Part shown: positions 1 to 40,000 of the stretch, one piece after another
How positions within the stretch are numbered: position 1 is the stretch's first letter
Layout: each line of letters starts with the position of its first letter
NCBI GenBank assembly: GCA_965227085.1
Contig: CBDDFO010000002.1
Span: 1,852,126 to 1,892,125, forward strand
Direction: 5' to 3'
Origin: Aliiglaciecola sp.
GTDB taxonomy: Bacteria > Pseudomonadota > Gammaproteobacteria > Enterobacterales > Alteromonadaceae
DNA length: 40,000 nt
Notes under the pieces: generated by a model
Database searches by the model: none
The model's input: only the letters and a program-made list of their open reading frames with translations
Told to the model about the DNA's origin: nothing
Position numbers and translations under genes: made by a program

Positions 1-17
1 TCATAAGGCGACGCACA

Positions 18-650
18 ATGGCTGAAGCAAAAGAAATGAAAAAGGTACTGTTCGGACCCATTCTGAACAATAACCCTATCGCATTGCAGGTGCTAGGTGT
101 CTGTTCCGCACTTGCGATTACAACGAAATTGGAAACGGCTTTGGTAATGTCTCTGGCATTGACTACAGTTGTGGCCTTTTCAAACTTATTTATCTCACTT
201 ATTCGCAACCAGATCCCTTCGAGCGTGCGGATCATCATTCAGATGACCATTATCGCCTCGTTGGTAATTGTTGTGGATCAGATCCTCAAGGCGTATTCCT
301 ACGAAATATCCAAGCAATTGTCGGTATTCGTTGGTTTGATCATCACAAACTGTATCGTTATGGGTCGGGCTGAAGCATACGCGATGAAGAGCCCACCTAT
401 GATGAGCTTCTTGGATGGTATCGGTAACGGCTTGGGTTACTCTTTCGTACTGATTGTCATCGGCACCATCAAAGAGTTGTTTGGTTTCGGTACTATCTTG
501 GGCTTTGAAGTATTACCACTGATTCAAAATGGTGGTTGGTACCAAGGCAACGGATTGTTAATCCTACCTTTCAGTTCCTTCTTTTTGATTGGCGGTATGA
601 TTTGGTTTATCCGCACAATTCGCCCAGAACAAGTTGAGCCCAAGGAGTAA
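18..650 (+). CDS. nqrD: Na+-translocating NADH:quinone oxidoreductase subunit D
   Basis: 210-aa polytopic membrane ORF with NqrD/RnfE-type sequence ([12 protein letters not shown]). It is first in a D-E-F-apbE-nqrM run. The window starts just after the upstream gene's stop. Confidence 0.95.
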
Positions 651-653
651 GTC

Positions 654-1262
654 ATGGAACATTATTTGAGTCTATTTGTTCGTTCCGTATTCATTGAAAA
701 CATGGCGTTGTCTTTGTTTTTGGGGATGTGTACCTTCCTTGCGGTATCGAAAAAAGTGAAAACTGCGATGGGCTTGGGTGTTGCGGTAGTGGTGGTGTTG
801 GGTATCTCTGTACCCGTGAACCAAGTGATCTACGTTAACATTCTTGCTCCTGGAGCTTTGGCATGGGCTGGTTTCCCGGACGCTGACCTGAGCTTTTTGA
901 ACTTCTTGACCTTTATCGGCGTAATAGCCGCATTGGTACAGATTCTGGAAATGAGTTTGGATAAGTTTTTCCCGGCTTTGTACAACGCTTTGGGTATCTT
1001 CCTACCGTTGATTACGGTTAACTGCGCCATCTTTGGTGGTGTAGCCTTTGCGGTTCAACGTGAATACACCTTCAGCGAAAGCGTGGTTTACGGTATCGGC
1101 AGTGGATTGGGTTGGGCAATTGCCATTACCTTATTGGCTGCGGTCCGTGAAAAACTGAAATATGCCGATATGCCAGAAGGCATCCGTGGTCTTGGCTCAG
1201 TGTTTATGATAGCCGGTCTGATGGCCCTTGGCTTCCAGTCATTTACTGGCGTAGCGCTGTAA
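654..1262 (+). CDS. nqrE: Na+-translocating NADH:quinone oxidoreductase subunit E
   Basis: 202-aa polytopic membrane ORF starting 4 nt after nqrD. NqrE/RnfA-type sequence ([12 protein letters not shown]). Confidence 0.95.
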
Positions 1263-1286
1263 GCGACACCAACGAGGAGTATGTAA

Positions 1287-2519
1287 ATGAATCAAAGTGA
1301 AATTTTCCTTGGTGTAGGCATGTTTATCGCCATTGTATTGGCGCTCGTGTTTATCATCATGTTTGCGAAGTCCAAACTGGTGCCATCCGGTGATGTGACA
1401 ATTACCATTAACAACGACCCAGAAAAAGCCATTAAAGCTTCACCTGGCGGCAAGTTGTTGGGTGCATTGGCCGATTCCGGTATCTTCGTATCTTCTGCTT
1501 GCGGCGGCGGTGGCTCTTGTGGTCAATGTCGAGTTGATATCAAATCTGGTGGCGGTGAGATTCTGCCTACCGAATTGGATCACATCAGCAAGCGTGAAGC
1601 GCGCAAGGGCTGTCGTTTGTCCTGTCAGGTTGCTATTAAGCAAGACATGGATATAGAGCTACCAGAAGAAGTCTTTGGTATTAAGAAGTGGGATTGTGAA
1701 GTTATTTCTAATGACAACAAAGCCACTTTCATTAAAGAATTGAAATTGAAGATCCCGAATGGCGAAAGTGTACCTTTCCGTGCCGGTGGTTACATTCAAA
1801 TTGAAGCGCCACCTCATCATGTGAAGTATAAAGACTTCGAAATTCCAGCAGAATACCGTGCTGACTGGGAGCGTTTTGGCTTCTTTGACATCGAGTCGAA
1901 AGTCGATGATGAAACCATCCGTGCTTACTCTATGGCGAACTACCCAGAGGAAGAAGGGATTATCATGTTGAACGTGCGTATCGCTACGCCGCCACCTAAT
2001 AATCTGAGCTTGCCTGCTGGTAAAATGTCTTCTTACATTTGGAGCTTGAAAGAAGGCGATAAAGCCACGATTTCAGGTCCATTTGGTGAGTTCTTCGCGA
2101 AAGAAACGCAAGCAGAAATGGTCTTCGTTGGCGGTGGTGCAGGTATGGCACCGATGCGTTCGCATATTTTTGACCAATTGCGTCGAATCAAAACCGACCG
2201 CAAAATTACCTTCTGGTATGGTGCTCGTTCATTGCGCGAAATGTTCTATGTAGAAGATTTCGATATGCTTCAAGAAGAGAACGAAAACTTTACTTGGCAT
2301 GTCGCTTTGTCTGATCCTCAACCTGAAGACAATTGGGAAGGTTACACTGGGTTTATCCACCAGGTATTGTTAGAGAACTATCTGAAAGATCACCCTGCAC
2401 CAGAAGATTGTGAGTTCTACATGTGTGGACCACCTATGATGAACGCAGCGGTTATCAGCATGCTGAAAAACCTAGGTGTTGAAGACGACAACATTATGTT
2501 GGATGACTTCGGTGGTTAA
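1287..2519 (+). CDS. nqrF: Na+-translocating NADH:quinone oxidoreductase subunit F
   Basis: N-terminal TM helix, 2Fe-2S ferredoxin Cys cluster ([10 protein letters not shown]...C), FAD/NADH motifs ([21 protein letters not shown]). Confidence 0.95.
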
Positions 2520-2543
2520 ACTGACCATCCACTAAATACACAA

Positions 2544-2570
2544 AGAGGGGCAATTAGCCCCTCTTTTTTT
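2544..2570 (+). terminator. Rho-independent terminator after nqrF
   Basis: GC-rich dyad AGAGGGGC/GCCCCTCT followed by a T7 run. Confidence 0.7.
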
Positions 2571-2597
2571 AAACTAACCTGATTCAAACAAAGATTT

Positions 2598-3632
2598 GTG
2601 CAAGCCAAAATGAGAAATTATCGAGTTATTTGGGTGCTGGCCGCACTGTTGCTTGCCGCACTGTATTTTGCAAACCAGCCGACCTCTGAACAATTAGTCC
2701 ACCTCTCCGGGCCCACTATGGGTACCACTTACAATGTTAAGTTTGCTGGGGTTGAGAACGAAAGTGCAGAAGCCATTCAAAAAGACATTGATGATCTGCT
2801 GGTTCATATCAACAAATTGATGTCTACCTACGATCCTACTTCTGAGTTGTCTCTGTTCAATCAGCAAAAAAACACCGAACCCTACCTTCTATCAGCAGAG
2901 ACTGCGCTGGTGGTCAAAGAAGCCATTCGCTTGGGTCAAATGAGCAATTCGGTGCTGGATATTACCGTCGGCCCTTTGGTGAACCTTTGGGGGTTTGGGC
3001 CACAAGCCAGGCCAGAGAAGACCCCATCAAATGAAGAGATCGATTCCATTAGAGCCTATGTAGGATTAGACAAGATAGTTCTCACCGGACAGACGTTGCA
3101 GAAATTGCACCCCGACGTCTATGTGGATCTATCAACAATTGCAAAAGGCTATGGAGTTGATCAGGTTGCTGAACTATTGGCGTCAAAAGGCATAACAGAC
3201 TATCTGGTGGAAATCGGTGGAGAGATGCGAGTTGCTGGGGTGAAGCCAAATGGTGATCCATGGCGCATCGCCGTAGAGAAACCAGTCACTGAACAACGGG
3301 CAATTCAATCTATCCTTGTTGTGGGTAACAATGCCGTTGCGACATCCGGTGATTATCGTAATTATTTTGAACAAGATGGTGTGCGCTATTCTCACTTGAT
3401 CGACCCGCGCACAGGCTCGCCTATTCAGCACAATACGGTTGCTGTGACTGTGGTCCATCCGTCATCTATGACGGCTGATGGGCTTGCAACGGCGTTGATT
3501 GTGTTGGGTAAAGATCAAGCCTTGGCTCTAGCGCAGCGTGAAGGCCTCGATGTGTTGATCATTACTAAAGAAAATGGTGAGTTTAAAGAGTATACTAGTG
3601 GCTCGTTCAATCAGTACGTGATTGAGCATTAA
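2598..3632 (+). CDS. apbE: FAD:protein FMN transferase (ApbE family)
   Basis: Signal/anchor N-terminus and ApbE-type blocks (GDYRNYF, IDPRTGSP). Conserved position after nqrF. The start could be GTG 2598 or ATG 2610. Confidence 0.9.
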   Translation: MQAKMRNYRVIWVLAALLLAALYFANQPTSEQLVHLSGPTMGTTYNVKFAGVENESAEAIQKDIDDLLVHINKLMSTYDPTSELSLFNQQKNTEPYLLSAETALVVKEAIRLGQMSNSVLDITVGPLVNLWGFGPQARPEKTPSNEEIDSIRAYVGLDKIVLTGQTLQKLHPDVYVDLSTIAKGYGVDQVAELLASKGITDYLVEIGGEMRVAGVKPNGDPWRIAVEKPVTEQRAIQSILVVGNNAVATSGDYRNYFEQDGVRYSHLIDPRTGSPIQHNTVAVTVVHPSSMTADGLATALIVLGKDQALALAQREGLDVLIITKENGEFKEYTSGSFNQYVIEH

Positions 3633-3645
3633 TAATTAGCGAATT

Positions 3646-3891
3646 TTGGGAATTCTCGTGAGTACGTTTGTTTTAGCATTTATATTTTTTCTTGTTGTTG
3701 TTGCTGCGATGGCCATTGGCTACATTGTCCAGCAGAAAACTATTTCTGGCAGTTGTGGTGGACTTGGGGCTCTAGGTATTGAAAAAGCCTGTGATTGTCC
3801 TGAGCCCTGCGATCGCAAAAAGGCGAGAATGGAAAAAGAACAGGCAAGACAGAAGAAGCTTGCCGAATGGAAAGAAAACCAAATTTTATAA
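3646..3891 (+). CDS. nqrM: (Na+)-NQR maturation protein NqrM (DUF539)
   Basis: 81 aa with one N-terminal TM helix, then a Cys cluster (SGSCGG...CDCPEPC). Conserved position after apbE. Start codon uncertain (TTG 3646 or GTG 3658). Confidence 0.8.
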   Translation: MGILVSTFVLAFIFFLVVVAAMAIGYIVQQKTISGSCGGLGALGIEKACDCPEPCDRKKARMEKEQARQKKLAEWKENQIL

Positions 3892-3893
3892 TC

Positions 3894-4487
3894 TCAGGCT
3901 TTTAGATAGAGCAAATAAGCAAACGCTGAGAGGTTGAGTAGGATGGTTAACCAATATCCTGCTTGGAAGGACTGCTTAGCGATCTTATGATGCATCAGGC
4001 GTTGTGCGAATGCAGCGCCTGGCCATCCTCCTAATAACGACAAAATATGCAGCGTTTGTTCTGTAGTGCGCCACTGTCCCTTCTCGGCTTTTGATTTGTC
4101 AAAAACATAGGCAAAAAACGTCATCACCGAAAGTGCCAAGTAGCCCCAAATCACCTCAATAGCCAAGCGCTCGAATATCCACAATACACACAAGCTGACT
4201 AGGAACACGACCGAAAGATAGCTGGCTAATTTGCTGGCGGGACGTTTGGCAGGGCGCGGAACAGCTTGGGGCGGTGTCTCTCCTGTGAAGGTGGCATCAA
4301 TAGCACGGGTACGCCCCGTACTGTCCTGGCTAAGTTCGAAGGTGATGATGTCGCCTAAGACCGGCGTACGAGACTTGTTGTAGAATGCGGTTTTGTGAAT
4401 GAATATCTGTTTATTGCCTTTTATGGGTGCGATAAAGCCGAAGCCTTTTTGACTATCCCACTTGACCAGTTTTCCCTTTGTGCGCAT
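3894..4487 (-). CDS. cold-shock domain / DUF1294 membrane protein
   Basis: N-terminal CSD-like motif (KWDSQKGFGFIAP) followed by a multi-TM C-terminal half, typical of DUF1294 fusions. Confidence 0.8.
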   Translation of the reverse strand: MRTKGKLVKWDSQKGFGFIAPIKGNKQIFIHKTAFYNKSRTPVLGDIITFELSQDSTGRTRAIDATFTGETPPQAVPRPAKRPASKLASYLSVVFLVSLCVLWIFERLAIEVIWGYLALSVMTFFAYVFDKSKAEKGQWRTTEQTLHILSLLGGWPGAAFAQRLMHHKIAKQSFQAGYWLTILLNLSAFAYLLYLKA

Positions 4488-4580
4488 GAATCTTCCTTGT
4501 CAGTTATATCAGCTTGGAGTATGACACGTCTTCCCACTTCTTACCCAAGACAAATGCGAAAGTAGATTTCTTATGAAAAT

Positions 4581-4600
4581 AACTGTATAAATAAACAGTT
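4581..4600 (+). promoter_or_regulatory. LexA (SOS) box upstream of dinB
   Basis: AACTGTATAAATAAACAGTT equals CTGT-N8-ACAG, the gammaproteobacterial LexA consensus. It lies 21 nt upstream of the dinB ATG. Confidence 0.75.
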
Positions 4601-4620
4601 TTATTTTAGGTAGGATAAAC

Positions 4621-5679
4621 ATGCGTAAGATCATCCACATCGATATGGATTGCTTTTATGCAGCGGTTGAGATGCGAGATAATCCTAAGCTGCGCAATGT
4701 CCCTATTGCCATAGGTGGTAGTGCGGATCGCCGTGGGGTGATTTCTACCTGTAATTATCCTGCCCGCAAGTTTGGCGTGCGTTCTGCCATGGCCACGGCC
4801 CATGCACTTAAATTGTGTCCCCAATTGGTGTTGGTGAAAGGTCGCATGGAGGAGTACGTCAAAATCTCCAAACAAATTCGAAGTATTTTTGCCCGCTACA
4901 CCGATAAGATTGAGCCTTTGTCTCTGGACGAAGCCTATTTGGATGTCACTGAGTCTAACCAATTCAACGGCAGTGCGACCCTAATTGCACAAGATATACG
5001 AAGGGCAATCGTCACAGAAACGGGTCTGACTGCTTCTGCGGGGGTTGCGCCTTGTAAATTCGTTGCCAAAGTCGCCAGCGATGAAAATAAACCCAATGGT
5101 ATTTGCGTGATCACGCCAGATAAACTGGATGAGTTTGTCAAAGGCTTGCCCCTTGGCAAGATCCCCGGCGTGGGGAAGGTTACCGTCGAGAAGCTACATC
5201 AGCTAGGTTTGTATACTTGCAATGATGTTAGAGGCTATCCTTTGGAACAACTGGTGAAGCGCTTTGGAAAATTTGGGCCGGTCATTTGGAATCGAAGTCA
5301 TGGTATTGATGAACGGGCGCTGAGTTTATCTCGAGAACGAAAGTCAGTAGGTGTAGAGCGAACCCTGTCTGAAGACTTGAGCAGTGAAGACGAATGTCAG
5401 GCTATGGTGGAACAGTTGTACCCGAAATTACTTGAGCGAATCGAAAAAGCCCGAGTAAATACAAGGATCCGTAGTCAAGGGGTTAAGTTGAAATTCAGCG
5501 ACTTTCAACAGACCACGGTAGAACATCGATGTGCCAAACTGGACCCGCACTACTTTCGGGAACTGCTACAACAAGCCTATGAGCGCTCGCAAAGTCGCGG
5601 GGTTCGACTTGTCGGTTTGCATGTGGGATTATCAACAGATCATGAATTTGAACAATTAAAGTTGCCTCTGGAAGCCTGA
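4621..5679 (+). CDS. dinB: DNA polymerase IV
   Basis: Y-family polymerase hallmarks ([27 protein letters not shown]). 352 aa, with an SOS box upstream. Confidence 0.95.
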
Positions 5680-5725
5680 ACAAAGACTTCCGCCAAGCGC
5701 TGCCCACGACTGACTTCAGGAATGT

Positions 5726-6925
5726 ATGAATCGATTACCTTTTAATGTTTGGCTGCTTACTCTCATTCTGGCTTTGGGAATGAGTGCCGGTGCGGTGATG
5801 GTGATGTTGGGAGGGATCATTGGTGCCCAACTGGCTCCCTCTGCTAAGTTTTCTACTTTGCCCATTGCCATGATGATCATCGGCACGGCCAGTGGTGTCG
5901 TTCCTGTCACCCGCCTTATGGGGCACTTTGGCCGCAAGAAGGTGTTTGTTGCGGCCGCTTTGCTGGCGACGACCGGCTTTTTGCTGGCTGCCTTGAGCGT
6001 GCATTGGGCTCACTTCTATGGATTTATTGGCTCTGCTTTTGTCATAGGTTTGGCGATCGCAGCCTTTCAACAAATACGCTTTGCTGCAATGGAATCCGTT
6101 GATGTTGAACTCAAAGCAAAGGCGGCCTCTAGAGTGTTACTGGGAGGCTTGGTTGCCGCAGTTTTAGGACCAGAACTGGTCACTTGGGGCAGAAATCTAT
6201 TAAGTACAGAGTATGCAGGTGCTTTTGTGTTGATGTCACTCCTGACTCTGATCTGCGCTATCTTGTTTACCCAACTCAGAGCTATGCCCCAGTTTGTGGC
6301 TAGTGGCCAAGATGATGAACAAGACCCGTCTATAGATTCTGTGTTACGTAACCCGATTTTCATTATTGCGGTGTCAGCCTCGGTTGTGGGATTTGCCTTG
6401 ATGAGTTTTATTATGACGGCAACTCCGGTGCACATGCATACCCATGATCACCACAGCTTGGAACACACCAAATGGGTTATCCAAAGTCATATTTTAGCGA
6501 TGTACTTGCCCTCTTTGTTTAGCGGTTGGTTGATTGGGAAATTGGGACCACAGCGCATTATCGTGCTGGGTCTGTTCACTTATGTGTGTACCATGGCGAT
6601 TGGACTGGCTGGAAACCAGCTGGCTAACTATTGGATTGCTTTGATATTACTGGGTTTAGGCTGGAATTTTTTGTTTTTGGCAGGGACCGTATTGTTGTCA
6701 CAAACCTATACGCCAAGACAAGCGTACAAAGTTCAAGGGATCAATGAAGGATGTGTATTCGGAGCCCAAGCAGCTGCATCTTTGGGGGCTGGGACCTTAT
6801 TGCATCTCACTGGCTGGGATGGTTTGATGTACATTAGCCTGACTATTGTCGTTTTGCATGTGGCGTTAGTCATCTATCAACGCAGTAAACTGCGTGAGTT
6901 TAATCAACAAGGGACAGAGTCATGA
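5726..6925 (+). CDS. MFS transporter
   Basis: 399 aa with about 12 hydrophobic segments in a two-halves architecture and a central hydrophilic loop. Confidence 0.85.
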   Translation: MNRLPFNVWLLTLILALGMSAGAVMVMLGGIIGAQLAPSAKFSTLPIAMMIIGTASGVVPVTRLMGHFGRKKVFVAAALLATTGFLLAALSVHWAHFYGFIGSAFVIGLAIAAFQQIRFAAMESVDVELKAKAASRVLLGGLVAAVLGPELVTWGRNLLSTEYAGAFVLMSLLTLICAILFTQLRAMPQFVASGQDDEQDPSIDSVLRNPIFIIAVSASVVGFALMSFIMTATPVHMHTHDHHSLEHTKWVIQSHILAMYLPSLFSGWLIGKLGPQRIIVLGLFTYVCTMAIGLAGNQLANYWIALILLGLGWNFLFLAGTVLLSQTYTPRQAYKVQGINEGCVFGAQAAASLGAGTLLHLTGWDGLMYISLTIVVLHVALVIYQRSKLREFNQQGTES

Positions 6926-7140
6926 GTGTAGTGGCAGGACGTTATCGTCATTATAAAGGCAACGAATATGAAGTCATTGGTGTTGCCAGACATTCAGAAG
7001 ATGAATCAGAATTGGTAGTCTATCGACCTCTATATGGCGAAAGAGGATTGTGGGTTAGGCCCAAAGCCATGTTTTGTGAAACCGTCGAAATCGATGGCGA
7101 CATGCAACCCCGTTTCGCCCTTGTTGAGGCGTATACCTAA
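6922..7140 (+). CDS. DUF1653 domain protein
   Basis: 72 aa with the YRHYKGNEYEV...VVYRPLYG...LWVRP pattern typical of DUF1653. Overlaps the MFS stop by 4 nt. Confidence 0.75.
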   Translation: MSVVAGRYRHYKGNEYEVIGVARHSEDESELVVYRPLYGERGLWVRPKAMFCETVEIDGDMQPRFALVEAYT

Positions 7141-7511
7141 TGACGGATTCGGTTGTGGTCAACACAGAGCAAACTCAAAAAATGCTCAAGCGTTTGGACA
7201 GACTGGCGTGGTTGATGGACAAAAGCATTGGTTTACCTGGTGGATTCCGCATCGGCATAGACGGCCTGATTGGCTTGATCCCCGGCGTAGGAGACGTAAT
7301 AGGATTGCTGATCTCGTTGTATTTGTTTGTTTTGTCCTTGCAGATTAAAACCTCAACGGCGATCAAACTGAAAATGTTGTGGAACATCGCCCTTGAGTTC
7401 TTCATTGGCTCTATCCCCATCTTGGGAGATCTCTTTGATTTCTACTTCAAAGCTAACGTCAGAAACGTAGACTTGTTAAAAAAGCATCTTTCTACGCCAC
7501 AAAACACATAA
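7140..7511 (+). CDS. DUF4112 membrane protein
   Basis: 123 aa with the IGIDGLIGLIPGVGD motif and two TM segments. Start overlaps the upstream stop. Confidence 0.75.
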   Translation: MTDSVVVNTEQTQKMLKRLDRLAWLMDKSIGLPGGFRIGIDGLIGLIPGVGDVIGLLISLYLFVLSLQIKTSTAIKLKMLWNIALEFFIGSIPILGDLFDFYFKANVRNVDLLKKHLSTPQNT

Positions 7512-7535
7512 AAAAACGGAGCATTGCTGCTCCGT
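7510..7535 (-). terminator. Rho-independent terminator of the TonB-dependent receptor gene
   Basis: 8-bp stem ACGGAGCA/TGCTCCGT with a 4-nt loop. An A-run on the plus strand gives a T-run on the minus strand. Confidence 0.6.
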
Positions 7536-7556
7536 TCCACTTCGCTTCACACTCAT

Positions 7557-10520
7557 TTAGAACTTAAATTTCAAGCCCGCTTTGTAGATACGACCTAGAG
7601 TGTCGTAGTTACTTGGGAAGGTGTTACCTGAGTTTGAGCTGGTATCACCCACATCGTTACCCAATACCGGTGGATCTTTATCGAACATGTTGTCGATACC
7701 GACTGTGAACGTCACATTGTCGGTAAAGGTGTAACTGGCAAAGATGTCAAAGTAGTCATAAGACTCAATACTTCTGAATGCTTCGAATCTCAAGTTGCGC
7801 TCTGTAGGCTCAACCTGAACGGAGTTGATGTGTCTCCACAACAATGACACTGTAATATCATCGATTGTCCAAGTAGTACGCTGAATCCAACGTAAGTCAG
7901 ACAAAGGATCACAACTGGTGCCATAGTAACCTTTACAATCCAGAACCGGCACAGTATCAGAGCTCTGAGACTCCTGTGTTAGGTATTTGTTGATGTTACC
8001 TGAGAAGGCTAAGTTACCCCAGTCTTGCAAGTCAAAATTGAAGTTAAAGGCTACTTCAATCCCTTCAGCTTGCAGGTACTTGAGGTTGGTTGTGAACTGA
8101 TTCACACCCGCTGCTGAGCCTGTGAGATCACCACCAACACGATTGATCTTCGCACACTCATTGGCATCACCGTTGATATAACAAGAATCCAAGATCTCTT
8201 GAGCGGAGAAGTTACCAATGATGTCTTGAATATCGATATCGTAGTAATCCACTGACAGGGTAAAATCATTCGCCCAAGCAAAATCTGGGGTCCACACAAA
8301 ACCGGCGGTAAAGGTATCGGCCTCTTCCGGTCCTGGAGGATTGGCTGGGTCACTACCGTTAAAGGTGTTGATCTGGCCAGAGATAATGTCTGGGATTACG
8401 CCCACTTGTGCGTCGGTCATACCTGTAGAGATACACAATTGGCGCAAAGTTGCATCGATATTGCCGGCATTAGCAACGGAACAAGGATCCAGTACGGCGT
8501 TATCTAACCCTGAGGTTACAGGCGAAGCAATTTCCCCTACGTTAGGTGCACGGTTTGCTCTTTGTTGCATCACGCGAAGCAATAAAGGTTCGATAGGACG
8601 CCAGTTGAAACCCAGTTTCCAAGAATCAGTGCTGCCTACTGTGTCGAAATCTGATGAACGATAACCAAATTCTAAGTCCATGGACTCAGCGAATGACTTG
8701 CCATCAAAGATGGGCAAAATACCCTCGAAGTAGAATTCACTGACTTTGTACCCGCCTTTAATCGGCAACAAGTTACCACCAGCACCACCTTGACAACTTG
8801 CCGGTGATTCTTTCAGACACTCATCCGGCTCTAGTAAGCCTGTTTCAGTGCGGTGTTCTAAGCCCACACTCATTGAAAGAGGCAATGAAGCAGTTGGCAG
8901 TTCAATAAAATCTACTGGACCATTAAGTACCAATGAAATGATTTCTTGTTCGTACTTTTGTTGTTGAAGGGCAATTGCTCTTGAATATGCCGCTGCCTGT
9001 TCAGTAATGGTGCCGAAACCGCCAAACAAATTGATTGGCACACAGTTTCCACCCACGGCACAGGTAACACCATCGCGTGTATCGAGTGCATTTTGAATGT
9101 TGCCTAGGTTGGTATAGCCATCACGCACCGTTGTCCGGTTGGCTTCGCCATACTGATAGGAAAAATCAAACTCCCAATCTTGATACAAGGCACCACGGAC
9201 ACCGGTATTGATTTGCCAAATTTCAGCATCATAGCGTTCGGAGCGTGCGCCTAGTTCTAAGGTTCGACGACGTAAACGAACACTCAAGGAGTCCTCTGTA
9301 TCAACGATGCCATTGTTATTTGCGTCGGTCCAACTGCCGCCATTGACTAGTGAACCGTCGGTCACCGCAGCATTTGCACCGTCAATAATAAACGATAAGG
9401 CCTGTGAACCGATTAATGGGTTATACAGAGGTAGGTTAAAGCTCTCTCCGAAAGTGCCTGAGGGCGCGACCTGTTGCACCACCGTGGTATTGGTAAAGTT
9501 GAAAGAGGTGTAGAACTCAATGTCATCATTGATGGCATAATTTACCAATGCTGTTGCAGAGTATCGCTCTGCAGGCGTTTGGTAATAGTTGAAGGGGTTG
9601 AAGTTGAACAAACTACAGTTGGGACCCAAAGTGCCATCTTCCCTAAACTGACCGGAAACGCCTGTACCAATCAACTCAAAACGCGTCGGGATTGCGGTTG
9701 TTGAGCCACTACCGTTGATATCAACAACATTGGGGCCACCGCAACCTTGAATTGGCAACTGCGCTTGCTCACCGTTTAAAAACTCCTCTAAACCCGAGCC
9801 GGTGTTTGAATTGATCCCGAATTGACCTAGATCCCGTTGACCCAACAGCACAGACTTTCGGTCCATCCAGCTAACTGAGACCACACCGTTACCCCGACCA
9901 CCGTCGAAATTAGAACCAATGGTGATCGCCAGATTATTTTGATCGCCGTCCTGATCTCCTGTCTCAGAGTGGTTTAAGTCGATGGCCACACCCTCAAAAT
10001 TGTTTTTGAGGATAACGTTGACGGCCCCGGAGATTGCGTCGGAACCATAAACGGCCGATGCACCACCGGTGACCACATCAATTCGATCAATCAATGCGGT
10101 TGGAATGTTGGCGGTATCCACTTGCCCGTTGAAGTTGAATGGAACCATGCGTTTGCCGTTGAGCAACACTAAGTTACGTTGCGCGCCCAAGCCCCGCAAG
10201 TCGATGGTGGCTGCGCCTGCAGTACCATTATTTACGTTACCACCGTCGGCTGGAATGGTGGCAGGTAAGGAGCGAATGATGCGTTCGAATTCGGGTGTTT
10301 GTAGATAGCCCACTTCCTCTTCGCCCAAAGAGAATATGGGGCTCGAAGACTCCACACCGGGCGCGCGAATACGGCTACCGGTAATAGAGATTTTCTCTAA
10401 ATCTTTTGCTTCTGCCGCTGGATCTTCTTGTGCCAAGGCGGATTGCGAGCTGATGCCTGCAATCGCACCCAAACACAGTGCGATTTTGACCGAGCGCGCC
10501 AGTTTGGTGCTTGTAAACAT
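7557..10520 (-). CDS. TonB-dependent receptor
   Basis: Likely start is the ATG at 10520 (MFTSTKLARSV...SALA signal peptide, GGGGAG Shine-Dalgarno upstream). Plug-domain blocks (ISITGSR, DRIDVVTGGASAVYGSDA) and a long beta-barrel ending ...GLKFKF. Confidence 0.9.
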   Translation of the reverse strand: MFTSTKLARSVKIALCLGAIAGISSQSALAQEDPAAEAKDLEKISITGSRIRAPGVESSSPIFSLGEEEVGYLQTPEFERIIRSLPATIPADGGNVNNGTAGAATIDLRGLGAQRNLVLLNGKRMVPFNFNGQVDTANIPTALIDRIDVVTGGASAVYGSDAISGAVNVILKNNFEGVAIDLNHSETGDQDGDQNNLAITIGSNFDGGRGNGVVSVSWMDRKSVLLGQRDLGQFGINSNTGSGLEEFLNGEQAQLPIQGCGGPNVVDINGSGSTTAIPTRFELIGTGVSGQFREDGTLGPNCSLFNFNPFNYYQTPAERYSATALVNYAINDDIEFYTSFNFTNTTVVQQVAPSGTFGESFNLPLYNPLIGSQALSFIIDGANAAVTDGSLVNGGSWTDANNNGIVDTEDSLSVRLRRRTLELGARSERYDAEIWQINTGVRGALYQDWEFDFSYQYGEANRTTVRDGYTNLGNIQNALDTRDGVTCAVGGNCVPINLFGGFGTITEQAAAYSRAIALQQQKYEQEIISLVLNGPVDFIELPTASLPLSMSVGLEHRTETGLLEPDECLKESPASCQGGAGGNLLPIKGGYKVSEFYFEGILPIFDGKSFAESMDLEFGYRSSDFDTVGSTDSWKLGFNWRPIEPLLLRVMQQRANRAPNVGEIASPVTSGLDNAVLDPCSVANAGNIDATLRQLCISTGMTDAQVGVIPDIISGQINTFNGSDPANPPGPEEADTFTAGFVWTPDFAWANDFTLSVDYYDIDIQDIIGNFSAQEILDSCYINGDANECAKINRVGGDLTGSAAGVNQFTTNLKYLQAEGIEVAFNFNFDLQDWGNLAFSGNINKYLTQESQSSDTVPVLDCKGYYGTSCDPLSDLRWIQRTTWTIDDITVSLLWRHINSVQVEPTERNLRFEAFRSIESYDYFDIFASYTFTDNVTFTVGIDNMFDKDPPVLGNDVGDTSSNSGNTFPSNYDTLGRIYKAGLKFKF

Positions 10521-10983
10521 GTTGTTCTCCCCTGCATTTCCCAATCTCAAACTGCCAAATGAGTCAGAAAAGTCTGCATTGTTATAAGTTGACGGCAATT
10601 CAGTTGCCTGAGACTAAATTAGGCTTTCGTCTCATCCAGCACTAGCGGCTATCCACAGGGGGTGGTAACTCTGTGACCAGAGGTCGAATTTTCAGGATAA
10701 GTGGGGGGAACTTTTGATTAATGGGAGTGGCCTTTCTCATTTTTGTTATTTTTAAAATCACATTTATGGATATATCCAATTGAATAATAAGAAGAAAATA
10801 TAAACTTTGGAGAGCGTGCTTTGACTTTCATGTTGCACCATCTTGGATCGATGGGGCGGGGCAGTGGTGTGAATGGGAGGGCGCATGAATTGAACTTAGA
10901 CGTATATATTTACACACTGAAATGTAGATTAATTGTGAAAACACGGATATGTTAATTAGACTTTCGTCTAAAAAGTGATAGCC

Positions 10984-12066
10984 ATGAGCACGTCAAAACG
11001 TTTCTTTAACCGCTACTTTTGGTTCGCCAATGTGTTCTTTTGGTTGGCTGTGCATGCGCTATACACTCACATCAAATACAGAGCCTTACAGCAAACAGTG
11101 GTTGAGCCAAACTGGATCGACATATGGATTTCCATATCACCTTGGTTCTTGTTGTGGATCTTCATCACCGTATTTATCTTTAAACTGGTCATATTTTTAG
11201 AGTCAACCCGTATCCATTTTGTCGGTAAAGTGGTACTCCACACAGGGGTAATACTGGGGATCATGCCGCTGTATTGGTCATTAGCCCACGCGCTAATCAT
11301 TCTTTTTACTGACCGTACAATCGACCAATTCAGCCATTTCCTGATGAGAACCATCACGACCAATGCACAACTGGATATCATTATGTATATCAGCGTGCTG
11401 GCAGGGGCTATGGCGATCCGTTTTTATCACAATGCACTGCAAGAACGGTTAGAACTCAAACGGCTAAATCACGCATTAACGCAGGAACAACTAAAAACAC
11501 TTCGTTCCCAATTGAATCCGCATTTTTTGTTCAATGCCCTTAATACTATCGCGAGTTTGGTCCGACTCAAACGAGATAAAGATGCGGTTTCTGCTCTGTC
11601 TGCGTTAAGCGTTATGTTGCGCAAAATTTTGGAAACTAAGAACCATGACGAGATTACAGTAAAAGACGAAATCGCATTTATTAACAGTTACTTAGCAATA
11701 CAAAAAATGCGTTTTTCAGAGAAACTTGATACCCATATCAATGTGCAACCAGACTGTCTAGATTTGGTGATCCCCAACATGTTGTTACACCCTTTAGTAG
11801 AAAATGCGGTACAACATGGGTCGCAGTTAGAATCGAATAAGAATTTACTCAACTTGGACATCACGCGCAGCGATAAGCAATTGATGGTTATCCTAACCAA
11901 CAAAGTGGCAAAGAACGACCAACACGAAGGTTTTGGTATTGGTTTGAGCAACACCCGGGAACGATTAGCCAGACTCTATAGCCACTTTAAATTGGAGCTT
12001 CATCCATTGAATGACGATTTATTTGAGACCGTTTTAGCCATACCAATTGGAGGAAAGGATGCTTAG
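10984..12066 (+). CDS. LytS/YehU-family sensor histidine kinase
   Basis: N-terminal multi-TM region, His_kinase block LNPHFLFNALNTI and a C-terminal HATPase region. Start is ATG 10984 or GTG 10975. Confidence 0.85.
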   Translation: MSTSKRFFNRYFWFANVFFWLAVHALYTHIKYRALQQTVVEPNWIDIWISISPWFLLWIFITVFIFKLVIFLESTRIHFVGKVVLHTGVILGIMPLYWSLAHALIILFTDRTIDQFSHFLMRTITTNAQLDIIMYISVLAGAMAIRFYHNALQERLELKRLNHALTQEQLKTLRSQLNPHFLFNALNTIASLVRLKRDKDAVSALSALSVMLRKILETKNHDEITVKDEIAFINSYLAIQKMRFSEKLDTHINVQPDCLDLVIPNMLLHPLVENAVQHGSQLESNKNLLNLDITRSDKQLMVILTNKVAKNDQHEGFGIGLSNTRERLARLYSHFKLELHPLNDDLFETVLAIPIGGKDA

Positions 12067-12814
12067 TATTCTAGTAGCCGATGATGAAAACTTGGCTCGA
12101 GAGACGATCAAAATTTTATTGCGAGATGAGACGGATATCGCGCAAATCTACGAAGCTGAGGATGGCAATCAAGCGCTGTCTATGATCAATGAGTTCGAGC
12201 CTAATATCGTATTTTTGGACATAGAAATGCCCGGAATATCGGGCATCGATATCGCCAAACAGGTGACTAACAAGACCATCATTATTTTTGTCACAGCATA
12301 CAATGAACATGCCGTAGAGGCCTTTGAATTAAGTGCCATCGATTATATTTTGAAGCCCTTTGATGATGACCGATTCTATAAAGCTCTGCATCGAGCCCGG
12401 GGTAAAATCCAAGAAGATCGTCAGGATGATTATTCTAAGTTGGGCGAAGTGATCCAACAGATGTTGGCAGATCACCACAAGCCCTATCGAGATCGTTTGG
12501 TGATTAGAGACCCAGGACGCATCAGGTTGGTCGATGTCGACCAGATCGATTACATCTCTGGTGCGGGCAACTACGCTGAGATTCACCTTAACGACGGGAA
12601 ACATATTTTACATCGAGAGACGCTATCAGCCCTGGAGGAGCAGCTCAATCCGCAAATCTTTGTGCGAATTCACCGCTCATCCATTGTCCGTCGCAGTGCG
12701 ATTTCAGAGTTGCGACCAAACGATAAGGGCGATTACTCAGTGATTTTGCAAAGTGGCGAGGTGCTCACCTTGTCGCGACGCAATCGCGCAAAATTAGACG
12801 AATTAACCCACTGA
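12059..12814 (+). CDS. LytTR-family response regulator
   Basis: Receiver domain (ILVADDE...FLDIEMPG...KPF) plus a LytTR DNA-binding C-terminus. GGAGGA Shine-Dalgarno before ATG 12059. Overlaps the kinase stop. Confidence 0.9.
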   Translation: MLSILVADDENLARETIKILLRDETDIAQIYEAEDGNQALSMINEFEPNIVFLDIEMPGISGIDIAKQVTNKTIIIFVTAYNEHAVEAFELSAIDYILKPFDDDRFYKALHRARGKIQEDRQDDYSKLGEVIQQMLADHHKPYRDRLVIRDPGRIRLVDVDQIDYISGAGNYAEIHLNDGKHILHRETLSALEEQLNPQIFVRIHRSSIVRRSAISELRPNDKGDYSVILQSGEVLTLSRRNRAKLDELTH

Positions 12815-12825
12815 TTCGGTTGATA

Positions 12826-14553
12826 TTAATACCAAATCAATACCGTCAAAGTCCACATAACACCCGCGAGTGCCGCTGCATAGGTAGCCGGCACGATTTG
12901 GGTTTTGACATGGTCCATCAAGTCGCAACCGGTGGTCATCGAGCTTAATATGGTGGTATCTGATATTGGCGAGCATTGATCGCCGTAAACGCTACCATTA
13001 AGAACCGCCGCGAAGCATACCATCATAAACACTTCAGGCTGCGCGAGGGCTTCATTTTGGGCGACTGCCCATACTAGCGGCATCGCTAAAGGAAATGCCA
13101 CTGCGTAAGTTCCCCAACTGGTTCCAGTGGAAAATGCAATGAGCATGGTTAGCAACTGAAGCAGCACCGGCATCATCCAAAAAGGCAATTGTTCGCCAAG
13201 TAATTCAACCAAGAATATGCCACCCCCCAGTTCTTTACTGATTGCGCCGATGGTGATGGCTAACATGAGGATAATGGAAGCGACGACCACACCTTTCCAA
13301 CCTGTGCTTAAGCCATCGAGTACATTACGTAGTGTCATCCCTTTGACCATGGCGACCGCAATGGCAATTAGCAAGGCACTGGCGAAAGCCCAATGTATTT
13401 GCGGTGTGCCACTAACAGCAAAAGTTAATATTGCCACCAGAATCAAGCTAGTTAGAGGCACAACAAATTCCAACCAATGAGAAAGATAGCCAGCAGGCAC
13501 TGACACTTGATGCAACTCCTTTGCACTGATGGGGTTGGCATTTTCTCCGTCAAGTTGGCCTGTCAATCGAGCACGATCAATGGCTCGTTTTAAGCCTTTT
13601 CCGGAGAACATAGTGAAGTTCAAACTAAGCAATAAGGTGCCTAAAACAGCGAAAATACCGTAAAAACTAAAGGGAATGCTGGCGAAGAAAAATTGGATTC
13701 GATCTTGCTCTGTAGCCAAAAAAGCCACACCGGGCACAAACAAAAATGCTTGTACGTAGGCGGGCCAAGCGTTGAAGGCAATGACCGAGGCAATGGGAGA
13801 GGCGGTTGAATCGACCACATAACTGAGTTCTTCATGGCTAACTTGGGCTTTGTCCGCCATGGGTTTAACTGTTGTACCCACCAATACTGTGCTCATGGTG
13901 CCACCTTGAAAAAACAACACACCGAGACACCAAGTCACCAATTTTGCCGAACGTGGCCCTCGCACAAAGCGTTCACTCATCATTTGGGCAAAGGCTTGGG
14001 CGGCACCGGTTTTACCCCAGATCCCCATCAAACCACCCAATAACCACAAATACAGTATCAGAATGGACGCGGCGCTTTGTGTACCAATATTGGGGATTAA
14101 TACGTCAGCACTGATGTCGTAGCGTCCTAAAATCAAGCCTCCGGAGACAATTCCACAAAACAGCGCGAGTAACGGTTCCTTGCTGACCAAACAAAGGATA
14201 ATCGCCAACGCCGCTGGCAACAGTGACCACCAGCCATAGTGAAACTCTGCTTTCAGCAAAATAGGATTGCTCTCTTGGGTTATTTGCACCCACTGCTGTC
14301 GAATTTCAGGTGCTGTTGATAGACCAGACAAAGCCTCTTGACGAACAATCGCCTGGGAATAGGGAACGATGTTATCAATTCGGTTTAATTTGCCATTTTT
14401 TTCGAACGACCAGTGACCTTGACTGTCCTGTACAACAGGATATTGAAGCTGGGTTTCTAACCAGTTTGCAGGGACGTATAATTTGACCAATATCGAGGCC
14501 AATAATCCAAGTACGATAATTATTATGGTGGTGTGGTGTTGTTTTACAGCCAT
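12826..14553 (-). CDS. Na+/H+ antiporter, NhaC family
   Basis: About 575-aa polytopic membrane protein with NhaC-like C-terminal repeats. Likely start is the ATG at 14553 (MAVKQHH...). Confidence 0.8.
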   Translation of the reverse strand: MAVKQHHTTIIIIVLGLLASILVKLYVPANWLETQLQYPVVQDSQGHWSFEKNGKLNRIDNIVPYSQAIVRQEALSGLSTAPEIRQQWVQITQESNPILLKAEFHYGWWSLLPAALAIILCLVSKEPLLALFCGIVSGGLILGRYDISADVLIPNIGTQSAASILILYLWLLGGLMGIWGKTGAAQAFAQMMSERFVRGPRSAKLVTWCLGVLFFQGGTMSTVLVGTTVKPMADKAQVSHEELSYVVDSTASPIASVIAFNAWPAYVQAFLFVPGVAFLATEQDRIQFFFASIPFSFYGIFAVLGTLLLSLNFTMFSGKGLKRAIDRARLTGQLDGENANPISAKELHQVSVPAGYLSHWLEFVVPLTSLILVAILTFAVSGTPQIHWAFASALLIAIAVAMVKGMTLRNVLDGLSTGWKGVVVASIILMLAITIGAISKELGGGIFLVELLGEQLPFWMMPVLLQLLTMLIAFSTGTSWGTYAVAFPLAMPLVWAVAQNEALAQPEVFMMVCFAAVLNGSVYGDQCSPISDTTILSSMTTGCDLMDHVKTQIVPATYAAALAGVMWTLTVLIWY

Positions 14554-14706
14554 CTTAGATTCACAATCCCATGAGTATGTACTAAAAACTAACATGGATA
14601 GTGGTCAGCATAAACAAAGATGCCGGTAATTGTGTACCGGGCTTTTGATCTATTTGTTGATAAAACGACAACCTATAGGCACACAAAAATAATCATAGGA
14701 ATCTCC

Positions 14707-15567
14707 ATGAAAAATCGACTGTACCTTACTGTAGCGGCGACGCTGATGACTTTTGTATCCAGTTTAAGCCTAGCGGACGACCGATTCGCCAAGGTAGAAA
14801 TTAAAAGCACCCATTTGGCGGGCTCGGTGCACATGTTGACCGGCTCTGGCGGCAATATTGGTGTCTCTGCAGGCAAAGAAGGCTTGTTGATCATTGATGA
14901 CCAATTTGCGCCGCTGGCTGAACGCATATCCAATGCCTTGAACGAAATCGAACAAGGCAAATTGAAATATGTGATTAACACTCATTATCACGGCGATCAT
15001 ACGGGTAGTAATGAGTTTATGACCGAAGTACGTGAGTCTACCGTGTTTGCCCACGACAATGTCCGAGTTCGACTGGCGGCGAAGGACGATCATGTTCATG
15101 CTGAACTGCCGGTCGTAACCTACGCGCAAGGTGTTACTTTCCACTTTAACGGTGACACCATTAAAGTTTCCCATCTGTCTAACGGCCATACCGATGGAGA
15201 CAGTGTGGTGTACTTTGAGTCGGCTAATGTGTTGCATACAGGGGATTTGTTTTTCAACAAACTGTTTCCGTACATCGATTTGGGTGCAGGGGGCAATGTG
15301 AATGGCTACATTAAAAATGTCGAAACCATGTTGTCGATGATTAACGATGACACCCAAATCATCCCTGGACACGGCCCGTTAGCGAACAAAGGTGATCTAA
15401 AGACCTTTGTGGATATGATCAAAGCCACACAAGCAGAAGTGTTAGCAATGAAATCAGCTGGTCTGTCACTGGAAAAAGCAATAGAAAAAGGCTTAAGTGA
15501 ACAGTGGAAAAGTTGGAGTTGGTCGTTTATTGATGAGAAAAAATGGATAAGTACACTTTATCGTTAA
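14707..15567 (+). CDS. MBL-fold metallo-hydrolase (secreted)
   Basis: Signal peptide (MKNRLYLTVAATLMTFVSSLSLA) and the HxHxDH metal motif (HYHGDHTG). The ORF-track start at 14620 is probably too far upstream. Confidence 0.85.
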   Translation: MKNRLYLTVAATLMTFVSSLSLADDRFAKVEIKSTHLAGSVHMLTGSGGNIGVSAGKEGLLIIDDQFAPLAERISNALNEIEQGKLKYVINTHYHGDHTGSNEFMTEVRESTVFAHDNVRVRLAAKDDHVHAELPVVTYAQGVTFHFNGDTIKVSHLSNGHTDGDSVVYFESANVLHTGDLFFNKLFPYIDLGAGGNVNGYIKNVETMLSMINDDTQIIPGHGPLANKGDLKTFVDMIKATQAEVLAMKSAGLSLEKAIEKGLSEQWKSWSWSFIDEKKWISTLYR

Positions 15568-16022
15568 TCCCCACAGAGAAACTGAGTCAGTATGCCAGCC
15601 CGTTACTGCACTGGTTTCAAAGCCCTGCACAATTGCATGATTGGGCGGGGCCTGGCATCGATTTCCCACTGACCGATGACGATTTTTCGCTTATTGGTCA
15701 ACGGCCTAGTTTCTCACTGAATTCTCAAACCCAGCCACTAGTTGGCTTTGGACAGTATTACCTTCGGCTTGAAAGACACCATCTTGCACGCTTGGTGATC
15801 AACCCTGAATTCAGAGGGCAGGGGCTTGGCAGGGTTTTGGTAACGGCCTTACTTGAGCATGCACAACAACAAAACACTGCCCGTGAAGCGACACTTTTTG
15901 TGGAACCCAACAACCATGTTGCCCTTGCCTTGTATTCGTCTTTGGGGTTCAAACCTCAAGCTTATCCCGACAACACGGCAGTGGAAGTCTTGCCCTACAC
16001 CTACATGGTCAAAGCGTTGTAG
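15543..16022 (+). CDS. GNAT-family N-acetyltransferase
   Basis: 159 aa with the acetyl-CoA binding motif RGQGLGRVLV. Confidence 0.8.
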   Translation: MDKYTLSLIPTEKLSQYASPLLHWFQSPAQLHDWAGPGIDFPLTDDDFSLIGQRPSFSLNSQTQPLVGFGQYYLRLERHHLARLVINPEFRGQGLGRVLVTALLEHAQQQNTAREATLFVEPNNHVALALYSSLGFKPQAYPDNTAVEVLPYTYMVKAL

Positions 16023-16253
16023 CCTGATATTTAAAGACAACGTAAAACGGCTAGGTGCATTCTAAGGTTAGAAAAGGCTTAGTTTTTCTGCAGAAAAAAC
16101 GAATGCAGGTGGTTGTATTTAAATATTTCGTATTAATTCTTTGTGCCGTTTGCCGATCCTCGCTAAATCCAGTCTGAATTGACGTTTAGGGTGTGGAGCG
16201 GTCGTTCGCAACTAAGCAGAGCAACCGCTATTTTTCGACTTTTTAGCTTATTT

Positions 16254-17213
16254 TTACCTATCCAAGGGGCTCGTTGTTCCAGAAGAATGCTGACCAATGA
16301 CATGCGTGTAAATTTGTGTTGTTCGCAAATCATTATGTCCAAGAAGCTCTTGCACTGTTCGTATGTCAGCACCTGAAAGAAGCAACTGTGTAGCAAACGA
16401 GTGCCTGAACGTATGTGCAGTTACGTGCTTCGTGACACCGGATTTCTTCACGGCTGCCCGTAGAGCTTTAGTCAATGCTGTCCAATGCAAATGATGACGA
16501 CAGTAGTAACCATCCACGGGATGTTGGCATCGAGTGGTCGATGGGAATAGATACTGCCACTTAAACTCTTTAATCGCATACGGATACTTCCTTGCAAGTC
16601 CTGGGGGGAGACTAGTTTCACCGCCACCTTCAGAAATGTCGCGTTGATGCAAGGCCTTCACTGACTCTATTTGCTTCTTCAGCGCAAGGACCAGATTATT
16701 TGGCAGCATAGTCACGCGGTCTTTTCCTCCTTTGCCGCGAAAGACAAATACGCTCTTGCCAGCAAAGTCGATATCTTTAATGCGGAGTTTAAGTAACTCT
16801 GCTTTACGTAACCCACAACCATAAAGCAACGAGAAGGCCAGTTTGTACTTCTCACTCATCTGACTGATTATGATAAGTGTCTCTTCATGACTAAGCACTG
16901 TGGGTACGCGCTTGGGTGCGCGGGCTCTCACAGTATCGGGTAGCAAGGTCAGTTCACGCTCGAATACATGCTTATACATAAACACGATAGCGCAGAGCGC
17001 AAGGTTCTGTGTTGATGAGGTGACATGGCGTTTAACGGCCAGGTAAGTTAGGAAGTCAGTCACTTCCTGCTCACCTAACTCTTTCGGGTGACGCTTCTGG
17101 TTAAACAGAATGAAACGTTTAATCCACAACAGATAGGATTTTTCTGTTTGGATAGAGTAATGCTTGGTGCGCATGATATTGCGAATTTGTTCTAGAAAAG
17201 GGCTCTGTCCCAT
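16254..17213 (-). CDS. intI: integron integrase
   Basis: Tyrosine recombinase with the IntI-specific extra segment (LARKYPYAIKEFKWQYLFPS...RHH). Catalytic residues are present (GLRKAE, HTFRHSFAT, GH, IYTHV) and there are no frameshifts. ATG 17213 follows a GGAG Shine-Dalgarno; the ORF track extends to TTG 17225. Confidence 0.92.
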   Translation of the reverse strand: MGQSPFLEQIRNIMRTKHYSIQTEKSYLLWIKRFILFNQKRHPKELGEQEVTDFLTYLAVKRHVTSSTQNLALCAIVFMYKHVFERELTLLPDTVRARAPKRVPTVLSHEETLIIISQMSEKYKLAFSLLYGCGLRKAELLKLRIKDIDFAGKSVFVFRGKGGKDRVTMLPNNLVLALKKQIESVKALHQRDISEGGGETSLPPGLARKYPYAIKEFKWQYLFPSTTRCQHPVDGYYCRHHLHWTALTKALRAAVKKSGVTKHVTAHTFRHSFATQLLLSGADIRTVQELLGHNDLRTTQIYTHVIGQHSSGTTSPLDR

Positions 17214-17240
17214 GAATATCTCCAATAAATAATGACGTGG

Positions 17241-17669
17241 AATTACTGAGAAGTCTCAGTAACACGCATCATAAAATTGGATTAATTGGCTTGTACCCTG
17301 CGCGATATATGGGTTTTTGTATAGTTTGGCGTTTGTAATTACTGAGAAGTCTCAGTAACACGCAATAAATTTACGTCATAATCATGCTGTAGGCCCCATC
17401 ATTGCTGAAAATGGGGTATGATTTGTATTTGTAATTAATGATAAGTCTTAGTAACACACACATTGACGCATCTAAAAATGCTAACGCATTGATTTACTTA
17501 TACTAGATTGCAAATTTAGCCCGTTATTACTGAGAAGTCTCAGTAATACGCATATAAAACGGTGTTTTTTTGTGTTGGAAAGGTTGTAAGCTACTGATAT
17601 TAAATACGAATATGGAGATTTGTTGCATGAAACCCACTGTGTGTTACTGTGAAGTCTTCATAATAAGAT
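17241..17669 (+). repeat. five direct copies of a ~28-bp element containing a 9-2-9 palindrome (TTACTGAGA-AG-TCTCAGTAA)
   Basis: Copies at 17241-17268 and 17337-17364 are identical. The copy at 17433-17460 has 4 mismatches, 17525-17552 has 2, and 17642-17669 is degenerate (17 of 28 match). Centre spacing is 96, 96, 92 and 117 bp, and the spacers are unrelated. Confidence 0.9.
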
Positions 17670-17953
17670 GTTATAGCGCGGGTTCTCTCTAAAGCTTAGT
17701 CCAATTCAGAAGTGGATTTCCGCTCAAATCTCCGAGCAAACAGGTGGTTGTTTTGCCAATCGGGCAAGGCTGTTTAAACGGGATTGCTCTTCACACCGAT
17801 TGCGCCAGTTGTCTTAACATTGCTCCAATGGGGACCACGAAATATCGGTTGTGGTTTTGTTCAAGGTTGGTTTAGTCTATGGGTAATAATTTTAATCATG
17901 TTGTTGTGCACACTCGTGGTGGCGGCAAAGCCGCGAAAGCTCAAAGGTTGGCG

Positions 17954-18051
17954 CAATAACAAACGTATGTTACGGACACATCCTCGCTGGCTTGGCTCGT
18001 GCCTCGCAATTTTAGCCAGCAAGTCTGCGCCGCAAATACAAAGCGTTATAT
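17954..18051 (+). other. attC site 1
   Basis: R'' CAATAAC ... R' GTTATAT, with internal dyad GCTGGC/GCCAGC and a central GCAATTTTAGCC block shared with attC 14 and 19. Confidence 0.7.
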
Positions 18052-18097
18052 TGCATGGTGTTTGATTGATCTGTAAAAGCCAACGGATAGGTAGTAT

Positions 18098-18298
18098 TTG
18101 AAGATGGAGTTGCTCACCTTAGTATTCGGTTTCTGGTTATTTCTCTTCAGTAAAATGTTTAGAGAAAGCTGGATATTTGAACTCAAAAAATCCAACCCAC
18201 TTTTTAAGTTCTTGCATGTAATTGAAGCCGGTATAGCTATTTTGATTGGTTTAGGTGCGCCTGTATTCGTTATTAAATTATTGATAGTGGGTGGGTAA
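18098..18298 (+). CDS. cassette 2: small 2-TM membrane protein (hypothetical)
   Basis: 66-aa ORF co-oriented with the array, with two hydrophobic segments. Weak Shine-Dalgarno. The cassette is only 338 bp. Confidence 0.4.
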   Translation: MKMELLTLVFGFWLFLFSKMFRESWIFELKKSNPLFKFLHVIEAGIAILIGLGAPVFVIKLLIVGG

Positions 18299-18302
18299 TG
18301 CA

Positions 18303-18389
18303 ATATAACAAGTTCATTAAGCAAGTTGCCGCTGAAAAGCGCGGCAAGGGACCCGCAAACTGCGCGGGCCCCTTATAAAAGCGTTATGC
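18303..18389 (+). other. attC site 2
   Basis: R'' ATATAAC ... R' GTTATGC. R'' is the reverse complement of G plus the cassette-2 start (TTATAT). Confidence 0.8.
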
Positions 18390-18748
18390 CTATGAATATT
18401 GATTACCAATCACTTATTCCGGTTGCTCTAAGAGCGCTGTATCCAGAAGAGGAAAAAAGAAAAGAAGTTGAACAGCTTCTTGAAGTTTACGGGACCGAAA
18501 CATTCCATAGAGAAAAATCCAGGGTAAGACTTGGTGTTCTTTATCTGGCATCACAAGAACCAGAAAAACTGGAATCATTTATTGATCTTGCATGTACTGA
18601 TTACCGAGACTTGCTCTGTGCGGCAGAATATCCGCACTCATCAAGACACTGGGGGCTTCAAGAGAAAGATCCTGAAAAATATAAAAAATTTCAGGTTAAA
18701 GAAGAGAAAGAGTATTTGGTATGGGTAGAAAGCATAAGCAATGCATAA
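18386..18748 (+). CDS. cassette 3: hypothetical cytosolic protein
   Basis: 120 aa. The ATG lies inside the R' core (GTTATGC) and the stop lies inside the next R'' (GCATAAC). No family recognised. Confidence 0.7.
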   Translation: MPMNIDYQSLIPVALRALYPEEEKRKEVEQLLEVYGTETFHREKSRVRLGVLYLASQEPEKLESFIDLACTDYRDLLCAAEYPHSSRHWGLQEKDPEKYKKFQVKEEKEYLVWVESISNA

Positions 18749-18828
18749 CAATTGCATTCACTGGAAAAAATAAAGCTACGCCGCTTCGCTCTGTAGCTTC
18801 ATTTTCCCAGTGATGCAGGGCGTTATGT
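18743..18828 (+). other. attC site 3
   Basis: R'' GCATAAC ... R' GTTATGT, with dyad CACTGG/CCAGTG. R'' complements the cassette-3 start TTATGC. Confidence 0.8.
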
Positions 18829-18849
18829 GTTTTCATGGTTGGGGGCAAT

Positions 18850-19185
18850 ATGCAAATTGAATCATTAGAGTCCTTGCAAAAAGAGGTTATAAACATCCTT
18901 AATGAAATAGATGTTGACGAACTGGAAGATGATTTAACTCATCAATTTATTGAGCATCATGTATTGACGTTGTCTTTGAAAGCTCACACATATAAAGAAA
19001 TGATTTTACGTAACAACCTTACTCGCGAAGAACAGCTAAAATTTAAAAAGTATCTTGGTATATATACTAAGTTAGAAGAGGCCGTTGCAGGTAGACTAGA
19101 TACGCTAACTACAGCAAAACTCTATGATCAAATCCTTACGTTTAAATCAATACTTGATGCCAATGTTACAGAACAAAACACATAA
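18850..19185 (+). CDS. cassette 4: hypothetical helical protein
   Basis: About 111 aa, charged and probably helical. ATG 18850 follows a G-rich Shine-Dalgarno; ATG 18835 is an alternative start. Confidence 0.7.
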   Translation: MQIESLESLQKEVINILNEIDVDELEDDLTHQFIEHHVLTLSLKAHTYKEMILRNNLTREEQLKFKKYLGIYTKLEEAVAGRLDTLTTAKLYDQILTFKSILDANVTEQNT

Positions 19186-19266
19186 CAAGCCAATCTTGTT
19201 TGGACGTTTACTCGCTGGCACTTCGTGCCAAAGCGCTCGCAAACGCCACAAATTGGAGCGTTAAGC
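19180..19266 (+). other. attC site 4
   Basis: R'' ACATAAC ... R' GTTAAGC. R'' complements the cassette-4 start TTATGT. Confidence 0.8.
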
Positions 19267-19578
19267 GCCGGGCAAGATACCAAAGAAGTACAGAAATCAA
19301 AACTAAGGCTAAAAACCGAACCTTGGTACAGTTAAATAGTTTTCAACTTTCGTGTACGCTTTAGCGTCTTGCGTCGCCTCAGAAACTCGTTTCTAAAGGG
19401 CAAAGCAAGACACTAAAGCAAGGAAGTCAAACTATGCAATGTGCCCGGATCCGGATACTCGGCTTAAATTTGCAGTCAGGACAACCGAGATGAACTCAAC
19501 TTATATGGTTGTTTTGCCATCGCTTAACAACCTGTTACACGACACCAGCAAAGAGCACTGGGTCGTGAACCAGAAACG
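19261..19578 (+). other. cassette 5: ORF-less structured cassette
   Basis: A bona fide cassette: it starts TTAAGC and its own R'' is GCTTAAC. There is no ORF of 60 aa or more on either strand. It contains a 15-bp imperfect stem (19358-19372 / 19405-19419) enclosing a nested 6-bp hairpin. Confidence 0.7.
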
Positions 19579-19584
19579 TTAGCT
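19522..19584 (+). other. attC site 5 (short, 63 bp)
   Basis: R'' GCTTAAC, L'' GTTACACGAC / L' GTCGTGAAC, R' GTTAGCT. Confidence 0.75.
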
Positions 19585-19591
19585 GTACAAA

Positions 19592-20062
19592 ATGAAATTC
19601 GAACTAATTAAATATACAGACCTAAACCGGAAGCATTTCGAAGAATCTCTTACATGGGCTCAATACTATGAACCTGATGACATCGAATCTCTCGAAGAAC
19701 TTGGTTTTGACCGTCAAGTGGTATCAGCGGAGTTGGAGAAAGTTGGTTGGTCTGACGAGTATTGGTTCGCGGTTCCAGAAGAAACTAAAGTTGGCTCATT
19801 TATGTTTGAGCACCGAAAGGCCAATTTTGTAACTGAATCTGGAAAGAAAATAGATGGCTATGTAGTAAACTCGGGACATTGTATTTGCTTGTTCGGCGCC
19901 GAAAAGGAATGGGATATAAATATCAATCTTCTTGACCTGTTGGAGGAAGAAATCGATGATCTTAGAGTTGATGTTGGCCTAAAAGAAAGTGAAAAGCTAC
20001 TGCCCCTAGAGGTACGCATTTCATTTAAGGGTGTTCAATTTACATTCGCAGAGAGCAGCTAA
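19592..20062 (+). CDS. cassette 6: hypothetical acidic cytosolic protein
   Basis: 156 aa, rich in Asp and Glu, with no TM segment. The ATG lies 8 nt after the attC. No family recognised. Confidence 0.8.
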   Translation: MKFELIKYTDLNRKHFEESLTWAQYYEPDDIESLEELGFDRQVVSAELEKVGWSDEYWFAVPEETKVGSFMFEHRKANFVTESGKKIDGYVVNSGHCICLFGAEKEWDININLLDLLEEEIDDLRVDVGLKESEKLLPLEVRISFKGVQFTFAESS

Positions 20063-20143
20063 CAAAGCTATGCATTTGACGTCAAAAAGCTTCGTTCGTT
20101 TCACTCACTGCACTATTTGCCGCAAATGATAGCGGCGTTATGG
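20057..20143 (+). other. attC site 6
   Basis: R'' AGCTAAC ... R' GTTATGG. R'' complements the cassette-6 start TTAGCT. Confidence 0.8.
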
Positions 20144-20157
20144 GTAAGAGAGTGAAC

Positions 20158-20427
20158 ATGAAAGTGCTAGTCGTTATTGTGGTTCTGTTGATGTGCTCGG
20201 CAGTTCTTCTAATGCGGTTTGGTTTTATCGTTTTTGACCGACACGTATTTGACTTTCAGGTTCAACCAATAATTAAAGCAGACAAAGTAACAAACATTAG
20301 AGAATACAAAATCATCCACGAATATATAGAGATGAGTTTTGAAAAAGACGCAGACAAGTTTGCTTCAGACCCTCTTTTCGTGAGACTAGATTCAATGTTG
20401 GGAGAATATGAAACAACTTACCCATAA
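20158..20427 (+). CDS. cassette 7: small N-terminally anchored protein (hypothetical)
   Basis: About 89 aa with an N-terminal hydrophobic helix (MKVLVVIVVLLMCSAVLLM). An alternative ATG at 20140 lies inside R'. Confidence 0.65.
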   Translation: MKVLVVIVVLLMCSAVLLMRFGFIVFDRHVFDFQVQPIIKADKVTNIREYKIIHEYIEMSFEKDADKFASDPLFVRLDSMLGEYETTYP

Positions 20428-20532
20428 CAAGGCGCTTAAATTCACTCACTTCGTTCGCTGGGACAATTTTTCATTGGCTGGCGCTTCGCGCAGTATAGCC
20501 AACTCAAATTGCCCCTTAGCTTTGCGTTATGT
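20422..20532 (+). other. attC site 7
   Basis: R'' CCATAAC ... CTGGGACAA / TTGCCCC boxes ... R' GTTATGT. Confidence 0.8.
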
Positions 20533-20537
20533 GACAG

Positions 20538-20903
20538 GTGGAAAATTTAACTTTTATGGCCTTAAGTGAATTCGAAATAAAGAAGATAGAAAAAGCTGCC
20601 AACGCTTTTTTAAATAAGCGTAGGCCGCCAGTGCATATTAGAAATGAGTTAGACATTGGTTGGCGGCTGGAGAAGCAATCAGTTTATATATATGAAACAC
20701 GTCCTGTTTGGAACAGCCCAAATGAATATCATGACCTGGATATGGCTAAAGCAACTTTTATCCGCGCTCAAGGTAAATGGAAAATTTTCTGGATGCGACA
20801 AGATCTAAAATGGCATGGCTATGAGCCAAATATGTATGTAAAAACTATTGAGCAAGTCTTTGCCGTTATAGGTCATGATGAATACGCTTGTTTTTTTGGG
20901 TAA
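20538..20903 (+). CDS. cassette 8: DUF3024-like protein
   Basis: 121 aa. The RRPPVHIRNELDIGWR...KWKIFWMRQDLKWHGYEP...DEYACFFG pattern matches what I recall of DUF3024. GTG start; an alternative ATG lies 6 codons in. Confidence 0.75.
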   Translation: MENLTFMALSEFEIKKIEKAANAFLNKRRPPVHIRNELDIGWRLEKQSVYIYETRPVWNSPNEYHDLDMAKATFIRAQGKWKIFWMRQDLKWHGYEPNMYVKTIEQVFAVIGHDEYACFFG

Positions 20904-20906
20904 GTC

Positions 20907-21015
20907 ACATAACAAAAAAATCAAGTTCGCCCGCTGCGCGGGCTGGGACGCAAGCACGCGGTGCGGCTTCGCCATTATGCCCCACGCGCCTGCGCCCCTT
21001 ATTTAAAAGTTATGT
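20907..21015 (+). other. attC site 8
   Basis: R'' ACATAAC ... GCTGGGAC / GCGCCCC boxes ... TTATTTAAAAGTTATGT. The 3' end is shared with attC 17. Confidence 0.8.
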
Positions 21016-21027
21016 GTATTTTCTGCC

Positions 21028-21375
21028 ATGAAATTAGATATTGCTCTGACATCAAAAGTTTATAGCAATTACTCGCTTGATGATTCCTCTCAGAAGGATT
21101 GGGATGAATTTAAATCAGAAAACAAATCGTATTTTGAAAAGTTACTCCCGATAACGATTGATACAGGAATAGACTTTGATAAACCCTGGGAGTTATCAAA
21201 ATTGGATAACTGTACCGTTATAGAGTATTTCTGCGCAGGAATGATGGATGAAGAATCTATTTTCTTAGATCATGATTATTATGGTATCAACCTTTGGAAA
21301 ACGAGTTGGCCAGGAGAGGCAAGTTTTGGTACAGATAAAATATTGTGCTTCGCAGTGGTTGTCGGTCACACATAA
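21028..21375 (+). CDS. cassette 9: hypothetical cytosolic protein
   Basis: 115 aa, acidic, with no TM segment. The stop lies inside R''. Confidence 0.7.
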   Translation: MKLDIALTSKVYSNYSLDDSSQKDWDEFKSENKSYFEKLLPITIDTGIDFDKPWELSKLDNCTVIEYFCAGMMDEESIFLDHDYYGINLWKTSWPGEASFGTDKILCFAVVVGHT

Positions 21376-21474
21376 CAAGTTGCCTAATTTCGCCGCAAAA
21401 AGCGCGGCTGGGACAAATACTCACAGGGCTTCGCCCAACAACGTTCGCATTTGCCCATTGGCAAAGCGTTATAT
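21370..21474 (+). other. attC site 9
   Basis: R'' ACATAAC ... GCTGGGACAAATAC / ATTTGCCCA ... R' GTTATAT. Confidence 0.8.
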
Positions 21475-21492
21475 GCTCAGAAAGTGGATGAA

Positions 21493-21765
21493 ATGATAGA
21501 AGCGCTAACTTACTTCGCACTCAGTTTGTATTTAGTTGTGAGCTTTTTTGTATCCATGTTTATCCTTAAAAGAGACGATCTTGATACATTTCAAAAATCA
21601 GCTCAAACAGTATTAGTTTGGTTAATACCACTTCTTGGCGCGCTCATTTTTTGGCGAGTAAACAAAAGTCATGATGTGGCTTTTAGGAGGGGGAGAGAGT
21701 TTGGTGGCGGTGCTAGCAAACTAGGTAGTTACGATTCTGCTGGAGACGGCGGTGGCAGTGATTAA
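21493..21765 (+). CDS. cassette 10: small 2-TM protein, PLDc_N-like, Gly-rich tail
   Basis: About 90 aa. It has two TM helices with a WLIPLLGALIFW motif reminiscent of the PLD-nuclease N-terminal (PLDc_N) family, and a C-terminal GGGASKLGSYDSAGDGGGSD tail. The ORF-track start at 21451 lies inside attC 9. Confidence 0.6.
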   Translation: MIEALTYFALSLYLVVSFFVSMFILKRDDLDTFQKSAQTVLVWLIPLLGALIFWRVNKSHDVAFRRGREFGGGASKLGSYDSAGDGGGSD

Positions 21766-21771
21766 AGTCGC

Positions 21772-21876
21772 ATATAACAAGGCAACACAATTCGGACCAA
21801 AATTCGCTGTCACATCTATTGCAAACAGCGCAACAAATGCGCCATCAACTTTTGGCCGTTGGTTTTGGCGTTATAT
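21772..21876 (+). other. attC site 10
   Basis: R'' ATATAAC ... R' GTTATAT. About 7 mismatches to attC 11 and 13 over ~100 bp by manual alignment. Confidence 0.85.
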
Positions 21877-21900
21877 GCCAAGAAGGAGATTCGACTATTG

Positions 21901-22269
21901 ATGTACATAGTGATTTTTTTAGTCGCATTATCGTGTATTGAATTGTTGATTTTGGCAGATAGAAAAAAGGGGATAGTTGCGTCTTCGGGAATGGCGGCCT
22001 TAATAACTATTTGCCTTTGTCTTTATTTCTACTTTGGTCAAGGCAGCTCTTATGCGAGAGAAATTCAGCCTCTAAATCTATTATTTACAAACTTGATAAT
22101 AGCAGCGGTGCCAACTCTTCTTTTCCTATATTTCGCTTATTTAAGCCGCAACTTTGAAGGAGCAATAGTTACTCATTCAATGGCACTCGCTTTTTCACTT
22201 GTAACTAGTTTCGGGTTTCCATTTTTTGTATTAGTTACCGGCTGCTACACTGGATTAGATTGTATTTAA
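21901..22269 (+). CDS. cassette 11: 4-TM membrane protein (hypothetical)
   Basis: About 122 aa with four hydrophobic segments. AAGGAG Shine-Dalgarno upstream of ATG 21901. Confidence 0.7.
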   Translation: MYIVIFLVALSCIELLILADRKKGIVASSGMAALITICLCLYFYFGQGSSYAREIQPLNLLFTNLIIAAVPTLLFLYFAYLSRNFEGAIVTHSMALAFSLVTSFGFPFFVLVTGCYTGLDCI

Positions 22270-22287
22270 AGGTTGTTTTAAGTTGGC

Positions 22288-22392
22288 ATATAACAAGGCA
22301 ACGCAAATCGGACCAAAACTCGCTGTCACATTTATTGCAAACGGCGCAACAAATGCGCCATCAAATTTTGGCCGTTGGTTGCGGCGTTAGGT
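22288..22392 (+). other. attC site 11
   Basis: R'' ATATAAC ... R' GTTAGGT. The internal ~98 bp differ from attC 13 at a single position. Confidence 0.85.
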
Positions 22393-22396
22393 ACAC

Positions 22397-22831
22397 ATGG
22401 ATAGTTCAGGCATATTCTTAAATATTGGCAAAAGTATTCTAGCTCTCGCTATAGCACTTTTCGTTATTTTTTGGTTCCCAAGTCCTGCTTTTGATGCCTG
22501 TTTTCCTGATAATAGTTCTTACGTGTGTAGCCAATGGCCCAAGATATTTGCTGGGTGTGTGTTTATCTTAGTTTCATACTTTCTCGGCCCTAAAAGTAAA
22601 TATCACTATTTTCCTGTTTTCATGCTTTTTGCGTACATTGGTAGTGCGGAGCACATCAGGTTTGGTGGGCAACTTTTAGATGTCCTATTTCAAATGCCGT
22701 TCCAAACATTTTACTACGGCGGCATCATTGCTTTAGTAGTAATTACTGCGGTAAAGTTTATAAAACGTAACTGGGTGCAAAGTGTACCTAACAAGCTAAT
22801 AAATAAGGACTATGTTCCTCCCCCGTTTTAG
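22397..22831 (+). CDS. cassette 12: 4-TM membrane protein (hypothetical), 3' end altered by IS insertion
   Basis: 144 aa with four hydrophobic segments. Removing the IS and one CTA copy restores ...AAG GAC TAA, so the IS replaces the stop and adds YVPPPF. Confidence 0.7.
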   Translation: MDSSGIFLNIGKSILALAIALFVIFWFPSPAFDACFPDNSSYVCSQWPKIFAGCVFILVSYFLGPKSKYHYFPVFMLFAYIGSAEHIRFGGQLLDVLFQMPFQTFYYGGIIALVVITAVKFIKRNWVQSVPNKLINKDYVPPPF

Positions 22832-22864
22832 TGGACACCTCCTCTTTACAATGAGGAGGGCAAA

Positions 22865-23239
22865 ATGCCTCGATATACACAACCAAGAAAGACATGGTTT
22901 TATCCGATAGATTTCAAAATTAAGGCAGTCGAACTAAGCTTACAGAACGATGTAATGTCCAAGGATGTTGCTCAAGCACTTGATATTCACCCGCTAATGC
23001 TAAGCCGTTGGCGTAAAGAATATCGAGAAGGTAAATTTTCCCAAACGTCCCGCTACCAAAGCAGCAATGAATTAATGAGTAAAGTCCCGACTAAAAGAGA
23101 GCTTGGTTCAATTCAAAAGCTCAAAAAAGAAAACGAACGTTTGAGGCAGGAGAATGACCTGCTAAAAAAGTGGCAACGGTATCTGGCGGAAGTACATCAG
23201 AACGATTTGGATTCATCCAAAGATTCGGTCAAACGCTAG
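22865..23239 (+). CDS. IS3-family transposase OrfA (HTH)
   Basis: 124 aa with an N-terminal helix-turn-helix-like region and a leucine-zipper-like C-terminus (KKENERLRQENDLLKK). Confidence 0.9.
   Translation: MPRYTQPRKTWFYPIDFKIKAVELSLQNDVMSKDVAQALDIHPLMLSRWRKEYREGKFSQTSRYQSSNELMSKVPTKRELGSIQKLKKENERLRQENDLLKKWQRYLAEVHQNDLDSSKDSVKR
23164..23170 (+). promoter_or_regulatory. programmed -1 ribosomal frameshift site (A AAA AAG)
   Basis: The A6G heptamer is in the orfA zero frame (cta AAA AAG tgg), at the start of the orfA/orfB overlap. This is typical for IS3-family OrfAB fusions. Confidence 0.75.
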
Positions 23240-24057
23240 GCGTCAGATACTTATGCTCTTGGCTGAAGGTTTCTCGCAGCGGCTATTATGCTTGGTGCAA
23301 TCGTCCAATATCGGCTCGTGCTATTTCTGACATTGATTTGCTATCTCAAATAGAGCGAGTCTTTAATGCAAATCATCAAACGTACGGCAGTCCTAGGATA
23401 TTCCAGGCCCTTAAACGAGAAGGCGTTAGAACGAGCAGAAAGCGTGTGGCGCGTTTGATGCAGGAAAATGGATTACAAGCGCGAGCATTGAGGACTTACA
23501 GCAAGCCTGCAAAGGTTAAGCTCTTCTACAGCGAGATTGAAAACAGACGCAAAGAAATCGGTAAACCTACGGCAATTAACCAACAGTGGTCAGGTGACAT
23601 AACCTACTTGAAGGTGGGGACGAGCTGGCACTATTTGGCGGTCGTCATCGATTTGTTTTCACGCCGTATTGTCGGTTGGGCATTTGGGAACAATAAAACC
23701 ACTAAGTTGACTCTTAAAGCACTTAAGCTTGCTATGAAAAAACGAAAACCCATGAATGCCATTGTATTTCATACAGATAGAGGCGCTGAATACCGAGCAC
23801 ATGTGGTTCAAACCTTTTTGGCGAGCCACAATATTACGGCCAGCATGAACCGTCCTGGATGCTGCACAGACAACGCTGAAGTGGAGTCCTTTTTTCATTC
23901 ATTAAAGGCAGACCTAATTCGAGGGAATAGGTTCGATAAAGCAACAAACTTGCACTCTAGGTTAAAGGGGTACTTGAATTACTTCTACAATAGACAGCGT
24001 TTGCATTCGAGCTTAGGATATAAAACACCTGCCGAGTTTGAGTTGGCAGCAAATTAA
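23170..24057 (+). CDS. IS3-family transposase OrfB (DDE/rve domain)
   Basis: rve integrase-core blocks (WSGDITYL, HTDRGAEYRA, CCTDNAEVESFFHSLK). Probably expressed as an OrfAB fusion. Confidence 0.9.
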   Translation: MATVSGGSTSERFGFIQRFGQTLGVRYLCSWLKVSRSGYYAWCNRPISARAISDIDLLSQIERVFNANHQTYGSPRIFQALKREGVRTSRKRVARLMQENGLQARALRTYSKPAKVKLFYSEIENRRKEIGKPTAINQQWSGDITYLKVGTSWHYLAVVIDLFSRRIVGWAFGNNKTTKLTLKALKLAMKKRKPMNAIVFHTDRGAEYRAHVVQTFLASHNITASMNRPGCCTDNAEVESFFHSLKADLIRGNRFDKATNLHSRLKGYLNYFYNRQRLHSSLGYKTPAEFELAAN

Positions 24058-24178
24058 AAAATGGAGGTGTCCATTTTTGCGGGGGAAGATCACTAAAAAC
24101 AGTTTGCTGTTTTCGTTCCTCAACATTTTAGCAAACTATTTTTAGCCCATTATTAGGGCGTTATGCATTGTGGACAAA

Positions 24179-24532
24179 ATGAATAAACTACCAATTGTTT
24201 TGTTAGTAATCGCGGTCTGTGTCACATTGGTTTCATATGATTTGTTTGTTAACTTTGGACTGCTAGACACTTATGGCGAATTTTACAGATTAATAGTGAG
24301 CCCAATTGCCCCGAGCAGTGAGGTGGAGATGCGCCCAGTGGGCGTGTTTTTGGAAGAGGAACATTTCGGGCTTGGGGCTGTAGGCCTGACTTGCACGATA
24401 CTATTGGTTGCAATAGCAATTGAAGCTAAAAGGTATAAGGTATTTGGTAAATCCAAACGGTCTTCTGGCGTTGTGGCGCTTTCAACAGCCACGTTATTCG
24501 TCAACATTCAATTGTTATGGTGGCTCTTGTAA
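24179..24532 (+). CDS. cassette 13: 3-TM membrane protein (hypothetical)
   Basis: About 117 aa with three hydrophobic segments. Start is ATG 24179 or GTG 24170. Confidence 0.65.
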   Translation: MNKLPIVLLVIAVCVTLVSYDLFVNFGLLDTYGEFYRLIVSPIAPSSEVEMRPVGVFLEEEHFGLGAVGLTCTILLVAIAIEAKRYKVFGKSKRSSGVVALSTATLFVNIQLLWWLL

Positions 24533-24533
24533 T

Positions 24534-24638
24534 GCATAACAAGGCAACGCAAATCGGACCAAAACTCGCTGTCACATTTATTGCAAACGGCGCAACAAAT
24601 GCGCCATCAACTTTTGGCCGTTGGTTGCGGCGTTAGCA
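24534..24638 (+). other. attC site 13
   Basis: R'' GCATAAC ... R' GTTAGCA. Near-identical to attC 11. Confidence 0.85.
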
Positions 24639-24654
24639 TTACTACAAACTATTG

Positions 24655-24975
24655 ATGAAAAACCTTAATGTAAACTGCCCAAACTGTCATTCAAGTTTTA
24701 ATGTGTTTTCGATGTGGGCAAAACAAACCAAACTAAATCACTACAAATGTAATTTTTGCGGTGAAACAAGTACATTTGAGGGTGCCAACGCAAGCGCTAT
24801 TGTTAATATCATTTCAATTGCCACATTCTTCGTATTAGGAATAGTCGCAATTGAATATTCGGGTAGTTGGTTAGGCTTAGTGGTACCAGGGATTTTGTAT
24901 TTACCTTTGGGTTACCTATGCCATCTACGTAATTGTAAAAATAAAAAGCTTTGTCTCGTTAAAAGGCAATGCTAA
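24655..24975 (+). CDS. cassette 14: zinc-ribbon + 2-TM protein (hypothetical)
   Basis: N-terminal CPNC...CNFC pair (a zinc-ribbon-like pair of CxxC motifs) followed by two TM helices and a basic Cys-containing tail. Confidence 0.7.
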   Translation: MKNLNVNCPNCHSSFNVFSMWAKQTKLNHYKCNFCGETSTFEGANASAIVNIISIATFFVLGIVAIEYSGSWLGLVVPGILYLPLGYLCHLRNCKNKKLCLVKRQC

Positions 24976-25069
24976 CAAGGCGCTCAAGCAAGGAATTTTA
25001 AAGTTTGGCTCGGCTCGTGCCTCGCCAATTTTAGCCAAACTCTAAAATCCTCTTAGCTTGTCGTTAAGC
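24970..25069 (+). other. attC site 14
   Basis: R'' TGCTAAC ... GCCAATTTTAGCC centre ... R' GTTAAGC. Confidence 0.8.
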
Positions 25070-25085
25070 AAACAAGGATAGTCCA

Positions 25086-25550
25086 ATGAAATTTGTAATT
25101 ACGTTAATTTCCTTAATTATTTTCTCACTAACTGCTTTTGCGGATGAGACATTGTCTGAAAGTGAGCTAAAACAAAAAGCTGAAGCATTCATACAAGCGA
25201 AAAATGCGAGGCAACAACCAAACACAACCGTTGAAGACATAGATCATTTCATTTCATTTTTGGCTGATGAATTCATTGATGAACATCTGAAATTTAATGT
25301 CACTACGACAAGTAAGGAAGAACTTCGACAAGGAATGATAGCGAAGATGAAAGACAAGGTAATCTTCAGTGAAATTAAAATTGACCAGATGATGTTTGGA
25401 CGCAATGTGGTATTCGTCAAATATACGGAACACGCTAAAGTCAAACCTAGCCACATGGATAAGGTCATAGAGTATACAAGCACTAATATAATGTCTCTAG
25501 AGTTTGGTGATAATGGTCTTATCAAACATATTCGTAGACATCATGCGTAA
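25086..25550 (+). CDS. cassette 15: secreted protein, possibly NTF2/SnoaL-like fold
   Basis: 154 aa with a signal peptide (MKFVITLISLIIFSLTAFA). The fold assignment is a weak impression only. Confidence 0.7.
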   Translation: MKFVITLISLIIFSLTAFADETLSESELKQKAEAFIQAKNARQQPNTTVEDIDHFISFLADEFIDEHLKFNVTTTSKEELRQGMIAKMKDKVIFSEIKIDQMMFGRNVVFVKYTEHAKVKPSHMDKVIEYTSTNIMSLEFGDNGLIKHIRRHHA

Positions 25551-25556
25551 GTGTTT

Positions 25557-25643
25557 GCTTAACAAGCCGTTTAACGAAAACGCCAGCAAACAACACTGGC
25601 ACGGACTCGCAAACTGCGCTCGCCCGTTAACGGAGCGTTATGT
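25557..25643 (+). other. attC site 15
   Basis: R'' GCTTAAC ... dyad CCGTTTAACG/CGTTAACGG ... R' GTTATGT. Confidence 0.8.
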
Positions 25644-25686
25644 TTTTCTGCAAATTAATAGGGATTTTAAAAAGGAATTGAATTAA

Positions 25687-26220
25687 ATGAAGTTCTTTAA
25701 GTTTACAGCGTTAATATTGGTTGTTGTCATTATTACCGCCATATTGTCATACCAGAAAATCATCTCAGATATATTGATACCCCAATATGTTGACTGGGCT
25801 TACGAAACCGAAAGAAAAGGCTTGGATTCCGGAGTTCCTTTAAACTCACGAGAATTAGCTTTGGCAGCCGAGATAGGAATTAAAAAACCAGAGAACGTCA
25901 GGATTGTACATTTTGATGAAGTTCCGTTTCCACACGAAAACTTCGCTCTAAAGACATTAGGTGAAGCACTAGGCTTCATTGGTGAAGGTATCACTAACAA
26001 TGCTCAGGCTTTTGGTTATTCTATTTATGTTCGTAACGGATATGAATTAAATAGGCCCAAATTGGCTCATGAATTGGTTCACGTGCTTCAAATAGAAAGG
26101 TCCAATCTTGACCAAGTGATAACTCAGCACTTCTCTGACATAGCAGAATTTGGTTATGACAAAGCACCTCTAGAAGTCGAGGCTTTTAAAGCAAACAAAC
26201 AGTATGCAGCCGATTGGTAG
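25687..26220 (+). CDS. cassette 16: membrane-anchored HExxH zinc-metallopeptidase-like protein
   Basis: 177 aa with an N-terminal TM helix. The AHELVHVLQ motif (HExxH followed by xxQ) resembles the DUF4157-type peptidase motif. Confidence 0.75.
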   Translation: MKFFKFTALILVVVIITAILSYQKIISDILIPQYVDWAYETERKGLDSGVPLNSRELALAAEIGIKKPENVRIVHFDEVPFPHENFALKTLGEALGFIGEGITNNAQAFGYSIYVRNGYELNRPKLAHELVHVLQIERSNLDQVITQHFSDIAEFGYDKAPLEVEAFKANKQYAADW

Positions 26221-26241
26221 TTAAACGTTGTGGTATAAAAA

Positions 26242-26358
26242 ACATAACAATCGCATAAACACTCGCTTCGCTCGCAGGGGACAAATACACGTAGGCTTCC
26301 CTCGCTTTGCTCGGTATTTTAGCCTACGTATATTTGCCCGTTATGCGGGCCGTTAGCC
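26242..26358 (+). other. attC site 16 (117 bp)
   Basis: R'' ACATAAC ... GGGGACAAATAC / TATTTGCCCG ... R' GTTAGCC. Confidence 0.8.
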
Positions 26359-26373
26359 TACTGGGAACGTACG

Positions 26374-26796
26374 ATGTTTTTCCTAAGTTTTTTCATCTTT
26401 CTCGGCACATTGATATTGGGTTTCTGGTTCGGTAATTCCTTAGGGTTATTTACCGATTTAACATTTCCAACTATTCTGTTATTGGTCTTGCTACCTAGTA
26501 TTACTTTTACAATTTATGCGAATTCCCTATCAGCTATAAAGCAATCATTCGCAGACTTAAATAGTGGCGGTAAAAGCCTCATTGCTCAAAAAGTTTTAAA
26601 GTGCTTTGGCAACACGTCACTTTTAATAGGTATTGCAGTCACTCTCTTAAATATCTTATCAATCGCTTTTAATTGGGGGACACCTGTTACACCTGCATAC
26701 CTAGCAGCTGCATTTTCAACGGCGTTACTATCAAGTTTCATCGGCTTGGTTATAAAAATTTGCTGTGTAGTTGGTTTTTATAAGGCTCAGGGGTAG
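26374..26796 (+). CDS. cassette 17: 4-TM membrane protein, faint MotA/TolQ/ExbB-like C-terminal half
   Basis: 140 aa. The GNTSLLIGIAVTLLNI...PAYLAAAFSTALLSSFIGLV pattern resembles the last two helices of the MotA/ExbB channel family. Tentative. Confidence 0.65.
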   Translation: MFFLSFFIFLGTLILGFWFGNSLGLFTDLTFPTILLLVLLPSITFTIYANSLSAIKQSFADLNSGGKSLIAQKVLKCFGNTSLLIGIAVTLLNILSIAFNWGTPVTPAYLAAAFSTALLSSFIGLVIKICCVVGFYKAQG

Positions 26797-26800
26797 AGTA

Positions 26801-26905
26801 GGCTAACAAAAAAATTAAAACGTGCGCGGGGCGCACTGGGACAAAAACACAGCGCCGCTTCGCGATTGTAGCGCTGTATTTTTGCCCTTTATTTAAAAGT
26901 TATAC
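26801..26905 (+). other. attC site 17
   Basis: R'' GGCTAAC ... CTGGGACAAAAAC / TTTTTGCCC ... TTATTTAAAAGTTATAC. Confidence 0.8.
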
Positions 26906-26919
26906 GCCAGAATGAGTTC

Positions 26920-27498
26920 ATGTCGTTGAAGAAAAAACTAAGAAGTATTATCTCATTTTTATTTGCTTCCACAGCTCTTGTTTGTGTGCTGAATATTATT
27001 GATTTTCCATATGAATTTAGATTTATTGAGCGCCAATATGATTACTTGTTTGTTACTGTCTTGTGTATCTTACTTCCAACTACGGCTTTTCTATGGTCAA
27101 TAATTTGTATCAAGCAAAATTGGTATAAACTAACTGGTATCATTGCTGTGTTAGGTTTATCTCTGTTTTGTTATTTTATTGGATTATTTTCTTATGGAGA
27201 CTATCAGGAAATTGGTGCATCTGGCGTTGACTTTTCATTTGAAGAAATTGAAAGGTTGAATTTCGAGAACAAAAGCTATGTTTTGTATCGCACAAATGGC
27301 GGGGCTACCACAGCATTTGGACTTGTACTGAGAACAGAATATCCTTTTTTAGATATGTTTAAATTAATTCACCGAACATACGATAAATATGAGGCTTACG
27401 AAGGGCACTTGAAGCCAAAAAATAACGAGCAGTTTTCTCTAACTATAGAGCCATATTCCGAAGGCGAAAAGGTGGAAGTTTTATGGTTCAAGATTTAG
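26920..27498 (+). CDS. cassette 18: 3-TM N-terminus + soluble C-terminal domain (hypothetical)
   Basis: 192 aa with three hydrophobic segments followed by a ~90-aa hydrophilic domain. No family recognised. Confidence 0.7.
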   Translation: MSLKKKLRSIISFLFASTALVCVLNIIDFPYEFRFIERQYDYLFVTVLCILLPTTAFLWSIICIKQNWYKLTGIIAVLGLSLFCYFIGLFSYGDYQEIGASGVDFSFEEIERLNFENKSYVLYRTNGGATTAFGLVLRTEYPFLDMFKLIHRTYDKYEAYEGHLKPKNNEQFSLTIEPYSEGEKVEVLWFKI

Positions 27499-27499
27499 C

Positions 27500-27583
27500 G
27501 TATAACAAGCGACTTATGCCGCCAAACAAGTTTGGCTGTGACACAGCGGCTGCGCCACTGCGCACCATAGTCGAACGTTAGTT
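27500..27583 (+). other. attC site 18
   Basis: R'' GTATAAC ... R' GTTAGTT. R'' complements the cassette-18 start TTATAC. Confidence 0.8.
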
Positions 27584-27606
27584 GTACTTAATCTGAGTCA
27601 GAGTAA

Positions 27607-27978
27607 ATGGAAGAATTCGAAGTGAAAATACCTACCGATATCGAAATTGCAGAAGCTCAAGAAAAGCTAGGTTTCACTTTTCCACCCGAATATGTGGCAT
27701 TCATTAAATCTGGATATGATCTAGGGGATGCTCCTCTTGAAGCATTGGAAATCGTCGATCCTCCTAGTTATGCAGACATATATGAAGCTTTGGTGAGTGC
27801 TCGAAAATTTTATGATTTACCTGTTGAGCTTATGCCTATCTGTGAAGACAACTCCGATTACTATTGCATCAATAATCATGGTGAAGTGGTGTTTTGGTCG
27901 CACAATGGAACTACCGATGAAAAGTGGGCAAACGTAACTGTATGGCGTAATCAAATGGTTCTAGAGGCTGGCGAATAA
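27607..27978 (+). CDS. cassette 19: SMI1/KNR4 (SUKH-1) family protein, immunity-protein-like
   Basis: 123 aa. The EAQEKLGFTFPPEYVAFIKSGY...DYYCIN...VVFWSH pattern is typical of SUKH/SMI1-KNR4 domains. Confidence 0.8.
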   Translation: MEEFEVKIPTDIEIAEAQEKLGFTFPPEYVAFIKSGYDLGDAPLEALEIVDPPSYADIYEALVSARKFYDLPVELMPICEDNSDYYCINNHGEVVFWSHNGTTDEKWANVTVWRNQMVLEAGE

Positions 27979-27983
27979 CGTAC

Positions 27984-28086
27984 AACTAACAAGGCCGTTA
28001 AACCATGGACACAAAACAGCAGGCTTGTGCTCCTTCGTCGCCAATTTTAGCCTGCTATTTTGTGCCGTTTACGGCAAGCGTTAAAT
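27984..28086 (+). other. attC site 19
   Basis: R'' AACTAAC ... GCCAATTTTAGCC centre ... R' GTTAAAT. Confidence 0.8.
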
Positions 28087-28102
28087 ACACAAGGACTGTA
28101 TA

Positions 28103-28467
28103 TGAACCGCAATCCTCTCGACGAAGTAATAGATAGACCTATAAAAGCTTCGCCAGAAACTATAGCCGAGCTGTCAGAATTCTTATCCAAATCAAAATTT
28201 CTTGAACTTCCTGGAATTGATAACGAAGATGAGAAAAAGAAGTTATCTGTTTTGCTAGATGGCGTTTTGAATTCACTGATCAATGGGCTTTCAGAAAACC
28301 CGACGAAAAAATGGGTAATGCAGCAATTTTGTTCAGCTTTAGGAGCTGTGGAAGACAGTGATACAGAAGTTCGAGACCATTTCGGAGAATACCTAGAGCT
28401 GATAATGGATATTCTAGAAATTGAAAGTTCTGACGGTGTTTTGGGGTTCTATTTAGGCCATGTCTGA
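28103..28467 (+). CDS. cassette 20: hypothetical cytosolic protein
   Basis: About 121 aa from ATG 28103 (AAGGA upstream), acidic and probably helical. The ORF-track start at 28060 lies inside attC 19. Confidence 0.7.
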
Positions 28468-28476
28468 TAGGATGGT

Positions 28477-28526
28477 ATTTAACAAGAAAATGCATGCGAA
28501 TAAAAGCGCTCGCATTTCCGTTGCTT
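28477..28526 (+). other. attC site 20 (very short, atypical 3' half)
   Basis: R'' ATTTAAC exactly complements the cassette-20 start TTAAAT, which supports a real boundary. Only a 6-bp inner stem (ATGCGA/TCGCAT) is present, and R' is GTTGCTT. Confidence 0.55.
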
Positions 28527-28554
28527 GGGGCGATATGAGTAATCAGGAATCAAT

Positions 28555-28836
28555 GTGATTGATCGTATCAAGACACTAATTGAAGGTAGTTTTTCTGAAG
28601 GTCTAGCAGTTAGCTTAGCTTCCCTAATCTGGAGCATAGACGCTCAGGAACATTGTATTCCAACATCAGATGAGATTAATGAAGGGCTAAAGTGTATTCA
28701 TAAGTATCAGCTTTGTCGTACAGGCGGAGACATCGAAATTCTTCCCTCAGAAGAACCATGTAATGAGCAAGTTTCTGAACTCGACATTAAAAAATCCATG
28801 GAAGTCTATGTATCAGAAATTGGACTAACTAAATAA
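28555..28836 (+). CDS. cassette 21: hypothetical protein
   Basis: 93 aa with a GTG start preceded by AGGA. The stop lies just before an R''-like TCATAAC. Confidence 0.55.
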   Translation: MIDRIKTLIEGSFSEGLAVSLASLIWSIDAQEHCIPTSDEINEGLKCIHKYQLCRTGGDIEILPSEEPCNEQVSELDIKKSMEVYVSEIGLTK

Positions 28837-28837
28837 T

Positions 28838-28898
28838 TCATAACAATCACAGGTAGTCGACGCGAAAAAGGCCAGCGCAACTGCTGCAAGCGTTGAAC
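28838..28898 (+). other. attC site 21 (terminal, uncertain 3' boundary)
   Basis: R'' TCATAAC ... R' GTTGAAC, which fits GTTRRRY perfectly, but inner pairing is weak. An alternative partner for GGTAGTCGAC lies at 28963-28973. Confidence 0.45.
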
Positions 28899-29010
28899 GT
28901 CTGCTGTTTAGTCTGAGCGGTAGTTAGCGGAACTTCTTGTGACTGTCGCCTTCTCGCTCGAAGCCGACCTACCACAATCTGCGGAAACAACAATGATCAA
29001 CCGGCCCTAG

Positions 29011-29991
29011 TTAACGAGATGCCAATTCTTCGTACATCACGACGGCACGATTCATCGCATGCAGCAGTGCAAGGTTCTGATGAGCCAAGACGCTCAAAAA
29101 CTGCTCCTGTAGTGGGGGACTCTTAGCGGTTCCGCACTTGGTAAGTTGCGGGCGAAGTTCTTGATAAAACGTCTCTACTTTAACCAGCTGTTGTTGAATA
29201 GCACGAAAGGAGCTGCCAGTTACCGCTAACTCACTGTCTACATTGGATAATTGTTTTAACACTTGTTCAAAGATTTGTTGGCTTTTAGCCATTTTCTTAC
29301 GATTGATTTCAACGTTATGGCCGGCCTCAATCAACAAACATTCTTTGGTCATTTTCTGGGTCAGCATGCGCTGACGGCCGGCAACATTAATGATCTTCGC
29401 TAGTGGAATATCGGCTCTGTCGGATTGCTGTTCAGCAATCTGCTGGATTCGAGAGACCACTTTTTCCAGTTGTTCGAGCAAGGTATCACTGGTTTGCGCA
29501 ACCAATACGAGGAGCTCTTTGTCAATTGCGCGGTCATGAATCGAGTTAGATAACCTGTTAGAGTATTGTTGCCAAAGGTATTGACTCTTCTGCATGTCCT
29601 TAATCAAGGAGTCATCTTCAATTTTTGGAATTCCCAGTTCATCGCTGCCAAACATCAGCACGTGTTGTGCTTGATTAAACTGGGTGGTGGTGTCTGCCAA
29701 AACGGTCAAGTTTGCTAACGAGTCGCTGTTGAGGGAAATAAACAAGACTTCTTTACTGAGCTTTTGTAGCAGCATTCTTTGGCGGCCTGCCAAATTGACC
29801 ATGGCAGCATAGCCAGTGCTTTGCGTCGCCTCTCGAGCATGGCTTGGTGGGATACAGAGCAAATAGCTAAGACATATCAAAATCGTGCTGCAAAGCAAAG
29901 CCTTAGCCCAATGCAACTGACCTAAGTATTCGATATAACGGCCATTGTTTCTTCCTGAACGGTAGGCCAATTTCACTCTCAGAACCTCCAA
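29011..29991 (-). CDS. periplasmic protein with two PilJ/NarX-type (P-box) sensor repeats
   Basis: Hydrophobic signal/anchor, then two AGRQRML(L/T)QK(L/M)(S/T)KE repeats, typical of the type IV pili MCP N-terminal / NarX sensing module. No output domain. The exact start is uncertain. Confidence 0.7.
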   Translation of the reverse strand: MEVLRVKLAYRSGRNNGRYIEYLGQLHWAKALLCSTILICLSYLLCIPPSHAREATQSTGYAAMVNLAGRQRMLLQKLSKEVLFISLNSDSLANLTVLADTTTQFNQAQHVLMFGSDELGIPKIEDDSLIKDMQKSQYLWQQYSNRLSNSIHDRAIDKELLVLVAQTSDTLLEQLEKVVSRIQQIAEQQSDRADIPLAKIINVAGRQRMLTQKMTKECLLIEAGHNVEINRKKMAKSQQIFEQVLKQLSNVDSELAVTGSSFRAIQQQLVKVETFYQELRPQLTKCGTAKSPPLQEQFLSVLAHQNLALLHAMNRAVVMYEELASR

Positions 29992-30121
29992 TGCAAAAGT
30001 GTCAGACTCGGTAACTTAATCCAACTTGGAGCAGGTGATTCTGCCCCATCGCTATTTAACTAAATAAGACTAGTCGTAGTTGCTATCTTTTGCACCCCAA
30101 GTGACGGCAGAAACTCGGCTT

Positions 30122-31771
30122 TCACTCTTGTTGAGAGAACACCAACTGACCCGCTACCCATGTTTGCAGTACCTGAGTTTTCCAAATTTGTTGTTCTGGT
30201 ATGGCAAAAATATCTTGGTCAAGCAAGATGAAATCAGCCCACTTACCTTCGGTCAAGCCCCCTAATTGCTGTTCCTGATGGGCCGCATAGGCGGCGTCAA
30301 TGGTAAAGCCCTTGAACGCTTGCAACAAAGTTAAAGATTCTTCTGCTCTCCATCCCTCCGGCGGCTGATTATTGCGATCTTGACGGGTCACTGCGGCGTG
30401 GAGTCCGAAGAATGGATTGGCCAGTTCCACGGGAAAGTCGGAACCTAAGGGCAGCGGAGATCCTTGCTTGACAAAACTTTGCCAAGCATAAGCGCCTTTT
30501 AAGCGTTCTTCACCAAGACGATCTTTGGCCATATTCATATCGCTGGTGGCATGGGTTGGCTGCATCGATGGCAAGATACCCAGTTGTTTGAAACGAGGGA
30601 TGTCGCTGATATCGATCACTTGCGCATGCTCCACACGGTGTCGCAGAGACTGTCCGCCAACCCGCTCAAAGCTGGCTGCGAAATTGTCCAATGCTAATCG
30701 GTTTGCCCGGTCTCCGATGGCGTGGTAATTGATCTGAAAACCGCTGGAAATGACTTGATCAAATAATTCCGGCAATTGATCTTCTGGTGTCACCAGTAAT
30801 CCTCTATTGCCCGGCGCGTCATGATAGTCTTCTAACAGAGAAGCGCCTCGAGAGCCCAGAGCACCATCACCATATACTTTAACGCTTCGCACAGACAAAA
30901 AGTCGGCTTTATCGTTTATTTTTCCGGCCTTTAGTACACTGCTTAGGTTGGGATCATAAGAAACGATCATGGCGTAAATACGGACGCTCAACTCGCCTGC
31001 GTTAGCTTGATTGATATAAAACTGATAGTCCTGCTCGCTAATGCCCGCGTCGTGCATGCTGGTAATGCCTAGAGATAGCAAATGTTCACTGGCCACGTCC
31101 AAACTGGCTTTGCGGAAATCATCGTTGGCCTTTGGAATGTGCTGTCCGACCAAGTACATCGCTGTATCGATAAGCACCCCAGTTGGATTGCCTTGAGCAT
31201 CTCGCAAGATTTTGCCACCCGGCGGGTCCAGAGTGTCTGCCGTGATGCCCGCAATCTCCAGTGCTCGACTGTTTGCCCAACCCGCATGACCGTCGATGCG
31301 CTCCAGCCAAACGGGCTTGTTGGCTATGCCTTCATCCATTTGGGTTGCATTTGGAAACTGCTTGTCTGGCCATAAAACCTGATTCCAACCGCCACCCACT
31401 ATCCATTCCAAATCGGTGTGAGCCTTGGCGTATGCAGCCACTTTATCCACGGTGGCTTTAGCGCTGGTAATATCCCGCACGTCCACTTGTAACAGCGATT
31501 GACCCAAACCGAGCATATGACCGTGAGCATCAATCAAACCAGGCAGAAGGGTTTTACCCTGACCGTCAATTTTCGCGGCCTGCGGGTATTGATAAACCAA
31601 ATGATCGTCACCGATGGCGAGTACCCGTCCGTTCTCAAAAGCCATCTGGCTGAACTGAATCAAGGCACCTTCATTATTCAAGGTGTAGCCTTTCACATTG
31701 GTCATCAGCTTGACCTGAGCCATGACTGGAAAATGAATGACCGCTAGGATTAGTAATAGCAAGGTGCGCAT
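30122..31771 (-). CDS. amidohydrolase-family metal-dependent hydrolase (secreted)
   Basis: Signal peptide from ATG 31771 (MRTLLLLILAVIHFPVMA, AAGGA Shine-Dalgarno). LIDAHGHMLGLG metal motif and an amidohydrolase_3-like length. Confidence 0.85.
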   Translation of the reverse strand: MRTLLLLILAVIHFPVMAQVKLMTNVKGYTLNNEGALIQFSQMAFENGRVLAIGDDHLVYQYPQAAKIDGQGKTLLPGLIDAHGHMLGLGQSLLQVDVRDITSAKATVDKVAAYAKAHTDLEWIVGGGWNQVLWPDKQFPNATQMDEGIANKPVWLERIDGHAGWANSRALEIAGITADTLDPPGGKILRDAQGNPTGVLIDTAMYLVGQHIPKANDDFRKASLDVASEHLLSLGITSMHDAGISEQDYQFYINQANAGELSVRIYAMIVSYDPNLSSVLKAGKINDKADFLSVRSVKVYGDGALGSRGASLLEDYHDAPGNRGLLVTPEDQLPELFDQVISSGFQINYHAIGDRANRLALDNFAASFERVGGQSLRHRVEHAQVIDISDIPRFKQLGILPSMQPTHATSDMNMAKDRLGEERLKGAYAWQSFVKQGSPLPLGSDFPVELANPFFGLHAAVTRQDRNNQPPEGWRAEESLTLLQAFKGFTIDAAYAAHQEQQLGGLTEGKWADFILLDQDIFAIPEQQIWKTQVLQTWVAGQLVFSQQE

Positions 31772-31784
31772 GTCTAGTTCCTTT

Positions 31785-32801
31785 TTAAGTTTGGGACGCA
31801 ATCGATGGAATCATGTCCAGTTGGTTTGAAGCCCATAGTCGTCCCATCATGGTGTGATCGATGTTACCGCCGCTGAGCAGCACAACCACTTTTTGATCAC
31901 GAGGTTGAGTGGCTAACCACTGTACCACAGCTTCCATGGTCATGGCGCAAGTGGGTTCGATGTGAAGCTTCAATAGATGTTGTAACCATTGAGCCCAATA
32001 TAAAATTCGCGGCTCTTCTACCTCATAAAGGGCATCCAATTGCTTTAAGAATCCGAAGGTATGTTGTCCTACACTGGGCGTCGCTGCCCCGTCTGCTAAG
32101 GTGATAGGCGGTTTTGGTAGCGGAACGATTTTACCTTGTCGCAGTGATTCTGCTGCATCATTTGCCGCTAATGGTTCGGCACCAATGACTTTGGCATTGG
32201 GCATCAAAGCCCTTGCGGTAATTATGGTGCCTGACAGTAAACCGCCACCTCCACAAGGCGCGAATACCGCGTCTACCTCGCCGGTTTGATCAAGCGTATC
32301 CAACAACAAGGTGCCTTGTCCGGCGATGACATCAGGATGGTCGAAAGGAGGGATCCACAGGGTCCCAGGTTCGTCAGCGGCTTTTTGCACCGCTTTATCT
32401 GCTTCGAGACGGGTTTCAAACAAAGCCAATTTAGCGCCATAGTATTGGGTCGCTGCGGCTTTGACTTTTGAAACAGACTGGGTGCTGTAAATAGTTGCTG
32501 GCAGAGAATACAAATGGCTCGCGTAGGCCACAGCTTGAGCGTGATTGCCTGAACTATTGGCCACAACCCGTTGAGGAAGTTGGTTTGCTTCGGCTAATTT
32601 GGCTAAAGTATTGATTGCTCCTCGAACTTTAAATGCTCCCGTTTTTTGTAAACATTCAGCTTTAAACAGAATGCGGCTGCCTAACCATTGATTTAATAAC
32701 TGGGATTCAAAAATCGGCGTTTGTCGAACCTTAGAGGCAATGCGTTTACGTGCTAACTGGATATCTTTAAATTCAATCATATGGAATTGGTTTTCAAACA
32801 T
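31785..32801 (-). CDS. PLP-dependent threonine/serine dehydratase-family enzyme
   Basis: PLP-lysine motif KTGAFKVRGA and glycine loop CGGGGLLSG. Start uncertain (32801, 32780 or 32849). Confidence 0.85.
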   Translation of the reverse strand: MFENQFHMIEFKDIQLARKRIASKVRQTPIFESQLLNQWLGSRILFKAECLQKTGAFKVRGAINTLAKLAEANQLPQRVVANSSGNHAQAVAYASHLYSLPATIYSTQSVSKVKAAATQYYGAKLALFETRLEADKAVQKAADEPGTLWIPPFDHPDVIAGQGTLLLDTLDQTGEVDAVFAPCGGGGLLSGTIITARALMPNAKVIGAEPLAANDAAESLRQGKIVPLPKPPITLADGAATPSVGQHTFGFLKQLDALYEVEEPRILYWAQWLQHLLKLHIEPTCAMTMEAVVQWLATQPRDQKVVVLLSGGNIDHTMMGRLWASNQLDMIPSIASQT

Positions 32802-32960
32802 CTTAATGGTGGTAAGTGCACAGTATGGCCAAAATCCATCGCTGTGCACAGTTGAATCGTGTGATGTCCTTCTGGTAACGGTTCTTCGATGTTTGAGGCT
32901 GGCTGTAGAGCGCTATTATTGCTAAAGTCGGCTAGGTCTGGAACCGCAAAGCAAAATACT

Positions 32961-34709
32961 ATGCACAAAATTAGCTCAATGATTTTTCTTGTTTTTTTAC
33001 TCCTTGGTTGCTCACAACCGGAAACCAAAACATCCTCAGCCAGTGATGCTTTACAAGCCGTGTTACAAGAGCATTGGCAAAACGCCAATCAGGAGCAAAT
33101 TTTCTTCCGCAAAGATCCTGATACGTTTCGGATGAAGGGACATTTGCCGGACATGTCCGAACAAGGTCGCCAGAGAAGAGCACAGTTTAACCAACTCATG
33201 TTAGACAAGCTGTCAAAAATCGATTGGAAAACGTTATCTGCCGAAGATCAACTTACCTATCGTCTGTTTCAATACGAACGGCAAGCCGAAGCCAAGTTTT
33301 ATCGACAGCCTGAGCATTTGTTTCCGATGAACTACTACGCCGGATACCACACCTATTTTGCCGGAGCGCCAGACAACATGTCGTTCTTGACGGAACAGGA
33401 TTACCGAAACTATCTAATCAGTTTGGCGGACTTTCCCCGCTACAATCAACAACACCTTGAAAGCCTTACCGAGGCTATCGAAAGGGGCTACACCCATTAT
33501 TGCGAGAGTTTTTCTCAATATCATAAAACCATTAGCAAACATGCTGTTGAGCTTCCTGACCAATCGGTGTTGTTTGCCCCTTTCATGGATATGCCAGAGA
33601 GTTTTTCCAGTGAACTGAAAGAAGAGTTGAGGGACAAGGGGGCTGAAATTATTGCCCGGGACGTTCTACCCGAGTATGCCAAGCTGTATGTGTTTTTTAC
33701 CGAGCAATATATGCCAAATTGTCGTCAACAGGCAGGAATCGGCAGCTTAGAAGGTGGGAACGAGTATTATCAATATTTGATTGAATACTACACGACAACG
33801 TCGATGACGGCTGCCGAGATTCATCAATTGGGTCTGGATGAAGTGGCCCGTATTCGCAGTGAAATGCAAGGTATTATTGAACAATTGGGCTTTACCGGGA
33901 GTTTCGAGGACTTTGTAGCGTTTTTACGAGTAGATCCGCGATTTTACGCAAAAACCGCTCAAGAATTGTTTGAAAAAGCCAGCTACTTAACTCGAAAGAT
34001 GGCCGGACAACTTCCCAAATGGTTCAAGACCCTGCCGCGGATTCCCTTTGATATTAAATCCAGTCCAACGGGGGGGGCGTACTATGTGGCATCGGACGGT
34101 TCCGGCACAACATCAGGAACCTATTTTTTGGATACACAAGATCTCCGCTCTCAACCCCTTTACAACCTCGAAGCGCTAACCTATCACGAGGCAGAACCGG
34201 GACATCATTTTCAGTCCGCTTTAGCGCAGGAACAATCGATGCCTGAGTTTCGTAAAACCCTTTATCATTCTGCTTATGGAGAAGGGTGGGGACTATATTC
34301 AGAGAGTCTCGGCAAAGAAATGGGTTTTTATCAAGATCCATACAGTGACTTTGGCCGACTGACCTATGAGGCGTGGCGTGCTTGCCGACTGGTGGTGGAT
34401 ACCGGTATTCATGCGATGGGCTGGAGTCGCCAGCAAGCCATAGATTACTTGGCTGCGAATACGGCATTGACCTTGCCCGAAGTAGAAGGGCAGATTGACC
34501 GGTATATTTCGTGGCCCGCTCAAGCGCTGTCCTACAAGGTCGGCGAATTGAAAATTCAGGCATTGAAACAACAAGCGAAACAACGTTTGCAAGGACAATT
34601 CGATATACGAGAATTCCACGAACAAATACTCAAAAATGGCAGTTTACCGTTGGCTCTACTAGAGGAACTTACCTTGGAGTGGATAGCCGCGTCGCAACCG
34701 GAGTCATGA
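32961..34709 (+). CDS. DUF885-family lipoprotein
   Basis: Lipobox (FLLLGC) after ATG 32961 and the DUF885 hallmark HEAEPGHHFQ. The ORF-track start at 32889 is probably too far upstream. Confidence 0.85.
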   Translation: MHKISSMIFLVFLLLGCSQPETKTSSASDALQAVLQEHWQNANQEQIFFRKDPDTFRMKGHLPDMSEQGRQRRAQFNQLMLDKLSKIDWKTLSAEDQLTYRLFQYERQAEAKFYRQPEHLFPMNYYAGYHTYFAGAPDNMSFLTEQDYRNYLISLADFPRYNQQHLESLTEAIERGYTHYCESFSQYHKTISKHAVELPDQSVLFAPFMDMPESFSSELKEELRDKGAEIIARDVLPEYAKLYVFFTEQYMPNCRQQAGIGSLEGGNEYYQYLIEYYTTTSMTAAEIHQLGLDEVARIRSEMQGIIEQLGFTGSFEDFVAFLRVDPRFYAKTAQELFEKASYLTRKMAGQLPKWFKTLPRIPFDIKSSPTGGAYYVASDGSGTTSGTYFLDTQDLRSQPLYNLEALTYHEAEPGHHFQSALAQEQSMPEFRKTLYHSAYGEGWGLYSESLGKEMGFYQDPYSDFGRLTYEAWRACRLVVDTGIHAMGWSRQQAIDYLAANTALTLPEVEGQIDRYISWPAQALSYKVGELKIQALKQQAKQRLQGQFDIREFHEQILKNGSLPLALLEELTLEWIAASQPES

Positions 34710-34821
34710 GTTGTTTTGTATCGATAAGGTTGGTCTTCACTGGCCTTTTTGCTGATATCTCTTATTCTAAAGAAGAGCAAAGGCATCCAGACAATTTTGT
34801 ACATTTCGCAGAGGAGGCATT

Positions 34822-35196
34822 ATGGGATTGTTAGATAAAATTATGGGTAACGCATCAGAGATTGATGTGAGCGATATTCGCGAGGAGCTTGCGCCTATCA
34901 TCGGTGAAAATGAATCGATTGAGCGGGTATTTAAAGAAATTAGGGATCTGTATGTGTTTACCAGTCGACGTCTTATTTTGATTGATAAGCAGGGTTTAAC
35001 TGGAAAAAAGGTGGACTACCACTCCATTCCCTATCGTGCTATTACCCAATTCAAAGTAGAAACGGCGGGACATTTTGATTTGGACGCAGAAATCAAAATT
35101 TGGATTTCAGGGCACGATACGCCCATTGAAAAAGAACTAAATAAGAATACTGCCGTAGGAGTGCAAAAAACCCTCGCAGACTTTATGTTCGGATAG
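34822..35196 (+). CDS. bacterial PH-domain (YokE-like) protein
   Basis: 124 aa. The MGLLDKIMGNASE...FTSRRLILIDKQGLTGKKVDYHSIPYRAI pattern is typical of bacterial pleckstrin-homology domain proteins. Confidence 0.75.
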   Translation: MGLLDKIMGNASEIDVSDIREELAPIIGENESIERVFKEIRDLYVFTSRRLILIDKQGLTGKKVDYHSIPYRAITQFKVETAGHFDLDAEIKIWISGHDTPIEKELNKNTAVGVQKTLADFMFG

Positions 35197-35205
35197 AATA
35201 TCGTT

Positions 35206-35250
35206 GCAATATGTCATCACAGAACCCCATTTTTGTGATGACACAATTGC
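35206..35250 (+). terminator. long hairpin downstream of the PH-domain gene
   Basis: GCAATATGTCATCACA / TGTGATGACACAATTGC (~16-bp stem with one bulge, 12-nt loop). No trailing T-run, so the terminator role is tentative. Confidence 0.45.
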
Positions 35251-35343
35251 AGCAAATGCACACTAAAATCAGATTAAGTGTGAATTAAACTATGTACTTC
35301 TTAGCAGGAAGCAAAATCACAATCCAGTGACGGAGACCACAGT

Positions 35344-35982
35344 ATGAATAGTAAGAAAAGCGCATTAGTGCTTGGTGCAACGGGCTTGGTGGGCCAGCAA
35401 CTGATTCATCTGCTGCTCAAGGATGGGCGCTACTCAAAAATAACGGCTTTAGTTCGGCAACCGATACCAGACGTATTCGACCCTGACAACAAGCTGCAGT
35501 GCGTGCGCCTTGAAAACACCCAAGAGCAAGACCCGTGGCAGGCCTATTTACCGAATTTTCAAGTCAATCATGTGTATGTATGTTTAGGAACCACTATCAA
35601 GAAAGCGGGGAGTCAGCAGGCGTTTCGTCATGTTGATTATGAATTAATAGTCCGTGCAGCCCACGCAGCCGCCAGCCAATCGGTAGACAGCTTTGTGTAT
35701 ATTTCCTCAGTGGATGCTAACCCAAGCAGTTCTAATTTTTACTTGCGAGTAAAGGGTCAGACGGAGCAGGCAATCAGTGCAATACCCACTTTGCATCACG
35801 CTGTTCCAGTAAGACCCTCTTTATTAATCGGACAGCGCAATGAGACCCGTTTGGCAGAGCAAATTGGTATTGGGCTTGCTCGGTTCTTTTCACCGTTGCT
35901 GTTGGGCAGTTTGAAGAAGTATCGCCCTGTACATGCCGTAGAAGTGGCTCAGCAAATGATTTCTCTGCAAAAATTCAAATAA
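35344..35982 (+). CDS. NAD(P)H-binding (atypical SDR-like) protein
   Basis: Rossmann motif VLGATGLVGQQL at the N-terminus. 212 aa. Confidence 0.8.
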   Translation: MNSKKSALVLGATGLVGQQLIHLLLKDGRYSKITALVRQPIPDVFDPDNKLQCVRLENTQEQDPWQAYLPNFQVNHVYVCLGTTIKKAGSQQAFRHVDYELIVRAAHAAASQSVDSFVYISSVDANPSSSNFYLRVKGQTEQAISAIPTLHHAVPVRPSLLIGQRNETRLAEQIGIGLARFFSPLLLGSLKKYRPVHAVEVAQQMISLQKFK

Positions 35983-36731
35983 TGGCACAGTTTCGTTGTA
36001 AACAATTTACCGTCAGTGATGACGATTGTGGGATGAAAATTGGCACTGATAGTTTACTGTTGGGCAGTTATGTTGAACCTGGCACGGCCAAAACCATCTT
36101 AGACATTGGTTGTGGATGCGGAATATTGAGTTTGATGATGGCGCAAAAAGCGCGAGAGGATGCGCAGATCCTAGCCGTAGACATTGACGGGATCGCTTTG
36201 CATCGAGCACGCCTCAATGCTCAGTCCAGCCCTTGGCCGCAAAAGATGAAATTTGTGCATACACCGATTCAAGATTTCCCTACCTGCGACAAAATAGATT
36301 TAGTGATCAGTAATCCCCCTTATTTCGCACCTCAACCGGGTGCTCTGCAGCCGCAGCATCACAGTCACATGAGTCCTCAACGACGAGTTGCCCGACACAC
36401 CCAAAGCTTGGATTTTGAGACGCTTATACGCGTCACAGCGCAACTTCTTAGCCCCGTCGGTCGCTTCTACTGCATCGTTCCCCACTTCGGTAGCTTTGGG
36501 AGCGATGAAACGGTTCACCCTTTAGAAATCTTCGCCCAACAGCAGGGATTGCAGCGAATTGCTAACCTTGAAATCAGAGAACGAGACACTCTGCCTTTTT
36601 CCCGGCAAATATTCGGGTTCTCAGCAATTGGAGTAAAGCACAGTCGTCAAGCCCTGACGATTCGTTCGCCATCCGGTGATTACAGTGCCGAATTCAAAGC
36701 CTTATGTCAGGCTTTTTATTTGCGCTTCTGA
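35982..36731 (+). CDS. yfiC: tRNA1(Val) (adenine37-N6)-methyltransferase
   Basis: FRCKQFTVSDDDCGMKIGTDSLLLG N-terminus, SAM motif DIGCGCG and catalytic NPPYF. Confidence 0.85.
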   Translation: MAQFRCKQFTVSDDDCGMKIGTDSLLLGSYVEPGTAKTILDIGCGCGILSLMMAQKAREDAQILAVDIDGIALHRARLNAQSSPWPQKMKFVHTPIQDFPTCDKIDLVISNPPYFAPQPGALQPQHHSHMSPQRRVARHTQSLDFETLIRVTAQLLSPVGRFYCIVPHFGSFGSDETVHPLEIFAQQQGLQRIANLEIRERDTLPFSRQIFGFSAIGVKHSRQALTIRSPSGDYSAEFKALCQAFYLRF

Positions 36732-36848
36732 GTCAATCCGCCAGCGAAAATTTTTTGTCCGCTATTTGCACTTTCAAAATTGTTGCTATAGTTAAAGTTA
36801 GATGCAATTGCTCGGCCGCGTGTCCTGAGGCCGCCTGCGAGGTGATGT

Positions 36849-37226
36849 ATGCGTGAAATCGATTTGCCTGAACCCATAGCTGCGTTGGTTGAACAACTGC
36901 ACGTGGTGCAGTTTATCTGGCAGGGCATACCTCTGCAGCTCCCCAAGTTTTGCGTTTACAGCATTATTGATCATCCGGTTTTCGACAAGACGGTGTTTCG
37001 CAATGGACGCAGAATTGCTTTGGTTAAGCTTGGACGATACGAAATACCCGTGATTGATCCGTTTCGTGGTCATATCGAAAGTGAACCAGAGCATCTGGTC
37101 ATTATCAGTCACAGTAAAGGCAACCGCTTTGGATTGTATGGTTACCCAGCGGATCACGTAGCAGATGATCTTCATTTGCCCACCAATCATCGCTCGGTGC
37201 GCCGTATTGTGAAGGATTTTGTCTAA
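36849..37226 (+). CDS. hypothetical protein (weak CheW-like impression)
   Basis: 125-aa ORF with a good length-to-context fit, followed by a terminator. The family is not confidently recognised. Confidence 0.6.
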   Translation: MREIDLPEPIAALVEQLHVVQFIWQGIPLQLPKFCVYSIIDHPVFDKTVFRNGRRIALVKLGRYEIPVIDPFRGHIESEPEHLVIISHSKGNRFGLYGYPADHVADDLHLPTNHRSVRRIVKDFV

Positions 37227-37246
37227 GCCGTTTTTCGCAAGGATAG

Positions 37247-37276
37247 AAAAAACCCAGCATTAAGCTGGGTTTTTTC
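37247..37276. terminator. bidirectional Rho-independent terminator
   Basis: AAAAAACCCAGC-ATTAA-GCTGGGTTTTTT lies between convergent genes, with an A-run and a T-run on either side. Confidence 0.8.
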
Positions 37277-37301
37277 TTTTAACTCGTTTGGTTACTGGAG
37301 A

Positions 37302-37709
37302 TTAATCTTTCACCAAAACCGAAACTTTATCGATACCAGCCTCTTTGGCTTGGTTCATAACTTCTACCACGATACCATGTTTGGTTTTCGAGTGGGCTTG
37401 GATGGCAGCAGAATCTGTGTTGTTTTCTGCTAAGAAGCTTTGGATGTTTGCCACTACACGGCGGATATCCACTTCACGATTGTTCATTACGATAGTGCCG
37501 TCTTGGTCAATGCGGATCGCCAAAGACTTCACATTGGTTTTCGGTGGCGGCGTGTCGGTATCTTTAGGACGATTGGCCATCAGACCTTTCTCTTTCACAA
37601 AAGATGTGGTCACGATGAAGAATATCAACATGATAAAAACGATGTCCAACATGGGCGTCATGTCAATGGCTGCTTCGTCGTCAGCAGAGCCGTGTTTCTT
37701 TTTTCTCAT
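37302..37709 (-). CDS. exbD: ExbD/TolR-family biopolymer transport protein
   Basis: MTPMLDIVFIMLIFFIV TM helix plus a periplasmic domain. No adjacent exbB or tonB. Confidence 0.85.
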   Translation of the reverse strand: MRKKKHGSADDEAAIDMTPMLDIVFIMLIFFIVTTSFVKEKGLMANRPKDTDTPPPKTNVKSLAIRIDQDGTIVMNNREVDIRRVVANIQSFLAENNTDSAAIQAHSKTKHGIVVEVMNQAKEAGIDKVSVLVKD

Positions 37710-37835
37710 AGTCAGTAAAACCACAGTTAGTTGTCACGAATACCCTAGTATAGAATTAGTTTGGGGGTCGAGTAAACGAGTTATGAGTAATTCGTTAAAG
37801 ATTGTAAGGCAAAAACCAAGTAATTCGTCGCAAAT

Positions 37836-38267
37836 TTAGCCCTTCGACCTTTGTAATGCTTGGCCGAGCTGGTAGAAATATTGATACAGAGGCTGGGCCA
37901 AACTGGCTCGATGGCCGTCTGTAGGATAGATGCCCAACTTCGCTTCAACACTTTGCTTGGTGCCCTGCACTAGAAAAGCGTTTTTAATGCTATGGTCTTG
38001 AATCAAAGCCTCAAAGGCACGAGCTGCCAGTTCCTGTGGCTGCGCGTAGTAATAGAATTTCAAGCTCCGGTCTGCTTGGGCACTGCGCTGTAAATAGTCA
38101 CTGGGCGAATCACCTTGTTCAGACAAAAACAGTAATGCGAACCAATTCGACATCTGCTCATTTAATGGATGGTCAATAGTGGGGCAGTTGTCGAGCCAGG
38201 CTTGAGAGGCGAAATCATGTTGGCCCACCGTGTCAAACATACGGCTGCAAATGTAGTGATCAAAGGC
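37836..38267 (-). pseudogene. 5'-truncated paralogue of the HExxH protein at 38916-39716
   Basis: Aligns to about residues 126-266 of the full copy (AFDH, YYYAxPQExxARAFE, KGTKQSxEAKLGIYP). Homology stops at ~38267, inside the HExxH motif. Confidence 0.7.
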
Positions 38268-38915
38268 ACTCGGTTTATAAAGACTATTTTTTGTATGTAA
38301 ACCCTACATACTTAAGTTAAGTGTATAATTATTATAAATATTTATGCTTAGCGTAGGATACAAAAATAAGGATAATAAATTCAATCTTATTGAACTTAAT
38401 TAACCAGTGACTTCTTATCGAAGGAGTGCCTCAGGCTTAAAAAGTTATTCTGAAAGGATTGACCAAGAAGGGGTCTCTTGGCATATCGGGCAAACACCTA
38501 ACTTACGTTCCCTTGATAGTTTGGTTTCTTGCTTGCACCAGAAAAGCGTTTTCAAGTGGCTGTTCTTGAACACCTCTTTACTAAGTGTAATGCTTCCACT
38601 TAAAACGCAGTTCGGGTTTAGTCTGCCATTACATTATGGTTGCACGAGGTGTCTTTAATGCGAGCATAAAATCAAAGAATAAGTTTTCCCTACCTTGCTC
38701 TTTAACTATATCTTCTCATTGTGTAAATGCTTTGGACTGGTCGAACACCACCTGAATCTCCCTAACAGAACTTCATCGCATGCTCTGTTTAGTTCACTTT
38801 AATTACCACGTTGAAAAGATATATCTCAGAGATTCGTTTCAAATTACGATATATCCTTCAAATTCTGTTTTTTATCGCAAAACATGAAAATATGAATATC
38901 CGAAAAATATGGAAT

Positions 38916-39716
38916 CTATGAGCTTTCAACTGCTTTACCAAGCATAGAAAAGTAATTGCTAAAGTGGTGGTTTATGTTGGCCCTCTCATCTCCCAAAGGA
39001 TAAATGCCCAGCTTTGCTTCAATAGACTGTTTTGTCCCTTTCACGAGAAACTGATTCTTTATTGGATTATCCTGCACGAAAGATTCGAATGCACGAGCAC
39101 TGACTTCTTGGGGGAGTGCATAGTAATAGTAACCTAGCGCCTTGTCCGCCTGCACACTTCTTTTAAAAACATCACTTGGCTCAACACTTTCCGGCTTGAG
39201 GAAAATGTTTTGATAACATGATTCGAGGAGGTTGTTTAGCGGATGTTCAACCACCACACCACTCTGAAGCCACAATGATGATGCGAAATCATTCATATCA
39301 CCTCTCTTAAGGAAATGTTTTGTTATGAAGTGGTCGAAAGCATGAAAATATTCGTGTGCGAGGGAGCCTGGGCCTGCGTTTTTAGCCAAGGAAATGGTTC
39401 TTGTCGCGGAGTTGTAATGAGCTGAACAATACTTATTACCGCCACTACCAAACGCAATGGATAATGTTCCACGAAGGGAAATCACCTGTTCGTTGACCTG
39501 GAGTATTGTCATCAAATCACAAAGAGCATCAAAGACGAGATTGGCGGCAGCCTGCTGTTCTCGTTGGTTAACCCAAGCGCCGACTTTAGCGGTACGGAAT
39601 CCAAATATTTTTACAATATCACCAAAGCTAACGTCCCAGCCATCACGATGGCTGGGCCCATTTCGATAAAACTGCTTTCTTAAACCATTCTTTTTCGTAA
39701 TTTTTCTCCGAGGCAA
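38916..39716 (-). CDS. zincin-like HExxH protein (possibly CLCA_X/LPD-type family, uncertain)
   Basis: 266 aa with the SLAHEYFHAFDH motif. Conserved C-terminal blocks are shared with the truncated copy. Confidence 0.75.
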   Translation of the reverse strand: MPRRKITKKNGLRKQFYRNGPSHRDGWDVSFGDIVKIFGFRTAKVGAWVNQREQQAAANLVFDALCDLMTILQVNEQVISLRGTLSIAFGSGGNKYCSAHYNSATRTISLAKNAGPGSLAHEYFHAFDHFITKHFLKRGDMNDFASSLWLQSGVVVEHPLNNLLESCYQNIFLKPESVEPSDVFKRSVQADKALGYYYYALPQEVSARAFESFVQDNPIKNQFLVKGTKQSIEAKLGIYPLGDERANINHHFSNYFSMLGKAVESS

Positions 39717-39794
39717 TTAGTTGGCTTTAAATACTTTGTTTTTGAACCATTTCTTTATGTTATTTTCCATAATGATATCTTTGCAAATGTACAC

Positions 39795-40000
39795 TTAGCC
39801 ACGTGATTTTGCAGCCAAGTGATGTACTTTATGTTTTGTGGTCCATTCAGCCCAAGAATAGCAGGCAGCGGCACTTTTAAAATACTTATTAAAAGTTACA
39901 TTGTTTGTTAATTCATCAAAGTGTGCATTGCATTCATCTACCCAACCGCTTTTTCCAGCAACGGAATATACTCTTGATTCAATGGTAAACCATTCAATGA
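39795..40000 (-). CDS. partial ORF (3' end only), hypothetical
   Basis: An open minus-strand frame runs from the window edge to a TAA at 39795-39797 (...WVDECNAHFDELTNNVTFNKYF...HHLAAKSRG). It is absent from the ORF track because it is truncated by the window. Confidence 0.4.
   Translation of the reverse strand, partial: IEWFTIESRVYSVAGKSGWVDECNAHFDELTNNVTFNKYFKSAAACYSWAEWTTKHKVHHLAAKSRG

Follow-up and report, generated by a model that had tools for sequence, protein, structure and literature searches.

A highly probable complete chromosomal integron with palindromes in its control region in an Alteromonadaceae-like gammaproteobacterium

Background

Does the locus described here, in which a recombinase gene diverges from a run of short ORFs, represent a complete integron resident in a chromosome, and how far does it resemble integrons that are already known? 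It lies within a stretch of 40,000 nucleotides (the window), on which an earlier note had been made. We consider it highly probable that the locus is a complete chromosomal integron of a marine, Alteromonadaceae-like (Alteromonas-like) gammaproteobacterium. Its features are collected in Table 1. The array of about 21 cassettes occupies positions 17671-28892, runs in a single direction away from intI, and has a G+C content of 38-42%, compared with 45-50% in the flanks.

Table 1. Features of the integron locus, numbered from the first nucleotide of the window
Feature	Position	Strand	ORF, product or remark	attC site
intI, integron integrase	16254-17213	-	319 aa from ATG 17213; open frame reaches TTG 17225	
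Palindrome copy 1, TTACTGAGAAGTCTCAGTAA	17243-17262		18 nt from the end of the intI frame; 94% column conservation, 11 relatives	
Palindrome copy 2 (exact)	17339-17358		aligned position only in the window and its nearest relatives (L002, L088, pTE101a)	
Palindrome copy 3 (3 mismatches)	17435-17454			
Palindrome copy 4 (exact)	17527-17546			
Palindrome copy 5 (degenerate), merged with attI	17644-17676	+		
Cassette 1	17671-18045	+		attC1 17955-18051 (97 nt)
Cassette 2	18046-18383	+	18098-18298 (66 aa, hydrophobic)	attC2 18303-18389
Cassette 3	18384-18822	+	18386-18748 (120 aa, ATG in R')	attC3 18743-18828
Cassette 4	18823-19260	+	18835-19185 (116 aa)	attC4 19180-19266
Cassette 5	19261-19578	+	without ORF of at least 50 aa	attC5 19522-19584 (63 nt)
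Cassette 6	19579-20137	+	19592-20062 (156 aa, acidic)	attC6 20057-20143
Cassette 7	20138-20526	+	20140-20427 (95 aa, ATG in R')	attC7 20422-20532
Cassette 8	20527-21009	+	20538-20903 (121 aa), DUF3024	attC8 20907-21015
Cassette 9	21010-21468	+	21028-21375 (115 aa)	attC9 21370-21474
Cassette 10	21469-21870	+	frame 21451-21765 (membrane protein, start uncertain)	attC10 21772-21876
Cassette 11	21871-22386	+	frame 21859-22269 (multi-pass membrane protein)	attC11 22288-22392
Cassette 12	22387-24160	+	from 22397 (138 aa without the IS)	attC12 22786-22812 and 24096-24166
IS3-family insertion sequence, 1280 bp	22813-24092	+	HTH_Tnp_1 and rve matches; TG...CA ends	in attC12
IS orfA; IS orfB	22865-23239; 23170-24057	+		in attC12
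Cassette 13	24161-24632	+	24170-24532 (120 aa, membrane)	attC13 24534-24638
Cassette 14	24633-25063	+	24652-24975 (107 aa, membrane helices)	attC14 24970-25069
Cassette 15	25064-25637	+	25086-25550 (154 aa, signal-peptide-like N terminus)	attC15 25557-25643
Cassette 16	25638-26352	+	25687-26220 (177 aa)	attC16 26242-26358
Cassette 17	26353-26899	+	26374-26796 (140 aa, membrane)	attC17 26801-26905
Cassette 18	26900-27577	+	26920-27498 (192 aa, membrane)	attC18 27500-27583
Cassette 19	27578-28080	+	27607-27978 (123 aa), SUKH_5 / SMI1-KNR4 immunity-type	attC19 27984-28086
Cassette 20	28081-28520	+	28102-28467 (121 aa), DUF4844	attC20 28477-28526
Possible cassette 21	28521-28892	+	28555-28836 (93 aa)	degenerate terminal site 28838-28898

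The integrase gene

The earlier note had described intI as apparently intact, diverging from the array and complete in its catalytic residues, and the present analysis bears this out. In a profile search the 'integron integrase' model TIGR02249 (cut-off 265 bits) matched the minus-strand ORF at 16254-17225 with a score of 417 bits, over positions 1-314 of the 315 in the profile. The predicted protein can be aligned over its whole length with VchIntIA (PDB 2A3V), at 44% identity and E 2e-83, and in this alignment the equivalents of all six catalytic residues (R135, K160, H267, R270, H293 and Y302) are kept. A disrupted intI had been named as a result that would tell against an integron; the frame is open and not disrupted. 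The likely start is ATG 17213, which has a GGAG upstream. On the class-1 IntI equivalog model the protein scored 282 bits, below the cut-off of 435.

attC sites and cassette boundaries

Twenty-one sites of the form R''(...AAC)...R'(GTT...) were located where the earlier note implied them to be. The first 6 nt of cassettes 2-20 had been claimed to be the reverse complement of the R'' box of the same cassette, and this holds at 19 of 19 boundaries, with 6 of 6 bases matching at each; the three R'' examples that had been quoted (cassettes 5, 17 and 20) are also correct. When the same R'' boxes are compared with the adjoining R' of the array, only 3-6 of 6 bases match (mean about 4), and the match is perfect in only 2 of 19 cases. 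The boundaries of cassettes 2-20 thus bear the footprint of a circle, in agreement with the proposal that each unit was once circular. This property of cassette boundaries has long been known and is not new here. For cassette 1, 5 of 6 bases match between its own start (TTATAG) and its own R'' (CAATAAC). An unsupervised chain search recovered 19 linked units in the array and at most 5 in the 16-kb and 11-kb flanks, while in 200 shuffled sequences the mean was 2.9 and the maximum 9.

Two statements of the note were upheld in part. The count of about 21 cassettes agrees with the 21 sites found, but sites 20 and 21 are weak and cassette 21 fails the boundary test (2 of 6). Site 20 is only 50 nt long and has an atypical R' (GTTGCTT) and a fold z of -4.0; site 21 folds no better than shuffled sequence (z -0.5). 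As for the proposed dyad RYYYAAC...GTTRRRY, AAC and GTT are present, but the strict consensus is often unmet, as in ATATAAC; only AAC/GTT plus TAAC...GTTA are invariant across the sites of the array, TTGTTA being also given as invariant. Two start codons lie inside R', as had been noted (ATG 18386 in GTTATGC and ATG 20140 in GTTATGG), and most stop codons are in R'' or a few bases away from it.

The bottom strands form attC-type hairpins: fold z relative to shuffled sequence is -2.3 or lower in 20 of the 21 sites, and forcing the R boxes to pair costs at most 1.7 kcal/mol, again in 20 of 21. The forced folds combine an R box and an L stem with an unpaired spacer loop, and most of their bulges fall on one arm (66 unpaired bases on the 3' arm vs 44 on the other). 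The sites are heterogeneous, with a mean identity of 56%, and attC10, attC11 and attC13 are 89-95% alike. RNAalifold found no consensus structure in a MAFFT alignment of the attC sites.

On the basis of the established integron mechanism, the locus may be active in recombination at present. IntI, a tyrosine recombinase, would recombine the folded bottom strand of attC with attI or with another attC, with the cut placed at G|TT in the R box. Cassettes in the form of promoter-less circles would enter at attI (G17670|T17671) and could be excised from the array. The first six bases of an integrated cassette would stem from its own former R', of which they are the TTRRRY half, which is why its start perfectly complements its own R''. 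In this way about 20 cassettes would have built up, each of them oriented away from intI, and therefore transcription from a platform promoter would be expected to express the first ones.

Gene content of the array

The products had been said mostly to lack a nameable family, and indeed only three exceeded the curated Pfam cut-offs, with one further match to a candidate-defence model. The DUF3024 protein of cassette 8 (Pfam, 2e-34) corresponds over its full length to the PADLOC candidate defence family PDC-S43 (3e-48), the sole candidate-defence match in the array, and the SUKH_5 protein of cassette 19 (Pfam, 2.4e-24) is the sole match to an immunity-type family. Weak zinc-ribbon matches, under the Pfam cut-offs, were obtained for the product of cassette 14, and that of cassette 16 has an N-terminal membrane helix and the HExxH motif HELVH. 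The only ORF of cassette 1 (17784-18065, 93 aa) reads through attC1 and is doubtful. Cassette 5 has strong RNA structure (fold z -5.65) and no meaningful match in Rfam. Pfam searches recognised no toxin-antitoxin cassette among the cassette products. As suggested in the earlier note, some cassettes could hide new defence or immunity functions.

The insertion in attC12 is a simple IS3-family event. The inverted repeats of the element match at 29 of 40 positions, and its 3-bp target duplication, CTA, is found at 22810-22812 and 24093-24095. The element cuts attC12 in two; without it the restored site is 98 nt long and forms a hairpin with z -4.7.

Relatives and cassette mobility

Cassette 19 occurs with 99.8% identical DNA and an identical protein in another genome (L081, GCA_036984005.1), where it stands among other neighbours. 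The shared DNA begins at 27576, at the G|TT crossover. Judged from this comparison, cassette 19 is evidently mobile, and it is the one cassette with evidence of mobility. Among 1.7 Mb of related integron loci, no other cassette ORF was shared above 38% identity. The attC families are common to the window and these loci at 74-96% identity: attC8 has homologues in other integron arrays (74-89%), the right part of attC12 reaches 96% identity with attC sites in 23 other loci, attC16 has counterparts in L016, L134 and plasmid pTE101a (86-89%), and attC17 is 95% identical to one site in an Alteromonas aquimaris array (L004).

Like the chromosomal (super)integron of Vibrio cholerae, the locus has a divergent intI, an attI, and a long one-way array of small genes, most of them unknown, with attC hairpins. 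It differs in the low identity of its IntI to VchIntIA (given above), in having about 21 rather than about 180 cassettes, in heterogeneous attC sites in place of the near-identical VCR repeats (a difference from classical Vibrio-type sedentary integrons generally), and in lacking both a LexA box upstream of intI and a recognised toxin-antitoxin cassette. With the class 1 mobile integrons (IntI1, attI1, Pc) it shares the recombination logic and the G|TT cassette boundaries, although IntI is 43% identical, the locus is chromosomal and without resistance cassettes, and its accessory repeats take the form of 20-bp palindromes at intervals of about 95 bp. In attI1, extra IntI1-binding repeats, DR1 and DR2, lie upstream of the core.

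The nearest known copy of the platform is on pTE101a (NZ_CP018322.1), a 237-kb plasmid of Alteromonas macleodii Te101, where it is not annotated as an integron in the PLSDB gene table. Its IntI is 90% identical, the same five palindromes are present, homology stops at the same attI crossover, and sites resembling attC8 and attC16 occur at 89% identity. Unlike the window, it is plasmid-borne, has an internal stop codon in intI and has no cassette ORF in common.

Alternative readings of the locus

There is practically no probability that the repeats are ordinary intergenic palindromes or terminators and the recombinase an unrelated phage-type integrase. Short G+C-poor hairpins are common after genes, and our own energy-based attC scan was unspecific, finding simple AAC...GTT hairpins in numbers throughout the window. 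However, this reading is refuted by the match to an integron-specific model, TIGR02249, far above its cut-off, by the chain search, and by the 19 of 19 own-start/own-R'' identities, which terminators could not produce; moreover, homologous sites adjoin intI in other genomes. A mobile integron on a transposon or plasmid is very improbable, even though the closely related platform of pTE101a is plasmid-borne and attC heterogeneity of this kind is seen in mobile integrons. The flanks are chromosomal, with nqrD and nqrF close to the left end, a LexA-controlled dinB, a GNAT gene, a PilJ-domain gene, and further genes of housekeeping type, one of them for a TonB-dependent receptor. No plasmid matches the flanks closely; only the nqr genes are matched, at 75-76% identity, and there are no transposition genes beside the platform. 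The 21 cassettes present are also far above the number usual in mobile integrons.

It is unlikely, if less remotely so, that the locus is a frozen relic, complete in sequence but with an array that is no longer reshuffled and footprints that record old events only. Consistent with such a relic are the IS in attC12, the two degenerate distal sites, the imperfect match of cassette 1 to its own R'', the nonsense mutation in intI of pTE101a, from which it is clear that decay occurs in this lineage, and the lack of a LexA box at intI, since loss of LexA control has been linked with integrase inactivation (Cambray et al. 2011, PMC3108266). Against it stand the open frame of intI with all catalytic residues, the 19 boundaries that are still perfect, and the near-identical copy of cassette 19 elsewhere, which points to recent transfer; the IS, with its intact 3-bp duplication, looks recent and affects one site only. 

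attI and the control region

The attI crossover, G17670|T17671, was fixed by alignment of 10-11 relatives, in which conservation extends to ...CATAATAAGATG|TTA and the sequences beyond are unrelated; cassette chains in relatives start exactly at this G. The site consists of an L-like box (TCATAAT, 17658-17664), the spacer AAGAT, and the R box GTTATAG (17670-17676). Between intI and the array are 5 phased copies of a 20-bp palindrome, spaced 96, 96, 92 and 117 nt apart, where zero are expected by chance. The palindrome is conserved across Alteromonadales integrons, its columns being 85-94% conserved vs 66% in the rest of the intergenic region; we found no published description of it. In the direction of intI, copy 1 is immediately preceded by a TATAAT/TATGAT -10-like hexamer (TATGAT in the window), and copy 1 is likely to lie on the intI transcription start. 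A promoter consensus scan gave one weak site, vs 2.9 expected by chance.

That integron integrase promoters come under SOS (LexA) control was reportedly described by Guerin in 2009. Such control is also treated by Cambray 2011 (PMC3108266). The window resembles LexA-controlled integrons in having an operator-like palindrome at the position where their LexA boxes lie, but this palindrome is CTG-N8-CAG, vs CTG-N10-CAG, and the latter is absent from 17101-17760. A LexA site is excluded for the palindrome because of this spacing, because the two elements coexist in Colwellia-type platforms, and because the host dinB has a canonical LexA box, AACTGTATAAATAAACAGTT, 20 nt upstream. Upstream regions with IntI at least 78% identical, that of the window included, have a LexA box in 0 of 22 cases. 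Where IntI is 70-78% identical (mostly Colwellia-type), a canonical LexA box is present in 31 of 43 and occurs together with the palindrome in 30 of 43; of the 33 more distant relatives, 20 carry a LexA box alone.

What, then, may bind the palindromes? We give an even chance to control of intI in this lineage by a putative dimeric DNA-binding protein, distinct from LexA, on palindromes of the form TTACTGAGA-NN-TCTCAGTAA. Bound to copy 1, such a protein would cover the intI transcription start, and copies 4 and 5 would bracket the conserved block adjoining attI. A tentative alternative, to which we give a clearly lower probability, is that the palindromes are accessory IntI binding sites, like DR1 and DR2 of attI1, serving a complex at attI and auto-regulation of intI with no separate repressor. 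The contexts inspected among 80 metagenomic matches to the palindrome were all integron platforms or their remnants, and IntI is the only recurrent neighbour gene. The constant occurrence of the palindromes in integron contexts would be explained at least equally well by IntI as the binding protein. In addition, the attI-proximal copy runs into the L-like box (TCTCAGTAAT vs TCTTCATAAT), variant palindromes (TTACTATGCATGCATAGTAA) accompany another IntI sub-lineage, and copy 1 is placed at the likely transcription start of intI. On the other side, conservation spans each 9-bp half-site up to the 2-bp centre, an arrangement typical of a helix-turn-helix dimer, whereas a tyrosine-recombinase core has a 6-8 bp spacer. 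The GTAAC half-site occurs in 0 of the 21 attC R boxes of the window, and palindrome-plus-attI platforms that occur in metagenomes without intI nearby retain well-conserved palindromes. The integron is ordinary in kind; its one unusual part is the control region, with five palindromes and no LexA box.

The integron integrase and its chromosomal setting

The evidence supports reading the locus as a chromosomal integron, borne by an Alteromonas-like bacterium, whose attC sites are heterogeneous and whose array holds a single insertion sequence; the features of the locus are collected in the table below. The intI reading frame scores 417 bits against the NCBIfam model TIGR02249 'integron integrase' (cut-off 265), matching profile positions 1-314 of 315, and lies far under the cut-offs of the XerC and XerD models. 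Pfam recognises a Phage_integrase domain and a SAM-like N-terminal domain. The predicted protein and VchIntIA (PDB 2A3V; E 2e-83, 44% identity) can be aligned position by position, including the integron-specific segment and with no gaps around residues 190-245; the plasmid integrase IntI1 is 43% identical. Equivalents of the catalytic residues R135, K160, H267, R270, H293 and Y302 can be read from the VchIntIA alignment. The likely start codon is preceded by GGAG, and the frame is open without interruption. The profile score, the alignment and the open frame bear out an earlier note on this DNA, which had described an intact intI with the IntI-specific segment and its catalytic residues. A disrupted intI would have spoken against that description; the gene is unbroken and all six catalytic residues are kept.

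The surroundings of the array are chromosomal: nqrD and nqrF lie near the left end of the window, and the flanks also carry dinB and genes for a TonB-dependent receptor, a metallo-hydrolase, a GNAT protein and a PilJ-domain protein, with no close plasmid match to these flanks. With 20-21 cassettes the array is of the size of a sedentary integron (chromosomal, with ~20 cassettes or more). However, attC sites within classical Vibrio-type sedentary integrons are more than ~80% alike, whereas the mean pairwise identity here is 56% and only attC10, attC11 and attC13 resemble one another closely (89-95%).

Coordinates of features in the window
Feature	Position	Remarks
LexA box	4581-4600	canonical, AACTGTATAAATAAACAGTT; 20 nt upstream of dinB
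dinB	4621-5679	DNA polymerase IV; NF002677, 519 bits
GNAT gene	15543-16022	flank of the array
intI reading frame	16254-17225	minus strand; likely ATG at 17213
Palindrome copies 1-5	17243, 17339, 17435, 17527, 17644	spacing 96, 96, 92 and 117 nt; last copy degenerate; whole series 17243-17663
Weak promoter-consensus site	17355-17382
Block between copy 4 and attI	~17600-17625	aligned position
attI crossover	G17670|T17671
Cassette 1	17671-18045
Cassette 5	19261-19578
Cassette 8 product	20538-20903
IS3-family element	22813-24092	1280 bp, mid-attC12; TG...CA ends, 29/40 terminal-repeat matches, CTA target duplication
Cassette 16 product	25687-26220
Start of cassette 19 identity with L081	27576	one base before the crossover G
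PilJ-domain gene	29011-29991	flank of the array

Cassette boundaries and attC sites

Twenty-one sites bounded by the boxes R'' (...AAC) and R' (GTT...) were located in the array, and every ORF reads away from intI, so the count of about 21 cassettes in one orientation stands. The boundaries were judged by comparing the hexamer at the start of each cassette with the R'' box at its own end. For cassettes 2-20 the two are perfectly complementary in 19 of 19 cases, exactly as had been claimed from inspection of the sequence, whereas the R' that actually lies beside each R'' in the array, which belongs to the next cassette, matches at 3-6 of 6 positions and is perfect in 2 of 19. This asymmetry is predicted by a G|TT cut for units that were once circular, and complementarity of this kind between a cassette's start and its own R'' is a textbook property of cassettes. 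An unsupervised chain search found 19 linked units in the array as against at most 5 in either flank; in 200 shuffled sequences the chains averaged 2.9 units and never exceeded 9. Together with cassette 19, the sole cassette seen elsewhere, the 19 of 19 result identifies the cassettes as discrete mobile units bounded at G|TT.

When modelled as single-stranded DNA, sites 1-20 give bottom-strand folds more stable than those of shuffled sequences (z from -2.3 to -7.5); site 21 folds no better than its shuffled counterparts (z -0.5). Forcing the AAC/GTT pairing costs 0 to 1.7 kcal/mol in 20 of the 21 sites and gives the succession R box, internal loop, L stem and variable end, with unpaired bases commoner on the 3' arm (66 versus 44 nt). 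We regarded as attC those sites sharing one orientation and having R''/R' inverted cores, an imperfect L''/L' dyad, an unpaired spacer, extra-helical bases on one arm and a length of ~57-141 nt. Nineteen sites of 63-117 nt, counting the restored attC12 described below, show all of these features; site 20, at 50 nt, is a borderline case, and by these standards site 21 does not qualify. The earlier note had every ORF followed by an imperfect dyad running RYYYAAC...GTTRRRY. Imperfect R''/R' dyads are indeed present, but the strict consensus is often departed from: AAC and TTGTTA are the only invariant columns in the alignment, and a strict RYYYAAC/GTTRRRY pairing scan of the whole window gave 7 candidates, none of them an array site. 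An energy-based AAC...GTT scan with a forced R box was unspecific (129 matches over both strands of the whole window), Rfam has no attC family, and RNAalifold found no structure in a MAFFT alignment of 20 sites because the variable attC centres misalign.

The site attC12 is split by an IS3-family element, whose ends were set by comparison with intact attC homologues in other loci; the right part of attC12 has counterparts up to 96% identical in 23 other integron loci. The element has the overlapping frames of the IS3 type, one for a helix-turn-helix transposase and one with an rve (DDE) domain. Removing it in silico restores an attC of 98 nt (z -4.7) and also the stop codon of the cassette-12 ORF inside that site; as it stands, the insertion lengthens this ORF by a few codons.

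Cassette products

Nearly all products lack a family that can be named, as the earlier note had said: three exceed a Pfam cut-off, namely those of cassette 8 (DUF3024), cassette 19 (SUKH_5 / SMI1-KNR4, an immunity-type family) and cassette 20 (DUF4844). The cassette 8 product also matches, over its full length, the PADLOC candidate defence model PDC-S43 (E 3e-48), which describes a candidate family; it is the sole match to PADLOC models among the cassettes, and a homologue 38% identical occurs in another integron array (L099). The cassette 16 product has no family match above threshold; its N-terminal membrane helix followed by HELVH (HExxH) suggests a small membrane-anchored zinc peptidase. 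Cassette 5 has no internal ORF of at least 50 aa and an unusually strong RNA fold (z -5.65), and may be non-coding or encode a small peptide; Rfam offers no meaningful match for it, and none of the related integron loci compared contains a homologue. Rfam searches gave nothing at gathering thresholds and one chance miRNA match in E-value mode, and no toxin-antitoxin cassette was recognised among the products. Integron cassettes have already been used in screens for defence and immunity functions (bioRxiv 10.1101/2024.07.02.601719), and the ~20 cleanly bounded and nearly all family-less cassettes of this array could serve as material for phage-defence or immunity screens.

Relatives of the locus

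A scan of one genome per species yielded 231 relatives of this integrase, the best of which, from Alteromonas, Aliiglaciecola and Glaciecola, are 86-91% identical. At the DNA level the window and the related loci have in common intI, the intI-attI region (the platform) and individual attC sites, and neither flanks nor cassette genes, with the exception of cassette 19. Look-ups for exact matches to IntI (with two alternative starts), to the GNAT, PilJ-domain and amidohydrolase proteins and to the products of cassettes 6, 16 and 18 gave no hit. An identical cassette 19 protein is encoded on a 3.7-kb contig of GCA_036984005.1 (JALAAR010000037.1; L081, 3184-3605), among DUF6678, DUF1496 and Barstar/Cys-rich cassettes. 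The DNA is 99.8% identical from one base before the crossover G to 14 nt into the attC, beyond which the contig is unrelated. Several attC sites of the window belong to families that also occur in Colwellia, Alteromonas and Glaciecola arrays (74-96% identity), and a common cassette pool across genera is suggested by these comparisons. The same platform is found on pTE101a, a 237-kb plasmid of Alteromonas macleodii (L202, 17540-18966), with an IntI 90% identical to that of the window. Its array has attC8-like and attC16-like sites 89% identical to those of the window and no cassette in common with it. The pTE101a intI is interrupted by an internal stop codon and does not figure in the PLSDB gene table; an IS110 element lies inside the plasmid array.

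The attI site and the palindromes of the platform

The attI crossover was placed by aligning the window with ten relatives from Alteromonas, Aliiglaciecola, Glaciecola, Aestuariibacter and Rheinheimera. All of them are conserved as far as ...CATAATAAGATG|TTA; past that point they are unrelated, and this break therefore defines the start of cassette 1. The first hexamer of cassette 1 matches its own R'' at 5 of 6 positions, and in several relatives the homologous G is the exact start of the cassette chain. A conserved block, GTAAGCTAnTGATAT, precedes attI. A search for the Pc promoter by promoter consensus returned one weak site, where 2.9 would be expected to arise by chance.

The stretch from intI to attI contains a 31-nt repeat in five copies, each with the 20-bp palindrome TTACTGAGAAGTCTCAGTAA at its centre and separated from the next by unrelated spacers. 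The palindrome has the form TTACTGAGA-NN-TCTCAGTAA and is conserved across Alteromonadales integrons: in the alignment with relatives its columns are 85-94% conserved, as against 66% for the remaining intergenic region. Two to five copies occur at fixed offsets from intI in 28 of 80 genome loci, and in all 28 IntI is ~72% or more identical to that of the window. The two central bases are free to vary, and relatives differ in apparent orientation. The sequence comparison therefore points to a symmetric DNA site for a protein and away from an RNA element. Immediately upstream of copy 1, reading in the direction of intI, is a TATAAT/TATGAT hexamer; if it serves as the promoter, as we infer, copy 1 would span ~+3 to +22 of the intI transcript. 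Two further elements were seen in the platforms of relatives. A variant palindrome, TTACTATGCATGCATAGTAA, lies upstream of intI in Glaciecola-type loci (L013, L011/L012, L015, L016 and L050); it has the outer TTACT...AGTAA in common with the palindrome and a different centre, and accompanies a proximal copy of the TTACTGAG type. A block, GTATTGTTATCAATAAATTATG, is conserved between copy 4 and attI (L154, L123, L134 and others) and includes a sequence matching the IHF consensus WATCAANNNNTTR, to which the corresponding TGATATTAAATACG of the window fits less well by eye.

The palindrome itself is not a LexA box: its spacing is CTG-N8-CAG, it co-occurs with true LexA boxes in relatives, and the host box at dinB is canonical. 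No CTG-N10-CAG (the CTGT-N8-ACAG LexA box) occurs in 17101-17760, and since the host keeps an ordinary SOS box at dinB this absence at intI is meaningful. The distribution of the two elements follows the relatedness of the integrase. Where IntI is less than 70% identical, a LexA box is found upstream of intI in 20 of 33 regions and the palindrome in none. At 70-78% identity, mostly in Colwellia-type loci, 31 of 43 regions have the LexA box, 39 have the palindrome and 30 have both; the distance to the ATG is then ~16 nt for the LexA box and ~79 nt for the palindrome. At 78% or more, the window's own region being counted, none of 22 has a LexA box and 16 have the palindrome, at ~29 and ~125 nt. 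The pattern of the window (no LexA box, palindrome at ~29 nt) also occurs in nine regions of the 70-78% group, including Rheinheimera and Alishewanella loci. LexA control is prevalent in marine integrons, and its loss has been linked to inactivation of the integrase (Cambray et al. 2011, PMC3108266); the window differs from that pattern in that the LexA box is lost, yet the integrase is intact.

Half-sites or spacing, compared by eye, do not fit a CRP-type site or a dif-like Xer site, and a genome-wide REP-type repeat was rejected since every metagenomic context inspected is an integron platform. A 2022 review (PMC8876359) lists LexA, CRP, FIS, IHF, H-NS and PsrA, and no element like the palindrome; a search of the available literature by the palindrome sequence found no paper containing it and no published description.

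Platforms lacking intI and the candidate binder

Of the metagenomic platforms whose intI-side sequence exceeds ~1.1 kb, 10 have an intI and 13 do not. Palindrome-plus-attI platforms with no intI within 1-13 kb are found in the metagenome contigs L086, L087, L105, L114-L118, L123, L138, L149 and L154. Their attI is in use: in L149 and L114 its G is precisely where the cassette chain begins. In L086, L087, L105 and L158 the platform is preceded by an attC of like orientation, and L136 has two tandem platforms, each followed by one cassette (reverse complement, ~250-604 and ~1440-1772). No tRNA or tmRNA was found beside the intI-less platforms. These platforms may be secondary attI capture sites within arrays whose intI lies further upstream.

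What would bind the palindromes is a matter of probabilities. We give roughly even odds to a separate dimeric repressor: the 9-bp half-sites are conserved right up to the dyad centre, and the palindromes stay well conserved in platforms that have no intI. The ~95-bp phasing of the copies resembles that of looping repressors. Binding by IntI itself is a rather unlikely reading, though it has several points in its favour. IntI is the sole recurrent neighbour of the palindromes, and all contexts inspected among 80 metagenomic palindrome matches are integron platforms or remnants of them. In addition, the last palindrome copy merges into the L-like box of attI, and the variant palindrome accompanies a different IntI sub-lineage. 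Less likely again is that something other than a repressor or IntI binds them.

With a putative repressor or IntI as the binder, we tentatively propose, at somewhat less than an even chance, an undescribed control platform in this lineage of Alteromonadales integrons. It would consist of two to five helically phased palindromes of 20-30 bp, GGnnATTACTGAGA-NN-TCTCAGTAATAnnCC, between intI and attI, and would replace the LexA box in the window's branch, in which the integrase is intact. Its intI-less form, sometimes in tandem within arrays and with cassettes at its attI, may act as a portable secondary site of cassette capture and expression.

Of what was found, specialists could be interested in the platform, rich in palindromes and devoid of a LexA box, and in the copies of it that occur elsewhere without intI. 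Integrase-less platforms inside arrays would change the view of how arrays grow and are expressed. Should the palindromes prove to be a genuine element of regulation or assembly, cassette capture in a whole marine lineage of integrons would be detached from the SOS response and linked to a different signal, one outside those that integron biology now lists (PMC8876359).

Follow-up and report, generated by a model that had tools for sequence, protein, structure and literature searches.

The five palindromes that separate the integron integrase gene intI from the first gene cassette in the 40,000-nucleotide stretch of DNA analysed here (the window) are a conserved and evenly spaced part of the attI site in a family of integrons from marine bacteria. 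They would be cis-acting protein-binding sites within an unusually long attI, and they probably bind a protein that aids recombination and that, in the lineage of the window, controls intI instead of the SOS system (LexA). The most likely binder would be the integron integrase (IntI) itself.

Palindrome array and attI core

The palindromes have the same orientation and fill the interval between the intI ATG (17213) and the attI crossover GTTAT (17670). Their repeat units start at 17238, 17334, 17430, 17522 and 17639, which gives start-to-start spacings of 96, 96, 92 and 117 bp, and palindrome 1 begins 27 bp from the intI ATG. The 9-2-9 core, TTACTGAGAAGTCTCAGTAA, is matched exactly at 17243, 17339 and 17527, while palindrome 3 (17435) carries three core mismatches and palindrome 5 (17644-17663, TTACTGTGAAGTCTTCATAA) four. 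In total, core matches gave seven strand-hits, compared with none in 100 dinucleotide-preserving shuffles. The features of the region are the following:

16254-17213, minus strand: intI, encoding an integron integrase of 319 aa, counted from the ATG at 17213 (TIGR02249; Pfam PF00589 and PF13495)
17220-17226, minus strand: intI ribosome-binding site, ATTGGAG, read from the sequence; the equivalent 'ctccaat' is kept in orthologous platforms
17243-17262 (unit 17238-17268), no strand assigned: palindrome 1, exact core, predicted to lie over +1 to about +20 of the intI transcript
17268-17273, minus strand: TATGAT, the putative -10 hexamer of Pint, with palindrome 1 starting 5 nt downstream
17339-17358 (unit 17334-17364), no strand assigned: palindrome 2, exact core
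17435-17454 (unit 17430-17460), no strand assigned: palindrome 3, three core mismatches
17527-17546 (unit 17522-17552), no strand assigned: palindrome 4, exact core, last but one in the array, with the core copy 117 bp further on
17587-17600, no strand assigned: conserved mid-interval block, TAAGCTACTGATAT, whose bottom strand, ATATCAGTAGCTTA, fits the IHF consensus WATCAR-N4-TTR
17644-17663, no strand assigned: palindrome 5, the attI core copy, TTACTGTGAAGTCTTCATAA, with its right arm as the L box
17670-17676, plus strand: attI R box and crossover point, G/TTATAG (slash at the crossover), at the junction with the first cassette; crossover GTTAT at 17670-17674
17955-28086, plus strand: array of gene cassettes, in which some 20 attC sites (R'' ATAACAA ... 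R' GCGTTAT) were located by a regular-expression scan and covariance model R1

The array had been described in the first-pass annotation, and its five same-orientation copies are confirmed. Compared with the 28-mer used there, copies 1 and 2 are identical, copy 4 differs at two positions and copy 3 at four, as reported. The spacers, described as unrelated, indeed share little similarity within the array. A bottom-strand GTTAC had been assigned to each copy; this does not hold for copy 4, which has ATTAC. Copy 5 had been called degenerate; it is more than that, its right arm being the L box of the attI core.

The site lies between the divergently oriented intI and the first cassette (first attC at 17955-18051), which is the position of an attI site. 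At 17659-17676, CATAAT-AAGAT-GTTATAG provides an R box with an imperfect inverted L box, as is characteristic of attI. The right arm of the last copy lies 5 bp from the GTTA crossover, in the L-box position. The CATAATAAGnTGTTA junction is found as in the window in 74 related loci, and the GTTA junction is the same in all related arrays. The longer pattern TTACTG(A/T)GA-NN-TCTnCATAA-TAAGnT-GTTA is kept in 23 loci linked to intI and in at least 51 without it. The palindrome arm, (A/G)TTACTGAGA, closely resembles the bottom strand of the L box (ATTATGAAGA in the window, ATTATGGAGA in Colwellia). Compared with the L-box form ATTAT(G/A)nAGA, it is a related sequence of the GTTA type expected of accessory sites.

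The copies had also been proposed to be reiterated attI-like cores. This is not supported: the last copy is the one place where cassette junctions are seen, and the palindromes are not hit by the attC model. This covariance model (R1), built from 18 attC sites, recovers about 20 sites in the window and nothing in 17214-17900. Two further readings of the core region were dropped. The last module as a disguised attC gives a crude regular-expression match only, with non-complementary L''/L' arms and no signal from the attC model. An inverted repeat of the L box with the sequence about 20 bp upstream of it (TTATGGGAC...GTCTCCATAA) occurs in Colwellia and, in part, in the window, but other lineages lack it.

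Conservation and distribution of the attI modules

A scan of reference genomes located at least 119 loci with the core, nearly all of them in Alteromonadales. In 28 of these it lies directly upstream of IntI homologues with 65-90% identity (intI-linked platforms), and at least 51 further loci have an attI core 115-119 bp after a palindrome. Most of the other loci are incomplete, variants or chance matches in unrelated phyla. A same-strand attC site follows within 2.5 kb in 37 of the 55 intI-less cores, and most of the others run into the end of the sequence. The copies sit in attI modules of two to five palindromes, either beside intI or at the head of integrase-less cassette arrays. Palindrome 2 occurs only in five-copy arrays (the window, L002, L032, L078, L082 and plasmid pTE101a).

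The geometry of these modules is strongly constrained. The interval between the penultimate and the last palindrome measures 115-119 bp in 71 of 78 arrays, and the inner intervals 92-96 or 103-106 bp. These lengths correspond to about 9, 10 and 11 helical turns, with a mean phase of 0.4 bp for a helical repeat of 10.5 bp. Across genera, the distances of the palindromes from the intI ATG and from the crossover vary by at most 1-2 bp. Between orthologous arrays, the palindromes are 85-98% conserved and the spacers 61-83%, and the proximal-copy core is exact in all 28 intI-linked platforms; these estimates are biased upward, since the loci were found via one exact core, and the arrays are phylogenetically related. 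With its palindromes, the attI site is about 165-460 bp long. The first-pass annotation had recognized the array itself and missed its conservation across genera, the fixed final distance of about 117 bp and the modules without intI.

The modules are found in Alteromonas, Aliiglaciecola, Glaciecola, Paraglaciecola, Rheinheimera, Alishewanella, Colwellia, Thalassotalea and Psychromonas, that is, in several host families, as well as on a plasmid of A. macleodii. In Bowmanella, a member of the Alteromonadaceae with an IntI of 63% identity, the integron is devoid of palindromes; in Psychrosphaera (IntI 70%) they are decayed, and in a relative with a 61% IntI the last copy takes a variant form that is symmetric, GCGA..TCGC. 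This pattern of presence and absence indicates that the palindromes track the IntI clade and not the host. In Colwellia, the intI-less modules start exactly at the upstream attC junction. Their left end carries GGTGCGCA, which was considered as a dif-like XerC arm and rejected, the XerD half being mismatched. Since intI-less modules retain their palindromes, the function of these cannot be the control of intI alone.

No regulator gene was found beside the palindromes across the at least 119 loci, and IntI is the only recurrent protein neighbour. The clustering of neighbours was done in two rounds, first on the ORFs closest to the palindromes and then on every ORF of 50 aa or more up to 2 kb away, and returned only IntI and a few other tyrosine recombinases. 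No published description of the palindromes was found in the literature. A search for the string TTACTGAGA gave unrelated papers only, and the Alteromonas genome papers mention attI and attC, not the palindromes.

It could be argued that the palindrome is a selfish miniature repeat of the REP or MITE type, which accumulates upstream of intI. Genomes of Colwelliaceae/Thalassotalea contain many copies (at least five loci in T. euphylliae, for example), the number per array ranges from two to five, and in intI-less modules one left arm is joined to differing palindromes, pointing to recombination at or between copies. The dispersed copies, however, are whole attI modules with core and cassettes, placed at fixed offsets from the intI ATG and the crossover, to within 1-2 bp across genera. 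Moreover, the spacers are orthologous between arrays, and there is no associated transposase or RAYT gene. Accordingly, a generic REP or MITE element was rejected, the dispersed copies among the matches listed being entire attI modules of fixed geometry. A selfish origin is thereby left with a very low probability, and the tiny palindromic mobile repeat put forward earlier has to be rejected, the copies belonging to attI modules. The expectation that the palindrome is integron-specific rather than a genome-wide REP was borne out among these same matches.

The intI promoter and the LexA box

The intI product scores 417 bits against the integron integrase model TIGR02249 (cut-off 265), and homologues with 65-92% identity adjoin the same palindromes in other loci. 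The hexamer TATGAT at 17268-17273 may represent the -10 box of Pint. A -10-like hexamer (TATAAT/TATGAT/TACAAT/TATCAT/TATTAT) occupies this position in 15 of the 16 platforms that have their first palindrome at about 29 bp. A consensus promoter scan did not call it, for want of a good -35; that of the proposed Pint is weak. The single promoter called by the scanner, at 17355-17382, is not conserved in related loci. The right edge of each palindrome was also considered as a pseudo-core (ATAAT-GCGT-GTTAC, minus strand). This arrangement is limited to the window lineage, and its ATAAT is better explained as the Pint -10, so the pseudo-core was dropped.

Only two sites of the LexA form CTGT-N8-ACAG occur in the 40-kb window, at 4583-4598 (upstream of a dinB-like ORF, 4621-5679) and at 14423, and none lies within the intI-attI interval (17214-17700). 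The spacing of the palindrome is CTG-N8-CAG, which does not fit this 16-mer. Among the 28 intI-linked platforms, the first palindrome is located 28-31 bp from the ATG in 16, none of which has a LexA box. In the other 12, it is located at 78-81 bp, and 11 of these have an exact CTGT-N8-ACAG; the sole exception, L117, retains only part of intI. In Colwellia, the proximal palindrome is moved out by 50 bp, and a canonical LexA box is found in its place. Several of the LexA-less platforms, including that of the window, encode a full-length IntI (315-321 aa). This dichotomy, together with the conserved -10 box, places the first palindrome at the predicted start of intI transcription. The earlier view that SOS control of intI seems replaced or supplemented here is supported in that the palindrome stands at the usual site of such control.

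The outer bases of the palindrome, TACTG...CAGTA, do fit a gamma-proteobacterial LexA box, and they raise the question of whether it is a variant LexA operator that keeps the integron under SOS control. This is highly improbable. The spacing is CTG-N8-CAG rather than CTG-N10-CAG, and dinB in this genome is preceded by a canonical box. In addition, Colwellia platforms combine a true LexA box and palindromes at separate positions, which shows the two elements to be distinct. The view of the first-pass annotation, that this is not a LexA box, is upheld on these grounds.

The palindromes could also act in a folded form, either as RNA stem-loops of the intI leader and of cassette transcripts (a 5'-end stabiliser, or an insulator that separates divergent promoters) or as hairpins or cruciforms of single-stranded or supercoiled DNA, sensed by IntI or the replication machinery. 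For every copy a hairpin is predicted, at -12 to -13 kcal/mol (z-scores from -3.5 to -5.6). The one in the putative intI leader would occupy the extreme 5' end and leave the ribosome-binding site free. At flank positions 1-3, 5 and 6, complementarity exceeds that of shuffled sequences, with base pairs that differ between copies, and in some copies the symmetry extends over a further 10 bases; the penultimate class (palindrome 4) has the most symmetric flanks. Integron recombination, moreover, offers a precedent in the folded single strands of attC. On the other hand, degenerate copies lose their symmetry without compensatory changes in the core, and the 18 core bases are conserved as a sequence, not merely as pairing, across an IntI divergence of 65-100%. 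The variant arms of palindrome 3 (TTAATGA..TCTTAGTAA) recur in orthologous copies, so these changes are inherited and not compensatory. An examination of hairpin covariation likewise gave a flank symmetry that is real but weak. Helical phasing and a fixed distance of 117 bp would apparently be meaningless for RNA hairpins, and a leader hairpin would account for one copy out of five, in LexA-less lineages only. There are no T-runs, and no terminator-like site was called in 17100-17900, so the palindromes do not behave as intrinsic terminators. A search of Rfam with the window and the left arms of the intI-less modules gave no match for the palindromes. The only Rfam match, in L023, is an unrelated group II intron domain. 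Folding is considered an unlikely explanation of the array.

Candidate binding proteins and related systems

We tentatively read the palindromes as putative accessory IntI-binding sites, which would build a looped attI complex and autoregulate intI; this is the leading reading, at somewhat less than an even chance. IntI is favoured as the binder because the arm resembles the L box and the last copy forms it, and its status as the sole recurrent neighbouring protein lends support. IntI dimers would sit on the palindromes, along one face of the helix, 9, 10 or 11 turns apart. A bend at the mid-interval block would help the penultimate palindrome to reach back to the L-R core. The resulting looped nucleoprotein complex may favour or filter attI x attC recombination, with the palindromes in the role that DR1 and DR2 have in attI1. 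In the window lineage, the proximal palindrome starts 5 nt after the predicted -10, and its occupancy would block transcription. Negative autoregulation of intI would then substitute for LexA.

The mid-interval block is a candidate bend site within the final 117-bp interval. In 54 of 74 arrays, its general form, NAA-N4-YTGAWW, lies at a distance of 57-61 bp beyond the penultimate palindrome, and in 57 it is found anywhere in the interval, while shuffles predict 4.1 arrays. The strict IHF consensus is present in 11 of the 74 arrays and the relaxed form in 57. No consistent -10 was found downstream of the block. A cassette promoter beside the palindromes was also considered and rejected. Some Colwellia alone combine the conserved TTGAWW block with a good -10 (TTGAAA-N16-GATAAT); the window lineage does not.

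Several observations argue against IntI. The arms are arranged tail-to-tail, with their GTTA ends outward, which is opposite to the recombination core. The palindromes are 117-430 bp from the crossover, and we know of no IntI accessory site anywhere near such a distance. With 319 aa, IntI is of ordinary size and has no extra arm-binding domain. Phased operators at distances of 92-117 bp would be just as typical of looping repressors, and a flank symmetry built from different sequences in each copy fits selection for hairpins as well as protein contacts.

A host-encoded dimeric or tetrameric repressor of the Alteromonadales, looping over Pint and the cassette promoter, is a possible though doubtful alternative. 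The 9-2-9 dyad, perfect and with its central dinucleotide free, has the shape typical of a helix-turn-helix dimer site, and tail-to-tail arms are natural for a repressor and unnatural for a recombinase. The spacings of 92-96, 105 and 116-117 bp are whole helical turns; known repression loops are of similar size, with 92 bp between lac O1 and O3 and about 113 bp between gal OE and OI. The first palindrome covers the predicted transcription start, where Colwellia has its LexA box. In Vibrio, attIA x attC recombination is reported to need a host factor yet to be named (PMC8946536), and this also counts for a host protein. Nevertheless, no regulator gene is linked to the at least 119 loci. Among the matches listed, almost no palindromes lie outside attI modules, so that the repressor would have a regulon of one kind of site. 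The Bowmanella integron, in the same host family as Alteromonas, has no sites, and the modules also reach a plasmid. The last copy overlaps the L box, which would bring a repressor into competition with IntI at the core. The intI-less modules keep their sites without a Pint, and no consistent cassette promoter can be placed beside the palindromes. For the present array, we favour a role as accessory sites over an operator for an unknown dimeric regulator, both of which had been suggested in the first-pass annotation.

Known systems share parts of this architecture. The attI1 sequence, confirmed in more than 4,800 plasmids, contains the stretches GTTATGGAGCAG and GTTACGCAGCAG, which we take to be the accessory repeats DR2 and DR1; with the boundaries that we assume, DR2 reads GTTATGGAG and DR1 GTTACGCAG. 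IntI1 binds two accessory repeats in attI1 (PMC12901181, PMC8946536), and DR1 and DR2 reportedly promote recombination between attI and attC, possibly as a topological filter (PMC8946536). Extra recombinase-binding boxes upstream of the L-R core are thus found in attI1, as the palindromes would be here. The attI1 boxes start with GTTA, to be compared with ATTATGGAGA (L box, bottom strand) and (A/G)TTACTGAGA in the present family. However, attI1 has direct repeats within about 55 bp of the crossover, whereas here there are perfect 9-2-9 palindromes, up to four plus the core copy, at 117-430 bp and whole helical turns apart. Also, one palindrome overlaps the predicted start of intI transcription, unlike the attI1 boxes. 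In orientation and distance, the palindromes do not correspond to DR1 and DR2; only the left arm of the last copy, at -27 from the crossover, is DR-like.

The intasome of lambda attP also has distant recombinase sites that are brought to the core by a bend, like the long attI proposed here, where an IHF-like block (a motif match) lies midway between the penultimate palindrome and the core. Lambda Int, however, has an arm-binding domain and a distinct arm-type motif, while IntI is without a separate domain and the arm here resembles the core L box. The res sites of the Tn3 family combine a crossover site with accessory inverted pairs of recombinase motifs that filter synaptic topology, comparable to the array; they serve a serine recombinase and have contiguous subsites within about 120 bp, against a spacing of about 100 bp here. 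Compared with the LexA operator at Pint, the palindrome shares position and outer bases, and the two are mutually exclusive across lineages; the spacing is 2 bp shorter in the palindrome, which is reiterated through attI and stands alongside a LexA box in Colwellia. Attachment sites of the attI type away from intI, within cassette arrays or at their head, are known from the Delta-attI gene cassettes (PMC12901181) and, as integrase-less attC arrays, from Alteromonas (PMC4119200). The displaced units described here are complete non-coding modules with palindromes, often several per genome.

In a wider and more speculative reading, which we consider possible and hardly likely, this attI would be a self-contained, portable machine of nucleoprotein. 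Phased palindromic IntI sites and a bend would fold at least about 170 bp onto the crossover, self-shutoff by IntI would replace LexA in one lineage, and the module would itself move in the manner of a non-coding attI-type cassette. For attI x attC recombination, chromosomal integrons seem to depend on further factors (PMC8946536); such a site would be efficient without the host factors that the others need. The family also bears on how functional integrases without LexA control are held in check (PMC3108266), and self-shutoff by IntI, if true, would be the 'secondary adaptation' postulated for functional integrases without SOS regulation. If a host repressor acts instead, integrase and cassette expression would be under a signal other than DNA damage. 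A mobile module, if true, would seed new points of insertion, and possibly of expression, inside and outside arrays.

The attI family is relevant to the question of what an efficient attI requires in addition to the L-R core. It provides a natural experiment, with two, three, four or five palindromes and the phasing kept, and with sister lineages that differ in whether a LexA box or a palindrome occupies the predicted start of intI transcription. Dozens of integrase-less attI modules head cassette arrays. As the attI of this clade is recognizable by its sequence, clusters of attC sites without an integrase can be re-annotated, and the attI modules themselves may move like cassettes.

The palindrome array between intI and attI

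The first-pass annotation had claimed five same-orientation copies of a palindromic repeat in the intI-attI interval. These were borne out as repeat units within 17238-17669, and chance would be expected to give none in the window.

Features of the window
4583-4598: canonical LexA box upstream of a dinB-like gene (motif scan)
14423: canonical LexA box (motif scan of the 40 kb)
16254-17213, minus strand: intI, full-length integron integrase (TIGR02249, 417 bits against a cut-off of 265; Pfam)
17238, 17334, 17430, 17522, 17639, same orientation: starts of repeat units 1-5
17587-17600: mid-interval block TAAGCTACTGATAT, of the form NAA-N4-YTGAWW
17955-28086: attC sites of about 20 cassettes, downstream of GTTAT at 17670 (attC scan and covariance model)

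The units are spaced by 96, 96, 92 and 117 bp. Their core, TTACTGAGAAGTCTCAGTAA, is a perfect 9-2-9 palindrome, exact at copies 1, 2 and 4, with three mismatches in copy 3 and four in copy 5. Copy 1 starts 27 bp from the intI ATG, and the right arm of copy 5 ends about 5-6 bp ahead of the GTTAT crossover at 17670.

Among the matches listed, 78 distinct arrays hold two (n=16), three (n=49), four (n=8) or five (n=5) copies. The last interval measures 115-119 bp in 71 of these 78, and the inner ones 92-96 bp (65 cases) or 103-106 bp (13). The three interval classes approximate 9, 10 and 11 turns of a 10.5-bp helix (mean phase 0.4 bp), a helical phasing that is suggestive and not statistical proof, because the arrays are related by descent. 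In orthologous arrays the spacers are 61-83% identical vs. 85-98% for the palindromes, a value somewhat inflated by the need for one exact core per locus at discovery. The arrays are thus inherited as units, with the palindromes under stronger constraint. The proximal copy, nearest intI, is exact in 28/28 intI-linked platforms, and the penultimate one usually is. The symmetry tends to run on into three to six bases of the flanks, most clearly at the penultimate copy.

Inner copies decay, with no compensatory changes seen. Action of the palindromes as folded RNA or DNA, which we consider improbable, could draw on hairpins of -12 to -13 kcal/mol, the intI-leader one lying at the 5' end and leaving the RBS free. 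No terminator features were found at the array, and no Rfam matches for the palindromes.

The motif NAA-N4-YTGAWW sits 57-61 bp past the penultimate palindrome in 54 of 74 arrays, and anywhere in the last interval in 57 (about 4 expected). In the window, the bottom strand of this block fits the IHF consensus WATCAR-N4-TTR, which is strictly kept in only 11/74 arrays. No consistent -10 was found after it across arrays, so the block is not convincingly a promoter.

The attI core and modules with and without intI

The final copy reads TTACTG(A/T)GA-NN-TCTnCATAA-TAAGnT-GTTA in every lineage, and its right arm occupies the L-box position relative to the crossover GTTA. The last copy is the predicted attI core. 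Bottom-strand reading gives ATTATGAAGA as the L box of the window and ATTATGGAGA as that of Colwellia. Ordinary arms read (A/G)TTACTGAGA; the palindromes are thus tail-to-tail pairs of L-box-like sequences. The boundaries of the repeats DR1 and DR2 within attI1 follow the attI1 literature. The attI1 sequence was confirmed in more than 4,800 plasmids. Its IntI1-bound repeats (PMC12901181, PMC8946536), GTTATGGAGCAG and GTTACGCAGCAG, were set beside the arms described here. A metagenomic contig (L124, IntI 61%) has the core copy ATACCGCGAATTCGCAGTAA in the last 40 bp ahead of GTTAT. It keeps the family layout, with GAGA..TCTC symmetrically replaced by GCGA..TCGC (ACCGCGA-AT-TCGCAGT), a variant that could have co-evolved in a more distant integrase lineage.

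A scan with TTACTGAGA-NN-TCTCAGTAA, one genome per species, gave at least 119 loci. Among the matches listed, nearly all are from Alteromonadales (Colwellia, Alteromonas, Thalassotalea, Aliiglaciecola, Glaciecola, Paraglaciecola, Rheinheimera, Alishewanella), where every copy is intergenic; the few from unrelated phyla are evident chance hits. In 28 platforms from these listed matches, the window counted, a palindrome sits immediately upstream of a gene for an IntI homologue (65-90% identity), and the neighbouring genes of the remaining loci form no clusters.

The loci without intI at first gave the impression of a dispersed repeat, which was dropped once attI cores were read in them. At least 51 are attI sites without adjacent intI, because they carry the same degenerate last copy and CATAATAAGnTGTTA 115-119 bp past a palindrome. 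With a covariance model built from 18 attC sites, a same-strand attC was detected within 2.5 kb downstream at 37 of 55 intI-less cores; most others run into the sequence end. Where no core was recognised, the locus mostly has a further copy at a distance of about 94-118 bp or a variant of the core, or lies where a block or contig ends. Among the matches listed, the palindrome is thus specific to attI modules. The 20-mer is not scattered through these as a genome-wide REP-like element, the outcome by which the first-pass annotation would have been refuted, and we give little credit to a selfish repeat.

Complete modules (palindromes plus core) without adjacent intI are common and occur in many genomes (loci L003, L006, L042, L047, L071, L075, L078, L098, L105, L114 and others), each heading a same-strand attC cassette array. 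In Thalassotalea euphylliae at least five are spread over distant parts of the chromosome, and several attC sites follow each of them. Present annotation would label such arrays integrase-less attC clusters. The Alteromonas-type modules share a ~130-bp left arm (...ccttctaaactcatacttgaaccccatcaa...ccggac) abutting the first palindrome (L054, about 1700-1830; L006, about 1750-1878 and 7080-7207; L031; L038), in which neither an ORF nor an Rfam match was found. The integrase-less attC arrays that have been reported from Alteromonas (PMC4119200) may represent such modules. Which palindrome of the array this arm abuts differs from copy to copy; the number of modules thus changes through recombination at or between palindromes.

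In a Colwellia locus (L089, 1850-3300), three tandem modules lie inside the cassette array; L102 and L019 also have modules within arrays. Each L089 module starts exactly at G|TTAT of the upstream attC and ends in an attI core, followed by a cassette. These modules, placed like non-coding cassettes with an attI-type recombination site, may be mobile, and recall the delta-attI cassettes of mobile integrons (PMC12901181). At their left ends, Colwellia modules without intI (L072, L105, L106, L094, L109) conserve the motif GGTGCGCA-N8-12-GAC(A/G)TTAGC, which contains a short inverted repeat (GCTAATGnC...GnCATTAGC). The first half of the motif is similar to the XerC arm of dif; the remainder fails to match.

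An integron of this family, with an uninterrupted intI frame and the five-palindrome array, is present on A. macleodii plasmids (pTE101a, L120, NZ_CP018322.1, 113.8-115.3 kb; and NZ_OX359242.1); intI is missing from the plasmid gene table. The window attC sites (17955-28086, Alteromonas-type) and those of Colwellia L081 and L106 form one sequence family, ATAACAAG...GGAC...ATTTTAGCCAAC...GGCGTTAT; their detection by a single model suggests a cassette pool shared across families. One intI-less module has a group II intron domain (RF00029, Rfam 48.5 bits; L023, 3414-3483) a few hundred bp further downstream. Integrases or modules of this family also occur in assemblies labelled Bacteroidota or Spirochaetota: Tenacibaculum sp. 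KUL118 (P0005, IntI 91%), Flavobacterium sp. (L013), a Saprospiraceae MAG (L087) and a Leptonemataceae MAG (L039). The explanation is contamination or mis-binning, or else transfer beyond Alteromonadales.

The proximal palindrome and LexA control of intI

Among the matches listed, the 28 platforms split cleanly by proximal palindrome position, and the two arrangements never mix. In 16 (the window and Alteromonas, Aliiglaciecola, Glaciecola, Paraglaciecola, Rheinheimera and Alishewanella platforms), the palindrome lies 28-31 bp from the ATG and a LexA box is absent; in the window, none was found near intI, the only two in the 40 kb being those at 4583-4598 and 14423. In 15 of these 16, the intI strand has a -10-like hexamer (TATAAT, TATGAT, TACAAT, TATCAT or TATTAT) 5 nt ahead of the palindrome, so the palindrome should cover about +1 to +20 of the intI transcript.

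In the other 12 platforms (Colwellia and relatives), the proximal palindrome is at 78-81 bp. An exact CTGT-N8-ACAG LexA box, at offset 16-17, is found in 11; the exception, L117, keeps intI only partly. A TTGATC-N17-TATAAC promoter precedes the box, with the centre of the palindrome near -64. In Colwellia-type L081, the box lies at the intI transcription start (3775-3790), with equivalents in L055, L058, L070, L022, L108, L014 and L123. Psychromonas (IntI 73%) likewise has both elements, and we give little credit to the palindrome as a LexA operator variant. The window lineage has lost the LexA box that Colwellia- and Psychromonas-type platforms keep beside the palindromes. Several LexA-less platforms, the window's among them, encode a full-length IntI of 315-321 aa. 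In marine integrons, loss of LexA control is rare and usually accompanies integrase inactivation; for the exceptions, secondary adaptations were postulated (Cambray et al., PMC3108266). One specific candidate is the palindrome at the predicted start of intI transcription.

Candidate binders of the palindromes

The palindromes would, on a tentative reading that we hold at slightly less than even confidence, be accessory IntI sites building a looped attI and autoregulating intI. IntI is favoured because intI is the sole gene recurring beside the sites (among the matches listed) and because these occur essentially only within attI modules. The distribution of the sites also tracks that of the IntI clade, spanning host families and reaching pTE101a, which has a 90% identical IntI and the same five-copy array. 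Bowmanella, which belongs to the host family of Alteromonas, lacks them in its integron (IntI 63%), and in Psychrosphaera (IntI 70%) they have decayed. The symmetric last-copy variant of the 61% relative and the L-box-like arms argue in the same direction, as do the intI-less modules, which keep palindromes and the 117-bp geometry with no Pint to regulate. The tail-to-tail arms, the distance of the sites from the crossover and the ordinary domain content of IntI count against it. So does the use of just such phased dyad operators, 92-117 bp apart, by looping repressors. Binding by a host repressor is rather unlikely in our judgement.

No published description of a palindromic attI array was found in literature searches. 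The array is real, conserved and, among the matches listed, attI-specific; its mechanism is what we infer. It is best read as an attI with putative accessory sites that are palindromic, phased and far-reaching, and that in the window lineage stand at the usual place of the LexA operator.
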